A program made the translations under genes and the position numbers. Of a DNA stretch of 64,000 nt, positions 1 to 64,000 are shown piece by piece. Each line of letters begins with the position of its first letter. Position 1 is the stretch's first letter. The DNA lies in contig JAYWIR010000074.1 of NCBI GenBank assembly GCA_036172245.1, forward strand, positions 248,001-312,000, written 5' to 3'. Source of the DNA: Raillietiella orientalis. Taxonomy: Eukaryota. A model generated the notes under the pieces. The model was not told where the DNA came from. It saw only the letters and a program-made list of their open reading frames with translations, and ran no database searches.

Positions 1-1771
1 GAGGAGAAATCCCGGTTTCTCCCGCTGCGAAAAAGGCAAAGGGGAAACAAGCGGGAGAGACGGATACCATTAAACAGGCCGTAAGGAGCCAGATGCCAGT
101 CCCTAAGCCATCCCAGCCAACGTCATTTAAAAGCACTCCCGACGACGCTGACGACAGCAAAGTCTGGCAGACGGTACAGCCCAGAAGAAAGCCCAGGAGT
201 CCCGAACGAAGCGCGGAAAAAACAAAAACGCAGCGCGAAAATCCGTGCCGCGAGAAAGTTCGCGATTGGTCGGTAAAATTAGAGCGTGCGGAGGCACTCC
301 ATGCCTCCATCAGGGGAGCAATCTGCCCACTTGCGTCCGCCGAAGCCGCGACGGTCGATGACGAATCTTCTGGGGAAACAGAGGGGGAACCGCGCGCCGC
401 GCTCGACGCGATCGAAGGGCCGCCTTCCAGCAGGCGGTGGAAGAACTCGAGGCAGAACTGCAAGGCCGTGAGAAGAACTTCCGAAAAGGCTGACGAAGGC
501 AGGCCGCGAGGAAGGTTCCGGTTGCAGGTGACGCCCAACCGGATGCCAGAATTGCGTCCTCATTAACATAGGCGCCACCAAACAAGACAAGACGCGAGTC
601 CCAGAATCCCAGAAGGCGGATAGGGATCAAGAAGGAGGAGCATCAACTGGCACCCGAGGGGGAAGCCGGCAACGTAAGAGCCGAGAGTGGGAATCTCATT
701 TCTCGACACCGTGCAGCTGGCGACCCCTATGAAGGAGGAAGTACAGGTGGGTGAAACTCCCCTTCCTCTGCACGGCCCAGACGAAGACTCGGTTCACATG
801 GAGAGGGGAGAAGCGGTGCGCGACGCACCCCCTTCCCCTAGCGTCCCGCCCGACAAGGTTGCGGGAGCCCTATTGCCACTTTCCCAGGATTAACACCTGG
901 ACTCGCCTGTCGCCGTAGGATCCGCATAGCCTGCTGGAACGTCAACGAACTGCGCGGCGACGGCAACAGGCGCGATACGGCCGACACCCTGCGCGACTCC
1001 GACCTGGCGCTTCTGTACGAGATTAACTAGATCACCGCGGAGAACGCCCTGGAGAAGGAGAGGATCGCAGAGGGTCGTCTGTTTTGGCAATGCGGCGCCC
1101 GTAACACCTTTGGCGTCGCCCTTTTTATGAAGCCAGCAGTCCCCGCCTTCGTCAAGGACGTACACTTCGACAAAGACAGCCGGGTTGGCCAGCTCATCCT
1201 TAGGTGGTCCGACTCCATCGACCTTGTCTTGACCAATGTGTACGCTCCGAGCGGCGGATGCGGGTACGGGTAACGTTCCAGGCTCCTCGAAACCCTGAAG
1301 CGCGACTGGCTTGCGGATACATACGTACGCAAAGTGCATCTGATCGGTGGGGATTTCAACATCCGCCTGCTCTCAGGCGTGCGTTGCGGGCTAAAAGACG
1401 CAGTCAACGAGCTGTGCGCTACTATGAGCACGCGCAACTTGTTGAGGGACATACCGGAAATGGTCCAAAGCGTAGACCACGTCTTCCTTGACGCCGACCT
1501 GTGCCCACGGGTCGGCAGACGAGGGAAACTTCTGCCGAGGCTATCGGACCACTTCCGTTTGATAATCGAGAGTATTCCACGCGACAAACGACCACCATCC
1601 AGGACGTGGCGTATGCCAGGGGACTGGGAGCGCATCTCCGGTGCGGTGGAATATCTCCGCCAGTTCCTGAGAGGCGTCATCCTCCGCAACCTCGAAGACT
1701 GGGACCGCATGAAGGTCTCGGTCCGCGATCTGCGAGGAGGTCCCTCTGCACCGCCTGCCCCGTGGATTTGG
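1..1771 (+). mobile_element. Copy A: non-LTR (L1/Tx1-like) fragment with ORF1 C-terminus, APE endonuclease and start of linker; degenerate
   Basis: ORF1 stop TAA at 891-893, then TPGLACRRRIRIACWNVN, NVYAPSGG, GGDFN, SVDHVF, LSDH. Breaks at (frameshifted) HRLPRGF. Internal stops present. Confidence 0.92.
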
Positions 1772-4700
1772 TGTTGCCACCCGGGTGCGCCCGGGGCGTT
1801 TATTGAAACTCTACAAAAACGTGGTACGAGGCCCCACTTAAGGCACCACAACACCGTACCTGCCGGGACGCCGAGATGCAGTCCGGCGTGACGCTCCTCG
1901 GCAGTGGAGGGGACTTTGGGAGGAAACAAAAAGAAATAAACTAAATATAAACAAAAGAAGTTTGGAGGGAGGAGTAGGGATCACTGTCCACTAGGATGAG
2001 GGCCCATGCTTCGCAGGATGCCATCTAGGTCCTTCTGCGTTTGTCCCAGATGGGGCCATCTCGCAGCTCTTCGCATGAAGCTCACAGCATACGGGATGAC
2101 TTCCCTCTCGTTGGCATCCACTCCTTCGTCGCAAATGTCGCTCCAGGCCGCCACGATGCCCCGGATGCAACAGAGGGCTGCGAGGGCTCAGGCGGGCTGC
2201 AGGGCGTCCCGTACGAAGAGGGGCCGAAGAACGTCTCTGGGCCCGCTGCCCATTGCGAGCCCGAGGGTCGTCTTGAACCGTTCCCACAGGGGTCGGATGG
2301 CAGCACAGTCGACTAGAAGGTGGGGGAGCGATTCTCGCTTCCCACACCTTTCACACTCAGGGCTTACACTTCCTCGCGTCCAGTGGAAGCGGTGCGCGTT
2401 GCAGGGTAAACTTCAGTGCAACAGCAGCAGTGCGGACTCTTGCCACTTTAGCGGGAGAAGCCTGGATCCGATACATACTAGGGGCCACTTCAGGTCATCC
2501 GTCGGGATGCCGAGAAGCTTGCCCCATCCAACAAGTCCACGCGGGAGGGCACTCGGGGTCGTAGCATCCGCCAGTTCTCCCATGGTCTAACCGCTCAGTT
2601 TCTTTTCCCTGCCTGAGATCCGGCAGGAGACGTGCCATTTCGGCGTCCGGCCGCTGGTTAGAGCCCTTCGTAGGAAGGGCAGCTTCGAAGCCAATGGGGT
2701 GGTCTCTGCCCACGTACTCCTGGCGGGACACTCTAGAGTGGTCCGTAGGGTGCAACAGGCGTTGGGGCCGCGTCGCAGGCGGTTCCATTCACGTCCAGTC
2801 TGGAGGTTCAGCTTGACCCACGTCCCAACGGATTCCTCCAGCCAAGCGGAGGAGTTGGCGGGGCTGCATACAGTCCAGCCGTTCACTCTCACCAGGGATT
2901 CCAGGCGCCCAAGGAGAATGCCGCATCTTCTGACCTTCCGACCGGGGAACAGAAGGAAAGAAGCGAGTCCTAGCGTCCTCCATACACGCCTGGCGAGGAT
3001 GCGTGCCGGGACGCACCAGGAGATGTTTCACGTCTTTGCAGGGATGGCTAGGGTGCGCCATCGCAGCTGTTTGTCCGTGCGCTCCAAAGTCAGGAGGCCA
3101 AGACCACCGTCCCGACGCGGAGCGCATATGTCCTTAAGAAGTGCACGAAATCTCCCACTGCCCCAGAGGGCGATGCGGAGAAGGTCTTTAGTCCTCTTCT
3201 TCAGGTCACGTTGGACGGGGCACACAAAGAGCTGGGGGTGGAGGATGGGAGTTGCGAACGCGTTGCACACCGCCGTCCGTTCCGGCAGAAGGAACTTGCC
3301 TTTCAGGAACGGACCGATTGCCAACTCTACCTGTTGCAGACGAGCTCACAAGGCTTCTGCAAGGCAGAATTCCCCCAACGGGACACTCAGGTACTTCAGG
3401 TACCTGACCGTAAAAATCCCCATGTGGATCCAGTCAGGCCGTCCATCCCACGTCGCACCCACCGGTACCACCGACCACTTCGCCTTGTTCAACTGCAGTC
3501 CAGTCCCACGGTTTAGCAGGTCAAAGAAATCCTCGACTGCGGCTGCCGAAGCGGGCATGGGCAACATCAGCAGAAGATCGTCGGTTCATGCTGCAGCGGT
3601 GAGCGTGCCGGGACAAGCGCTCGGTAAGGGGCCAAAGTCACCCTGTACTCTCTCAGCACCAAATCAAAGTAGGTGCCATAGAGCAGAGGACTGAGGCTAT
3701 CACCCTACTGTATGCCTTGCCGTACCGGCACGCCGTACACCTGTTGACACCAAAAACTGATGTTTACAATATCGTGGCTCCAGCACGAGCGCAGGTAGGA
3801 AATCAGGGAGGGTGGGAAGCCTATGCGAACCAGGAGCTCTCACAGTAGCTCCTGGTCCACGCAGTCGAACGCCTCATACAGATCGACCGCGATCGCTAGG
3901 GCCCCCTTTCCAGCCCGGTATCCGTTCTTAGCCCCGCTGGCGGTCCCAAATTAAGGCTGCTAATCTTGCTCCCTGAGTCGCTTGGGTACCGTTGCACATG
4001 GAACCATGTGCTCGCGAAAAACAGGTTGGTAACCATACTTCGCCCGGGAACAGAGTATGTCTGCTCCGGGCTAATTATAGAGTCTGCCACCTATCCTAGA
4101 CGCGGAGCCCACAGTCCAGCAATTAGCTTGGCGTCCATGTTCACGATTGTGACCAGACGCCCATTGCTCAGTGATCTCAGGTCTCCTTTCTTTGGAAGGA
4201 GTCTCACTTGGGCTGACCGAAACGAGGCGGGAACGTCGCCTTTGTTGCGAATCAGCTTGGTCAACTGCAGCACCAGGGGGACCAGCTGTGCAGAGAACCA
4301 TTGAAAAAACTCCGCGGGCAGGCCGTCCTCCCCTGTCGCCTTACGTCTCTTGAGCCTTTTAGTACCGGCGAGAATTTCACCGGTAGTGAAAGGCTCGTCG
4401 AGGCTCATCCTTTCGTCCTCCCCTATTGTCGAGGCTCCGTCCGGAAGCAGAAGACGCGAGGCATTTCTCTCTGGGGAGCTTTGAAGTAGAAGGAGGTATA
4501 AAACCGTCGCACGAGGTGCCTGATCGCGGGTGGGGCAGAGCGCTCCCGGGCCTGGTCGTCCAGCAGGCTAGCCGACCTTGATTGCTAGTCTTTACGCTTG
4601 GCCCCAGGTAAATATTCGGCCTGGCGACGGACATCAAGGGTCCTCTCATACCAGCGGACCTGTAAATAGGCCCTATGGTTGCAAGCCCCCTTTGCGAAAT

Positions 4701-4860
4701 CCGGGGGGCAGGCGGTGCAAGGGCAACTCCTCGCAGAACTTGCATATCGAGGCCTTGAAGAGGTCCCAGTCAGCAAGATTCCGGTGGGTGACACCTCTCA
4801 GGAATTGACAAATGTGTTCTTTCGCCACTGAGAATCGCGTTCACTCACCAGGCAGCCGTA
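1772..4860 (-). mobile_element. Copy B: 5'-truncated element (linker, RT, C-terminal zinc motif, 3' UTR), subfamily 1; degenerate
   Basis: Minus-strand GEDGLPAEFF, RLLPKKGDL, ISPEQTYSVPGRS, KYLSVPLG, RRDGGLGLL. CAGTGATCCC at the ORF2 end (~1975-1990). 3' AATAAA-hairpin at 1779-1804. Confidence 0.92.
1779..1804 (-). terminator. Conserved 3'-terminal AATAAA plus GC hairpin of the element (also at 6788-6812 +, 11262-11285 +, 16803-16826 +, 47229-47252 -, 50536-50560 -, 59270-59294 -)
   Basis: Approximate consensus AATAAA-CGCCCCGG-CGTGA-CCGGG-T at seven 3' ends. Confidence 0.8.
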
Positions 4861-6815
4861 TTCCTTTCCAGGTACTCCGGCCGTTTCAGCCTATTCCGAC
4901 GAACTGCTTCTCCTGTTGCCCATGTCCACCCCGGCAGGGTCGCTTGAAGATTTCTTTGAGTTGATCCATCGCGTTGCGGGCGTGAGCGTCATCATGAGCA
5001 AGTGCATGGTTGTTCCGGTTGGAGCGACGTGGGAGGGGCAGTCCGAATGGATCCGCCTGGGGATCCCCACGGGCAGGTACCTCAGGTACCTTGGCGTGCC
5101 GTTGAGCGACTTCTGCATCTCAGAAGCGTGGTCGGACTGCCTTCGGAAAGCAGAGCGTGCACTTGGCATGTTTTCAGGAGGCGAGTTCGTCTTGCCGGAA
5201 CGCGTCAGCATCCGGAACAACTTCGTTGACTTCCTCCTCCGCCTTGTTTTTTTGGTTATTCCACCTCCCCAGGATGTCAAAGTCTTGGCGCAGCGCCTTC
5301 TACGCAAGACGTTGTGGGGCGCTGCACGATCCCGCGTAAGACTTAAACACTTGGTGGCGCCGCGTCAGGATGCAGGCTTGGGCATCCTAGACTTAAAACC
5401 CATCGAGCTGCAGGTTCAGTTTCGAATGATGCGGCTCTTTTCCAAGCTGTGGTGTACGCCGTGGTGCTTACCCGCACGACTTATTCTAAGGCGCTGCACA
5501 AGAAGCGAGAAACTGCTTTCGTTGCTGCCTTACATTCGGCACACCAGAATAAGGTTTGGCCTCCCGCTGAGGCAGGTGTCCTCACTGCTGGAAGCCCAAT
5601 TTTGGAACTTCTGCCGCCCCATGAACATTAATGCACTGCGGTAGGATTTTTTTTCTCCGTGGGCAGCTTTCGAAGAAACGCCCCGGAAGTTCTTCGACGC
5701 CTGCGACTTTTCCTCAGTCATCCAAAGGACGAAGTCATGCAGGACAAAAGGATGTCGGATCGTTTGTCCTCCACACCAGTCGCCGCAGCGCTGTGTGCCC
5801 TCAGGGCAAGCAACGACAGTTGCCTACCGGCGGAATGGGAGTTCTCCTGCTCAATAGCGGGAGTCAGTAAGTTCCTCGGCTGCTGGACGACAAAGGAGCT
5901 GGTGGAAACTGCCACTCCTCGTAATCGGGCGAAGGGCCTGCTGTTCTGGAGTGAACATTCAAGTATACCCCCCGAAGAGATAGTGGTTTTCTCCGTTTGT
6001 CTGGACAACTCCGTGTTTTGCTCAAAATGGAAACAAGATGTGCTGCTCTTTCTACACTGGGGCTTCCACTGTAATCGGCAGCGATGCATCGTTTCCGAAG
6101 TAGCTGCTCTGCCATACTGTTTGAGGTGCGGAGAGATCGAGTCTTTTCCGCACCTCTAGCTGGACAGCGGTGACCTTTGTGAACTGTAACGAAGGCTGAT
6201 TTCAGCCAAGCTGTTGCAGGGAGGCACTGCCATTGATGTGATGCGGCGCTTCTTCAGGAGGAATGGATTTTCGGTAGGCGCGAATGTCGCAACCATGTGT
6301 TGCATTCGCGCCATCGTGAAGGCCCGCTACGCCCTGGAGGTGTCAGCGCAGCAAAGAAAGTATCACCGGTTTGCAGCAGAATTGATGCAAAAGGCTGTTA
6401 GGTGGCTTCATCTTCGTAACAAGGTCAAAAAGGACATCGACGGCATCCATCGCCGGTTTATAGACTTCTAGGAGCGGCTTAATCCGGTGATCACTTCGTC
6501 CTGGAGCTTACCCATATCCCTTCTCCGCTCGCTCTTCTAAACTGCAGGTGCGATTACTTTTATCCAAGTGCGAACCATAGCGATCCCAAAGTCCCTTGTC
6601 CCGGCGTCCACCATTGATTTCGTTTTCTCTTGTTTTTGTTTGTTTGTTTTCCCAGTTACCACAAACCGTTCTGTGTTATTCTGACCTGCGTGCTAGCAAT
6701 ATTCTCTTGATACTTGTGCCGAGTTCGGTTGGGGGGCATGGTCCCCAACTGGTTTATTTTATATATTTGTTTCTGTTGTTTTTATGAAATACACGCCCCG
6801 GCGTGACCGGGTGAG
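4861..6815 (+). mobile_element. Copy C: 5'-truncated element from the RT catalytic region to the 3' end, subfamily 2; degenerate
   Basis: Starts PGTPAVSAYSDELLL (YADD equivalent), then RYLGVPL, DAGLGIL, CLRCGEIESFPHL. 3' hairpin at 6788-6812. Confidence 0.92.
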
Positions 6816-8951
6816 AAATCTCCTGGGCGTTCTCCGCGGTGATCATGTGGATCTCCTGCAGGAGCGCCAGGTCGAAGTCACGCAGGGTGGCGGCCGTCTC
6901 CCGTCTGTTACATTCGTCGCGCAGCCCGTTGACATTCCAACAGTCCACGCGTAATCGACCGCGACAGGCGAGACCAGGTGTTATTCTTGGGAAACTGGCA
7001 ATGGGGTTCCGGTCACCTGGTCGGGCGGGACGGATAGAGGAATGGGGTCACCGTTCACCGGTTCTCTCTCCTCCATGGGGGCCGATTCCTCGGCGGACCG
7101 CAACGGTTGAAGGGGGCGGGTTTCACCCACCTGCTCCCCCTCTTCCATGGGGGCCGATTCGTCGACTGCGCTGGATGGCAGGGGAAAGCGGTTGTCAGCT
7201 GTCTGCTCCCCCTCCTCCATGGCTATCTGTTGAACAGGTCCCACCGTTGGAAGGGGGCGGCAATCACTCACCTTATCCCCCTCCTCCATGGGGGTCTCCA
7301 GTTGCTCGGTAGCGGAGGGTGGGAAAATGCCTTCCTCCGTTCCTACGCTACCGGCTTCCCCCTCGGCTGCCGGTGCGTTCCCCTCCTTCTTTGTCGGGAT
7401 GCACCTTTTCGGATTTTCGGACTTCCGTCTAGTTTTCTTCGTAAGCGCCTCCGCGGAGGAGGACTCACTTCCGGTATCCGGGTCGTGGTCACCTGTCAGG
7501 GGTGCCATGGTCACCTCCGGCGTTCTCAAGGCCATTCGCGCGCCGTTCTCACGGTCCGCGAATTCGGCCGCGAGCTCTTCCGCCGCCTGTTGGAAGGCGG
7601 CGTCCTCGATTGCGGCGAGCGCGTCGCTCGTCTCCCTTTCTTTTTGTGCAGAGGGTTCGCCTTCCGCGGTCGCAACTTCCTCGTCAACGAGACGGGAAAT
7701 ATCTCCCTCGGTGGCGGTTTCGGAGACATCCACAGGCTCAAATGCGACCAAACATTCGCGGAGTAAAGCGCGGCGTTATCTCCTATTGAATTGAGATGTC
7801 GTGGGTTTCGCTGTCGGGCCTTCGGTTTTTTTGACCTTTTTACTTATAGGCTTCGCCTTATGCCAGCCCTGGCTGTCTCCAGAGTCGTCGGGAGTATCCT
7901 CGACCGGCGCTTGCTGCACGGGTTCGGGAACTGGCTGTGAGTTCCGCCTCTCGGGTCCCTCCTTAGGCTTTTCCGTTCGCCCCGCGTGTTTCCCTCTGGC
8001 TTTTTTCAAGGCAGGGGGAGCCGGAGTTTCGCGTTTAGGACACACCTTCCGCAGGTGGCCCTTTCCGACGCAATGGAAGAACTGGATGTGAGGGCATCGT
8101 TATTTAAGGTGCCCTAGGGCATCGCAGTGTCCACAGTACTTGGGCTTTCCCACCTAGGAGACGTCGACGACCTCGTTGCCGACATCTAGTTTGTGAGGCA
8201 GCCTACCGTTTTCGCTGACGGTCACACGCGCTGCAGCTATGCCACCGAAGAGTCTTTCGTAACTTTGGAAGATTTTCGGCTTGGTCCATACCGCGTGTAA
8301 CGTACCGAATTTACTTAATTCCTCCTTCACGCCGCTTTTTGACATGCGGAGGGACACTTCCGTAAGATGCGCTACCAAAGAGCGATCCTTGGTAATCGAA
8401 AAGACCCTTCTGCCTTCCACCATAAGGGGGGTATTCAGCAGGCGCTGAGCCAAGCTTTCATCTTTGCAAGTTAGCTTCACCCGCTGACCCCCACTGAGCA
8501 CTGAAAGACATTCCAGGTTCTCCTCTTTCACATCTAGCCGCTGCAACTTCCTCTCAAAGTTGCGGGCAGTATTCCCCACAAACAAATTTACTACTTTCTA
8601 AATCAAGGACGGCTCTCATCCTTGTTTAAGGTAGGCGCGCTTTTCTGCTGCAGATGCAGGAGATCGCGCTGCAGCTATGGCGCTCCAGGACTTCGTCGTT
8701 GCCGAAGAAGGATCCCAGGACACGGTCTCCTCCTTTTTCAAGAAGGCAATTGCCCTCTCCTTTGTGGGGGCAGTTGCCCTCACCTCAATGGGTTGTGGAG
8801 AGGAACAATCCTCTCCCCCGCCGACTTCCATCGCGGTGTCTTCAAGAATTTCTGCCATTGGACACCGCAGATGCAACACACAAAAACACTAACGAAAAGG
8901 AACGCTTAACAACAGGCGCAGAGAAGCGCGGAAAAAACACGTCCACACGAT
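6816..8951 (-). mobile_element. Copy D: 5' arm (5' UTR, complete but disrupted ORF1, first ~45 codons of APE); probably the inverted 5' part of D+E
   Basis: GGACGTGT at 8937-8944 (minus strand). ORF1 pieces at 8616-8879, 8154-8585 and 6981-7751; knuckles CGHCDALGHLK and CFHCVGKGHLRKVC at ~8040-8140. Then WNVNGL...LLQEIH. Confidence 0.9.
7040..7300 (-). repeat. Degenerate coding tandem repeat (~23-26 aa units starting PMEEG) in the ORF1 C-terminus
   Basis: PMEEGDK, AMEEGEQ, PMEEGEQ, PMEEREP in ORF 6981-7751. Confidence 0.75.
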
Positions 8952-11290
8952 AAGTTGCTAGCCAAGATGTGGGCAGAGCGTCTGGGACGGGTTGCCAACA
9001 TCTTCGTCAACCCGCAACAGACATATGCTGTTCCCGGGCAAAGCAAGTAGGCGAACCTGTTCCACGCTTCCACATGGTTAGAGCTCCAACAAGGAAGGGG
9101 CTCATTGAGCAGCCGGAATTCCGGTGCGTCCGTTGGCGGGAGACAAGACGGTCGGGTGGGGAAGGGAGCCCTTGCGGTCGCTATCGACTTGCGTGAACCA
9201 TTCGACAGCGTCGACGAGAATCTTCTCCTGAAGATTCTGGAACGCTTGGGCTTCTTAGCCTCTTTGTTGGCCTACCTACGCTCTAGCAGGCGCGACGCGC
9301 TCATTAATTTGTTTTTCAGCGGGCAGACCGTGCACGGCGTAACGGTGCGACGCGGCATACAGCAGGGAGACAGCTTCAGCCCCCATGCTTTTTAGCACCT
9401 TTTCAAATTGGTGCGGAGAGCGTACAGGGAGACCCTGGCGCACCTGTCGCGCGATTGTCCTGGTACGCCCGCGGTTTCAGCGTATGCGAACGACCTTCTG
9501 CTGCTGCTCCCTATGTCCATCATGGCTTCGGCGGTCGAGGAGTTCTTCGACATGCTGAGTCGGGGAACAGGACTGAGGGTGATCAGAGCGAAGTCGTCCG
9601 TCATGCCAGTCGAAACGGCGTGAAGAGGGCACCAGGACTTGGTCCGTTTGGGGATCCCCAAGATGAGGTACTTCAAGTACCTTGTTGTGCGTTCAGGGGA
9701 TTATTCCCCTGCGGAAGCGGGGTCCGGCTGCCTTCAGAAGGCTCAGGCGGCGATCGGCCCGTTGCAGGACGGCAGGTTCTTCCTCCAGGAACGGGCTGCG
9801 TCGTAAAACGCGCTCGCTGCTCCTCTCCTCCGCCCACTGCTTTTTGTTGGCCCCCACCCAGCGAAGATCAAGAAAAGGACGAAGGACCTTCTTAGGATCG
9901 CCGTTTGGAACAGAGGGAGGCCCGTGTCCGTCTCGTAGACTTGTGCGCTCTGCGTGGCGACGGCGGACTTAACCTCCTTACGCTGGAGAGGTTGGAGCTT
10001 CAGCTCCAGTTCCGCAGTGTTGCCTTTATGGCGAAGAATTGATGCACCGCCTGGTGCCTCCCTGCACGTCTCCTGGTCGAGCGAGACACCGGCAATGCGG
10101 GACTCTCATCTTACTTTGCACTCCCAATCCCCATCTGCAACTGCGGACTTCAGCTTCGGAGGGCGGCTATGCTCGTGAAGACCAACTAGGCGCGGATGCT
10201 CGTACGCCCCGCGAACTGTCCTTCCTGGTTGCAGGAAACCGTCCGCACTTGGGCGATGACTCAGGAGAAGAGCCCGCAACACGAGCGAATAGCTCTGTTT
10301 GGGTTGCACGCCCACCGCACGCTTTGAGAAATCGTCGAAGATCCCCGTAGGAGAGCGTGGGCACAAAGAACCTCCCTTGCTGCGGTACTGCCTACCCTGG
10401 GGGAACATCTAGGCAGCCACACCGCGGTGGAATAGAAGGTTACTTTCAAGATCGCTGACCGGGTACAGAAGATCGGGTATTAGAGAAAAGTCCAGCTGAC
10501 CAACGCTGCGACACCGAGGACCACCCCACACGGACTCCTGCGCTGGGGCGTGCTACTGGATGTTCCGGAGGAACATCTTGAGTGGCCCCCGGTGCTCATG
10601 GACTCGCACACCTTTCTATGAAGTGGCAACTTTCAGCACTCCTGCTGTTGCATTGAGGCCTCCCCTGCAGCGCCCGCCGAAACCACTGGACGCGGGAGGG
10701 TGTCTACCCCTATTGTGTCAGGTGCGGGGAGAGGGAATACCTCCTCCACCTGTTAGTGGATTGTGTTCCCCTTCGTCGCTTGTGGGAACGCTTTGCCGCG
10801 GCCCTTGGTATCCCCGGAGGTAACCCCAGAGACGCTTTGCGTCCCTTCTTCGTTCGTAACGCCCTGCCACCGGCGGCGTCGCTTGCCGTTCTGTGCTTCC
10901 TACGCGGGATCGTCGTGGTATGCAGCAAAACGATGGGAGGATCCAGCGACATGGATTCCACCGTGTACGCGGCCCGCTTCCTAAGGATGGCTACGGGATG
11001 GCCCATCTGAAATCTACTATTCAGCAACAGCTTGCCAACATCCTCCAGAGAATGTCGGTCCCCCGCAGCAGACAGTGATCCCTTCTTGCTCCCTCCCCAG
11101 TTTTGAATATTGCTTTGTTTTCTTTTTGTTTCGTTCTTCCTCCCCTCTGCTGCCGAGTTTGCCCGCTCCGGTGTAAGCACCTGTATCCCGGCAGGCTAAG
11201 AGATTCTAGGGAGTAACTCGACTACTGGTCCAGTCCCATTTCATAGATGTTTGTTCGAAAGAATAAACTTCACGGCGAACCGGGTTTCAA
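8952..11290 (+). mobile_element. Copy E: 3' part (RT to 3' end), subfamily 1; degenerate
   Basis: Starts KLLAKMWAERLGRVA, then RRGIQQGDSFSP, AYANDLL, CVRCGEREYLLHLLVDC. CAGTGATCCC at ~11073. 3' motif at 11262-11285. Confidence 0.92.
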
Positions 11291-13941
11291 TTGAGATTCC
11301 GGAGGATGACTCCTCTTAGGATTTGGCAAGGGTGTTCTTTAGCACCGGAGAGCAGCGTCCAGTCTCCAGGCAGCCGCTACGCCCTGGAAAAAGGTCCTTT
11401 GTCGCGCGGGCATACCTTTACGATGAACCGGGAATGGTCCTACAGCGTCCACGCAACTCTGCCCCGTTTGTTGATCCGCGAGCACAGGTCGGCATCCAGG
11501 AAGACGTGGTCTTTGCTGCGTTCCATTCCCTCCACGTCCGCCAAAAAGTTGCGCGTGCGCATGGCAGCGCACAACTCGTTCGCCGTGCGTTCTTCCGCTT
11601 CGGGCTCACCTGACAGGAGACGGAGATTAAAGTCCTCAGCTTTCAGGTGTGCCTTCCGCACGTTCGTGTCCACCAGCCAGTCGCGCTTCACGGTTTTCAA
11701 CAGCCTGGTACAGTGACTGTATCCCTTTTTTCCTTTGGAGGCGTACACATTCGTGACGATCAGAACGATCGAATCAAACCAGCTGAGAATCATCTGAGCG
11801 ACCCGACCGTCGTCATGGAAGCGCATTATCTTCACGGCAGCGTCGATGGCCGGCTTTACGAAGAACGCCACTCCGCAGATGTTGCGGGCGCCGCATCACT
11901 TCTACATCTGATTTCCGCGATCGACTCGATCTCTTGGACGTCTGCCGCGGAGATCACGAGGATCTCTTGCAGCGGGGCCAGGTCAAGCTCACGCAGGGTG
12001 TCGTCTGTATCTCGCCTGTTACCGTCGACGCGCCGCTTGTTGACATTCCAACACGCCGCGCGAATCCGACGGCGACTTGTTAGCCCAGGTGTTACTCCTG
12101 GGAAAGTGAGAGTGCGGCGTCCGCTATTTGCTCGGGCGGGACGCAAGGTGGAGGAAGAGGGTCAGGTGCTGAAGGCACCTGGTCCCCCTCCACCATGGGT
12201 AACTGCGCGTCGAGCGAGACACCTACAGGTGGGGTCGCGCTTACCTGATCGCCCTTCTCCATGGGGGCGGGCTGTTCAGGTTCGGCGACGGCAGGGAGAA
12301 CTTCGTGATCTGCTAACGCTCCTCCTTGGGGGTGGCCGGCTCGACGGCTTCCCGGCGTGGGAGTTCCCCCTCCGCAATTCCCTCGCCGTTGACGTCTTCC
12401 GTCTTGTCCTCCTCGCTGGGGAAGGAGAGGCGCCTCCTGGGCTTCTGAAACTTGCGTCCCGGCTTCCTGGTGGGTGCCTCCGAGGAGGAAGATGCACTTC
12501 CACCGCCTAGGTCGCACTCCCCTTTGGAGACCTTCTTCGGCGAAGCCGGCCTCCGCTCGGCCTTGCGTGAGGGGTTCTCACGCTAAACCAGCGTGGCCGT
12601 GAGCTTCTCCGCCGCCTTCGTGGAGGCGGCGTCCTTGCCGGCGGCGAGCGTATCGCGCGTCTCGCCCTATGTGTAAACAGACGGTTAGCCGTCGCGAACC
12701 TCGGGCTCGGCGGAAACGGCGATGAAAGGCTCGTCGCCCCGGATGGCAGCCTCGGGAATGCTGACGCGCTCCAGTGCCACCGCGCACTCGCGGAGGGTTT
12801 TTGAGAGCGGCCCGGGCTTTTTCGCCTTCCCGGCAGTCTTCTTTTACGCGTTTCTCCCCTTTTATTCTCTAAACCCCTTTTTGGGCTCTTTCCTGGGCGT
12901 AACCAGTTTCCATCCTACCTCCACTTCTGCTCTTTTGGGAGTGTTTTCCTCCGATGCCTGTGCGGCAGGAAGGGAGGCTGGCGGCTGGGAGCGGCCAATT
13001 TCAGGTTTGGGTTTTCCGGCCAGCTTTCCTTGTTTTCCCTGGGCCTTTTTGGCAGCAAAGGGCAATGGGATGAAGCGCTTAAGGCACACGCGGCGAACGT
13101 GCATCTTCTGTTTGCATATTCGGCATACAATATTTGGGCACCGCTTGCGCAAGTGCCTTACTACATTACAGTAGCCAGAGTTGCGGGGTTTTCCAACCCA
13201 CCAGAGCTCCGCCGGTTCTTAGCAGACCTCCAGTTTGTTAGGTAGCTCACCACCATTTTTGTCGGTGACACGCGCTGTGGCCTGGCCTCCCAAAAGGGTA
13301 TTATAGCCGTTAAAAATGGTATGCTTCGGCCACAACGCGTGCACATCTCCGTGCTTACTCAATTCCTCACCAATCGCAGAGAGAGTCATGCGGCTGATGA
13401 TCCCGGTAAGATGGACCACCACGGAGGGGTCCATCGTCACCTGCAAGATCTTGCGTCCATCAGCGATCAAGGGGTCGGTGATCATATGCTGTGTCAACGT
13501 AATATCCTTGTAGACTACCTCGATGCGCTGATCCCCTCTGAGGACGGAGAGGCCCTCAAGATCTTGTTCCAGCACGTTCGCAGACTGCAGCTCCTTCGTG
13601 AAGGAACGTGCAGTCTTTCCATCTAACAGGTTGCCTTCCTTGTGGACAAATGAAGGCTTTTACCCGCCGGCCCTGTATGCAGCATTTTCTGCCATGGTTT
13701 CCGCCCTAGACGCGGTCTCCATGGCGCTCCTACTTCTCGCATTAGGCGACGAGGGTGATTCTTGGGCGGATGCCCCTGATTCTGTATGCCGTGAGGGCGA
13801 ACTAGCCTTCCCCACGCCTACCGCCATCGTGGTGTCCTCTGGCCGAGATGCCTTCGGACACCAACGATGTGAAAGACACACACTCCACAAACGAATCTCC
13901 TTTCCGAGACTCGTCGAAGGACCACCGGAAAAACACGTCCT
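11291..13941 (-). mobile_element. Copy F: 5' arm (5' UTR, ORF1, APE up to ILRGVILRNL); probably the inverted 5' part of F+G
   Basis: GGACGTGT at 13933-13940 (minus strand). ORF1 with CRICKQKMHVRRVC; TAACA junction at ~12090; CWNVN, NVYAS, DFN, KDHVFLD. Confidence 0.92.
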
Positions 13942-16836
13942 TCCGTTACGAAAGAGCGTACTTCTATGGCCGTCGTTAAGCGAGCACCCCCAATGTCCGT
14001 CGCCTTGCAGAGTAACGAGCCAAGGTCGAACGCCAAGCCTGGCAATCCGGGTCGGCCAGCTTGCTAGACAACCAGGGCCGAGTGCACCCGGCTCCGGCTA
14101 GAATACGGCACCTTGTGCGGTGTTACTATTCCTCCCTTTACGCCAGATCGCCCCCGTACCAAGATGCCTTTCGGCGCTTGCTTCCGGATGGTGCCCCGGC
14201 AATAGGGGAGGAAAAGGAATGCATCGACGAGCCTTTTACCACCTGAGAAATTCTCGCCGGTATCAAAAGGCTTTAGAGGCGAAAAGCTCCAGAAGAAGAT
14301 GGTTTGCCCGCGGAGTTCTTTTAGAGCTTCGCAGAAGAGCTGGCACCCCTGCTGCTTCAGCTGACAAGGCTTATCCGAAACGAAGGCGGTGTACCCGCCT
14401 CGTTTCGGTCAGCCAGATTGAGGCTTCTTCCGAAAGAAGGAGACCTCAGGAAACTCAGGAACTGGCGTCCGATCACAATTGTGAATACGGACGCCAAGCT
14501 GATCGCCGGACTGTGAGCTTCGCGTCTAGGGCAGGTGGCCAATTCCATGATTAGCCCGGAGCAGAATTACGCTGCTTCCGGGCGAAGTATGGAGGACAAC
14601 CTGTTCTTCACGAGCACATGGTTTCATGTGCAGAGTAGTAATGAGGAAGAGGGAATGATTGGCAGCCCCGCTTCGGGGGCATCAGTCGGACAGGCATGGG
14701 ACACTAAGGTAGGTAAGGGGGCCCTAGCGATCCAAGTCGATCTGCATAAAGCGTTCGACTGTGTGGAACAGGATCTCCTGCTGGAGCTACTGGGACGCAT
14801 GGGCTACCCTTAATCCCTACTGACCTACCTGCGCTCTTCCTAACGCAGCTTGCTAATTAATACCTCTCCCAGAGGTGAAAAGGCGTACGGCGTGCGGCTA
14901 CGGCGGGGCATACGGCAGGGCGACAGCTTCAGTCCTCTACTCTTTAGCACCTACTTCGAGTTCGTGCTGAGAGCGTATAGGGTAACTTTGGCACCGTTGC
15001 CGAACTCGTGCACCAGCAGGCCTGCCGTAGCAGCGTATGCCAACGATCTTCTGCTCCTGATGCCGATGTCCACCCCGAAGAAGGCGGTCGGGAATTTTTT
15101 CGATTTGCTCAGATGCAGGAACGGACTGCAGGTTAACAGATCGAAGTCTTCGGTGGTGCCAGTTGGTGCGTCGAGGACTGAACAACAGGATTGGGTTTGC
15201 TTGGGGATCCCCACGGGAAGTTGCCTGAAATACCTAAATTTGCGTTAGGGTACTATTCATCTTCGGATGCGTGGTCCGGCTGCCTCCAAAAAGTGAAAAC
15301 GGCGATCGGCCCGTTCTTGGAAGACAAGTTTCTCCTTCCGGAACGGGCCGCGGTATGGAACGCGTTCGCGGCTCCCATCCTCCTCTCCCTACTTTTTGTT
15401 TGCTTCTTCCCTGGAGAGATAAAGAAACGGACGTAGGACCTCCTGAGATCTGCCTTTGGGGAAGAGGGAGACCTCGAGTCCCGTTGAAGGACTTGTGTGC
15501 TCCACGTCGGTATGGCGGTCTCGGCCTCTTGACGTTGGAGCGAGTACAGATTCAGCTTGATGTCGAACTCTCTCCATCGCAGCGAAGTTATGGAGCACCC
15601 CTTGGTGCGTTTCGCCCCGACTCCTTGCCAGCCGTGTATCCAGGACGGAGGGTCTCGAGTCCTATCTTCTGTGCCATGGCTCGAAGTTCAAGAGATGCGA
15701 CCTTCTTCTGGGACGCATGGGAACTCTGGCTAAGGAAAACGGCTGGATGGTATGCAGTGCTGCCAACTCCTCCCCATGGCTGGAGGAGACAGCTGGCACG
15801 TGGGCGAGGACCAATTAGAATGATGAAAAGATGTGGAACTGCCTGCGACGCGGCGCCTATTCCCGCTGCACTCTGCGGAAGATACTCCAGTGTCCCGCGA
15901 GAAGCACGTGGGCAGAGACAACCCCCCTAGCTCCGGCGATGCCCTTTCTGAGGAGGGCGCTCTCCAGCAGCCGCAAGCCTAGGTGGCAAGCCTCCTGCAG
16001 CATCGCAGGCAAGAAGTTGATCAGCGGCTGGTCCACGGGTGAACTGGCGGACGCCAGTACCCCTAGTGTCCAACCCAGAGGACTAAAGAGATGGGGCGAG
16101 CTGCTCGGCATCCAGCCGGATGACCTGAAGTGGCCCCTGGTATTCATTAATTTGAGGATCCTCCTTTGGTGTGGGAGTAGTCGGCGCTTCTGTTGTTGCA
16201 TTGGGACATACGCTGCAACGCACGCCGCCACTATTGGACCAGGGGTCGAGTGGATCCTGCCTGCATCAGGTGTGGGGAGCGGCAAACCCTCCCCCACCTC
16301 CTTGTTGATTGTGCTGCCCTCTGACCCCTGCGGGAACGTCTTCGTGCCTCCCTACGGATCCAGGAGGGCAGCCAGCCCAGAGACGTTTTTCGGCTTTTGT
16401 TCGTGCAGGATGCCCTGCGACCAGATGCAGCCCTGGCAGCACTCTGCTGCGTCCGAGGAGTTGTGACGTGCTGGAGCGACGTCAGAAGACCGAGCCACGA
16501 CAGGGATGCCGTCGTACTTGCAGTCCGCTACCTGCGGATTACGACCAGATGGCCCCACCTGGGAACCATACGGACGTACCTCGAGGGCATCCTGCAAAGG
16601 ATGGACCCTCCTCCCAATGGTCAGTGATCCCTCCCCAACAGTCTGGAATCTTATTGCTTTTTATGTTTTATTTTTCCTTTTGTTTTTCCTTCCACCCCAT
16701 TTGCTGCTGAGGAGAGTCGCGTGGATCTGCGTACTGACATCCCGGAAGTATTGTTGAGTATACCGTAGTGAGGCTACCTACCACTAATTGTAGAGAATAT
16801 ATAATAAACGCCTCGGCGTGACCGGCTGGCAACTGG
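13942..16836 (+). mobile_element. Copy G: 3' part (linker, RT, C-terminus, 3' UTR), subfamily 1; degenerate
   Basis: Starts RYERAYFYGRR*; NWRPITIVNTDAKL, DLHKAFD, RQGDSFSPLLF, AYANDLL. CAGTGATCCC at ~16622. 3' motif at 16803-16826 followed by TGGCAAC x2. Confidence 0.92.
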
Positions 16837-17094
16837 CAACTTGGCGTCCGTGTTTATGATCGTGATCGGACTCCAGTTCTTTAAATCTCTGAGATCTCCA
16901 CCTTTCGGAAGGAGCCTTACTCTGGCTGACCGAAACGAGGCGGGAACATCGCCGTCGTCTCGGATCAGCCTTATCAACTGGAGCAGCAGGGGTGCCAGCT
17001 CTTTCGCGAAGCTCTGAAAGAACTCCGCGGGAAAGCCGTCTTCCCCTGGAGCTTTACGCCTCTTGAGCCTTCTGGTACCGGCGAGAATTTCGTT
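16837..17094 (-). mobile_element. Copy H: short RT N-terminal fragment
   Basis: EILAGTRRLKRRKAPGEDGFPAEFF...RLLPKGGDLRDLKNWSPITIINTDAKL. Confidence 0.9.
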
Positions 17095-19310
17095 GCTGAT
17101 GTGCCATCCGCATATGCTGTAGCATTTATTGATCTAATCTTTACAGAATTAGTTAATGAAGTCATTGAACAGTTTGTTGGGATAAAACACTTGAGTTTCC
17201 CACGCTAGCAGACATGTCGGGAGCCGGTGCCTGGACCGGCAAGGTCCTCTCCCGAGACGTAAAGGAATGGGAAACTGAAACAAAAAGAGAAATGATGGGG
17301 AGGGAAACAGTTATATGGGGGAGTGAGGGGCAGGGAAGAGATCACTGTTTGCCTGGGTTGGGCCTCGGCTTCCTATTCAGGATGCAGACAAGTTCTGTTC
17401 TTCTAGTGGGAGGTAGACACCACCATTTCGCCGTCTCCTAAGAGATCGTCGTCCAGTAAATGGCGTCCTTGCATCTTGGGCCTCTTCATATTGCGTGCCA
17501 GGTTTGCACGATGCGGCGCACCCAGCAGACGATTCGTAGAGATGTAGCGGGGCGCAGGCCGTCACGCAGAAAGAGACAACGGAAAGCTTCCATCGGGTCG
17601 CCTTCTGGAAGATTAAGGATTGCTTGATTCGACTCCAGAGTCCAACCAGAGCGTTACACTCGAGGGTAAAATGCGGGAAGGTTTTCCTTTCAGAGTACTC
17701 GACACAGCGTGCATCTACATTCCCCAGTGTTTAGTGAGACAGGCATGATCTGCTTAACAGTCCCCAGTGCAGAAATAGCAACGACGTCTCCTGCCACTTT
17801 AATGGGAGAGTGCCGCAATCCAAACATGCTGAGGGCCACTTCACCTCCTCCGGAAGTATACCGAGCAGCTCTCCCCAGCGCACAAGTCCGTGAAGCGGGA
17901 CGTTCGGGATGACGGCGTCCGTTAGCTCCCGATTCGTTCACGCCTTTAAAGGTCTCCTCCTGCCTCGGATGAAGCAGGATACTTTCCAGGATGCTCCCTC
18001 GTTGCTGCTCCTTATGTTCTCCAGGGAGCACAGCACGGGAGCAATTAGAGTAAACGGAGCCCACAAAAGCATCCTAGGCGTGTAGATAATCCCCTTCAGC
18101 GGCTGTCGAGAGTACGTACGTCGACATACGCAGCTGTATTTTGCTCCGCTCGTGTCGTTGATCTAAGCCCACGTTGACACTGACTCCTGGAGCCAGGTAG
18201 TGCAGTTCTAGGGGAGGCAGGAGATCCAAATGTTCTCCCTCATCAGGGCGATGATCTGGCGCGGATGGAAGCCACAGTTTTTGCTGAGGTTGCGCTGGTA
18301 GGCCACGAGGATGTAGGACAATCCTTCGAAGCGGTCTCTAATCTGGCGAGAGGCCATGCAGGTTCGCACGTAGGCAATATCCATAAGCTACTTGGAAGTG
18401 CTTGCTTCCGAAGGTTGATTTGTTTTTCCATGCGCTCCATCGTCAGAAGGCCCAGACCACCGTCCCTGCGTAAAGCGCACAAATCTTTCATTCGGACTCG
18501 CGATATCGCAGTGCCCCAAATGGCGGTCCTCAAAAGGGCCCTGGTCTGTCTATGTACTATGGGAGGGGCGGGGCAAACAGAAAGTAAAGGGCAAAAAAGA
18601 AGGGCTGCGAACGCGTTCCACACTGCAGCTTGCTTCTGCAATTAAAACTTGCAGTTCCAGAACGGGCCCATCGCCAACACCACCTTTTGGAGACGGTCGG
18701 ACCAGGCTTCTGCTTGATAGAGGACGCTCAACAAAACGCCAATTTACTTGAAGCACTTACCCATGGGGATCCCCAAGCGGAACCATTCCGACCGCTCGGC
18801 TTACGCCGTAGTCGAAGGTGTCGAAACAATCATGGATTTTTCCCTCTTCACCTCGAGGCCCGTCCCGCGGCGCAGCAACTCAAATCAATCTTCGAGCGCC
18901 GACGCCGAGGTGAACCCGGGGAGCAGGAGCAGAAGGTCGTCGACGCAGGCCGACTTCGCAGTCGTGCCGGCACACGAGCTCGCCAGGGTTGCCAGAGTCT
19001 GCCTGTATGCCCTTGGCACCAGCTCGATATAGATGCTAAAGAGCAAGGTTTTCAGACTGTCACCAAGTTTTATGCCACGCCGAACCGGCACGCCGTACTC
19101 TTACCGCCCGCTGAAAGTGATGTTGATTAGAGCGAAGCGATAGCAGGAGCGCAGATAAGCCCTGAAGACGGCCAGGAATCCCAAGCGTTCCAGGAGCACC
19201 AAGGGTGTTCCTGGTCAACGCAGACGAACGCTTTACGCAGATCGACTGCGACAGCAAGAGTTACAAGCGCGGCTCCGCCATCTCTTTCCACTGCTTTCTC
19301 ACCCTCGTCA
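17095..19310 (-). mobile_element. Copy I: 3' part (RT to 3' UTR), more decayed
   Basis: LAVAVDLRKAF, RRGIKLGDSL, ACVDDLL, RRDGGLGLL. CAGTGATC at ~17340. AATAAA at 17125-17130 (minus strand). Confidence 0.85.
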
Positions 19311-19630
19311 GACAAGCGATATTGAAAAATGCGCCGTGATTCATATGTCGTGGCGGAAACCCAACCGTTTCGGGGTCAGGGCCGTTTTCAGTGGGCGTGT
19401 CCCTAAACGCGTGACTTCGCGCAATGGTTCCCAACTTCCCCACAAACTCCAGCTCGGAGGCGAGTTCGTCGACGTCAGGTGAGTTGGTAAACCAAAGTTT
19501 TGCGGGATTCGAAAGACATTCGGGCATCTCAAAAAAAGATGCCTGGACGCACTATGCCCCACTTGTGGCGAGAAGGGTCATACCAAAGTGGTGTGCCCAA
19601 AGAACGTCGCTTCGTCACCGTCGAAATCTT
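19311..19630 (+). mobile_element. ORF1 fragment with two zinc knuckles, head-to-head with copy I
   Basis: LPHKLQLGGEFVDVR*VGKPKFCGIRKTFGHLKKRC...CPTCGEKGHTKVVCPK matches ORF1 at 60.6-60.8 kb. Confidence 0.85.
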
Positions 19631-19749
19631 CCCTAGAAAATAAGGAATTCTTACTTTGCCGTAAAGTTGGCATTAAAGAATGCACAAAAGAAAGAAAAAA
19701 TCAAAGTTTTCTTTACAGAATGGATTTGAACATTTCAAGTTGAAAAGCA

Positions 19750-20460
19750 ATTTTTATTCAAGCAAGGATACCCAGAAATTCAGACTCGTGTTCTTCTGGA
19801 TCAATCTACCTAAAATTTTGACTTTGCAGCGGAGCGTGTTCATGTCTATGTGAAGATTGGTGAAAGGGGTATCGGTGGTGCTGAGAAAGTAAGTGAAGTT
19901 ACCGGTGGCCTGGTTCTGGTTGCGAGGATGAAAAATGAACAGTTGGTGTATTGATATCAAACGCATTTTTGTACATAAAGAGGTTTGGGTAGAAAAGCTG
20001 TAAGCTTGAATAAGTCCTACAGTTACTTCTATGGCATCAAGTGGAAATTAGAATATGAGGATGATGGGACCATTTAAGAATGCCTAGGAGAGAATTTTTA
20101 CCGTGGAGGTGATGATGTAACCATGTGGGTTGAATTTCGAGATTTGTGCTTCTATGAGTGAAGGGAGAGGAAATGATGTGTTTCGTTTCCAGGTTGCGTG
20201 CATTGGATTAGCCAGATTCAAGAAATGTGATGGATGGAGATAGTTGTATGGAAGGTCGCAATGGGATGGTGAATCAGAAAAATCCGGGGAGGAGAGTAGG
20301 TGCTGAGAATGTTGATGGTGCTGGTGACTGGAGACAAGAGGGTCAAAAACAGAGCAACGAAGAGATTGGGAGATAATTCAGAGAAGTCATCGGAAAGAAG
20401 AATCGCTAAGAGATTGCCTCTGCTCACCTCAGTGGTGTACGCAGGGCTCACGAAAACTTG
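19750..20460 (-). mobile_element. Possible decayed APE endonuclease relic of an unrelated AT-rich LINE
   Basis: RGNLLAILL...INILSTYSPP followed by G*SNARN resembles the GGVAIL / IYSPP / GDFNA motifs. Seen by eye only. Confidence 0.35.
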
Positions 20461-23400
20461 TCATCGCCCCTAGAATTTTCAGAAGGCAATAACTTGATGA
20501 TAAGGAATGGGTTTATGCCGTCGTAATCCACCAAAATTTTTCCCAACTACTTCCTCTAGAAACACATTCGTTTCGAGAATTCTCTCAATTCATCGTGAAA
20601 ACGCCTACGTTGCATCATCTGTAGGAAGTGTGGAAGCTCGAGCAGACATGCTTGCAATGTCTTAGCTGCATGATCGGTAGGAAAGCTTGCACGTTTCAAG
20701 TAAAAACTCGCCTCGGGAACATATCATTGCAAGAACTGAGGTGCCTGTTGCAGTAGCCTGGCTCAGTCGTCGTCATTTTCCGAGTGTTGTTTTCAAACCT
20801 GGCTCCGAACACATGAGATTACTGGAGACGCCTCCTGAAGTTTATATTCACCCACAGTTCTGAGAGTACAAGTTTGAGAGTACACTTCTGAGACACAAGT
20901 TGCAACATTAGCGTTTCTCGTATCAGTTCACTTAATTTCGGAGATGCTCGGCAGCAGTGCAGAGACTTCAGTGCTTCTGCATTGCGGATGTTATTCTAGT
21001 TTGTCGGTTTCTCTCCCTTCCATTCATTCATTCTTCGTTAGTTGCTTGCCTCAGGTTGCAGATTCTTGAAACTCACCCATCGCTGCGTGTGCTTTACAAC
21101 GGCGAAGCCTGGAGTTCGCTCCCCGTTCATCGAGCAATGCGCTGTGCTTCTGCAGAGGAATATCCTTGTAGGGAGCCATCAGTTAAACCCATATGCATAG
21201 CATTCAGTAACAGTACTGATTTCTGTGCATGAACAGGTCAGATGATCAGATGACATTTGACTCGCACGCACCGAGCTTGCGACCTGGCTTTAATGTGTGC
21301 ACTGCAATTCGTGAGGACAAGAAACGAAAGACACGGACCTGGTGGTCTTACGTTTGAAAGCTCTGCGGATTGATGGGCGTCTTTGATGGTTACTCTATTT
21401 TAGGAAATGGGAATAAATGAGAACGGAAAACTGTTTATTTCTTCACTACAAAGAAAAAAATGATAAGTCTTTCTCTCATTATCAGTTGCTTGCATGGGAT
21501 TCTTTGGGAGCGTACTCTACGAGGTTGACACGAAAGGAAGAACCTGGCGTGAATTCCAGCCAGCATGAGGAGTGTTTATTGAAACTGCACGTTACACTGA
21601 ACGGAGTTAATATTGACATGTGATCGTCCAACTCCATGTGGGAACTGAAATAAATAAAGTTAGGGTTATAATGAAAAACATGAACTTTGAAAGAGAAGGC
21701 TCTCTATAAATGGTAGTTTGGGAGCTTTCATTCCGTGAATTCTGTGAACGCAATGGATGATTCTCATGAGAAGTTTGGATTTGGGCTTTAGCATTTGGAT
21801 CTATGAAACTATGTTGAAATCGAGAAAAATCGTAATATGCAGTTTGCCACCCGGTGTCACGCAATCAGGTTGATAATCGTTGCGAGGCTCCATTGCCTTG
21901 CGAGTTTATCAAAGGTGATATACAAATCACGAAAAGACAGCATCGTTGATCATCGACATTCTTTAATGGCTTTCAAAATGCGGAACATGGAAAGCTTTGA
22001 GTTGCGCATTCCTCCTGTGATGAAAATAGCATGCAGACGCAGGACAGAAGTTCTTATTCGGATTGCATCTCGTATTTGTTAGGAAATATCAATGCAAATG
22101 GGGTGAAGCGAAGTCCATTTTTCGATGCTGAAATGGAGACGTCTCTTACCCAATTTTACGTGAGAATATGCAAGAAGTGTAACAGGGAGTTCCCATTAAG
22201 GAGACTTCAACATACTGCGGGAATCCGTCGTCAGTCTGAAAAATCCGATATGGCATTTCTCAGAGCGTATTGTCATCTTACCGTGAAATCGATCGAGCAT
22301 TTTTCGTCACGGTATGTCCTCCATACATTAGGTCCCCATCGTAGCGTGCAAGCATCCATAGACTTATTTCGTGTTTCGTGGATTCTCATTGCACAGTTTC
22401 CAGTGAAATTCCGAAATATCAAATGATCCCAGTTCTCGTTGGCTTTTAGACTGTTTGCGGCAGACATGCTGATTGCCAAGAAAAGAACTACGGCCTGCAG
22501 AAGCAGCTGAAACGCATCATTTATCTCTTTGCAAAGTCTTCCAACATGTTGCATGAACCATGGAAGGATTTACGGTTCGGGTTATCAGAAGAACTCAATT
22601 GCCATGCCCCCCTTGATTCCCTACGCGCGTGGGAGTCTTCGACGGAGACAAAGAACCTTTATTCGCATTGCAGCCCAGCGGTTGCACCTCAGCAACGCAA
22701 GGATTTTAGCTAAGACATCCACTTTTTCGTCCCTGCACTTCCGAGTCTGCTACGCACCCATCCCGGAATGCACCTTCCTCACAGAACCCTTTGATGTTTT
22801 GCGTTTCACTGGTAAGGCGTTTCGAGCATCGGACTGCTGGGCTATGAATCTGCTTGTCGTGATGGCTTACCTTCTTCAGTATTGGTCCCGTGAGTGCACC
22901 TTCGACATTAGCCACAGACATCAATAAGAAACGCCCTTAAACACACTTCTAGCTCACGGTGATGCAAGAGATTAACAAAGATGAGCTTAGCCCGCATCTC
23001 ACGGTGCTACCTCTGAGTAGTGGCAACGCGCGCGCCGCGGATCTTGAAACGGTTTGGAAAACCAATCCAAAAATAAGGAGAGAGCTGTAACCTGTAACGA
23101 ATCGCGGTTGGCAACCCTGAAAGTAGGAGCCTTTGACTGCGCAAGCATCTCAAGATGCAGGCCGAGGAGCATGGATTTGCCCTCTTTCTGTCGTTCAGGA
23201 GGGAAGGAGGAGGACAAACAGTCGACCAGCCGAAGCTGCGCTTCCATGCGCTCGTTGCACTGAAGAGTGGCCAGGAGGGTTTTTTCCGTCCGCCTGACTG
23301 AAGAGTAAGGAATACGAAAGACTCTCACCATGCGAATCCTCGGAAGAAACATTTCGTTTGATTTCTTGTGCACTGCCTTCGGATGCCTGCTGGAGAATCC

Positions 23401-24829
23401 GATGACGCCACGTACACTGGAAAGGTGAACTGAGAAGTGTGAGCTCTTTCCAGAGAATAAATGAAGATTTCGCCGATGTACAAGTGTTTCCGGCTACACG
23501 ACTAGGTCATCTCACATGCAATTATCTCGAAATGCATAAGCCTAGACGCAAGTGCTGAAAAAGAAAACCGGCGTCATCTTCAAAGATGTCAATCACATTT
23601 TCTAAGATGTGTTTGTTCTTTGCTACAGAGAATTCTCGCAAATGTTTCAGGTCCACAGCTGCAATTTGCTGCGCAGTTGGTCAACATTTATATTAGCGTG
23701 GTCTATGCACAGCACTGTTCTCACACGTTCCGTGAAAGCAGCACCTCATTCACAGCACTCCCGAATAGAAGGTGAGCAGCGGACGAGGGGATTTCTCCCT
23801 AACGTAGAGAGAACATGTGTTTTCCAGATATGCGTATTTTGTCGTGCATCACATAGATTTTGAAGATTCTACTGTTTCGGAATTACTTTAGCAGATTTGC
23901 TTCGCTGAATGAGATTGCGGGGAAAGAAGCGAATCACCCTGTATTGAGATCCGCTTCCTTTGTGCCCACATGCAGTTACTTCAGAGACATCGAAATGTTC
24001 TTCAAAGCACACAATATAACAAGCAAGTCAATCTACCGTAAGGCCTTACGTTAAAAGGAGTCCTTCGTACTTCTAGCTCTTGCTGAGCCAGGTCTTCTTT
24101 GAACAGGAGCAGACCAAGTGCTGCGCAGACCGAAGTGATAAATAGCTTCTCCGTCGGGACTTCCTCGATGGATTGATGATTCTTCTCGATGACCAGTGAC
24201 CACTCGAGTTTGTTTGTTTTTTCTTCCACCACTTAGGCAAAAGCTTTTCACAGCCCGTCCTGCGCTCAAAGGGAGACGTTCAGCCGGTGGGGTAGTGGTT
24301 CTTCCGAATGATGGGAAGTGCGGAAGGAGCTCAGAGCCGAGGAGCGAGCGAGCTGGCGAGCGCTGCAACTCCACATTCTCGGGCAATGGGATCCGCTTTG
24401 GTGGTTGGGAATGTTGGGTTGTGCTCTATAAGGAGCGCCTTCTCACCAGGTTGTGCCTGAGCCTCCAGCGTGTTTCTCGCCCTCCCTGTGGCCGATACCA
24501 CACGGTGAGCAACGGCTTTTAATTCCAAGAGTGACCTCGATGTCGAAGAGAGGTTCCACATTACGGATGACCCTTGAACGTGAATAGACTCTGATGCAAA
24601 TTTCAACAGTTGAGCCTGACGGATTCCCTGTGGCAAAAATCGTATCGGAGACGTCTCCAGGAGCAGAGGTTGCTACGCCGAGCAGGGATAAAAACATAAG
24701 CTCGCTGATTAGAAGTTTTTTGTCCATGGGTGCAGCAGTTGCCCATAAATACAAGTAGATATGATTTCTAAATCCTTTCTTATTTTGTTCCTTCAAAAAA
24801 TTCAACGTTTTCGTGTGCGCTCGACGAAT

Positions 24830-27800
24830 GCTGGTAACCCCTGCAAGCGGCATCTGGGGAGAGCTATGCAGTGCAAATGTAGTGTTGGTCGACCGGCTAC
24901 TAATGAAGCCAATGTTCCAGAAAGGTGAGATGTGACCTATCCTATCCTTAAGAACGAATCCGTGTGGATCCATCCGAATGGGGTTTGCTGCCAATGTGCG
25001 CAAGGTTGCGGACTGTCGTAGTGTGCTGCTGTTCATGCTGTTTTGCGGAAAACAGGTGCTGTACCAGCCTTCCACCACATTTAGTGGGCTGGAAGGAACA
25101 CGTACGCGTATAGCAAATAGGTCCTTCATCTTAAAAGAAGTAGGCATCAATGACGAAATCGGAGAGACGTGGTAGGTAATCAGGCCTAATGTTGTACATT
25201 TTCCAGGGTCACGGGAAACGAACATCAGGCGTACTCGCTGCGGTGAGTCTGTGATAATCTAACATTTGCAGGCAAACTCTTGCAAGAGAAAAGGGTACAC
25301 ACGTACAGCTACAACTTTCCGCAAAAAGAACGCGGGCACAAAAAAGAGACTCGCCCTCACATCGACTAAAGAATCGAATATGCAACGGAGGCTTCCGGGC
25401 TTACCTAGGAGCCAAACACACTCCGGGAAGCGAACTGCTTGAAGAAAGTGACGCAGCAAATTCTGAAATACAGAAGCCTTCCAGAAAGAGCATTGCATAC
25501 GAAGAAATTGGTGCTGCGAAGGTGACAAAGGAATAAAGTGAACTGCGTGCAATGCGAGCAGAAACGGTCAACACGATGGCTAGGCAGGAAAACAAACAAC
25601 GACACTACTGATATATTTGTCCTTGCACGCGAAGTACTGAGAGCTGGTTCTGCCGAAGAGAGAAACATCCCTTCGAAAAGGTTCCCACGGGCTCTGGAGC
25701 ATCAAATAGACTCGTGCGACTCCGAATTGAAGTATTTCAGAACAACAAAATCGCTTGGAACGGACCGCGGAGGGTGCCCGAAGGCTCCTCGGGGAAGAAT
25801 GGTTTCCAGTGAGAAAGAGTTGGGAAGCGTACGAGTATCTGACGGAGCGCACAAGCAATCATGTTCGGCCTCAGCCTTGCCTCCTTCGAAGATGAGTCCC
25901 TTGCTACTGTTCCTCCAGCGGCTGTGCAACCTACCACCCCACGTGAAAAGGCGTGCAACTTGAAGTTTTCTTTTCAGACACACTGATAAGATCAGCCTCT
26001 GTGTTCATCTTTGACTATCGCTTTCCGATCCATCCAGAGATGTTCTTATTTGGATTTTTTTCCTTGCTTCTGTTCCATTTTCTTGCCCTTTTTTCCTATG
26101 CTGCCGAGGTGAATTTGTGTGCTCTTCGTCGCGACATGTCGGTAGGCTTTGCATGCCATGAACGTGGCAAAACCGAACGTGCTGCCACACTTTGGTACGC
26201 TTGCTTTTTAAAAAAGGAAGAATATTCACGCCTGGCGAACCCGGGTATAAACCAACTTGAACGCAACTCTCGGGAATGCGTTTAGCGTCAGCGGCCTGCG
26301 TGCAAGTGCACCAAGTTGTAACATCAAGAGGGGCACCTCCGGAATTCCCAACTCGTTCCCCTGCAGAAGGTGCATCCTCTCTCCATGCAGATCATTAGCG
26401 AGGTCGAAAAATCCTCATGTGGAATCCTTTGAGGCAAAGTGCGATTTTGCATACATCTTTGGAGTCGCATGCGTCTTCCCGATCCTCACCTGAGTTGGAT
26501 GATTCCGCTTGCTGTCTTTGACGAGGAAACACAGACAAGTTGACGGTCATCCAGAGACCTCGCGCAATGAACCACATCATAACAAGCGACCACGCTCCAT
26601 TCTTCTGCGTATACTATCAGAACTAGTTTTAATTTCTGGAGGCGTTGAGGTGAATCTTCATTGCAACCAACGCACTCTGGGATGACACCACACGTCAGGG
26701 AAAATCCCTTTTCTTTTATTTGTATTCAGACTAATTCCATTCTAGGTCTGCTCCAAAAAGTCAATAAAATATGGGCGGAGGTGTACGTCACTAATCTGTG
26801 GACAGGGAAGAGTCCAAGGTCCGACCCCTTTGACCAATCATGCCCCGGTGCTTACCTCTGTTCAGGAATGAGATGACCAAAAAAACAAGGCCAACCCTTG
26901 TGAGATCTCAACAGCATGGAGTTTGATGAGGCTTTAGCAGAAAAGAAGACACGGAGCATGTACGGAGTCCTGATCAGCCATCGGAAAGGTAAGAGGAACT
27001 GCGAACCTTCCAGATGGGCTGCTCCATCGACACGGTAACGGATTGACATCGACCACAATGATTTCTTCTCGGTGGCAACCTTCGCATCCCTCACCGGTTC
27101 TGCGGAAAAGAAGCGTGTCAGGGTAGCTTTTTGCAAGAGCTTTGCAGTTTCTGGAGGGCAGCCCGATGATGCACGACTCCGGCGAGACAACATCCCTGGC
27201 AGACGGTGCAGCAGGCCTTCCAGAACCCTGACTGTTAATTCTGTTGTTCGACGAGGCGCACAGGTCGCGTGGTAAGGCCGCACTGTGAGCAAGTGCGCCT
27301 CCCGATCAGGAATGAGCTACAGGGCTGCTGGAGGAAGCCATGCGCACGCGGACGTTGGATGAGGCTTCTAGCCGGCTGGCGCCACCCTTCCCGATCAAAC
27401 GAATGCAGCCACCTTTGGAGGGTGGAGAGGGGAATTTCCTCCCTTGCGCACGAGCTCCCTGCAGAATTTGCGAAACTCTTTGCAGCACAACTCGCTCACA
27501 CAGATTGGCGCTAAGGATCGCGAGACGGGCCAAGCACCTGACTCAGGCATCAGCAAGCTTTTCACTGTTGGCAAAAAAAAACGACCAGGACAGCTTGAGC
27601 ACCCACCGCTTTACATCTCAGTTGTTAACGCTGACAATTTGCTCTACTCAGTGCGAAGTAGGCAACAAAAAGCGCGCTAAAGACTCCTTCACGGGATTTC
27701 TACTGGGTGCACAGAGAGGTCCCGTGTTCCATTTGTAGAATTGTGTGTTGCGCGCTGGAATGGTGGACACAGCCTCCTTACGCTGGAGAGATTGGAGCTT

Positions 27801-28200
27801 CAGCTAGAGTTCAGAGAGCTTGTCCTTGTGGTGAAGTTATGGAACACGCCTTGGTGAGCACAGTAAGAAGTGTCTCTCTGGAAGAGCGCCCTTATGAGAA
27901 GTACTTTCGCCGATTCCCGTAAGAAGGAGATTATCCTGAGGTTATGCGGCCATCAGCTGCAGCAAATAGTTTCTTTGATTCAAGAGCACACCTGAATCTC
28001 CCTAATTTTGGCTAACTGCACTGTCAGGATTTACGACGCAGTTTCGGTATGCGAAAAGATTTATGGCTGTAGCGGGTCGGAGTACGCCTGACTCCGGAAA
28101 AAGAGGCACTGTCGACAGCCGCCACAGGAGATAGGATGCGCAGCCCACGCAAGCTGCTGCAGAACTCGTTTACACCACGTGTTGCAGAGCTGCGCTCCCT
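24830..28200 (-). mobile_element. Highly decayed relics of the same LINE family (APE, linker and RT pieces; possibly more than one copy)
   Basis: Weak, mostly colinear matches: VNEFCSSLRGL (~28.15 kb), LLHRLPG (~27.2 kb), LPNSFSLETILPRG (~25.8 kb), FWKASVFQNLLRHFLQAVRFP (~25.45 kb), LMPTSFKMKDLF and GFVLKDRI (~25.1-24.9 kb). Confidence 0.45.
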
Positions 28201-28299
28201 AATCTCACGCGGTGCTACTCAACTACCAAAGTGAGAAGTCGCCTGCCTCCTTTAAGGAAGAAAGAAACTGCACGAAGCGGGACGAGTGACGTCTTCATT

Positions 28300-29000
28300 G
28301 GCAGCGGCTGGGCGCATGGGGCGATGATCGCAGCTCTCTGGCGCCTACTCGGCTCTCCTTTCTGGATGACTCATTCAGATCAATACGAAGTGGTGCGTAT
28401 ATCATCAGGTTATCCATTCAGCTGTTTCCTCGAGTTACATTGAACAGTTGCGAAGTACATGGAAAGATTTATGTACATCAAAAATAGAATTCGTTCCAGT
28501 CATCTGGTACGCGGGTGAACAGAAGATTTGAACGTGATTTCATTAAGGATGGACTGCATTTCATTCCAAAAGAGAACACAAAACTCAATGCAGCATACGA
28601 ATTTTTCTCTCCTGGTCATCGTCTGCTTCTCAACGAAAAGCTAGAAGGCTGGCTTCCTCGGAATGGTATGCCCATGTCGCAGCAAGTCTGCGACTGAGAC
28701 GTACAAATGTGTGCGATTCGAACGCCAACACTTTCTCTCATACCCGAGCGCTGCCGTTCACACAGTTCACTTCTAAGCATCTCCTGAGTCTACTTTATAC
28801 AGTGGACTTGTTACAAGAAGCAGTCCCGAGCCCCATCTACCCCGCATTATAAAGGGGACACCGCAAAAACCCAGCTTTGTAATTGCGGCATCCAGGAATT
28901 CGTCTTGCTTGCACGATTACACCAGAGGGAAAAAATTGAATAATATGGTGTTTTCACAGCAGTGCTGAATTGAGTAGACGCTTCGGATGATGGTTCATTT
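28300..29000 (+). mobile_element. Possible decayed piggyBac-like transposase relic
   Basis: MERFMYIKNRIR and FFSPGHRLLLNEKLEGW resemble the MSRxRF..I...LRF and Y.PG..LTVDEQL motifs, in the right order. Stops present. Confidence 0.3.
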
Positions 29001-29344
29001 AAAAAGCTGTGATTCTTGGAAACAAAGAGGTAGTGCCCGAGAAAACTTCATGAGGCGCTGCATCAATCCCTCATCAGTACGTATCAACACTTTCCCAAAA
29101 GGGAACATGGAATACACGATTCAGATTCTGCTGAAACATTACTCAGAAATGTGCACCTGGAAATGCATTACTTGAATGATCTCTTAAGAAACCCGTACAA
29201 GTAGGTCTGTATGCATTCTGAAGACGAATGTGAGCTTTTTGCTGCATTTGCTCACTTGCAAACGTATCCGTGATTCTCGCGCAAGAAGTACTGTAAACAG
29301 AATCCACCCTCGTAAGTGTTAGCACATAGGAATACAAGATTCCA

Positions 29345-29620
29345 ATGGTAGCAAAGAAAATCATCCATGTGGTCATTGGATGGCTCGAGAAAGATTCCTG
29401 TATTCGCGTATCGGTGTTTCGCAGCATGCTAGTCGTGAAGAGTCCTATAAAGTGTTCCGACGCGATTGGCGGAATCATGGGATGTCCTAAAGGTGGGATT
29501 CCCAATTTAATGGTTTGTGATGAAAACGGCGAAATAAAGCCTTCCGAGAAAAAGCATTCAAAGTCATGGAAAATTTCAATTTGGGAGTCGCAAAGAAATG
29601 AATACTTAGACGGATGCGCA
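29345..29620 (+). mobile_element. Possible decayed retroviral-type integrase core relic
   Basis: GIPNLMVCDENGE...KSWKI resembles GIP..IVSDNG...F...WGI. Weak match. Confidence 0.25.
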
Positions 29621-32600
29621 AAGATGCATTGGCACACCAAAGAGGGGGAACGCATGGAATCCGTCTTTCACGGGATCTGCACGTTCCCATTTCCCCGTCA
29701 AAATGAAGACGTCGTTCCAGAAGAAACTTTAGTTCGCTCCGAAGCACACGAAATTCTTCAACGGTAGCGAATCGATCACCTCCGAACTTGAAAGGACATG
29801 TACAAAGAAAATTGGAGGCTTCAAGGTGCTTCCATGGATAGGTTTGCGTGTCAATTGAAGAGCCACAATGGTAAATCCAGTAGCGGTAAAGAGTAGGATG
29901 TGCGACGTGATCCCAATTTTGTTACACAGTCAAGTGCCTGCAGCCTGTCAGCGGCTGCTCTTCTTGATCTCTTCTGGTGAGACGGAAATTGACCTTTCAG
30001 TATGCTGTTGTCGTAGAAATGCGCGTTCCCCTTGATCGCCGACAGTGACGCAGATTTATGCGGACGTCTTTTCAAAGAATAGAAAATGCAGTGCGCGGTT
30101 TCATGGTTCATGGAAATATGCACACGTTCCTATGCATCTTCCTCATCCGGAATCCTTGCGCAGACAAGAAGCAGTCTCATCATGAGGGCGGGAAGCGGAG
30201 GGAAGGAGAACCGAAGAATGAAAAAGCGCCGTGTTGGAAACGCGTGCAGCGAGTGAAAGAGAGCGGGAAGCGGAAGTCGGAGTAGAAAAATAGCAGAAAG
30301 ACGCAACACCGGGATCCTTAAGGGTTAATGGGAAGGGCGACGGAGGAAGAGGCAAAATGGAGAGTGAGAATGGTTTGGGTATAGCAGCACAATGGAATGG
30401 AAAAAAGAAGAAGGAAGAAAGCCAGGAGGAGAACGAAGAAGGAATGGAAAGGTGAACACAAGAAAAAGGACAGTGTTTGGAACGATAACGATAGTCGGGT
30501 GAGGGAAGGAAGGAATAAGGTATGAACATGACATAAGGGAGGGGAAGATCATCAATGAGCTAATCCGCTGTGGAGAGTGAGTGGGACGACGGCGAAGGGA
30601 TGCTGAGGCTGTAGAAGTAAGTAAAATGACGGTGATGGAGACTCAAAGAGAAAAGGAACACCGAGAACTCTACCCAAACTTACACCGAATAAGATCCAAA
30701 AGATCCGAGGTATGCGGGCTTGTGGATGTCTGTCTAAGTGAAGATTGCGAGTTGCGTACGAGCGCGCAGAGCAGCGTGCATCCTGAGAAAAAAAAAAGGT
30801 GCGCGCACGCCATGAAGAAAGAGGGCTGCTTGCCTTCCTTATACATTCGCAAACTTTGAATTCAGTAGCGCACGCTTCTCCGAAGTGACCCGTCAACTTG
30901 CATTTGTTTTTCACACTTCGCAACGTTTTCGACGCGCGCACAAGAGCGCGCTTGGAAGCACAAATCGGAATGTGCATCAGGTGGATTCTCGAGAACGAAG
31001 TTCGTGCGCTTCTCGTGGATGCTCACGAAATCAACGGTCAGTGCCACAGACAGCTGGAACCAGAGTTTCTGCTTGCAAACCGAGATCTCAGAAAGATCAT
31101 GGGAAACAGGTGATGCGAATTCTCCTGTTGTCACGAAAGCGGAAAAATAGATGGAATTATATTTAGGGAGACACATGTTGCGAGCATCACGAAAGATGAA
31201 CGTGCATTCGATGAGTGCTCAGCCATACCCATGGCACTCCGGAAAATCAGCATGCAAGATAATTCTCTTGCGAACGTCAACACACGAAAAGATAGAATCA
31301 CTGTGAACGACGAGGCAGAAAAGGAAAATATGTAGAGCTGCTCGCACACGCTCTTACGTTGAATACACCCGCATGGATTCTAGAATCAGGTAATCAGGGC
31401 ATTGATAAGTGCAGCAATCTCCAAAAGATGACGGTTGCTGTTTGTTGTAACCCTCCTCTTCCCGGTAAAACCATTACGTTAGAAGCAGTTCCAGTTGTCG
31501 ATCACTAGATAAGGCAGCAATGCAAAGGAGGAGTAGAAGATGAAGGTGGAGGATGTAGAGGATAATAAAAATAGGGAAGATCTGGCAGAGTGAAAGAGAT
31601 GGACAGTGTATGGAAAAGGAAAAGAAGAAGCGTACTAAAAGAAAGAGAGGGAGTAAAAGGATTGCTTACGTACAAAGAGGAGTAGAGGATGAATCAGAAA
31701 TTAAACAAAGAGGGTAAATGAAAAATAAGAATTCATAAAATTCTGCACATCGAAACGAAGAAAGAGGCTGTTGAGACAAATGGGACTTCAAGTTGAATAA
31801 CGCCTCTAAGTAGGCGCAAAGTGCAGAAGCTTCTCTTTAGACATCAGATGGTAGGTGGACATGAGACGTCAAAACAATTATGAAAGCTTCCTGCCATAAG
31901 GGAGAAGCGTACGCTCCCAATGAAGAAACAGTGCTTCTTTCGTTACTTTTTGGTTTCAGGATTCTGTTTTAGTGGTTTTCAGGGAAGAAGTTGGACGAAT
32001 ACCTAAAATGCAGGTTGAACTGGATCCCAGGGAAAGACATCGCAGCGCTCTCCACAGCTCCCATATTACTTAAAGATTTCGTGCAGGAAGCACCAGGGGA
32101 TTAAGAAAGCGACGTTACTGCGTTACAAGCTATACGAGGGTCTCATTCTTCTTCAGGAAGTCATCCCGCACTACAAAAGCTTGGGAATGTCAATTTCCTC
32201 CGAATAGATATCGAGCTGCCCAATTTGAGACGATCCAGCCACACGTCGCGATCCAGCAGTCCATCCCAGAGACCTTAGCAAGAAGATGCAGATTGGATGC
32301 GCCTCTTTGAGGTCAATAAGCCAAGATCAGTTTCTCCGGGCTACGAACAACAAGCTCTAAGAAACCTGCCAACGTTACTTTTCCTGGTCCTGGCGACAAG
32401 ATGCTGTCTTCTCTATGTATACTGGTGCCCGATTTCGAAGACGTTCAGACAAAAATGGATGAAGGGACCTTCCCTCTTCTCTCGTGCTCGTTTTGGTCCT
32501 CCACTGATGGACTGAGGTGCGGATGTCGCGGACTATAGAGACATCTATTTGTCTGTGCGTGAGCGGTCAGCCGACGAAACCATCAGTTGCAGCCCACTCG

Positions 32601-34023
32601 CAAGTCTTGTCGATCTCGTCGTTTCCTGGATCGCAACGACTGTCAGGTGATTGCATCCGGCTTCTGCGTTCTCCACGTCCACTTCTCCTGCCAGTGACCA
32701 GTCCGAAGAGGTCGATCAACGGTAATATAGAGGTACCTGCAGATTCTGGGAAGGCTCCTGAGGATGCGTTTTGCTGCTGAGACTGCTCCTTTTGCCTTAA
32801 CTCATCCAACCAGCTAAGGAGGACGGAAAGGGAGGTGTACAAGTAGGTAGAATTTGAAGAAATATTTTTTTCCGCGAATGCTTCTTTTTTTTTGGAGGCT
32901 GCTTTTGAAATGAAAAAACAGCCGCAGCAAACAAACAGAGGTTTAAACGAGGGATGCGCTTTTCGAGGTGTGGAGACGGCTGGTGGGTCTTAAACGCAGA
33001 ACTTGTAGTCTTAAATTCTTTCTGGCTTGCCATGGACTGCTATTACCTTCGCTTCCTTCGTTTTCAAAGAAATCAAATCGTCTTCGCTCTTGTGTTTCCT
33101 TCCTCCATCTACACGTAAAAGCCACCCCTGCCTGCACGGCAAGAGCCCTGTGCAAGAACCGTGCGTTCCTTGAAGGGAAGATCATAAAAAACAAAGGAAC
33201 TCGCAAAGCCTGTTTTTTACCCTTTTGTCTCACTGTTATTTTCACTCACGCCTTGCTAAGGAGGGACTTTCAAAAACATTTTCCAAAGACATGTTTCCTT
33301 CTTTTATTTCCTGGTCGCTGGCGTGCTTGGAAGGAGACCTTCTCAGTCTGGATCGGCGTCGACTGGCAAGTGGCGCTTTTAAAATTCGCATCCCTCATCC
33401 AAGTTAAAACCCTCGCTGTGTGGCCTTCATGCTGCCTGTGTTGCGAAACAAATAGAAGAACATGCAAAGGGAATAGAACGAGTTGGGGCACGAAATCCCG
33501 TGAAGCGTCCATTTTCCTTTCTTCCTCATTCCCTTCTTCTGTTCCTTGTTTTCACAGTACATTCCTTTTATCGTTTTCTTTTTCAACTTCTCCTGTTTCT
33601 TTCCTGCGGGTCCTCCTAGGTCCCTATTACTTCTTTTAAATTACTATTAGTCTTGTCTTCCTCCTCCCCTCATTCTTGCGTTCTCTCCTTGCTTCCCCAC
33701 CGTCCTCCTCTATCTACCTCTCTTGGTTCCTTCTTCTGTCGATTGCCCTTTTCTGCTTCCCAATCCTTTTCTACAACAGCAGCACCCCTCATGGAATCCT
33801 ATCTGCATCATGCGCCTGAAGCAGACCTTTCCAGCCCCGCCTTAGATCATGCAACGCGATTAAAGGAAGCGCAGCCTTCTGCATCCTGGGAGCTCGCTCT
33901 GAAAATGGAAATTCATGAGAAGCGCGCACTGACCCGGGCACGCTGATGACATGATATTTGCCGGGAAAGACGGCATGGAGACGGCCTTCATGCTCATCCT
34001 AGACCGACGGAGACTAAGCAGCT

Positions 34024-34055
34024 AAAATCCGGCTTTAGGAGTAAAGCCGGATTTT
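34024..34055. repeat. Perfect 14-bp inverted repeat with 4-nt loop
   Basis: AAAATCCGGCTTTA-GGAG-TAAAGCCGGATTTT. Confidence 0.9.
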
Positions 34056-35989
34056 CAGGAGAGCTGGACGTTCTGTAATTCGCCCTGGGCTGCAAAATGT
34101 TGCGTTTAACGGCGTAATTGGTCCAGCATGCGGGATGAGTTGAATCCTTGAGGCATCACGTTCCCACGGAGGAATCCAATATGCGTGCGGTAGGAGGAGC
34201 AGCGATGTTCCCGCAGAAGTCTCCCCCGGTTCTCCTCCCCACTTGCGTGCATCTCAGCTGCAAATGCACGAGAAACGCGCGGGGAGTTCATTGCCTTGCT
34301 CACTGTAAAGCAGCCTCCGACCACTCGCCAGATTTGTTCCGGTGCGCATGCGTGTGTTGCGCCGAGGAAGAACGTGCTTGCAGAGCGATTTCCAAGCCCG
34401 AATTCGTGGTCATCCAGCGGTTTGGCAGGTGATATTTCGATAAGCCTCAGAGTGTGCATTAGCAATTCTTTTCCGAAATTTCTTCGTCTTTAATGCAAAA
34501 GTTCACGCGCTGGAAGCTCTTCCTCTTTGCACTTAACGCATCAATCCACAGTTTCGAAACTTGCCAGTCTGTAGACCAAATCAGTCAGCGATAGCACTCT
34601 TCAAGCTCTCCGTTTATGCACCTGAGATGTTCAGGATAATAAAAGCGCAGCTCCGCCATCGTGGGACGAGTGAACAACGTTGCAGTGTTCTTGATAATGA
34701 TAGTGTCCAGGCTGCAGTAGCGCTGCATGCTGATTGCTCTTTGAAACTCCACATGGATAGACTTCACCTGTCAATTGAATTAAACGTAGGAATATATAAC
34801 CAAGAAAACTGTTTACGCATGGTTGAGCACCTTCGCCTACATATTTGTAAACCGTGTCAACATTCTAGCCGGACTCCAGCCCTGAGCTGCTATAGGCGAC
34901 GTACAGTTCCGTAAGAAGGTATCTTGGCGCAACACCAGGAAATGTCGTCTGATACTCTTTTTAATTTTTAGATGGTCTTGCAGATCATTTCGAAGCAGCC
35001 ATCACGCGAAGTACACGAAGCTGAATACGTTTTGAAAACCAACCCGTGCTTAGGTCGTCATCAGAGAGTGCAGGTCAGATTCCAGGAAGAATTTCGTGAT
35101 CGAGAATCTACAGATCCTTCCAAACGAGCAATCGTTAAAATGCTAAACACAGTGGAGATATCTCTCTGACATTCTGTGCACTATCTGCTCCGAATAGCAA
35201 TGTCTGGAGAAAGCAGAGAAGTGCCTCATATCGCGACAACCTGGCCAAATGAAACACAAGACAACAACAGAAGCAATAAAAGAACATCCGAAGACTATGT
35301 AGAAGTGGAATGCGCTGACACGTCCAACAAGATCACTTGCAAAGACGCGAACTCTATGGTGTTTGTTTAGTAGACGATGTCTTAAAACATGGAATCCTTA
35401 TGAAGAAGAAATAAAAGATCCTAAACAGATGATGATGGCGTCGGAATGTAACGACTGAAGCGTCTGTATACAAAGGGAATTCCCTTCTTTACATTTCACT
35501 TCAAAATGCGGTGCTTTCCCACCCTGTTGCCCTGAAACATTTCTTAAAAATTCCGATAATTTGGGGACATCGGTCCCATAAAAAGGGAACAGAAGATCGG
35601 AGAGAAGGCTCCCGAAACGAAGGGAGGACACAAGAAAATGCGATGCTCGAAATTTTCGACTTAATTAAGTTTTTGGCGATTTACAATTGAAACGAAAAGT
35701 ATGTCGTGAACTGTAAAGAGTGCTACCAGCAATATATCGATATTGAGAAGACGTGGAAGCACCGTGAAAAATCGTGTGCGAACATGTACGAATTAGATAA
35801 CGGACGCTTGGACAAAGAACGAGAATTACGTTCGCAGCAGTGCGCTTGCAGAGGTCGCGACCGATCCGCAGGGCTGCTGCAGCTCCTTCAACACTCGTTG
35901 GTCAACGATGAGCTCTCTTCTCGCTGTTCCTGGAGTAGGAGAGAAGGCGACGACGAGCAAGCAGTGCTGTATGCTGGTGGGACAGGCGG

Positions 35990-36540
35990 ACAGGCAGCAA
36001 AGAGGGAAGTCGTTCCGGAAGTATTAAGTAGAATGATGGATCAGCAGAATATTGAGCCCTTCCAATATCCTTTGCCAGTTCTTGTAGCGAGAAAGCAGCC
36101 GCTATGAAGGTAATTATCATGCGTACAAACGCTGTATTCAGGCTGGCACCTCGGCTGAGTACGGATCGGTCGCCTTCGTGGCGAGAAGAATGGCTGCTTT
36201 CGTGCGATGGTTCCTCGTGCAGATGAAATCGGATCGTCATCAATGCACTCCTGCCTTGTGGGAGAATTACCCACTGGTATGGAAAAGGCTCCGTATCCGA
36301 AGATACCGCACCCTATGCCCCGCGTGTACGTCGTGGCATTGCTCTGCCTCATCAGTACCGCTACAGGGCAAGTGATCTTATATAAAGATAGCTCTCGCGA
36401 GCCAGAAAGCGGTTTGTGTGCAGTATGCAGCAGGAGCATCTCTCGAGCCCGCACTCTTTGCTTTGGAAGGGACAAGAACGAAAAGGTCAGAATCCAGAGC
36501 AGGGACATCAGCAAAGACGTTAGCTTCATCTGGAAGTGTT
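35990..36540 (+). mobile_element. Possible decayed Ty3/gypsy RT relic
   Basis: EVLSRMMDQQNIEPFQYPLPVLVARK and PHPMPRV resemble EML..GIIEPS.SPWASPVVLV.K and YPLPRI. Frames are broken. Confidence 0.35.
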
Positions 36541-38104
36541 AAACACGATTTTGCAGGGACACTTTATTCTTTAGTAATGTTCAGTGCTCAGATGAGGCGA
36601 AGCAGTTGGTTGCATCATCATGTGCACGCAAGTTGTCATGACCGCCACGTAGAGGGATGACCTTCATTCCAAGAGCAATAGGGAACAAAAAACTCGAAAC
36701 CAAGAAACCAACAAAAATGCTAAATGGAGAAATAAGTTTCACCGGGGGGCGGGAGGTGACAGTAAAAGTGGTCACACATTTCTCAAGAGACGATCTCAGC
36801 ATCCTTTATATTAGGCCTAGTTGTTTACGTATCACTCACAATTGGGACCATTTCGAGAAAGTGATCAAGAAGATTGCTGATAAGTGGATGGATGCTTCAC
36901 CATTTCTATCTTTTCTGCTTGTGCACCATGCTGCCAGCACACCGCAAATACAAAAGGGTCACATATTTCTATTTATACACCATAATCAAAAAAGAAACAA
37001 CCATTACATATCTTAGAAACAGAAAACACCTATTATGCAAAACAAAATACGTATCACTCCATTCCTCCCCAACCCCATTGACGATCATTCCATGAATGCT
37101 ACTCCATTCTAACGAATAATTCACAAACCCACACTCACAACTACCAACCTAACCAACACCACTATATACTTCGGAACCAAAATTCACGTACATTACTACA
37201 AATAATTATTCTTACTGCGATGAAAAAAGCTGGAGGTAGTGCGGGACGCGCGAAAAGGCGTTTTGCAAATATCTCTTCAGTCTCCAGCCGGGATTCCTGA
37301 AGTCGCCGAGAAACTATCCTCAGAGAAAGGGAGTGCAACACAGCCTAACAGAAAATTCAGTAACGTTTCCTTTTCTTCGCATCGATCTTGTTGGCAACCG
37401 CAGTTTCACGTGTCAAATGATGGAAACGTGCCTTGCTTCCGAATGCAGCATCAGTAACGCCAACTCCTGTCATCAAGGGCTTGGCACTGTACCAAGACTA
37501 CGTAAGCTACCTCAGCTCCTGCAGAGGTGTCGCAAACAGCACGCACTAGCGAACCAATTGCAGCTACAGCGCCCACTGTTCGTCGGGGATCAGCTAAGAG
37601 AACTTCTGCTCCAGGGTGGTCAACTCTGCTGTGAAACACGGACACAGCAAAGAAGCAGGTCGTTCTCGCCTGGTACCTTCCCTCCCTTTCAATTTTCAAT
37701 AGCTGTGATGAAGACACTGATCGCGAAAGGCTTGTCGAGACTACCTAATGTGTATATATCCCTTATCGCCTAGACGTCAACCGGCCGCAAAAGGTGAGGA
37801 AAATCTTCCTTCAGAAAAGGTGTGAAGTCAAGGGAACAATAGTAAGTTGGCATGAAACGACTATCGTACCGTAGCAATCCGGCACTGGTCTCCCAATAAA
37901 ATGGCAAATTCAGACTGTCAGCTGTGACTCTCCGCACCAGGACGGAGTTTAGCCAGCCGGACGACGTCTGAGATGCTCTTGTACCGTTGGACGAGCGAGT
38001 TTTACACTGCAAAACAGGCTCTTCCCACACATGCTTTAAGCAGCAGCGGCTGCTCGCAGACCATCGATAATATTGCTTGGAACTCTCTTATTCCACGGAT
38101 TATG

Positions 38105-40300
38105 GTTTTCCAACCGGATAAGCCAGGGATTAGAATACTCAAATTTTACAATAAACTTGAGAATAAAATTCGGTCTTTTTTGTAGTTTTGTTCAGTCATA
38201 ACATGAGGTTCTGATTATCTTGTTTCACTTGTCCATACCGACTTGCAAGCCGATGAGGTCGTCTACACCGACGAAGGAGGCGGGAAAACCAAAAACGAAC
38301 GAAAGAGAGAAAAACGCCGTGAGGAAACAAGTTTTGTGAGGTGGGGATGGAAAGGAAGAGATCAGGTACGCCGCGAGAAGGCCTCTGCATCCAATTTCGG
38401 ATGAGGACAAATGCCATTAAATGTTTTCTTAGCCAACGCCATCGGGAGACCCTCTACATGGAGATGACTGCCCAATGAATTGCATCCGGTTTTGGTGTTC
38501 TCTCCTCGATGGAATCCACTTCTCCAGGTTTCTGCGTATCCAACGAAGAACTGCAATAAACGCGGTAGCTAACAGGGCATTTCGCATCTAGAGGCGACGG
38601 AAAATGTCTTCTCGGTCCCCCACAAAAGTGTTCACAATTGACGAGTGTCGATCCTGCCTTAGGCGTAGGGCTACACATTCGATGAGGACGTGAGGTAAGT
38701 TTTCCCGTACCCCGCACCCTGCACAATTGGCATCCATGTTCCCTGACGCCCACTGAGAGAGATGTGCTCCGCAAAGGAGCACAATGCAGCACTTGCAGCG
38801 CCCTCTTCTGACAATTCAAAAGGGGGATGCCCTTTTTCCAATGCTTTGGAGGCCACTTCACCTCCTCCAGCGGTATTCCGATTAGCTCGCTCCAGCGCAC
38901 AAGTCCATTATGCGGCGCAATCTGGGTTGCAGCATCCGCTAACGACATTATGGTGGGTGAAATCTTACAGGAATTAGAGAAGATCTTTCTCCGAGACTGG
39001 AAGATTTAACCAGTCCGTTGGGAGGTACCGCTCCTTGGACGGAGGTCTCCTGCGCATAAGCACTTCAAATTCAAGCCGGGTACGCTAAGACAGGATGGAT
39101 TCTACTCTTTTTTGTTGACTACTTTCTTGACCATGACTTGGAAGCAAGTCATGATCAAGGAACGTGTGATCCACACTGTCATCCATTTTCGATGCTCTCT
39201 TCAACATGTTAAGCGCGACCACTGTCCCTAAAAGCTCGTTGTGATGTGCTTTTGCTCATAAGGTGCGCCTGACAACAGCGTAAGGTTGAAATCCCCACCT
39301 ATTAGGTTGGCTCTGTGCACAACTGCCTCAGCCAACAATCCGCTCCACAGCGCTCCGAAACACCTTCTGTGTAACTCGCGTTTCTTGCCGTTGGAAGTGT
39401 ATCATTCGTTTACGACGAGCTAAATCCACTCACAGCACTTGAAAATCAGCTAGACACCTAAACCTTTACAGCAGAAGCGCACATCTTTCATGGCTACTAT
39501 GGACAAATAATTTTACCGGCAACGCGACTTCGCAGGTGCTGAGAGAGCAGTGACATCATAGCAGCCGCATCAATACGATCATATGGATCTGCTTAATATG
39601 CTCTGTGAAGATCACGTGAATCACTCACAGAAGATCGAAATGCAAAAGAGTAGCATGTTTTGTTGACAGCTGGGAAGAATAATGGCAGCCTTCAAACACG
39701 AGAGACACACAGACATCCGGGAGCACACTTGAAGTTTCAGAGCACTGGTCAGCCCCTTGCGCTTGTAGGCAGAACGTGAACACGTCTGTGAGTACCTTCG
39801 TGAAGCTACGGCCTAAGAGGTCTCCCACTCCAGTGATGCAGCAGAAACACTCCCATTTCTAAAGAATTCACCTGTTATTGAGCTCCAATAATTAAAAAGA
39901 ACTGCGGTCAAAGGTGTGAAGGAGGCACCTTTGTTCTTTGGTGACGAAGAACAACGTCACACGCCCTTCGGCAAGCCAATTGCAAGCTGTCGAGAGAGCC
40001 CAGGCGCTTTTGCAGTTCAACTTTACAAGCTGCAGCCCTCTTCCCGCAGACAGAATGACTACCTACCACATCCTTGGAGATGTTCCGCTTTCTGAGCCCC
40101 TAGAGGAAGAAGCGAGAAAGAATATGGGATGCCTACCTTGCACAGTACGGAAGGGTTCTTCCCGTCGGTCTCGTACGCCTGCTGATCCTTCGCAAGAAGG
40201 CTGCAGTAGCCGCCCCCGCAAAAGCGCCGTGAACCCTCGCAGGAGCGAGGTACCATTTCGTGAAGGCGATTTTCCTTCTTTCCATACGTTGAGAAAACGG
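38105..40300 (-). mobile_element. Old, internally deleted copy of the main family (ORF1 N-terminus, APE, ORF2 C-terminus, 3' UTR)
   Basis: QAYETDGKNPSVLCKVG (~40.15 kb), VKLNCK (~40.02 kb), NLIGGDFN and SVDHTFLD (~39.3-39.15 kb), GLVRWSELIGIP and CAGCGVRENLPHVLIEC (~38.9-38.67 kb). Degenerate 3' hairpin at ~38110-38130. Confidence 0.75.
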
Positions 40301-42975
40301 AATTCGCTCGTCCTGTTTAGCCGAAGAAGCCGCGTAATCCGGGATCTCAGCCTACAAAGGACCGCAAAAAGCATACAAACTTCACCTGAAGGCACATCTG
40401 CGGTCCGAAAAAAAATACGTCGGTTCGAGGCAGCCCAAGGAGAATTCACTTACGTAATTTACAAAAAGGCGTCTTTTCGCATAGAACCCGGGGACCGAGT
40501 GAGTTGCGAAGGAAACCGTCCGTTCCTAAGGCAAGCTTGCGGGTTGGGGCGAATTGATAATTGCGCCAGGAAGGCGTTTCACCAGCGTGTGATTTGGCTG
40601 GCAGGGTCGTGCACGTGTGTGCTGCTGCGCACCAGCTTGATAGAGACAGTCGCCTTCCGGAAGGCGATAAGGATCACCGATTTGCCTCATGGATTCGCTT
40701 TGCAGAGTGCGCACGCACCTCGCACACCTGGCAGGCAAACGCGCCCGCACTTTGCGCCTGCAGTGCAGACACCCGTGACCGGCGAATCTTGTTTGTGAAG
40801 AACGCAGCCCATCTTTTCTGCGTTGTTGCGCAACAGCGCGAACTGGCACACACGTCCACGGGGAGCAGCTTGCACGTGCCGCCAGCCATGGTCTGATAGG
40901 CGGAGGCCATCTTGTCATCCCGTGAAAATGCTCGCAGCCAATTGTGACTGCATGGGACGATCAGTGAAAGGAAGACAGACGACTCCGTTGGCAAACGCTC
41001 TTGATACCCGACATGTGCGGATCGTGCAAGGACTAGGAGACAGCGATGGAGGGGTACGCGCATAGCTCGTGAGGAGAGGTCAGGGTCCTCGCTACACCCG
41101 TGAGGCTTGGGATACGTCTGACAGACAACTTCAAGATAAACATCGTGCGTCTGCGTTCGGTAGACGTTGTTATCGATATTATCCCTGACTATGGGACTGG
41201 CACTGTGACCCTTTCTTTGGTAAGTGCCAAAACTTGTTCGCAACGGATTACCACATGTCTGTGAGCATGATGGGGACAAAAGACTTTCGTCGGAGCTTTA
41301 AGAGATTCGTGGCTGTGTGCGGCAACAATCATTACGATTTATCTAAGAAATGCGCGCTCCTTTTGCAAAAAATGTTTTGCTCCACTCTTCTTTACAGAGA
41401 CATACAGAATACGAACACACCGTCGGAGGACGTTGCATTTGATGCCATCCACGAATATAGCACCGAGTTCTAGCAAACATGAGAACCGAAAATAGCAAAC
41501 AGGGAGCACAAGAGAACAAAAATTTGTAAGCGTGTGTTATCTCATCACGAACCTACTCTCTCTCTTGGCCCTTCGTGACGAAAGCGTTTCTGAAGAAACC
41601 GTGATCTGCACAAGTCTGTAAGCCACGAACGTCATCCTGCCTACATTGTGAGTTAGGAATTATTCTTCTTCTTCCGTACGCGGTTTTCGCTTCTCAGGGA
41701 AATACAAGAAAGCGTTCGAGTGTGGAACATTGCATACGCATATCCTGCAGAATTCGGTTGATGGAATAGCTCCGCTGCTGTTGCTGCTATCTTCAACGCA
41801 GAGAAGTGCAGGAGACGTCTTCGGCGGAACCGCTGGATCCACACAGAATGCAAATCCTGGCTTTGGGGCGTTCAACATTCCAGAAAGATTTCCTATTGTG
41901 AAAGGCTCTCAAAAATGCTTTCGAGGACTAGTGCAGTTGTTCGCGTTTTAATGCCTTTTCCAGAGATGCACCTGTCTTCGGCAGTGCGAACCTGTGAACT
42001 TACCTCGCTGCTAGAATTATCTTGCTGCACGAAAGCGTGTTTCTCTGATTTCGATTAAAACAGAGGGCTCCGTTCGCAAGGATCGCGATCTTCTTTCCGG
42101 CGTCGGTCGGTTTCTCATTCAAGCAATTTCCCAATGTAGATTTGTGGAAAACACAGCGACACCGTGGCTGCATGCAGTCAAGATCCTGCGTAGGCAGCAG
42201 ACGCCCGATAAAATAATAACGGTTATTTGCTCCGCTGCCTCACGTAACGAGCCACGTACTCCAAGTCCTTAAGCATGACGATTTGTCCTCGATTACCGGC
42301 ATGCCGATGTCTCCTTGCGCCCTCGAATTCCACTTTACCTCAAGACTTTTCCGCTTTAGATGAACTACGGTGTCTTTCATCTACGAGTGCACATTACTGC
42401 TTTTTTTTCTCTTCCGTATCCATTTTGAAGGAACCCAAGAATATCGGATACTGCGATACGGAAACTCAATACGATGGCTCCATTTCAACGCGATGCACAG
42501 ATTACGGAGCGGCGACCTTCACGATAGATGCCGCTAAGAGGGATGTTCTCTGGGATAAAAGTACTCTGCAGTCTTCCCCTTAGGAGGAGCGCACTCATCC
42601 GATCGATTGCGAAAGCTGTAAGGCGCACAAATGTAACAGCGTACACTGAACGGAGAATCGACGTCGACACAGCAAAACCAAAAAGGGTTGACTCTTTGGA
42701 ATTCCAACTTTAGCTGAAGCAGCGGTTTTTTTGGGAGCAAGCGCCCGACCAGGGTGTATGGACGCTTCTTTCAAGCGTAGTATCGTAGTGGTGGTCACCG
42801 TTTCTTCTTCACCAGTGTGCAGAAGATGCCATCCTCGCGTGAAACCACATACAGCATCGAATACTATGCTGCACTCGCCACTCGAGAATGACGAGAGAAC
42901 CCATCGGAGACTACTTAACTCAAAAGGACGTATGCTGACATATCCGATAGGTTCTTACCTTGAAATCGAAAACGA

Positions 42976-43140
42976 CTATCCCGCCACGGCGCGCTCAATG
43001 GCGACGTCATCGAGCGTAAGATGGATGACGGACGCCTCCGCGTCGCTCTTCTCCTTGTTGACTTTCTCAACAGAGGGTTGAGCAGTGGAAGAAGCGAGTT
43101 TCATTGTGCCGCGTACGCTGATGGCGGGAAATTGCTCAAC
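42976..43140 (-). mobile_element. Late-ORF1 fragment
   Basis: QPSVEKVNKEKSDAEAS...LDDVAIERAV matches QPSVDKDNKERSEAAAS...LDDVAFERAV at ~58.0 kb. Confidence 0.85.
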
Positions 43141-43149
43141 GAAGACGCT

Positions 43150-44110
43150 GAACGGACGTGTTCTGTGTTGCTCGAGGAGCTCGATTCCTTTTCGTCTTCT
43201 GTGCTTGTGGTGTGCCCACGTGCGTTCGCTAGAATGTTCACGGCACCCGTGCCGGAGAAGATGGATGTGGAGACTGCAGCGGGCAACGGAGTTTCTACCC
43301 CGGATGTTCATCCCGTTTCTGATGCCTATGTCTCGCAACCGGAGAGAAGCCTCGCCACCGTCGTCAAGGCGACGGCAGCAAACCGAGCACCGCCAGACGA
43401 AGCGAAGCTGCAGGCATATGCATCTAATGGCCACAAGAATGCTCTCTGCTATTCGATGAGTGCTTCTATCTACGACGTGGTCGGAGAAATTCTCTAAGAC
43501 GAGCTTTTGCGCGTCGGGTCCCGGCAGGACGACCTCCTGGCAGTCATGCCGGTTAACGCGCAAGGACTCTAAAAGGTGCACTTCAAAGGAGCATCCCTAG
43601 TCCAGCGCCTTCTCCGCACCCCGCTTAACATACGAGGGAAGGAGTTGGACCCGTCGGCCATGGACCAGTCGTTCGTGGTTCGATTGTCCGCAGTCAAGGT
43701 GGACACGCCCGATCGCGTGCTCGTCGCTGCACTTAGTGCATTCGCCACGGTGCACGCGCTGTGGAGAGCAGACAATCCGATCATAAGGATTGCATCTCTC
43801 CACAGCAGACTTGCCATGGCGCGAGTCACCATAGCAGATCGGAGGGACATGCCTACGCAATTGAAGATGGGCGATGCGATCGTCCACCTTAAATTTGCCG
43901 GTCAGCGACCGGCTTGCGGCATTAGCGGCGCAGAGGGCCACCTTCCGTGGACGTGAACTTCTCGCAACTGCCGCTATGGCAAACTGCTCGGCCACTCCAT
44001 TAAAGAGTGAGCCGAGCTGAAGCGCAAACGGCAGGCGAGAAACCACTAACAATTGACCCCGTTCGAACCGAAAAGATCCCCCGTTGTGCCACGGGTGAAA
44101 TCCTGCGCGA
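43150..44110 (+). mobile_element. 5' UTR and ORF1 N-terminal half including degenerate knuckles
   Basis: GGACGTGT at 43154-43161; AKLQAY, LVQRLLRTPL, FATVHALW, CGISGAEGH, CRYGKLLGHSIKE. Confidence 0.85.
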
Positions 44111-44119
44111 AGGGCGGGC

Positions 44120-45141
44120 CCTCATCGAGTGGCAGTCCCGCAAAAAATAGCGCGGTTGCTTCGGGGAAGTCACCATCCTAGACAGCCGCGCAGACGGTAA
44201 AAATGCCATGCAGCCCTGGGGGCAAATCGTCCCCTTCGATGCAGCCCAAGAGTGCGACCACGCACTTAATGAAGGCTGCTGAACCGTATGCGTCCGTTTC
44301 CGCGTCCAGGGAAAAACATGGGAAACTGTGCATGGACGCCCTCGGAATTGCCTCTGAAAGTTCGTGTCCCACAAATGCCGCGGTGATCTTTTATTCTCTT
44401 TGACTTCGCTTTGCACATGAAATCATGTTCTGGGGAAGAAAAGGTTAGCCTCAGTACTTCGCCCAGAAACAGCATAAGTATGCTCCGGGCTAAGAACGGA
44501 TTCGGCTACCTGTCCTAGCCGCGCAGCCCACAGTTTCGCGAACAACTTGACGTCCGTGTTCTTGACTGTGATCGGACGTCAGTTGTTCAACTTGGGGAGG
44601 TATCCTTCCTTAGGAAGCAGCCTCATCCTAGCTGACTGCAACGAGGCGGGATCATCGCCTATATCCCGGATCAGCTGTGTCAACTTATGCACCAAGGGGG
44701 TAAACTCTGCGGCGAAGCTTTGAAAAAACTTCGCAAGCAGGCTGTCCTCTTCTGGTACCTCCCGCCTCTACAGTCCTTTTATTGCGGTGAAGATTTCATT
44801 GCTAGTCAAAGGCTCGACGAGGCTTCCCTACTCTTCCTCTCCTACGGCCGGGGCTCCTTAGAACCCAGGCCATAGGAGAGGAAGAGAGCAGCAGTCGCGA
44901 GGCGTCCCGCTTTGAAAGCTCCCTGACGTACAGGGAGGAATAAAATTTTTTGATGTGTCGAATCGCGGCAAAACCGAGTGTTCCCTGTCCTAGTCGTCCA
45001 GCAGGATTGAGGCCCACACTGTTAGGCTCGGCGCTTAGCCCCGGCTCGGTACTCGGCCAAGCGACGGACGTTGGTGATCCTCGCTTAACGACAGGTGTAT
45101 GAATACGCTTTTTCGTTGCGAGTACCTACCCCAATTCCGGC
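44120..45141 (-). mobile_element. Linker and RT N-terminal fragment (45141-44400), followed by a decayed APE-like scrap (44400-44120)
   Basis: GIGVGTRNEKAYSYTCR*, ARMRLLPKEG, NTDVKLFAKLWAARLG, SPEHTYAVSGRS. Then TVSHVF. Confidence 0.8.
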
Positions 45142-47224
45142 TCGTCAAGAGCGGACGTGTTTTTCCGTAGCTCCCTCAGCGAGCCTTGAGGAGAGTTTCC
45201 TTAACGAGTGTTTGTGATTTTTAACATCGCCGGTGTCCGATGCCTACGATGCCATAGGACATCGCAATGGGAGTAGGTGTGGGGTAGGCTAGTTCACCCA
45301 CAGAGCCTACTGGATCAGGGGCATCCGCTCCGGAATCGTCCCCGCCGAACCAGGCGAGGACTTGGAGTGCCATGGTGGCAGCGCCCAGCGCCTAAGCCTT
45401 GGCAGACCAGATGGCCTATCGGGCAGCACTGTACAAACCCTCGCTGGTATACCAGGTAGGGTTGTTTGATCCATTCTTTGATAGGCTTACTGAACGCGCA
45501 TTTACCAAGGCGCTGCAAGCCGCGATTGTCAGAGAACAAGATCTCGATGCGCTCTCCGTCCTCAGCGGCGGTAAGCGGGTCGACGTTGTATGCAAAGACA
45601 CCACCTTGACCCAACTCCTGATCACCGGCCCCCTGATCGTTGATAGACGCAAGAACTTGTCAGTGACCATGGACCGCTCCGTAGCTGTCCGTCTCTTCGG
45701 AATCACCAGCGGAATGACTTGCTTCCCAGTTGGTGATGAGTTAAAAAAACATGAAGAAGTGCTTGCGTAGTGGCCGAAGCCAACAATTTTCGAAGGTTAT
45801 TATGGTCTTTTCGGTGGCCAGGCTGCAACGCCTGTCACGGTAAAAGAGGGAGGTGGCTTACCTTACAAATTAAAGGTCGCAAATGAACCCGTTGACCTCT
45901 GCTCACGTACCAGAGTAACGGGGTTTCCCCACGTACCAAACCCCGTTACTGTGAATACTGCAATGCAGTAGGACAATTGCGCAAGCGGTGCCCGAACATT
46001 GTGGGCGTCTTGTGCGTGTTTACGGGACACGTTCGTCGTGTGTTCCGTAAACGCCTTACACCGGTTCCGCATGCTACCAAAAAAGCGCAGGCTAAAATAG
46101 CAAAGTTCGAAAGACCGCAACGGAAAACTGGCAGGATCCAGCCGCTATCTCCTCTTCTTAATAAACAGGCGTCGGAAGAAAAAACTCCAAAGGACGCAGA
46201 AGTGGAGTAGTGATGGAAGCAGGTTAAACAAAGGAAAGACCCCAAAAAGGAACTTAGAAAAAGCAAGGAAAAAAAGGCGGAGAAAACGACGGACGGGAAG
46301 GCGAAAAAACTTGCTCCGCTCTCAAAAACCGTCCGCGAGTGCACGGTAGCACTGGGGCGCGTCAGCGTTCTTGAGGATGCCACCCGGGGCGACCAGCCTC
46401 CCCTCACCGTTTCCGTCGTGCCCGAAGCTCGCGACGGCGAACCCTCTGTGCAAACAGAGGGTGAGCCGCGCGGTGCGCCGGTCGATACCGGGGACGCCGC
46501 GTTCGCAAAGGCGGCGGAGCAGCTCGCGGCCACACTGGCGGAACGTAAGAACCCCTCACGCAAGGCCGTGTGAAGGCCGGCTGCAGCCAAAAACGCCCCC
46601 GCAGATGAGTGCGACCTAAGGCTGGAAGCACATCCTCTTCTTCGGAGGCACCTCCCAGGAAATCGGCACGCAAGGCCCAGAAGCCCAGGAGGCGTCTCCC
46701 CTCCACCAACGAGGTGGAGAAGACGGAAGCCGTCGACACCGTGGGAACTCCGGAGGAAGAATTCCCACGTTCGGAAGCCCTGGAGCAGGCAACCCCCACG
46801 GAAGAAGCTGAGTAGGAGGGTGAAGTCCCCTCTGCAGTCGCCGACCCGAAACAGCCCACCCCCATGGAGGAGGGTTAACAGGTAGGCGCGACCCCACCTT
46901 CGAGTGACCCGCTCGGCGCGCCGTTACCCATGTAGGAGGGGAACTAGGAACCTTCAGCACCAGACCCTCCTCCACCACATAGCGTCCCGCCCCAGCAGTT
47001 GTTGAACGCCGCAACATCATTTTCCCAGAGTTAACACCTGGGCCTGCCACTCGCCTTCCGATTCACGCAGCCTGTTGGAATGTCAACGGTCTGGGCGACG
47101 ACGGAAACAGGCGAGATACAACGACACCCTGCGTGAGCTCGACCAGGTCCTCCTGCAGGAAATCCAGGTATTCACCGTGGCAGAAGTCCAGAAGTTCGAA
47201 TCGATCGCGAAGGGTCGGTTGTTT
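45142..47224 (+). mobile_element. 5' arm (5' UTR, ORF1, start of APE), same ORF1 subtype as copy F
   Basis: GGACGTGT at 45153-45160; EQDLDALSVLSGGKRVDVVCKD; TAACA at 47032-47036; ACWNVNGL, LLQEIQ. Confidence 0.9.
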
Positions 47225-50200
47225 ATCAACCTGGTGGGCCGGGGCGTTTATTAAAAACTATCCGGCAACACAGTTCCTGCACAAAGGGAAAAACCAGAGA
47301 CGAAGGGGGTGGGATCTCCGACACGCAGGACTGTATGCCAAAAGTCCGGAACGGGAGGGAGGGGACCACAAATACACTACTATAAAACATAAAAAGAAAA
47401 ACAAGGAGGGAAGGGAACAGGGGTCTTTGGTGAGTCCGTTCCTTCCTTTCAGAACCGACGATGGATGCCGGCGATCTCTCTCCTCACGCTATCTGGTAGG
47501 TGGTCCTACTCGGGAGCCGACGACATGCTTGCCCTGCCTAATCCGGTTGGCTGGCGAAGGATGGCCAGCTTCTCCAACTCTCGGTGGAACTTGTCGATGG
47601 CGCGGGTGAAACACACGGCTGTAACGACAGCAGCCAAAGACAGCCCGCCTGCCGTGAAGAAGCGGCGCATCAAGTCTCTTGCGGTGTCCCTCTGGTGCAG
47701 AAGCGCTAAGGCCAGCCGCCGCTACAGTTTTAGAAGGGCACCACAGTCCAGCAGCAGATACGGGAGCGATTCCACTTCCCCGCACAGCTTAAAGTTTGGG
47801 GAGACGACTCCCCCGGAAACAAGGTTCGCGCGCTGGTTGGAGTGAACACCGCAATGCACAATCATGATTCCGTCCTGCTTCAACGAAAGAGGGAACGCAG
47901 AAGTGTTCAAACAGGAGGGAGGGACCACAAGTTCTTTGGAACCACACTCAAGTGTTTACTCCACCGAAGGAGTCCCTTCGGAACGTGGAACGGCGTGGCG
48001 GAGTCTGCCAGCTCGCAAGTCCTCCAGCCGCCAATAGGTCGCGTTGTTCCTGCGATAGTGCATGCGACCTCCCATCTCGCCGGTTCGCAACTGTCATCTC
48101 TTGCCCTGAGGGCTGACAGTGCATCGGGGAGGGAGGTAAGGGCCAGGCGGGTCCATTTCTCCTGCCTGTTGCACACCTCATTCACCGTACAGTGCGGAAA
48201 TAGGTGAGCGCAACGGAGTTCCTGGAGGGAAACATCCTGGTGCTTTGCCCAGCCATGCAACGGTTCCTGCCGCCATTCTTCAAAGTTCGTTGGGAGCCAG
48301 GAGATACATTCCTGGGCTTCCAGGAGCAGGTAGAGCGGTTTCAAGGGGAAACCGAAGCTTCTCGTGACGCGCTCCGTGTGCGGCCGCAGCGAAGAAGCCC
48401 ATCTTTGCTTGTGCAGCGCCGCAGAAGCAAGCGCGCGGGAGCGCACTACGGAGTGGACCAAAGGTTGGCACACATACCCAACATCCCAAGTTGCACCTGC
48501 AACTTCATTCTCTCCAGCGTCAGGATGCCTAAGCCAGCATTTGGACGCGCAGCCGACAAGTCCTTGACACGGATCCGGGACCTGGCAGGTCCCCACAGAG
48601 TGTTATTAAATAGGCTGTGCGCCTGGTGCTTGGCCGAGTAGGGATAAGCAAACTAAAACCAATGGACGCAAGAGGGGGGAAAGGAAGGTGTTCCATATCG
48701 CGGACCGCTCCGGCAGGACGAATCTGTCATGGTGGAACGGGCTCAGAGCACTTATCGCCTTCCGTAGTTAGTCCGACCACACTCCCTCTGGGCTGATATT
48801 TCCCAGCGTAACGACAGATATTGGGTGGACGGAGCGGTCGGGATCCCCAGGCCGATCCAGTCGGACTGCTTCCCCACGCCGCACCAATAGGTACGAGCAC
48901 CCTCTTGCTCCGGTTTACACTCATGCCCGCTCCCAGGCGAATCAGTTCGAAGAAATCCTCAAGACCGGACGCCAAGGTGTTCATGGGTAAAACGAGAAGC
49001 AGGTCGTTAGCATAGGCCGTCAAGGACGGCGTTCCTGGACAAGAGCTCGGCAGGTTCGCCTGCGTTAGCCTGTACGCCCTCAGCACCAACTCAAACAAGA
49101 TGCTGAAGAGCAACGAGCTAGGACTGTCTACCTTTCGGATCTCACGCCGGACCTGCACGCCGTGCACGGTCTGCACGCTGAAAGAAACGTTGATGCACGC
49201 GTCACGGCAGCCGGAGCGCAGATAGGCTAGTAATTAGGCCGGGAAGCCCAAGCGTTCCAGAAGCTCCACAAGGACATTCTGGTCGACGCAATCGACTGCT
49301 TTCCTCAAGTCGATTGCGACCGCAAGGGCTCCCTCCTCCACCCGACCATCCGACCCTTTGCCGGCGCACGCACCAGTGTTTTAGCTGCGCACCAAGCTCT
49401 TTTCTTGTTGGAGCTCTAGCCAGGTGGAAGCGTGGAAGAGGTTCATCTCCATGCTTCGCCCGGGAACAGCATATGTCTGTTCCGGGCTGATCCAGATGTT
49501 GGCGACTTTTCTCAACCGCTCTGCCGAAACCTTAGCTATCAGCTTGGCGTCCGCATTCACTATTGTGATGGGACGCCAGTTGTTCATGCTCCTCAGATCT
49601 CCTCCCTTAGGGAGGAGCCGCACCTATGCCGAACGAAACGAGGCGGGAACGTCACCGGTCTTGCATATCAGCAAGGTGAGTTGTTGTACCAGGGGGGTAA
49701 GCTCAGCCGCGAAAGTTTGGTAGAACTCCGCGTGCAGGCCGTCTTCTGCTGGAGTCTTGCGCCTCTTGAGCATTCCGATGGTCGAGAGGATCTCGTCTAT
49801 TGTGAAAGGCTCGGCGAGGGTCTTTCTCACCTGTTCCCCGATCGCTGGAGCGCCTTGTGAAAGCAGGATTTGTAAGACATGCCTCTCCGTACACGCCCTG
49901 GCATACAGGGAGAAGTAGTATCTCCGTAGCAGGCCGCGGTCTCGGGCGGGTCACGAGTGCTCCTGTCATTGGTCGCCCAGCAAGCTGGACGATGCGGTCT
50001 GCCAGACTTGCATCTCGGCTCCAGCTTTGTATTGCGCCAGCCTGCAAATCTCAGAGGTCCCAGCGTAACCACGGGCCCGCTGATAGGCTCGTTCGTTACG
50101 GACCCCGGTCCCAAAACCCGTAGGTAGGCGGTGCAGGAGGAACTGGTCGCAGAACTCCTGGACCGACCGCTTCAAGCGGTCCCAATCCTGGAGTGTCCGC

Positions 50201-50530
50201 TGCCTGGAGCTCCGTATAAACGTGCGGAGATGTTCCGTCGCGTCCGAGAGCTTCAGTTAGTCCTCTGGGAGACGCCACACTGAGGAGGGGGTCCCCTGTC
50301 GCGCGGATGAATCTGAAGAACTATCGAGCAATGGTCGGACAGCTCGCACGGTAACTTGGTGCGCCTGCCCACGAGAGGGCACAGTTGCTCGTTCAGAAAC
50401 ACGTTGTCGATGCTGCCTTCCATCCCTAATGCACTGATCAGCAATTTTGAGGTGTGCACCGTCATGCACACTTCATTAATCAGGACACGCTCGTTATTGT
50501 GCCCATCTGGTTTCAGGCGAACGTTGAAAT
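47225..50530 (-). mobile_element. Copy K, 3' portion (APE from DFNV, RT, C-terminus, 3' UTR), subfamily 2
   Basis: DFNVRL, LSDH, NWRPITIVNADAKL, AYANDLL, CGEVESLPYLLLDC. 3' motif at 47229-47252. Confidence 0.92.
50520..50530. repeat. Target-site duplication, copy 1 (AACGTTGAAAT)
   Basis: Identical 11-mer at 57052-57062. The pair flanks insert L and removing it rejoins the APE motif GDFNV of copy K. Confidence 0.88.
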
Positions 50531-53500
50531 TTTTTACCCAGTCACGCCGGGACGTTTATTGATATAAACGAGCTAGAAACAGTTGTTTCCATCCCACGAC
50601 TATGTAGACATGCAGTGGAGATTCACCACTGGCACGCAGGCCAGGAAAACGGAGAAACACGGAGGACTGATAAGAGTCCAAAAAAAAAAAAGAATTTTCA
50701 ACTGGAAGGATGGGCCAGGGAACGTTGGCGACGCTCCGTAGTCACCAAGAATCTCATAAGTTTCAGCACCAAAACCCCTGTGGAGCGTATAGGGAAAAGG
50801 ATGCGACAAGAACAACAAAAAAGAAAAAAAAGAATCAAAAATAAAATGTACGCGGATCACCGAGTTCTTCGTTCTAAGCCGTTGCTCATCCCGCGATGGA
50901 TACCGGTTAGCTGCTCCATTGTGTCTTCCCATATGTGTCGCCAACCAGCTACCGACCTGATGCATTCAGCTGCCTTCCTGGTGACACAACATTGCTGTTC
51001 AGTGTTCTCCAGCACGTGTCGGACCGTCACGATGGCGCGGATAAAACCAACAGTGGAAATCGTCGCAGCCATTGAAAGTCCTTGTGGCTGGAACAAGCGT
51101 CGCAGCACTTCTCTAGAGGTGTCCCCCGGAAGCAAGAGAGATGCTCTTCGCCTCCGCCAGAGTTCCTGGGAGGCACCGCAGTCCATAACAAGGTGCGGGA
51201 ACGACTCCGTCGCCCCGCACCGTGCACAGCAGGAAGAAGCCACCCCACCGGAAACTCGGTGGCGCCGCTCGTTGTAGCGCTAGCCCCAGTGCAGAAAAAG
51301 CGAAAGGTCTTGCTTCCATGCAAAGGGAAACACCGAACCGTCCAAACACCAAGAAGGGATTGTAAGTTTCTCGGGAGCAACACCTAGTGCTTCTCCCCAG
51401 CGAGGTAATCCCTTCGGTGTTGCAGGAGGAGTGGAGGCATCCGCAATCTCGCTCGTGGCTTATTTGCCACCTGGTTTTGTTCTTCCTGCAATGGTGCAAG
51501 AGAACTCCCACTTCGCCGGCTGGCTACTGTCAACTCGATCCTTGAGTGTAGAGAGTGCTTCTGCGAGGAACGTGGCGTCCAGGGAGGAAAGCTTCACCTC
51601 GTCCTGCATGACATCTTGAAGGGACCAAGGTTGAAAACGACGCAGGGGGCGGAGATCTTCACGGCTCATTCCTAAGGAAACAGCCCAACAATCAATGGAT
51701 TCCTGCCGCCAAGCATTGTATTTCATCGGGCAGCAGGAAATCCACGCATTGGCATCCAATAGGGAGGCGATTTGCCCCAGAGGATAGCCAAATCCCTGTT
51801 TCCTGTAACGCAAGTCAGGCAGCAAGAAAAGAAGTCCTTCACAGCCTGCACACCTTCTTAGGAGTATGCGCGCAGGTGCACACAGGGGGAAAGTCCATAG
51901 TTCAGCACACAGTGCGAGCATCCGTCACTGCACTTGCAGTCTGATTCTCTCCATCGTAAGGATGCCAAGCTCAGCATCCCGACGTGGAGTTGCGAGGTCT
52001 TTCAGGCGGATCCTGGATCGCGCCGGACCCCAGAGTGCGTTCCTCAGCAGGCGTTTTGCCAGCTCCTTGGCCGTGTAGGGTTGAGTTTAAGACAAATAAC
52101 AGAAGGCGAAGGAGATGGGCCACGAAGGTGTTCTAAATAGCTGCCTGTTCCGGCAAGGTGAACTTGCCGTTGGGGAACGGGCGGGCTACCAACTCTGCCC
52201 TTTGAAGGCAGTCCGACCACTCCTCGGCAGACACGAGGTCGCCCAGCGGAACTCCAAGGTACTTGAAATACCCTGCCGTTGGGATCCTCAGGCGGATTAA
52301 GTCAAACTGCACCTCCCACGACGCTCCTACAGGTACGACCACGCTGTTCTTCCGGTTCACACTTACGCCCGCTAACCGACGAATCAGTTCGAAGAAATCT
52401 CCGACACTCGCCGCCAGGGTGGACGTGGATTGCTGAAGAAACAGGTCGTCTGCATAGGCCGCCACGGCAGGCGTTCCCGGACAGGAGCTATGCAGGTACT
52501 CCTGCGTCAGCCTGTACGCCCTCAGCACGTGTTTGGAGAAGATGCTGAAGAGCAACGTGCTTAAGCTGTCACCCTGTGTGATGCCCCTGCGCACGGGAAT
52601 ACCGTACACGTGGCAGCCGCTAAAAGAAATGCAGGGCAGCGCGTGGCGTTAGCAAACACGTAAGTACTTCAGGAGATACGCCGAAAGACCTAGGCGTTTC
52701 AAGAGCTCCAATACGAGCCTTTGATTTAGGAAATCGAACGCCTTGTGTAGGTCGACTGCGACCGCCAAGGCACCAGGCGTACCGCCCTTCCGCAACTGTC
52801 GATACCGTGTGCCTTTTGCATCGGCCTTGGACACGGATCGGCTTTGCTGCGCTACGCGCTCCTGCAGCTGCATCCAGGTGCGGGCAAACAGGAGGTTTGC
52901 TCCCATGCACCGCACGGGAACAGCGTAAGTCTGCTCCGGACTTACCAAGGACTGCGCGATTCTCCCCAGCCGCGAAACCCACAGCATAGAGAACAACTTG
53001 ACGTCCGAGTTCACCAGGATGATCGGACGCCAGTTGTTGAGATGGCGTTCGTCTCCACCTTTCGGCAGGAGACGCACCCTCGCTGAGAGGAAGGAATTGG
53101 GGACATCCTCCGAGACCCTCATCAACGGGAGAGACTAAACACCGGAGGGACGAGTTCCGTCGAGAAGCTCTGATAGAACTCCGCGGGTAGCCCGTCCTCA
53201 CCTGGTGCTTTTCGTCTCTGGAGTCCCGCAATAGCGGAGGAAATTTCCTCTGCTGTGTAGGACTCGTCGAGACATGCGCGTTCCTCTTCCCTAACAACGA
53301 GAGCATCCTGGAACATAAGTATCTCCGAAAAAATATTTTCCGTATGCGCTACCACGAATAGGGAGGAGTATTGACGCCTTACGATGCGGCGAATACCGGC
53401 TGGTGTCGAGCACTCCAGGCCTTTCTCGTCGAGCAAGCAAGATGTTCCAGACTGCCAGATCTGTCGCTCGGCTCTCGACTTGTATTTCGCTAGCTGGCTG

Positions 53501-54280
53501 ACATCAGCGCGTCTAGAAAAGGTGCGCGCCTGCAAAAAAGTACTGCTGTTGGCGAACCCTTCTCTAAAGCCTCGCGGGAGCCGGTGCAAGGGAAACCGTT
53601 AGCAGAACTCGCGGTCTGATCTTTTTGAATGATCCCAGTCCGCGAGTTCGCGGATGACGAAGGTCCGGAGGTACTGGCGGAGATGATCCGCCGCCTCCGG
53701 ATGGCTAAGCCAGTCCGCCGACATCCTCCAGTTTTTCAGCAAAGGCCCCTTGCCTGGCGGAAGGGGCTCGAACTCCAACCTGTTATGATCACAAAGTGCG
53801 GACGACAATCTTCCCCTTCTTCCCACACGAGGGTGCAGGTTGTCATCGAGAAAGATGTGATCCGGTAACCTTTCTATCTCAGGTACGCCGATTATCAAAT
53901 TGAGAGCGCGTACTGACGCGCACAACTCGATGGCCGACGTTCGCTACCTCAGGGAGCACCATTCGTCGGAGAGCAGGTGGACGTTGAAGTCGCCTGCAAC
54001 GAGGTGCGCCACTTGGGAGCCGGAGTTGTTGAACCAGTGGCATTTCACATCCTCGATTAGCGCAATTCTATCTACGAGGTAGCGCGAGCCACTAGGCGAG
54101 CTGATGTTCGTCACGAAGAGATCGATGGACTCCGACCACTTGATAACAAGCTGGCCCACCCCTCCGTCGTCATCAAAGCGAACACTACGCACCGCTTCCG
54201 CCATTTTTCCTCTTACGAGGAACGCGAAGCGGCTCGTACGCCCGTCACCACACTGCCAAAGAAGCTTTCCTCCTGCGCGA
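50531..54280 (-). mobile_element. Copy L, 3' portion (APE to 3' end), subfamily 2, nested in K
   Basis: GKLLWQCG, AGDFNV, LCDH, NWRPIILVNSDVKL, DLHKAFD, AYADDL, CARCGATESFPHLVMDC. 3' motif at 50536-50560 with a 5-A tail. Confidence 0.92.
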
Positions 54281-55135
54281 TCAAGAGCGACAGTCGTTGA
54301 AGATATCGTGGATGCCTTTCACAGGCATTACACGAAACACTTCAGGCGACAACATCTCTATCGCTCTAGTCAACAAGCCTTTCTGACCTATTTCGAGAAG
54401 AGGACCGACGACCTCCAGCGGAATAGACTAGAGGAGGAATTCTACAAAGACGAGGTAAAGACTGCTTTTGCACAACTGCGCAAGTATGTGGCGACGCATT
54501 CAGGGTTTTCGAGACACAGTGACCACTCTGTTCGATCACCCGTTAGGGTGGTTTTCCTTAAGAACGGAGAATCCTCGGCAAAGACAAGGCACTAAAGCGG
54601 CGCTCTTGAGCATGCCCGCCTGGTTCGACACACATCCTGGACATCAGGAGGTCCTGGTGACAATTCTCAAGACCACAAAAATCAGAAGAGTCACCGACAG
54701 ACACAGCTTGCAACACAGGATACACCTGTTTGCAAATATGCAATTCGAGGATTGGCGCTTGAGGCAGGAGGCGTACCGGGACCTGAACATCCAAGATCGC
54801 TCAATCTCAAAGGACTTCGATCAGTACGAGAGTCGGCAGGTCTTCAACAACATAAAAGGGGAAGTCGGCGTGCTGGAAAAGAGAAATCTGGCAACGGATA
54901 TGTTCTGTATCCAGTATGACGGTCAAGAGCGACAGTCGTCCGAAGAAATCGTGGATGCCTTTCACAGGCATTACACCAAACACTTCAGGCGACAACATCT
55001 CTGTCGCTCTTATCAACAGGCCTTTCTGGGCTACCTCGAGAAGAGGACCGACGATCTCGAGCGAAACAGACTAAAGGAGGAATTCTCCGATGACGATGTG
55101 AAGAATGCGTTTGGTCAACTACGCAAGGACGTGGC
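54281..55135 (+). repeat. Imperfect ~210-bp direct repeat (54281-54492 vs 54923-55135)
   Basis: Both start TCAAGAGCGACAGTCGT and encode IVDAFHRHYTKHFRRQHL...AF(A/G)QLRK. Confidence 0.9.
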
Positions 55136-56500
55136 AGCGGGCCCTCACAGCGTACCCATCACTCACTATCAGCGGTACCTGCATGCCTACCTGCGCTTGT
55201 TCAACCAGTTGACCCTCTGCATCCATTTAGAAGGAAGACTTCCACAGTCCTTCTACGAAAGTAGGATGAGATTGTTGCCAAAAGGAGGCGACCTCACGTA
55301 GGTCGCACAATGGAGGACAATCTCGATCCTGAACTCGGATGCCAAGTGGTTGGCGAAGATCTGGTCCAACCGTTTAGGCAAGGTCATGTCGAGGCTCATC
55401 TCTCCGGTCCAAACGTGAGCAGTCCCTGGACGTCACATGTAGGACAATGTCAAGTGGGCCCAGGCCACCGTAGGACTCAGCCGATACGTCGGCGAGAACC
55501 TGGCGATGGTGTTCACTGACATGGAGAAGGCTTCCGACTCCATCGACCATGGGATGCTGCTGAAGGTTCAGGAGAAGCAAGGCCTTCCGGAACACTTCAG
55601 CAGCTTCGTGAGGGTGGTACTCCAGAACCAGTACTGGCGAATCAAAATTAACGGCCAGGAGACGGCTGCTATCCGGATGGAACGGGAAGTCCGGCAGGGC
55701 GATTCGCAAAGTCCGATGCTGTTCGTTATCTACATGGAGGCATTGTCGTCCTTTGTCGAGAAAAGCGGACGACTGCAAGGCATAACAATCGATGGCCAGC
55801 GTCTTACCCATCTGGCATACGCTGATGATCTACTCTTCTTTATCAAGGGAGAGAGAAATCAACTAGCGTTTCTGGATGTGGTAGACCTGATGGATCAATA
55901 CCTGGGCCTAAAGAACAACGCCCAGAAAAGGCAGCTCTTGCCTGTTGGAATCCTCGGTCTCTCCGCTCTAGCGGGGAGAGGATTCCGAACGGTGGACAAG
56001 GCCAAGTTCCTGGGTGTCTACATTGGCGTCGTCTACGCGTCGAAGCTATTGTGGACCGAGATCCTAGGGAAAACGGCCAAGGAAGCAGCCAAGTACACCC
56101 GAACGGACCTTGGAATAAAGCGAAAGGCCAACATATGGAACGGAGTACTCCTTCCAAAAGTGCTCTTCGGGGCGGCCTTCGCGAGGATGAACAAGGACAC
56201 CACGAGGGAGTACGACAAGCTGCAGTGAAAAACACTGTGGGGCCACTATCGCCCAAGAGTCCGACTAAAACCCCTGTGTCTTCCCAGGGAAGAAGGCGTT
56301 TCCGGGATGAAGTCGCTTGCACACTCCATAGAAATCATGGATAAGCGACACATCCTGAACTCTGCCACTAACTGGGATGACTTGCCGTATGCGGCGCACG
56401 GGGCCTACGCGTTGTTGTTGAACAACTCGAAAAGCCTGATGACTGCGCTGCTAGGCAATGTAGGGGAATGGATAACAATCGACCCGACCTGGAGGAGGAA
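54281..56500 (+). mobile_element. Copy M: RT-containing fragment of a second, distinct L1/Tx1-like family; degenerate
   Basis: RMRLLPKGGDL, WRTISILNSDAK, DMEKASDSIDH, VRQGDSQSPMLF, HLAYADDLLFF, KFLGV. Sequence is clearly different from the main family. Confidence 0.88.
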
Positions 56501-56519
56501 GCAACGGCTGGTGCGGAAG

Positions 56520-57051
56520 CACCAAATCAAGATCGTGCCGAGAAGCAGGGAACTCTAGCAGGACGGGTCCATCCTGGTGATCCCTTGGATGCTTGCTGTC
56601 CCGCCGGAGACGACAAGCTGGATCCACCAGCGGTCCAGGGTTACCCTGTCGGAGGAGCCGCTGCACAAGCTCAGCCTTCTTTCATCGGACCTTGACATTG
56701 CCCAATGCTGGAAGAGGCATGAGTGCTTTGAGTTCCTCCTCTCGCATTCCAACACGGAAATGTTCGTCCGCGAATTCTTCTCTTGCCTTGCCTACCCCAC
56801 TTACATTGTAGCGGAGAGAAGATATGTAGCCCTAGGCTACATATGCCTGCATATCCGCTTGGTCGGGAGGCATTCTTGCACGGCCGCAGATGCAGCCACT
56901 TCCGCGAAGCTCATGAGCAGTTGCGCGGGGCTCGCACTGGTTGTCGCCATCGTTGCAGCTGGGAGAAGTTCCTGAACCATTGGTTTCACGACTTCCACGT
57001 TGTCTTGCACACAGCTCATCCTTACGACGGTGCAGCGCGACACACAAGCGC
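56520..57051 (-). mobile_element. Copy L, 5' portion (ORF1 N-terminus)
   Basis: SFAEVAASAAV, DMQAYVA*GYISSLRYNV, VKVR*KKAELVQRLL, IQGITRM are homologous to other ORF1 starts in the window. Confidence 0.75.
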
Positions 57052-57062
57052 AACGTTGAAAT
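57052..57062. repeat. Target-site duplication, copy 2 (AACGTTGAAAT)
   Basis: Identical to 50520-50530. Confidence 0.88.
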
Positions 57063-59234
57063 CGCCTGCAACCAGATGGTCATTCCGCAAGCCTGCTTTG
57101 GTCAGCCAGTCAAGCCGGAAGATAAGGAAAAACTCGTTCCTCGTCCTCCTGTTCGTCAGGACCGCGCCGCTCGGTGCGTACACGTTCGTGACGATGAGGT
57201 CGCTCGAGTCGGACCACCTGAAAGTCAGCTGGCCGACACGACCGTGATCGTCGAACTGCACACCATGTGCCGCGGCTTCGACGGCTGGCCGAAGCAGGTA
57301 AGAAGCACCGCAACTCTTTGGTTTCCCACACCTATACCATAGCCGCCCTACGGAGATTCGTTTTATCTCTTGCGCTTGTTCTGAAGAGATCATTTGGGTC
57401 TCCTGCAGCAGCGCAAGATCGAAGGATTCAAGCAGGGCGGCTATGTCTCGTATCCTGCCCGCGTCTGTCATGCCGTTCACGTTCCAAACGGCGATGAGCA
57501 GACGACGGCGGAAGGAGATTCCGTTCATTACTGCTGGGAAGATTAAGGTGTGGGGAGCCCGCCTCTTGCTAGGCGGGCGGGATGTCCATGGGGGTTTCGG
57601 ACTTCTCAGGCACCTGAGGCACCTGTTTGGCCTCCACTTCCTCCATCTTCTTCGTGTCCAAGCGCCGCAGTCTCTAGGGCAAAAGGTCCTGCGAGTTTCC
57701 CACGCTCATGGCATTCTCGCTTCCGGAAGCCATCTCTTTTCCTTCGACGGGGGAGACGATATTCGTCGGCTTTGTAGACTTAGGTCCAGCCTTCTTGCGG
57801 GGTGCCGTGGAAACGGAGGGTGCGCTTCCGGCCTCCACCTCGGGATCGGAAGTGGGGGACTCCTGAGGGGAGGACGGACGCCTTAGAGCCTTCTTGCCAG
57901 GCTTGTAGGGTTCTGGGTGCAACGAGGCAGCCAGCTCCTCCACGGCGCGCTCGAAGGCGACGTCATCGAGCGAGGGCTCGATTTCGGACGCCGCCGCCTC
58001 GCTCCTTTCCTTGTTGTCTTTGTCAACGGAGGGTTGAACAGGGGCAGCAGCGAGTTCATTAGCGCCGCATTCGTCGATGGCGGGAATCGGCTGTACAACG
58101 ACGCAGCAGCTTTTGGTTTTTTCGCGGCGCGGAGCGCTTTCGCTCCGTTTCGTCACGTTCTTTCCCTTCTTATGGGAGTTTTTCTTGGGGTCCACCTTCT
58201 GCCACCCTGGCTCTTGACCCTCGCCCTCGACCTTTTCGGCGTTTTTGCCAAGTTCTCGGAACTGGCCTTTGCCTTGGTGACGAAGGTGTCCTCCTTAGCA
58301 GCAGCACGAGCTGCCAGCTTCTTTTTTTTCTTTGACGCGCGCTTTCTCGCGTATTTTGCGGACGCGACGCGGACTGAGTTTTGGGGGCACACCAGACGGG
58401 TGTGCCGTGCTTCTTTGCACTGCTGGCACTGCACGCTCGGACACCTCATTTTAAGGTGAACAAAGCTGCTGCAGCAGCCGCAGAACTTGGATTTCCCCAC
58501 GTATCACACGTCAACATATTCACCGTTGACGGTGAGTGTGTGGGAAAATTCACAACCTTCGCGAACGGTCAGTCGCGCTGCACTTAGGCCACCACGCACC
58601 CCGTCGTAATCAATAAAAGAAGGAGGCCTTCCCCACAGCGCGTGGACAGTTGGAAATTGTTCTATTTCGTTCCGGACGGCCTCCTCCGTCATTCGGTACG
58701 TAATACCGGTCAGGTGAATGATCACCGACCGGTCTTCTGTAATTGGGAGAAGCCTGCAGCTGCTTATAATTACGGGGGTCCGCAGAAGTCTCTGCACAAG
58801 AGTTGTCTCCTTGCAGGTAACTTCCACAAATCGACCCCCGCTTTTGACGAACATAGCCAGAAGCTCCTAGTTATGTACGACGAAAGCGCGCATCGCCTGC
58901 AAGGAGGCGCGCGCGTTCTCAGCATGATGTAGACCGCATACCTTGTATAGGAGGAAGGTTGATACCCCTCTTCCGGGTAGGCGCGCATCTCCGCCATAGC
59001 CGCTGGCGTAGGTGCGGCAGCCACGGCGTTCGAAGCACTCGGTGGGGCCAAAAGCGCATGTGTGCTGGCGGGAGCCCTCACTGGTGGGCGAGCCCCCACT
59101 CTTATCTTCTCAGGGGGCAGTGGGGTCATCGCCCCCGGATCCTTACCTGCGGTGGAATCAGGCATTGCTGCTTTATCCTCCACACACACCACGCAAAAGC
59201 ACCAGCGCAAAAAAAACTTAGGAGCAGCGAAGAG

Positions 59235-59242
59235 ACACGTCC
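59235..59242 (-). promoter_or_regulatory. Conserved 5' motif GGACGTGT, a DPE-like internal promoter element (also at 8937-8944 -, 13933-13940 -, 43154-43161 +, 45153-45160 +, 59927-59934 +)
   Basis: Present upstream of ORF1 in six copies whose UTRs are otherwise divergent. Matches the DPE consensus RGWYV known from internal promoters of insect LINEs. Confidence 0.7.
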
Positions 59243-59268
59243 GTACGATGCTTCAGAGTCTCGCTTTA

Positions 59269-59921
59269 AACCTGGTTGCGCCGTTACGTTGATTTTTTCA
59301 AGTGAATTTATCTATACTGTGACTGGAACAGTAGTCCAGTCACGCCCTGGAAACATTCAGTCTGCCGGGCTACCGGTGCGCAGTTCGGCGCGGTCGACCT
59401 CGACAGCAGAGGGAGAGGGGAATCAAACAAAAAGAAAAAAAATAAACCGACACCGGGGAGGGAGCGGGAAGGGATCACTGTCTGCTGGGAAGGTCCGTCA
59501 TCCTCTGTAGGATGCCGGCAAGCTGTTGCTGGATGGTGGATTTCAGATGGGTCCTTCGCGTCGCCATCCTCAGGAAACGGGCGGCGTACACCGTGGCATC
59601 CCTGTCGCTGGACCCTTCCGTCGGTTCGCTCCAGGTCACGAAGATCTTTCGTAGGCAGCACAGAGCTGCAAGCGCGGCCGCCGGAAGCAGAGCGTCACGG
59701 ACGAAGAGGGAGCGCAAAGCGTCTCTGGGGTAGCCTCCGGGAATTCCCACGGCTGCGGCAAAGCGTTCCCACAAGGGACGGAGGGCAACACAATCCACTA
59801 ACAGGTGGGGGAGGTATTCCCTCTCTTCGCACCTGACACAATTAAGGTTGACAGCCCCCTGCGTCCAGTTGTGTCGGCGGTCGTTGCAGGGAAGACTCCA
59901 ATGCAACACCAGCAGTGCCGA
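59269..59921 (-). mobile_element. 3'-terminal piece (ORF2 CCHC, stop, 3' UTR), subfamily 1
   Basis: LHWSLPCN...CVRCEEREYLPHLLVDC; CAGTGATCCC stop at ~59475; 3' motif at 59270-59294. Confidence 0.92.
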
Positions 59922-59997
59922 CGGTCAGACGTGTTCTCTGCGCGCTCCTGACTCGCTCGACTTTATTGGTGTAGTGCGGTGCATCAGTGGTCGGGGG

Positions 59998-61597
59998 ATG
60001 GCAGAAATGCCTGATCCCGCCACTAGTGAATGTGGGGTGGGGGCCGGGCGAACGTCCCCCGTACCCCTGAGATAGGGGCACCTGCCCCGAAGGCTTCGTC
60101 CCCCGCGCCGGCGAGGGACTACAGCGCCGAGGTCGCCGCGCCATCTGCAGTGGCCATCGCCGAGGCCCAGGCCTACAAGGCCTACAACTACAACCCGAGT
60201 CTGCTGTATAAGGTAGGCCGGGTGTTTGATGACCGTGTGGCGCGCTCCTTCGAGAAGGAGCTCCACCGTTTGAACGTTAACAAGGAGGATCTACTGGGTC
60301 TCTCCATCCGCAGCGGGGGACAGCATGTCGAGTTGACCTGCAAAGAAGCAGGGTTGGCGCAAAGACTGCTGCTAACCCCCGTCAGGGTCGAGGGCCGCCA
60401 GATCTTCCCTGTCCCGGTGCACAACTTAATAGTTGTCCATTTCCGTGGAATCACCGTGCGGATGTCACCGATTGCCGTTAGGGCTGAACTCAGCAAATTC
60501 GGCACCGTACACGCGCTGTGGCTGAAGCCCAACAGGTTCCGTACTTATGACGGACTCCTGAGCGGACTCGCCGCGGCACGTGTGACTGTGAATATGGACA
60601 TTGGGGTTCCCCATAAACTAGTAGTCGACGGAGATTCTGTCGACATCTGGTATCTGGGGAAACCCAAATACTGTGCGTTTTGTGATGGTACAGGGCACGT
60701 GAAGAAACGCTGCCCCAACATCACCTGCCGCAAGTGCGAGGCAATCGGGCACACGGAAGAAGTGTGCCCCAAAAAGACTTCGCGCGCGCCGGCTGCTGCC
60801 GTGAGCGGCACGAACGCGAGCAAGAAGCCTGGCAAGACCAGGCCGCCGTCTGAAAATACGGTTGACCCGGAGGCAGCCAAAAAGGGCATCCCGACCACCG
60901 CGTCTGCAGAAACACAGGCAACCGAGGTGGAAGGAGAAGAGCCTGGCTGGCAAAAGGTCAGTCCAAAGAAAAAGAAAGAAAAAAAGGACGTAAATAATAA
61001 AAATAAAGTCCCTGCAAAATCCGCGAAACCCGCGAAAAAGCAGGGACTGAAAAAATGCACGGTCGCACTGGAGCGCCTTGCAGACGCCGAAGTGCCGTGC
61101 GAACAGGACGTTGCCGTGTGCAACAACGCTGACAGCCCCGTCGCTGTGCAAACAGCGTCCGAGGGCTGCGGCGAGGGGGAGAGCCGCGATGACGCGGGCT
61201 TTGCAAAAGCCGCCGCCGAGCTCGCCGCCAGTCAGCAGCCTCCCGCAAAGGTCGGGAAGAAGGCCGTTCGACGTCCGGCCGAGAGGAGGGGACCGGGACC
61301 TCGGACTCGGACCCGGAGACCGGACACGCACCATCCGCATCTGCACCCCCGAGGAAGACCGGAAGGAAAATCCGTAACCCGAGGAGGATCGTCTCCTCCG
61401 AGGATGGGTAATCCTCCGGAAACGAGGGTGCGGCGAGCGTGGGAGAGATGGACACGAGTCCTGAACTCCCACGATCGGTCGAGACGGAGCCGATGGAGAC
61501 GGAGGGGGTCGTCGAGCCGCCCCCCACCGCACAGGAGAAAGACGGCGTCCCGCCCCTAGGTGAGGCGGGAGACGCAGCATCACTTTCCCAGCAGTAA
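59998..61597 (+). pseudogene. ORF1 Gag-like nucleic-acid-binding protein with 2x CX2CX4HX4C; frameshifted near both ends
   Basis: CAFCDGTGHVKKRC and CRKCEAIGHTEEVC; Lys-rich middle; true end ...SLSQQ* with TAA at 61595-61597. Confidence 0.88.
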
Positions 61598-64000
61598 TGC
61601 CGGGACTCGCCACCTGGCGTCAAATACGCATCGCCAGCTGGAACGTCAACGGGCTTTGCGATGACGGCAGGAGACGAGACATAGCTGCCACCTTGCAAGC
61701 CTTCGACCTCGTGCTGCTGCAGGAGATCCATGAGATTTCCGCAGAACATGCGCGGGAGATCGAACGGAGAGCAGGTGGTCAGCTTATGTGGCGATGCGGC
61801 CACCGCCGTACGCGCGGGGTCGCTTTCCTTCTGAAGCCTGCCTTACAACGCGCGGTGCGGAAAGCTCGTTTCGATGAGGCAGGTCGGGTCGAGCAAATCA
61901 CCTTCAGGTGGTCCGACTCCATCAATCTCGTCGTCACGAAAGTGTACGCGCCGAGCGGCGGTCACGCGCGCGTGGCACGGACGGCGTTTTTCCGTGCGTA
62001 CAAGCGCGACTGGCTGTCGGAGGCAGGCGCGCGCACGGCGCACCTGATAGCCGGCGATTTTAATATTCGCCTGCTATCAGGTGCGGCGAGGACAGAGGCC
62101 ACCCCGGTTAACGAGATGTGCGCTGCGGTGCACGCATCCAACTTGTTAGCCGGGGATACCGGGATGGAACGGAGCGTGGACCACGTCTTCCTCGACGATC
62201 ACCTGCGCTGTCGCGTGTAAAGGCGAGGTAAGATACAGTCCGCAGTCTCCGACCACTCCCGTGTGGAACTCGTCATTCGCCCGCGCGACAGGGGGCCCCC
62301 CGCGCAGGCGTGGCGTCTACCGGGGGACTGGCTGACCAAGCCAGGCGCAGCGGAACACCTCCGCGCGTTCTTGCGAGGTTTCAGCCTGCAGACGCTCGAC
62401 GACTGGGACGATTTGAAAGTCTCGGTGCGAGAGTTCTGCCAACAGTTTACCATGGACCGTCTCCCGAAAGGATTTGGAGAAGGTGTTCGGAACGATAGGG
62501 CCTACCTGCAGGCCCGTCGTTACTCCCGAACACCAGACGTCCGAAGACTGGCGCAATTTAAAGCCGGGGCCGAGCGGCAGGCCTGGCAATCGGGGTCGCC
62601 CAGCCTGCTGGACGACGAAGGCCAAGAGCACTCGGCCCCGGCAGAGGTGAGTAGCCTAGTGCACGGCTATTATTCTTCCTTGTACACCAGGGTGCCTCCG
62701 GACCGGGAATTTTCCCAATTTTTGCTTCCGGACGGTGTTCCGGCGATCGGGGAAGAAGAGAGAGTACGCCTGGACGAGCCTTTCACGATGGGTGAAATCA
62801 TCACCCCAATAGGGAAGCTCAAAAGGCGGAAGTCACCGTGGGAAGACGGCCTGCCCGCGGAGTTTTTTCAGTGCTTCGCGGCGGAGCTGGCTCCCCTGGT
62901 GCAGCGGCTAACGCTGCTGATCCGGGAGACAGGAGACGTTCCCGCCTCCTTCCGATCGGCACGTATGCGTCTCCTACCGAAAGGAGGAGACTTACGGAAC
63001 CTCAACAATTGGCGTCCGATTACCGTACTGAACGCGGACGCCAAGCTGGTTGCGAAGCTATGGTCGGAGCGAATGGGGCGGGTGGCGGAAAGCTTCATCA
63101 GCCCGGAGCAGACCTACGCTGTTCCCGGGCGAAGCATGGACGCCAACCTGCTCTTCGCGAACACCTGGTTCGAACTTCAAAGAACCAGAATGAATGGAGG
63201 GAACAAGGTCGGCAGCCCGATTTGCAGGACGTCCGCTGGTGGTTCGCGGGATAGTAGGGAGAGAGAAGGGGCCCTCGCGGTCGCTGTCGATTTGCGGAAA
63301 GCATTCGACAGTGTCGACCAGGAGCTCCTGCTGGAGCTTCTGAAGCGCTTGGGCTTCCCGGCATCCTTATTGGCCTTTTTGCGCTCTTGCTGGCACGACG
63401 CGCTGACCAACATTTCTTTCAGGGGAAGGAACGTGTTCGGTGTGCCGGTGCGCCGCGGGATACGGCAGGGTGATAGCTTGAGCCCCTTGCTCTTCAGCAC
63501 CTACTTCGAGTTGGTGCTGATGGCATTCAGGGAGACTCTTGGTCGCCTGCCGCGCGTGTGCCCAGGTACACCGGCCTTGGCGGCGTATGCGGACGATCTT
63601 CTGCTGCTGCTCCCCATGTCCACCTGGGCGTCGGCAATCGAAAACTTTTTCGAGCTGCTGCGTCGCGGGACAGGACTGGAGGTGAACAGAGGAAAGTCGT
63701 CCGTTGTTGCAGTCGGTTCCTCGTGGGCAGAGCAGCTAGACTGGTCTTGCTTGGGGATCCGCACGGTACGGTACCTTAAGTACCTCGGTGTGCCGTTGGG
63801 GGACTACTCCCAACGGAACAATGGTCTTCCTGCCTCCAAAAGGCCGAGAGAGCGATCGGCCCGTTCCTGGATGGCAAGTTTTTCTTGCCGGAACGTGCCG
63901 TGCTGTGGAACACTTTCGTGGCCCCCCTGTTTCGCTCCTTGCTTTTTGTTTGTCTATCACCCCGTGGTGTGAGAACACGTACAAAGGACCTCCTCAGAAT
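61597..64000 (+). pseudogene. ORF2 APE endonuclease-reverse transcriptase; in-frame TAA at 62218-62220 and a frameshift at ~63815
   Basis: SWNVNG, LLQE, VYAP, GDFN, SVDHVF, SDH; NWRPITVLNADAK, DLRKAFD, RQGDSLSPLLF, AYADDL, KYLGVPL. Confidence 0.93.

Follow-up and report, generated by a model that had tools for sequence, protein, structure and literature searches.

The 64,000-nucleotide stretch of the Raillietiella orientalis genome analysed here (contig JAYWIR010000074.1; hereafter the window) carries two stacks of decayed copies of one LINE family, at 1-19.6 kb and about 37.3-64 kb, in which fragments repeatedly meet head-to-head. We see about an even chance that stacks and joints arose by nested self-insertion of the Zepp type, and nesting explains the surroundings of the joints at least as well as twin priming does. 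Ordinary target-primed reverse transcription would bring new copies into older ones of their family, with the opposite strand used more often, at integration sites that have a few bases in common with the complement of the element's 3' end. A full-length copy in an opposite-strand host would meet the host head-to-head with its complete 5' end, while its 3' tail would meet the other half of that host. Repeated nesting would yield series of a sense part (position z to the tail) followed by an antisense part (position y to the 5' end) on one side of a stack and the mirror image on the other. Most "inverted 5' arms" would then be fronts of separate full-length insertions, split by later insertions.

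With a length of about 5.6 kb, an ORF1 and an APE-RT ORF2, the element is an old L1/Tx1-like LINE. ORF1 is followed by APE endonuclease and reverse transcriptase, and Pfam searches returned RVT_1 (E 5e-22 in 62263-63972 and 3.5e-16 in 55506-56228) and Exo_endo_phos (E 2e-14 in 61597-62217 and 1.3e-10 in c57). The zinc-knuckle match of ORF1 is weak (zf-CCHC_6, 16.6 bits, under the 22-bit cut-off); CCHC-like spacing is seen in its translations. The best database homologues, at most 32% identical, have an APE+RT architecture, and copies of the family are 58-79% identical to each other. RIP-like hypermutation was rejected as the cause of this low identity (transition/transversion ratio 0.9-1.2 in seven of eight pairs, with 2.6 for the G-s8 pair alone). 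No poly(A) or simple-repeat 3' end was found: four aligned 3' ends close in ...AATAAACGCCnCGGCGnAACCGGGTGGCAAC-like sequence, and tails vary among copies (GGTGGCAAC, GGGTTTCAAT, GGTTGATAAAC and others). The G+C content is 52-61% in the clusters versus 43-51% between the stacks (20-40 kb), and a Pfam search of 25 ORFs from 19.6-44.4 kb gave zero matches.

Element ends were located with blastn-short. The motif GGACGTGT occurs seven times versus 1.54 expected, and none of 100 shuffles contained seven or more occurrences. Five of the seven (8937 and 13933, minus strand; 43154 and 45153, plus strand; 59235, minus strand) open mutually alignable 5' ends, the homology between which begins at the motif; the remaining two, at 35318 and 40850, are without family context. 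Together with an end that opens with the variant GGTCAGACGTGT (59923), there are six complete 5' ends within 64 kb.

Six head-to-head joints had been predicted, and tblastx and tblastn maps place all of them (Table 1). The original prediction also put the ends of the inverted arms of five just upstream of the motif, essentially at the 5' end. A complete 5' end is indeed present at five joints, but the exact motif stands at only four, the fifth being the variant at 59923. The exact motif at 59235-59242 starts a different copy, c57, whose head adjoins a tail and not another head. At 19290/19315 both arms stop short of a 5' end.

Table 1. Head-to-head joints and family copies in the window (aa, amino acid position in the named ORF; R, position in the element).
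Feature	Position	Strand	Content	Filler
Joint	8944/8952		antisense R2040 to 1; sense ORF2b aa261 to tail	7 nt
Joint	13940/13945		F antisense ORF2b aa46 to 1; G sense aa74/76 to tail	4 nt
Joint	19290/19315		antisense tail to ORF2b aa333; sense ORF1 aa152 to 257	
Joint	43149/43154		antisense ORF1 aa412 to 352; sense 1 to ORF1 aa262 at least	
Joint	45142/45153		antisense ORF2b aa306 to 68; sense 1 to ORF2a aa~61	7 nt
Joint	59922/59923		antisense tail to R4890; sense copy, 5' end to window edge	
A (s1)	9..1772	+	fragment cut by window start, to ORF2b aa74	
B	1773..4858	-	5'-truncated; 3' tail at 1773 to ORF2b aa15	
s3	4859..6816	+	5'-truncated; ORF2b aa381 to tail	
s4	6817..8944	-	complete 5' end (motif 8937-8944) to ORF2a aa55	
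s5	8952..11307	+	ORF2b aa261 to tail	
F	11291..13940	-	complete 5' end (motif 13933-13940) to ORF2b aa46	
G	13945..16836	+	ORF2b aa74/76 to tail	
s8	16837..17116	-	280-nt piece, ORF2b aa270 to 178	
s9	17117..19290	-	tail to ORF2b aa333	
s10	19315..19629	+	ORF1 aa152-257 only; adjoins non-family DNA	
Old host copy	37588..39654	-	ORF2b aa220 to 84, then aa41 to ORF2a aa31	
m1	38160-38955		tail to R4750; splits old host copy	
t1	42970..43149	-	ORF1 aa412 to 352; possibly part of old host copy	
c43	43154..44040	+	complete 5' end (motif 43154) to at least ORF1 aa262	
c45s	44395..45142	-	ORF2b aa306 to 68	
c45a	45153..47218	+	complete 5' end (motif 45153) to ORF2a aa~61	
c49	47219..50549	-	tail to ORF2a aa136	
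c53	50555..54279	-	tail, adjoining c49 end, to ORF2a aa58	
c55	54573..56320	+	RT part of distant lineage, 31% aa identity to ref	
c57	57045..59242	-	complete 5' end (motif 59235-59242) to ORF2a aa~141	
c59	59248..59922	-	tail to R4890; intact 148-aa ORF2 C-terminus	
ref	59923..64000	+	variant 5' end; continues off window	
ref, parts			ORF1 60030-61559; APE 61597-62220; RT 62263-63972	

The geometry of five of the six joints is also that of twin priming, although we consider it less likely than not as the dominant route. Each pair of an antisense part (y to 1) and a sense part (z to tail) would be a single insertion, in which the top-strand end of the target would prime a second cDNA inside the same RNA, running to its 5' end; new units would insert exactly at the tail of a prior unit, the 3' end of that tail acting as second primer. 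Twin priming would explain why head fragment and partner cover separate parts of the element (z>y in all four scorable pairs, about 1/16 by chance if positions are independent), an observation that counts against nesting. The same holds for the near-complementary pairs. F and G are 28-30 codons apart, and c43 and t1 are separated by 16 to 90 codons given the uncertain end of c43, which may extend up to 44394. The predicted loss of about 30 codons between F and G is correct, since four colinear copies that span the breakpoint (ref, B, c49 and c53) carry about 90 extra nt there. However, a gap of 30-40 codons in this region needs no inversion mechanism, because m1 splits its old host at ORF2b aa84/aa41, where 42 codons are gone. 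Moreover, the gaps between y and z at 8952, 45142 and 19310 amount to 0.65-2.5 kb, which is large for twin priming.

The neighbourhood of the joints fits nested self-insertion as well as twin priming or better. All nine 3' tails adjoin DNA of the same family, as integration into existing copies implies. Five of them (B/A, s3/s4, s5/F, G/s8 and c49/c45a) adjoin an internal opposite-strand site, the outcome expected from ordinary target-primed insertion into an older copy; three adjoin a same-strand site and one a 5' head. That head is the one of c57, which meets the tail of c59 plus about 20 nt; an extension of this length past the tail is common to s5 and c59 and is antisense to ORF2b aa40-46. 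Four inverted arms have a known outer end inside family DNA, and in all four this end directly meets a neighbour's 3' tail; the inner end of s4 is flush with the tail of s3 and the end of c45a with that of c49. Twin priming would have to re-use the end of the previous tail exactly in all four cases. The strand pattern flips at 4858 (B/s3), as expected at the centre of a nest. Microhomology between tail complements and internal sites, which may have a role in integration, fits nesting and twin priming equally.

The neighbours of the F+G pair fit nesting. A stops and G starts at ORF2b aa74 with the codon GTT on both sides, and the complement of the B tail, which adjoins the end of A, opens with GTT as well. 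B and F share about 90 nt of the element (ORF2b aa15-46), and their identity there (75.6% over 86 nt) is the top of 15 pairs in that segment. Under nested self-insertion, F/G would be the head of a copy B..F inside a host copy A..G, whereas under twin priming the one-codon A/G abutment, the B tail on A and the B/F overlap are coincidences. Flanking target duplications, expected of twin-primed units, could not be demonstrated: the comparison covers the F+G flanks, the flanks of other units being off the window or disrupted, and these (s5 tail, ...TTTCAAT; s8, TGGCAAC...) agree at four of seven positions. Nesting has difficulties of its own. It provides no 3' remainder for s4 or, at the odd joint near 44395, for c43, and it requires deletions of 0.5-3.4 kb with ends that coincide with other junctions. 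In addition, s10, a 3'-truncated ORF1 piece beside non-family DNA, resembles the outer end of a twin-primed inverted arm.

In the right stack, c49 and c57 overlap by 17-18 nt (16/18 identical, local alignment), flank a block of c53 and c55, and are sisters in the joint tree. Judged by sequence, they look like one host copy that was split and kept a 17-18 bp target duplication, an independent instance of host splitting, c49 being the probable 3' half of this full-length copy. Such blocks bring in another mechanism, in which a staggered cut or double-strand break in a host copy would offer both of its 3' ends as primers on different RNAs, and free DNA or cDNA pieces would also be ligated in during break repair, producing the composites B/s3, c53/c55 and s3-s4-s5. 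Dual priming has been proposed for L1 to account for poly(T)-headed copies, with two RNAs primed from two nicks and tails pointing outward (Meyer et al. 2010; PMC2837659). Blocks B/s3 (4858) and c53/c55 (54.3-54.6 kb) resemble this description, as their tails point outward and their truncated 5' ends face each other; c53/c55 also sits between the 17-18 bp repeats, and s8, 84% identical to the matching G segment, has a tail (of G and of s9) on either side. However, the blocks consist of two long elements of different lineages, c55 and c53 being of very different lineages and also unlike in decay, and the blocks are explained equally if one insertion followed another at a regenerated site. Nothing directly indicates that the pieces arrived in a single event, and we consider this mechanism improbable.

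Twin priming expects the tail-bearing neighbour to be older. We found the reverse for s3 against s4+s5 (stops, 3/533 versus 22/1343 aa) and for c49+c57 against c45a+c45s (12/1644 versus 13/873 aa). Stop density in s3, the innermost copy under nesting, is the lowest of the left stack (67/4642 aa in A, B, s4, s5, F and G), and in the right stack it climbs outward (per 100 aa: c53 0.55, c49+c57 0.73, c45a 1.08, c45s 2.69). These trends are weak (each about p 0.05-0.1), which together with the lack of a demonstrated breakpoint hot spot counts against nesting, and two of six host/insert pairs (A<B; s8<G) run opposite to the ages that nesting predicts. Twin priming gains from the equal densities of s4 and s5 (1.64 and 1.63 stops per 100 aa) and the similar ones of F and G (1.28 and 1.71). 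It also gains from ref and c59, which look young (4/1220 and 2/216 aa) and both have s5 as the closest copy in the window, as the two parts of one twin-primed element would. Overall, the stop densities are compatible with several pairings.

Trees leave the pairing of fragments similarly loose. The sole supported clade in the maximum-likelihood tree of the RT region is (G,B), with 100/100, and the AU test did not reject a grouping of s5 with G and B (p 0.35). Partitioned supermatrix pairing (reduced, nine runs) gave lnL from -33807.0 to -33808.6 for every single merge and thus had no power. By raw identity, s4 lies near A (70.7%, versus 54.9% to ref) and s5 near ref (71.8%, its closest copy, versus 65% to G and B); this sets s4 apart from s5, contrary to twin priming, without confirmation by the AU test. 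The fully nested pairing A-s5 and B-s4, with two deletions of about 550 nt, is disfavoured (A-s4 70.7% versus s5-B 64.7%). Twin priming may have made single joints, especially those at 59922, 8952 and 19310.

The joints could also have been made after insertion, by DNA inversion, by segmental duplication of one inverted copy, or by misassembly. Aligned across the junction, the F/G and c45 joints are 78% identical, as duplication would predict. Common ancestry of the two was nevertheless rejected: their breakpoints differ by 27 nt within the element, and because the partner starts (aa74/76 versus aa68) and fillers (GGAA versus CAAGAGC) differ, they represent separate events. DNA inversion would demand five breaks located exactly at the 5' end of the element, and inverted copies that recombine with each other stay colinear. 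Since copies are more than 20% diverged, repeat collapse or other confusion of the assembler is unlikely. We regard all of these origins as very improbable. When breakpoints were counted singly, 8 of 28 fell inside 235 nt, a significant clustering (40 of 20000 shuffles); with paired ends collapsed, clustering was not significant (5/23; 3724 of 20000 shuffles). As no hot spot is thus shown, the end of F near the start of G is a mild coincidence under nesting.

Target choice and inversion might be combined. In a self-homing LINE, both cut ends would normally prime reverse transcription (twin or dual), flipping the whole front of full-length elements, and homing would be guided by complementarity of the RNA 3' end, including the extension of about 20 nt in s5 and c59, to sites in the family's own ORF2. 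We hold this combination to be rather unlikely.

Inverted arms of mammalian L1 are usually truncated, and inverted insertions are a minority. Here, in contrast, five of six joints have an inverted part that extends fully to the 5' end, gaps extend up to 2.5 kb, and outer ends lie on the tails of other copies. The layout of the joints is otherwise that described for twin-primed mammalian L1, with an inverted 5' part head-to-head with a sense 3' part and an internal deletion (PMC2837659). Clusters of the L1-type Zepp and ZeppL elements of the green algae Coccomyxa and Chlamydomonas are described as the product of nested insertion into existing copies (PMC8226300, PMC3446292). According to these descriptions they are likewise G+C-rich (reported as 61% versus 53% for Zepp; PMC3446292) and contain many 5'-truncated copies. 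However, Zepp as described there has poly(A) and forms arrays mostly of 3' ends, while the present family lacks poly(A), includes six complete 5' ends in 64 kb and inserts into internal coding sites, mostly on the opposite strand. The likeness is one of cluster layout and composition. Tx1-group elements are site-specific APE-type LINEs of the L1 clade that have a target-like 3' end and form arrays at one site; in the present family there is no single target sequence, tails vary and several internal sites are used. Self-targeting clusters of L1-like elements make up centromere-like regions in some algae.

If nested self-insertion is correct, the family would be another L1-like element that makes dense clusters by self-targeting, a result useful for annotation and unsurprising. 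Head-to-head joints with complete 5' ends inside such clusters mimic twin priming, so that rates of 5' inversion are countable only on solitary insertions with target-site duplications. If, instead, integration ran mainly by twin or dual priming, the family would to our knowledge be the first in which ORF1 and ORF2 normally end up on opposite strands, and it would bear on the control of second-strand synthesis in LINEs.

Self-comparison of the window revealed fragments of a single repeat family with pairwise identities of 58–79% and balanced substitutions (ts/tv 0.9–1.2 in 7 of 8 copy pairs). The copies are therefore old or come from old lineages, and mutation by RIP is ruled out. In the best-kept copy, ref, there are three reading frames: a 509-aa ORF1 that weakly matches a zinc knuckle, an APE endonuclease (PF03372, E 2e–14) and a reverse transcriptase (PF00078, E 5e–22), the last two lying in ORF2a and ORF2b. 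A search of 5.8 billion proteins found its best matches among LINE proteins of APE+RT architecture, at most 32% identical and some of them named Tx1-like. In-frame stops occur inside ref ORF2 at 62218–62220 and 63970–63972. Opposite the first, c49 and c53, the two other copies aligned there, carry a glycine codon; hence this stop is private and ref is not intact. The four aligned 3′ ends (tails) terminate in a ...AATAAACGCC.CGGCG.AACCGGGTGGCAAC-like sequence and lack poly(A). Element 5′ ends (heads) start with GGACGTGT, which is found 7 times in the window versus 1.54 expected, and alignable 5′ ends begin at 5 of these 7 occurrences.

Fragments were placed on a coarse ruler, R (the reverse complement of F followed by G, 5546 nt), and on a finer one, the ORFs of ref. 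They form a left stack (1–19.6 kb) and a right stack (~37.3–64 kb). The DNA separating the stacks (19630–37250) is lower in G+C (43–51%); no family similarity was found there, nor any Pfam match among tested ORFs of at least 100 aa. In the right stack, fragments m2 and t1 may be parts of one old antisense copy. The 3.3 kb between them (39655–42969) are probably a further inserted element, without family similarity and with an ORF (39920–40798, + strand) that has no Pfam match. The reverse-transcriptase fragment c55 shares 31% protein identity with the main family and is a second, distant LINE lineage within the same nest.

LINE fragments of the two stacks, in order along the window (sense and antisense refer to the + strand; aa, ORF positions of ref)
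Fragment	Stack, order	Coordinates	Strand	Extent
A	left, 1		sense	to ORF2b aa74
B	left, 2		antisense	tail to aa15
s3	left, 3		sense	aa381 to tail
s4	left, 4		antisense	ORF2a aa55 to head
s5	left, 5		sense	aa261 to tail
F	left, 6		antisense	aa46 to head
G	left, 7		sense	aa74/76 to tail
s8	left, 8	16837–17116	antisense	aa270 to 178
s9	left, 9		antisense	tail to aa333
s10	left, 10		sense	ORF1 aa152 to 257
old host copy split by m1	right, 1	37.6–39.7 kb	antisense	
t1	right, 2		antisense	ORF1 aa412 to 352
c43	right, 3		sense	from head
c45s	right, 4		antisense	aa306 to 68
c45a	right, 5		sense	head to ORF2a aa~61
c49	right, 6		antisense	tail to ORF2a aa136
c53	right, 7		antisense	tail to ORF2a aa58
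c55	right, 8	54573–56320	sense	distant lineage
c57	right, 9		antisense	ORF2a aa~141 to head
c59	right, 10		antisense	tail to R4890
ref	right, 11	59923–64000	sense	head to window end

The original prediction placed six head-to-head joints of antisense and sense fragments in the window, and all six are present at those positions. They are real, not products of chance similarity. Five were said to lie just beside the 5′ motif: the exact motif stands 4–10 nt off the joint in four cases (8944, 13940, 43154 and 45153), while the head at 59923 carries only the variant GGTCAGACGTGT. The sixth, 19290|19315, joins two truncated ends. The claim that ~30 codons are missing between F and G is correct, since four colinear copies span the breakpoint with ~90 extra nt. 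The F|G and c45 joints can be aligned across the junction. However, the partner starts 27 nt apart and the filler sequences differ, so these are separate events rather than copies of one inversion.

Such joints had been read as twin priming, proposed as the family's main route. We regard this as possible but rather doubtful, and it is demonstrated at no single joint. In its favour, head fragment and partner overlap in none of the four scorable pairs; F and G are near-complementary, as perhaps are c43 and t1; and s10 adjoins non-family DNA. Neither s4 nor c43, at its irregular joint near 44395, has a visible remainder, and nesting, the insertion of family copies into older ones with splitting of the hosts, requires deletions there. 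In stop-codon density s4 equals s5, F resembles G, and both ref and c59 are low, s5 being the closest window copy to each of these last two. In human L1, roughly one-fifth of insertions are 5′-inverted.

Other evidence reads as nesting. Family DNA adjoins 9 of 9 tails, and 5 of the 9 run directly into the interior of a copy on the opposite strand. At 1772/1773, 6816/6817, ~11300 and 47218/47219, a tail of this kind is flush with the outer end of the 'inverted arm'. Since a tail necessarily lies next to its priming DNA, such joints are the expected trace of a tail-bearing copy inserting into a head-bearing one. A breaks off at the very codon where G begins, aa74 (GTT), the complement of B's tail also starts with GTT, and the B/F overlap (aa15–46) is 75.6% identical over 86 nt (49–71% in the other 14 pairs); A to G can thus be read as a single sense copy. 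It would hold a full-length antisense copy, B to F, which would in turn hold s3–s5. Fragments c49 and c57 overlap by 17–18 nt (16 of 18 identical), as would the two parts of a single full-length copy in which a duplicated target flanks c53 and c55. The old host is split colinearly by m1 at aa84|aa41, so a 30–40-codon loss in this linker arises without inversion. By geometry, opposite-strand nesting would give the alternating pattern on the right-hand side of 4858 as well as the mirrored one to its left and in the right stack.

Tail complements share microhomology with internal sites, for example GTTGCCA for G|s8, GTT for B|A and ~20 nt for s5|F. This microhomology works both ways: a host strand could have primed on the new RNA tail, or equally an old tail inside new RNA. 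The s5|F bases are antisense to ORF2b aa40–46 and are also present in c59 beyond its tail. These ~20 nt lie past the tails of s5 (11297–11320) and c59 (59243–59265), which at 79% identity are the most similar of the long pairs. They may represent a 3′ extension or transduction and could steer new insertions into ORF2 of the family itself. G's tail bears a tandem TGGCAAC (16822–16843), the second of which may be host (s8) sequence resembling the tail. The 280-nt s8, lying between two tails, and G's own segment are the closest pair in the window (84% identity, ts/tv 2.6).

In the RT-region tree, the sole supported grouping is (G,B) at 100/100, and forcing s5 to join G and B lowers lnL by 0.97 (AU P-value 0.35). 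By raw identity, s4 is nearest to A (70.7%) and s5 to ref (71.8%), an unconfirmed hint that the arms at 8952 may derive from different subfamilies. Partitioned likelihood, with 5′-only merged with 3′-only fragments, gave an equal score across nine runs. The innermost copy should be the youngest under nesting and the oldest under tail re-use. The least decayed are the innermost s3 and c53 (0.56 and 0.55 stops per 100 aa), and c45a+c45s (13 stops in 873 aa) are more decayed than c49+c57 (12 in 1644 aa). These gradients favour nesting (P-value about 0.05 each), although the order of stop-codon ages is contrary for A<B and s8<G. Breakpoints cluster within 235 nt of the APE–RT linker when all ends are counted (8 of 28; 40 of 20000 shuffles) but not when ends paired under nesting are collapsed (5 of 23 events; 3724 of 20000 shuffles).

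Some composite blocks could stem from dual priming or from break-repair capture, which we think improbable. Overall, and with a literature comparison drawing on PMC8226300, PMC3446292 and PMC2837659, we suggest with moderate confidence that the joints are best explained by Zepp-like nesting, in which an L1/Tx1-like LINE would have inserted into copies of itself, most often in the opposite orientation.
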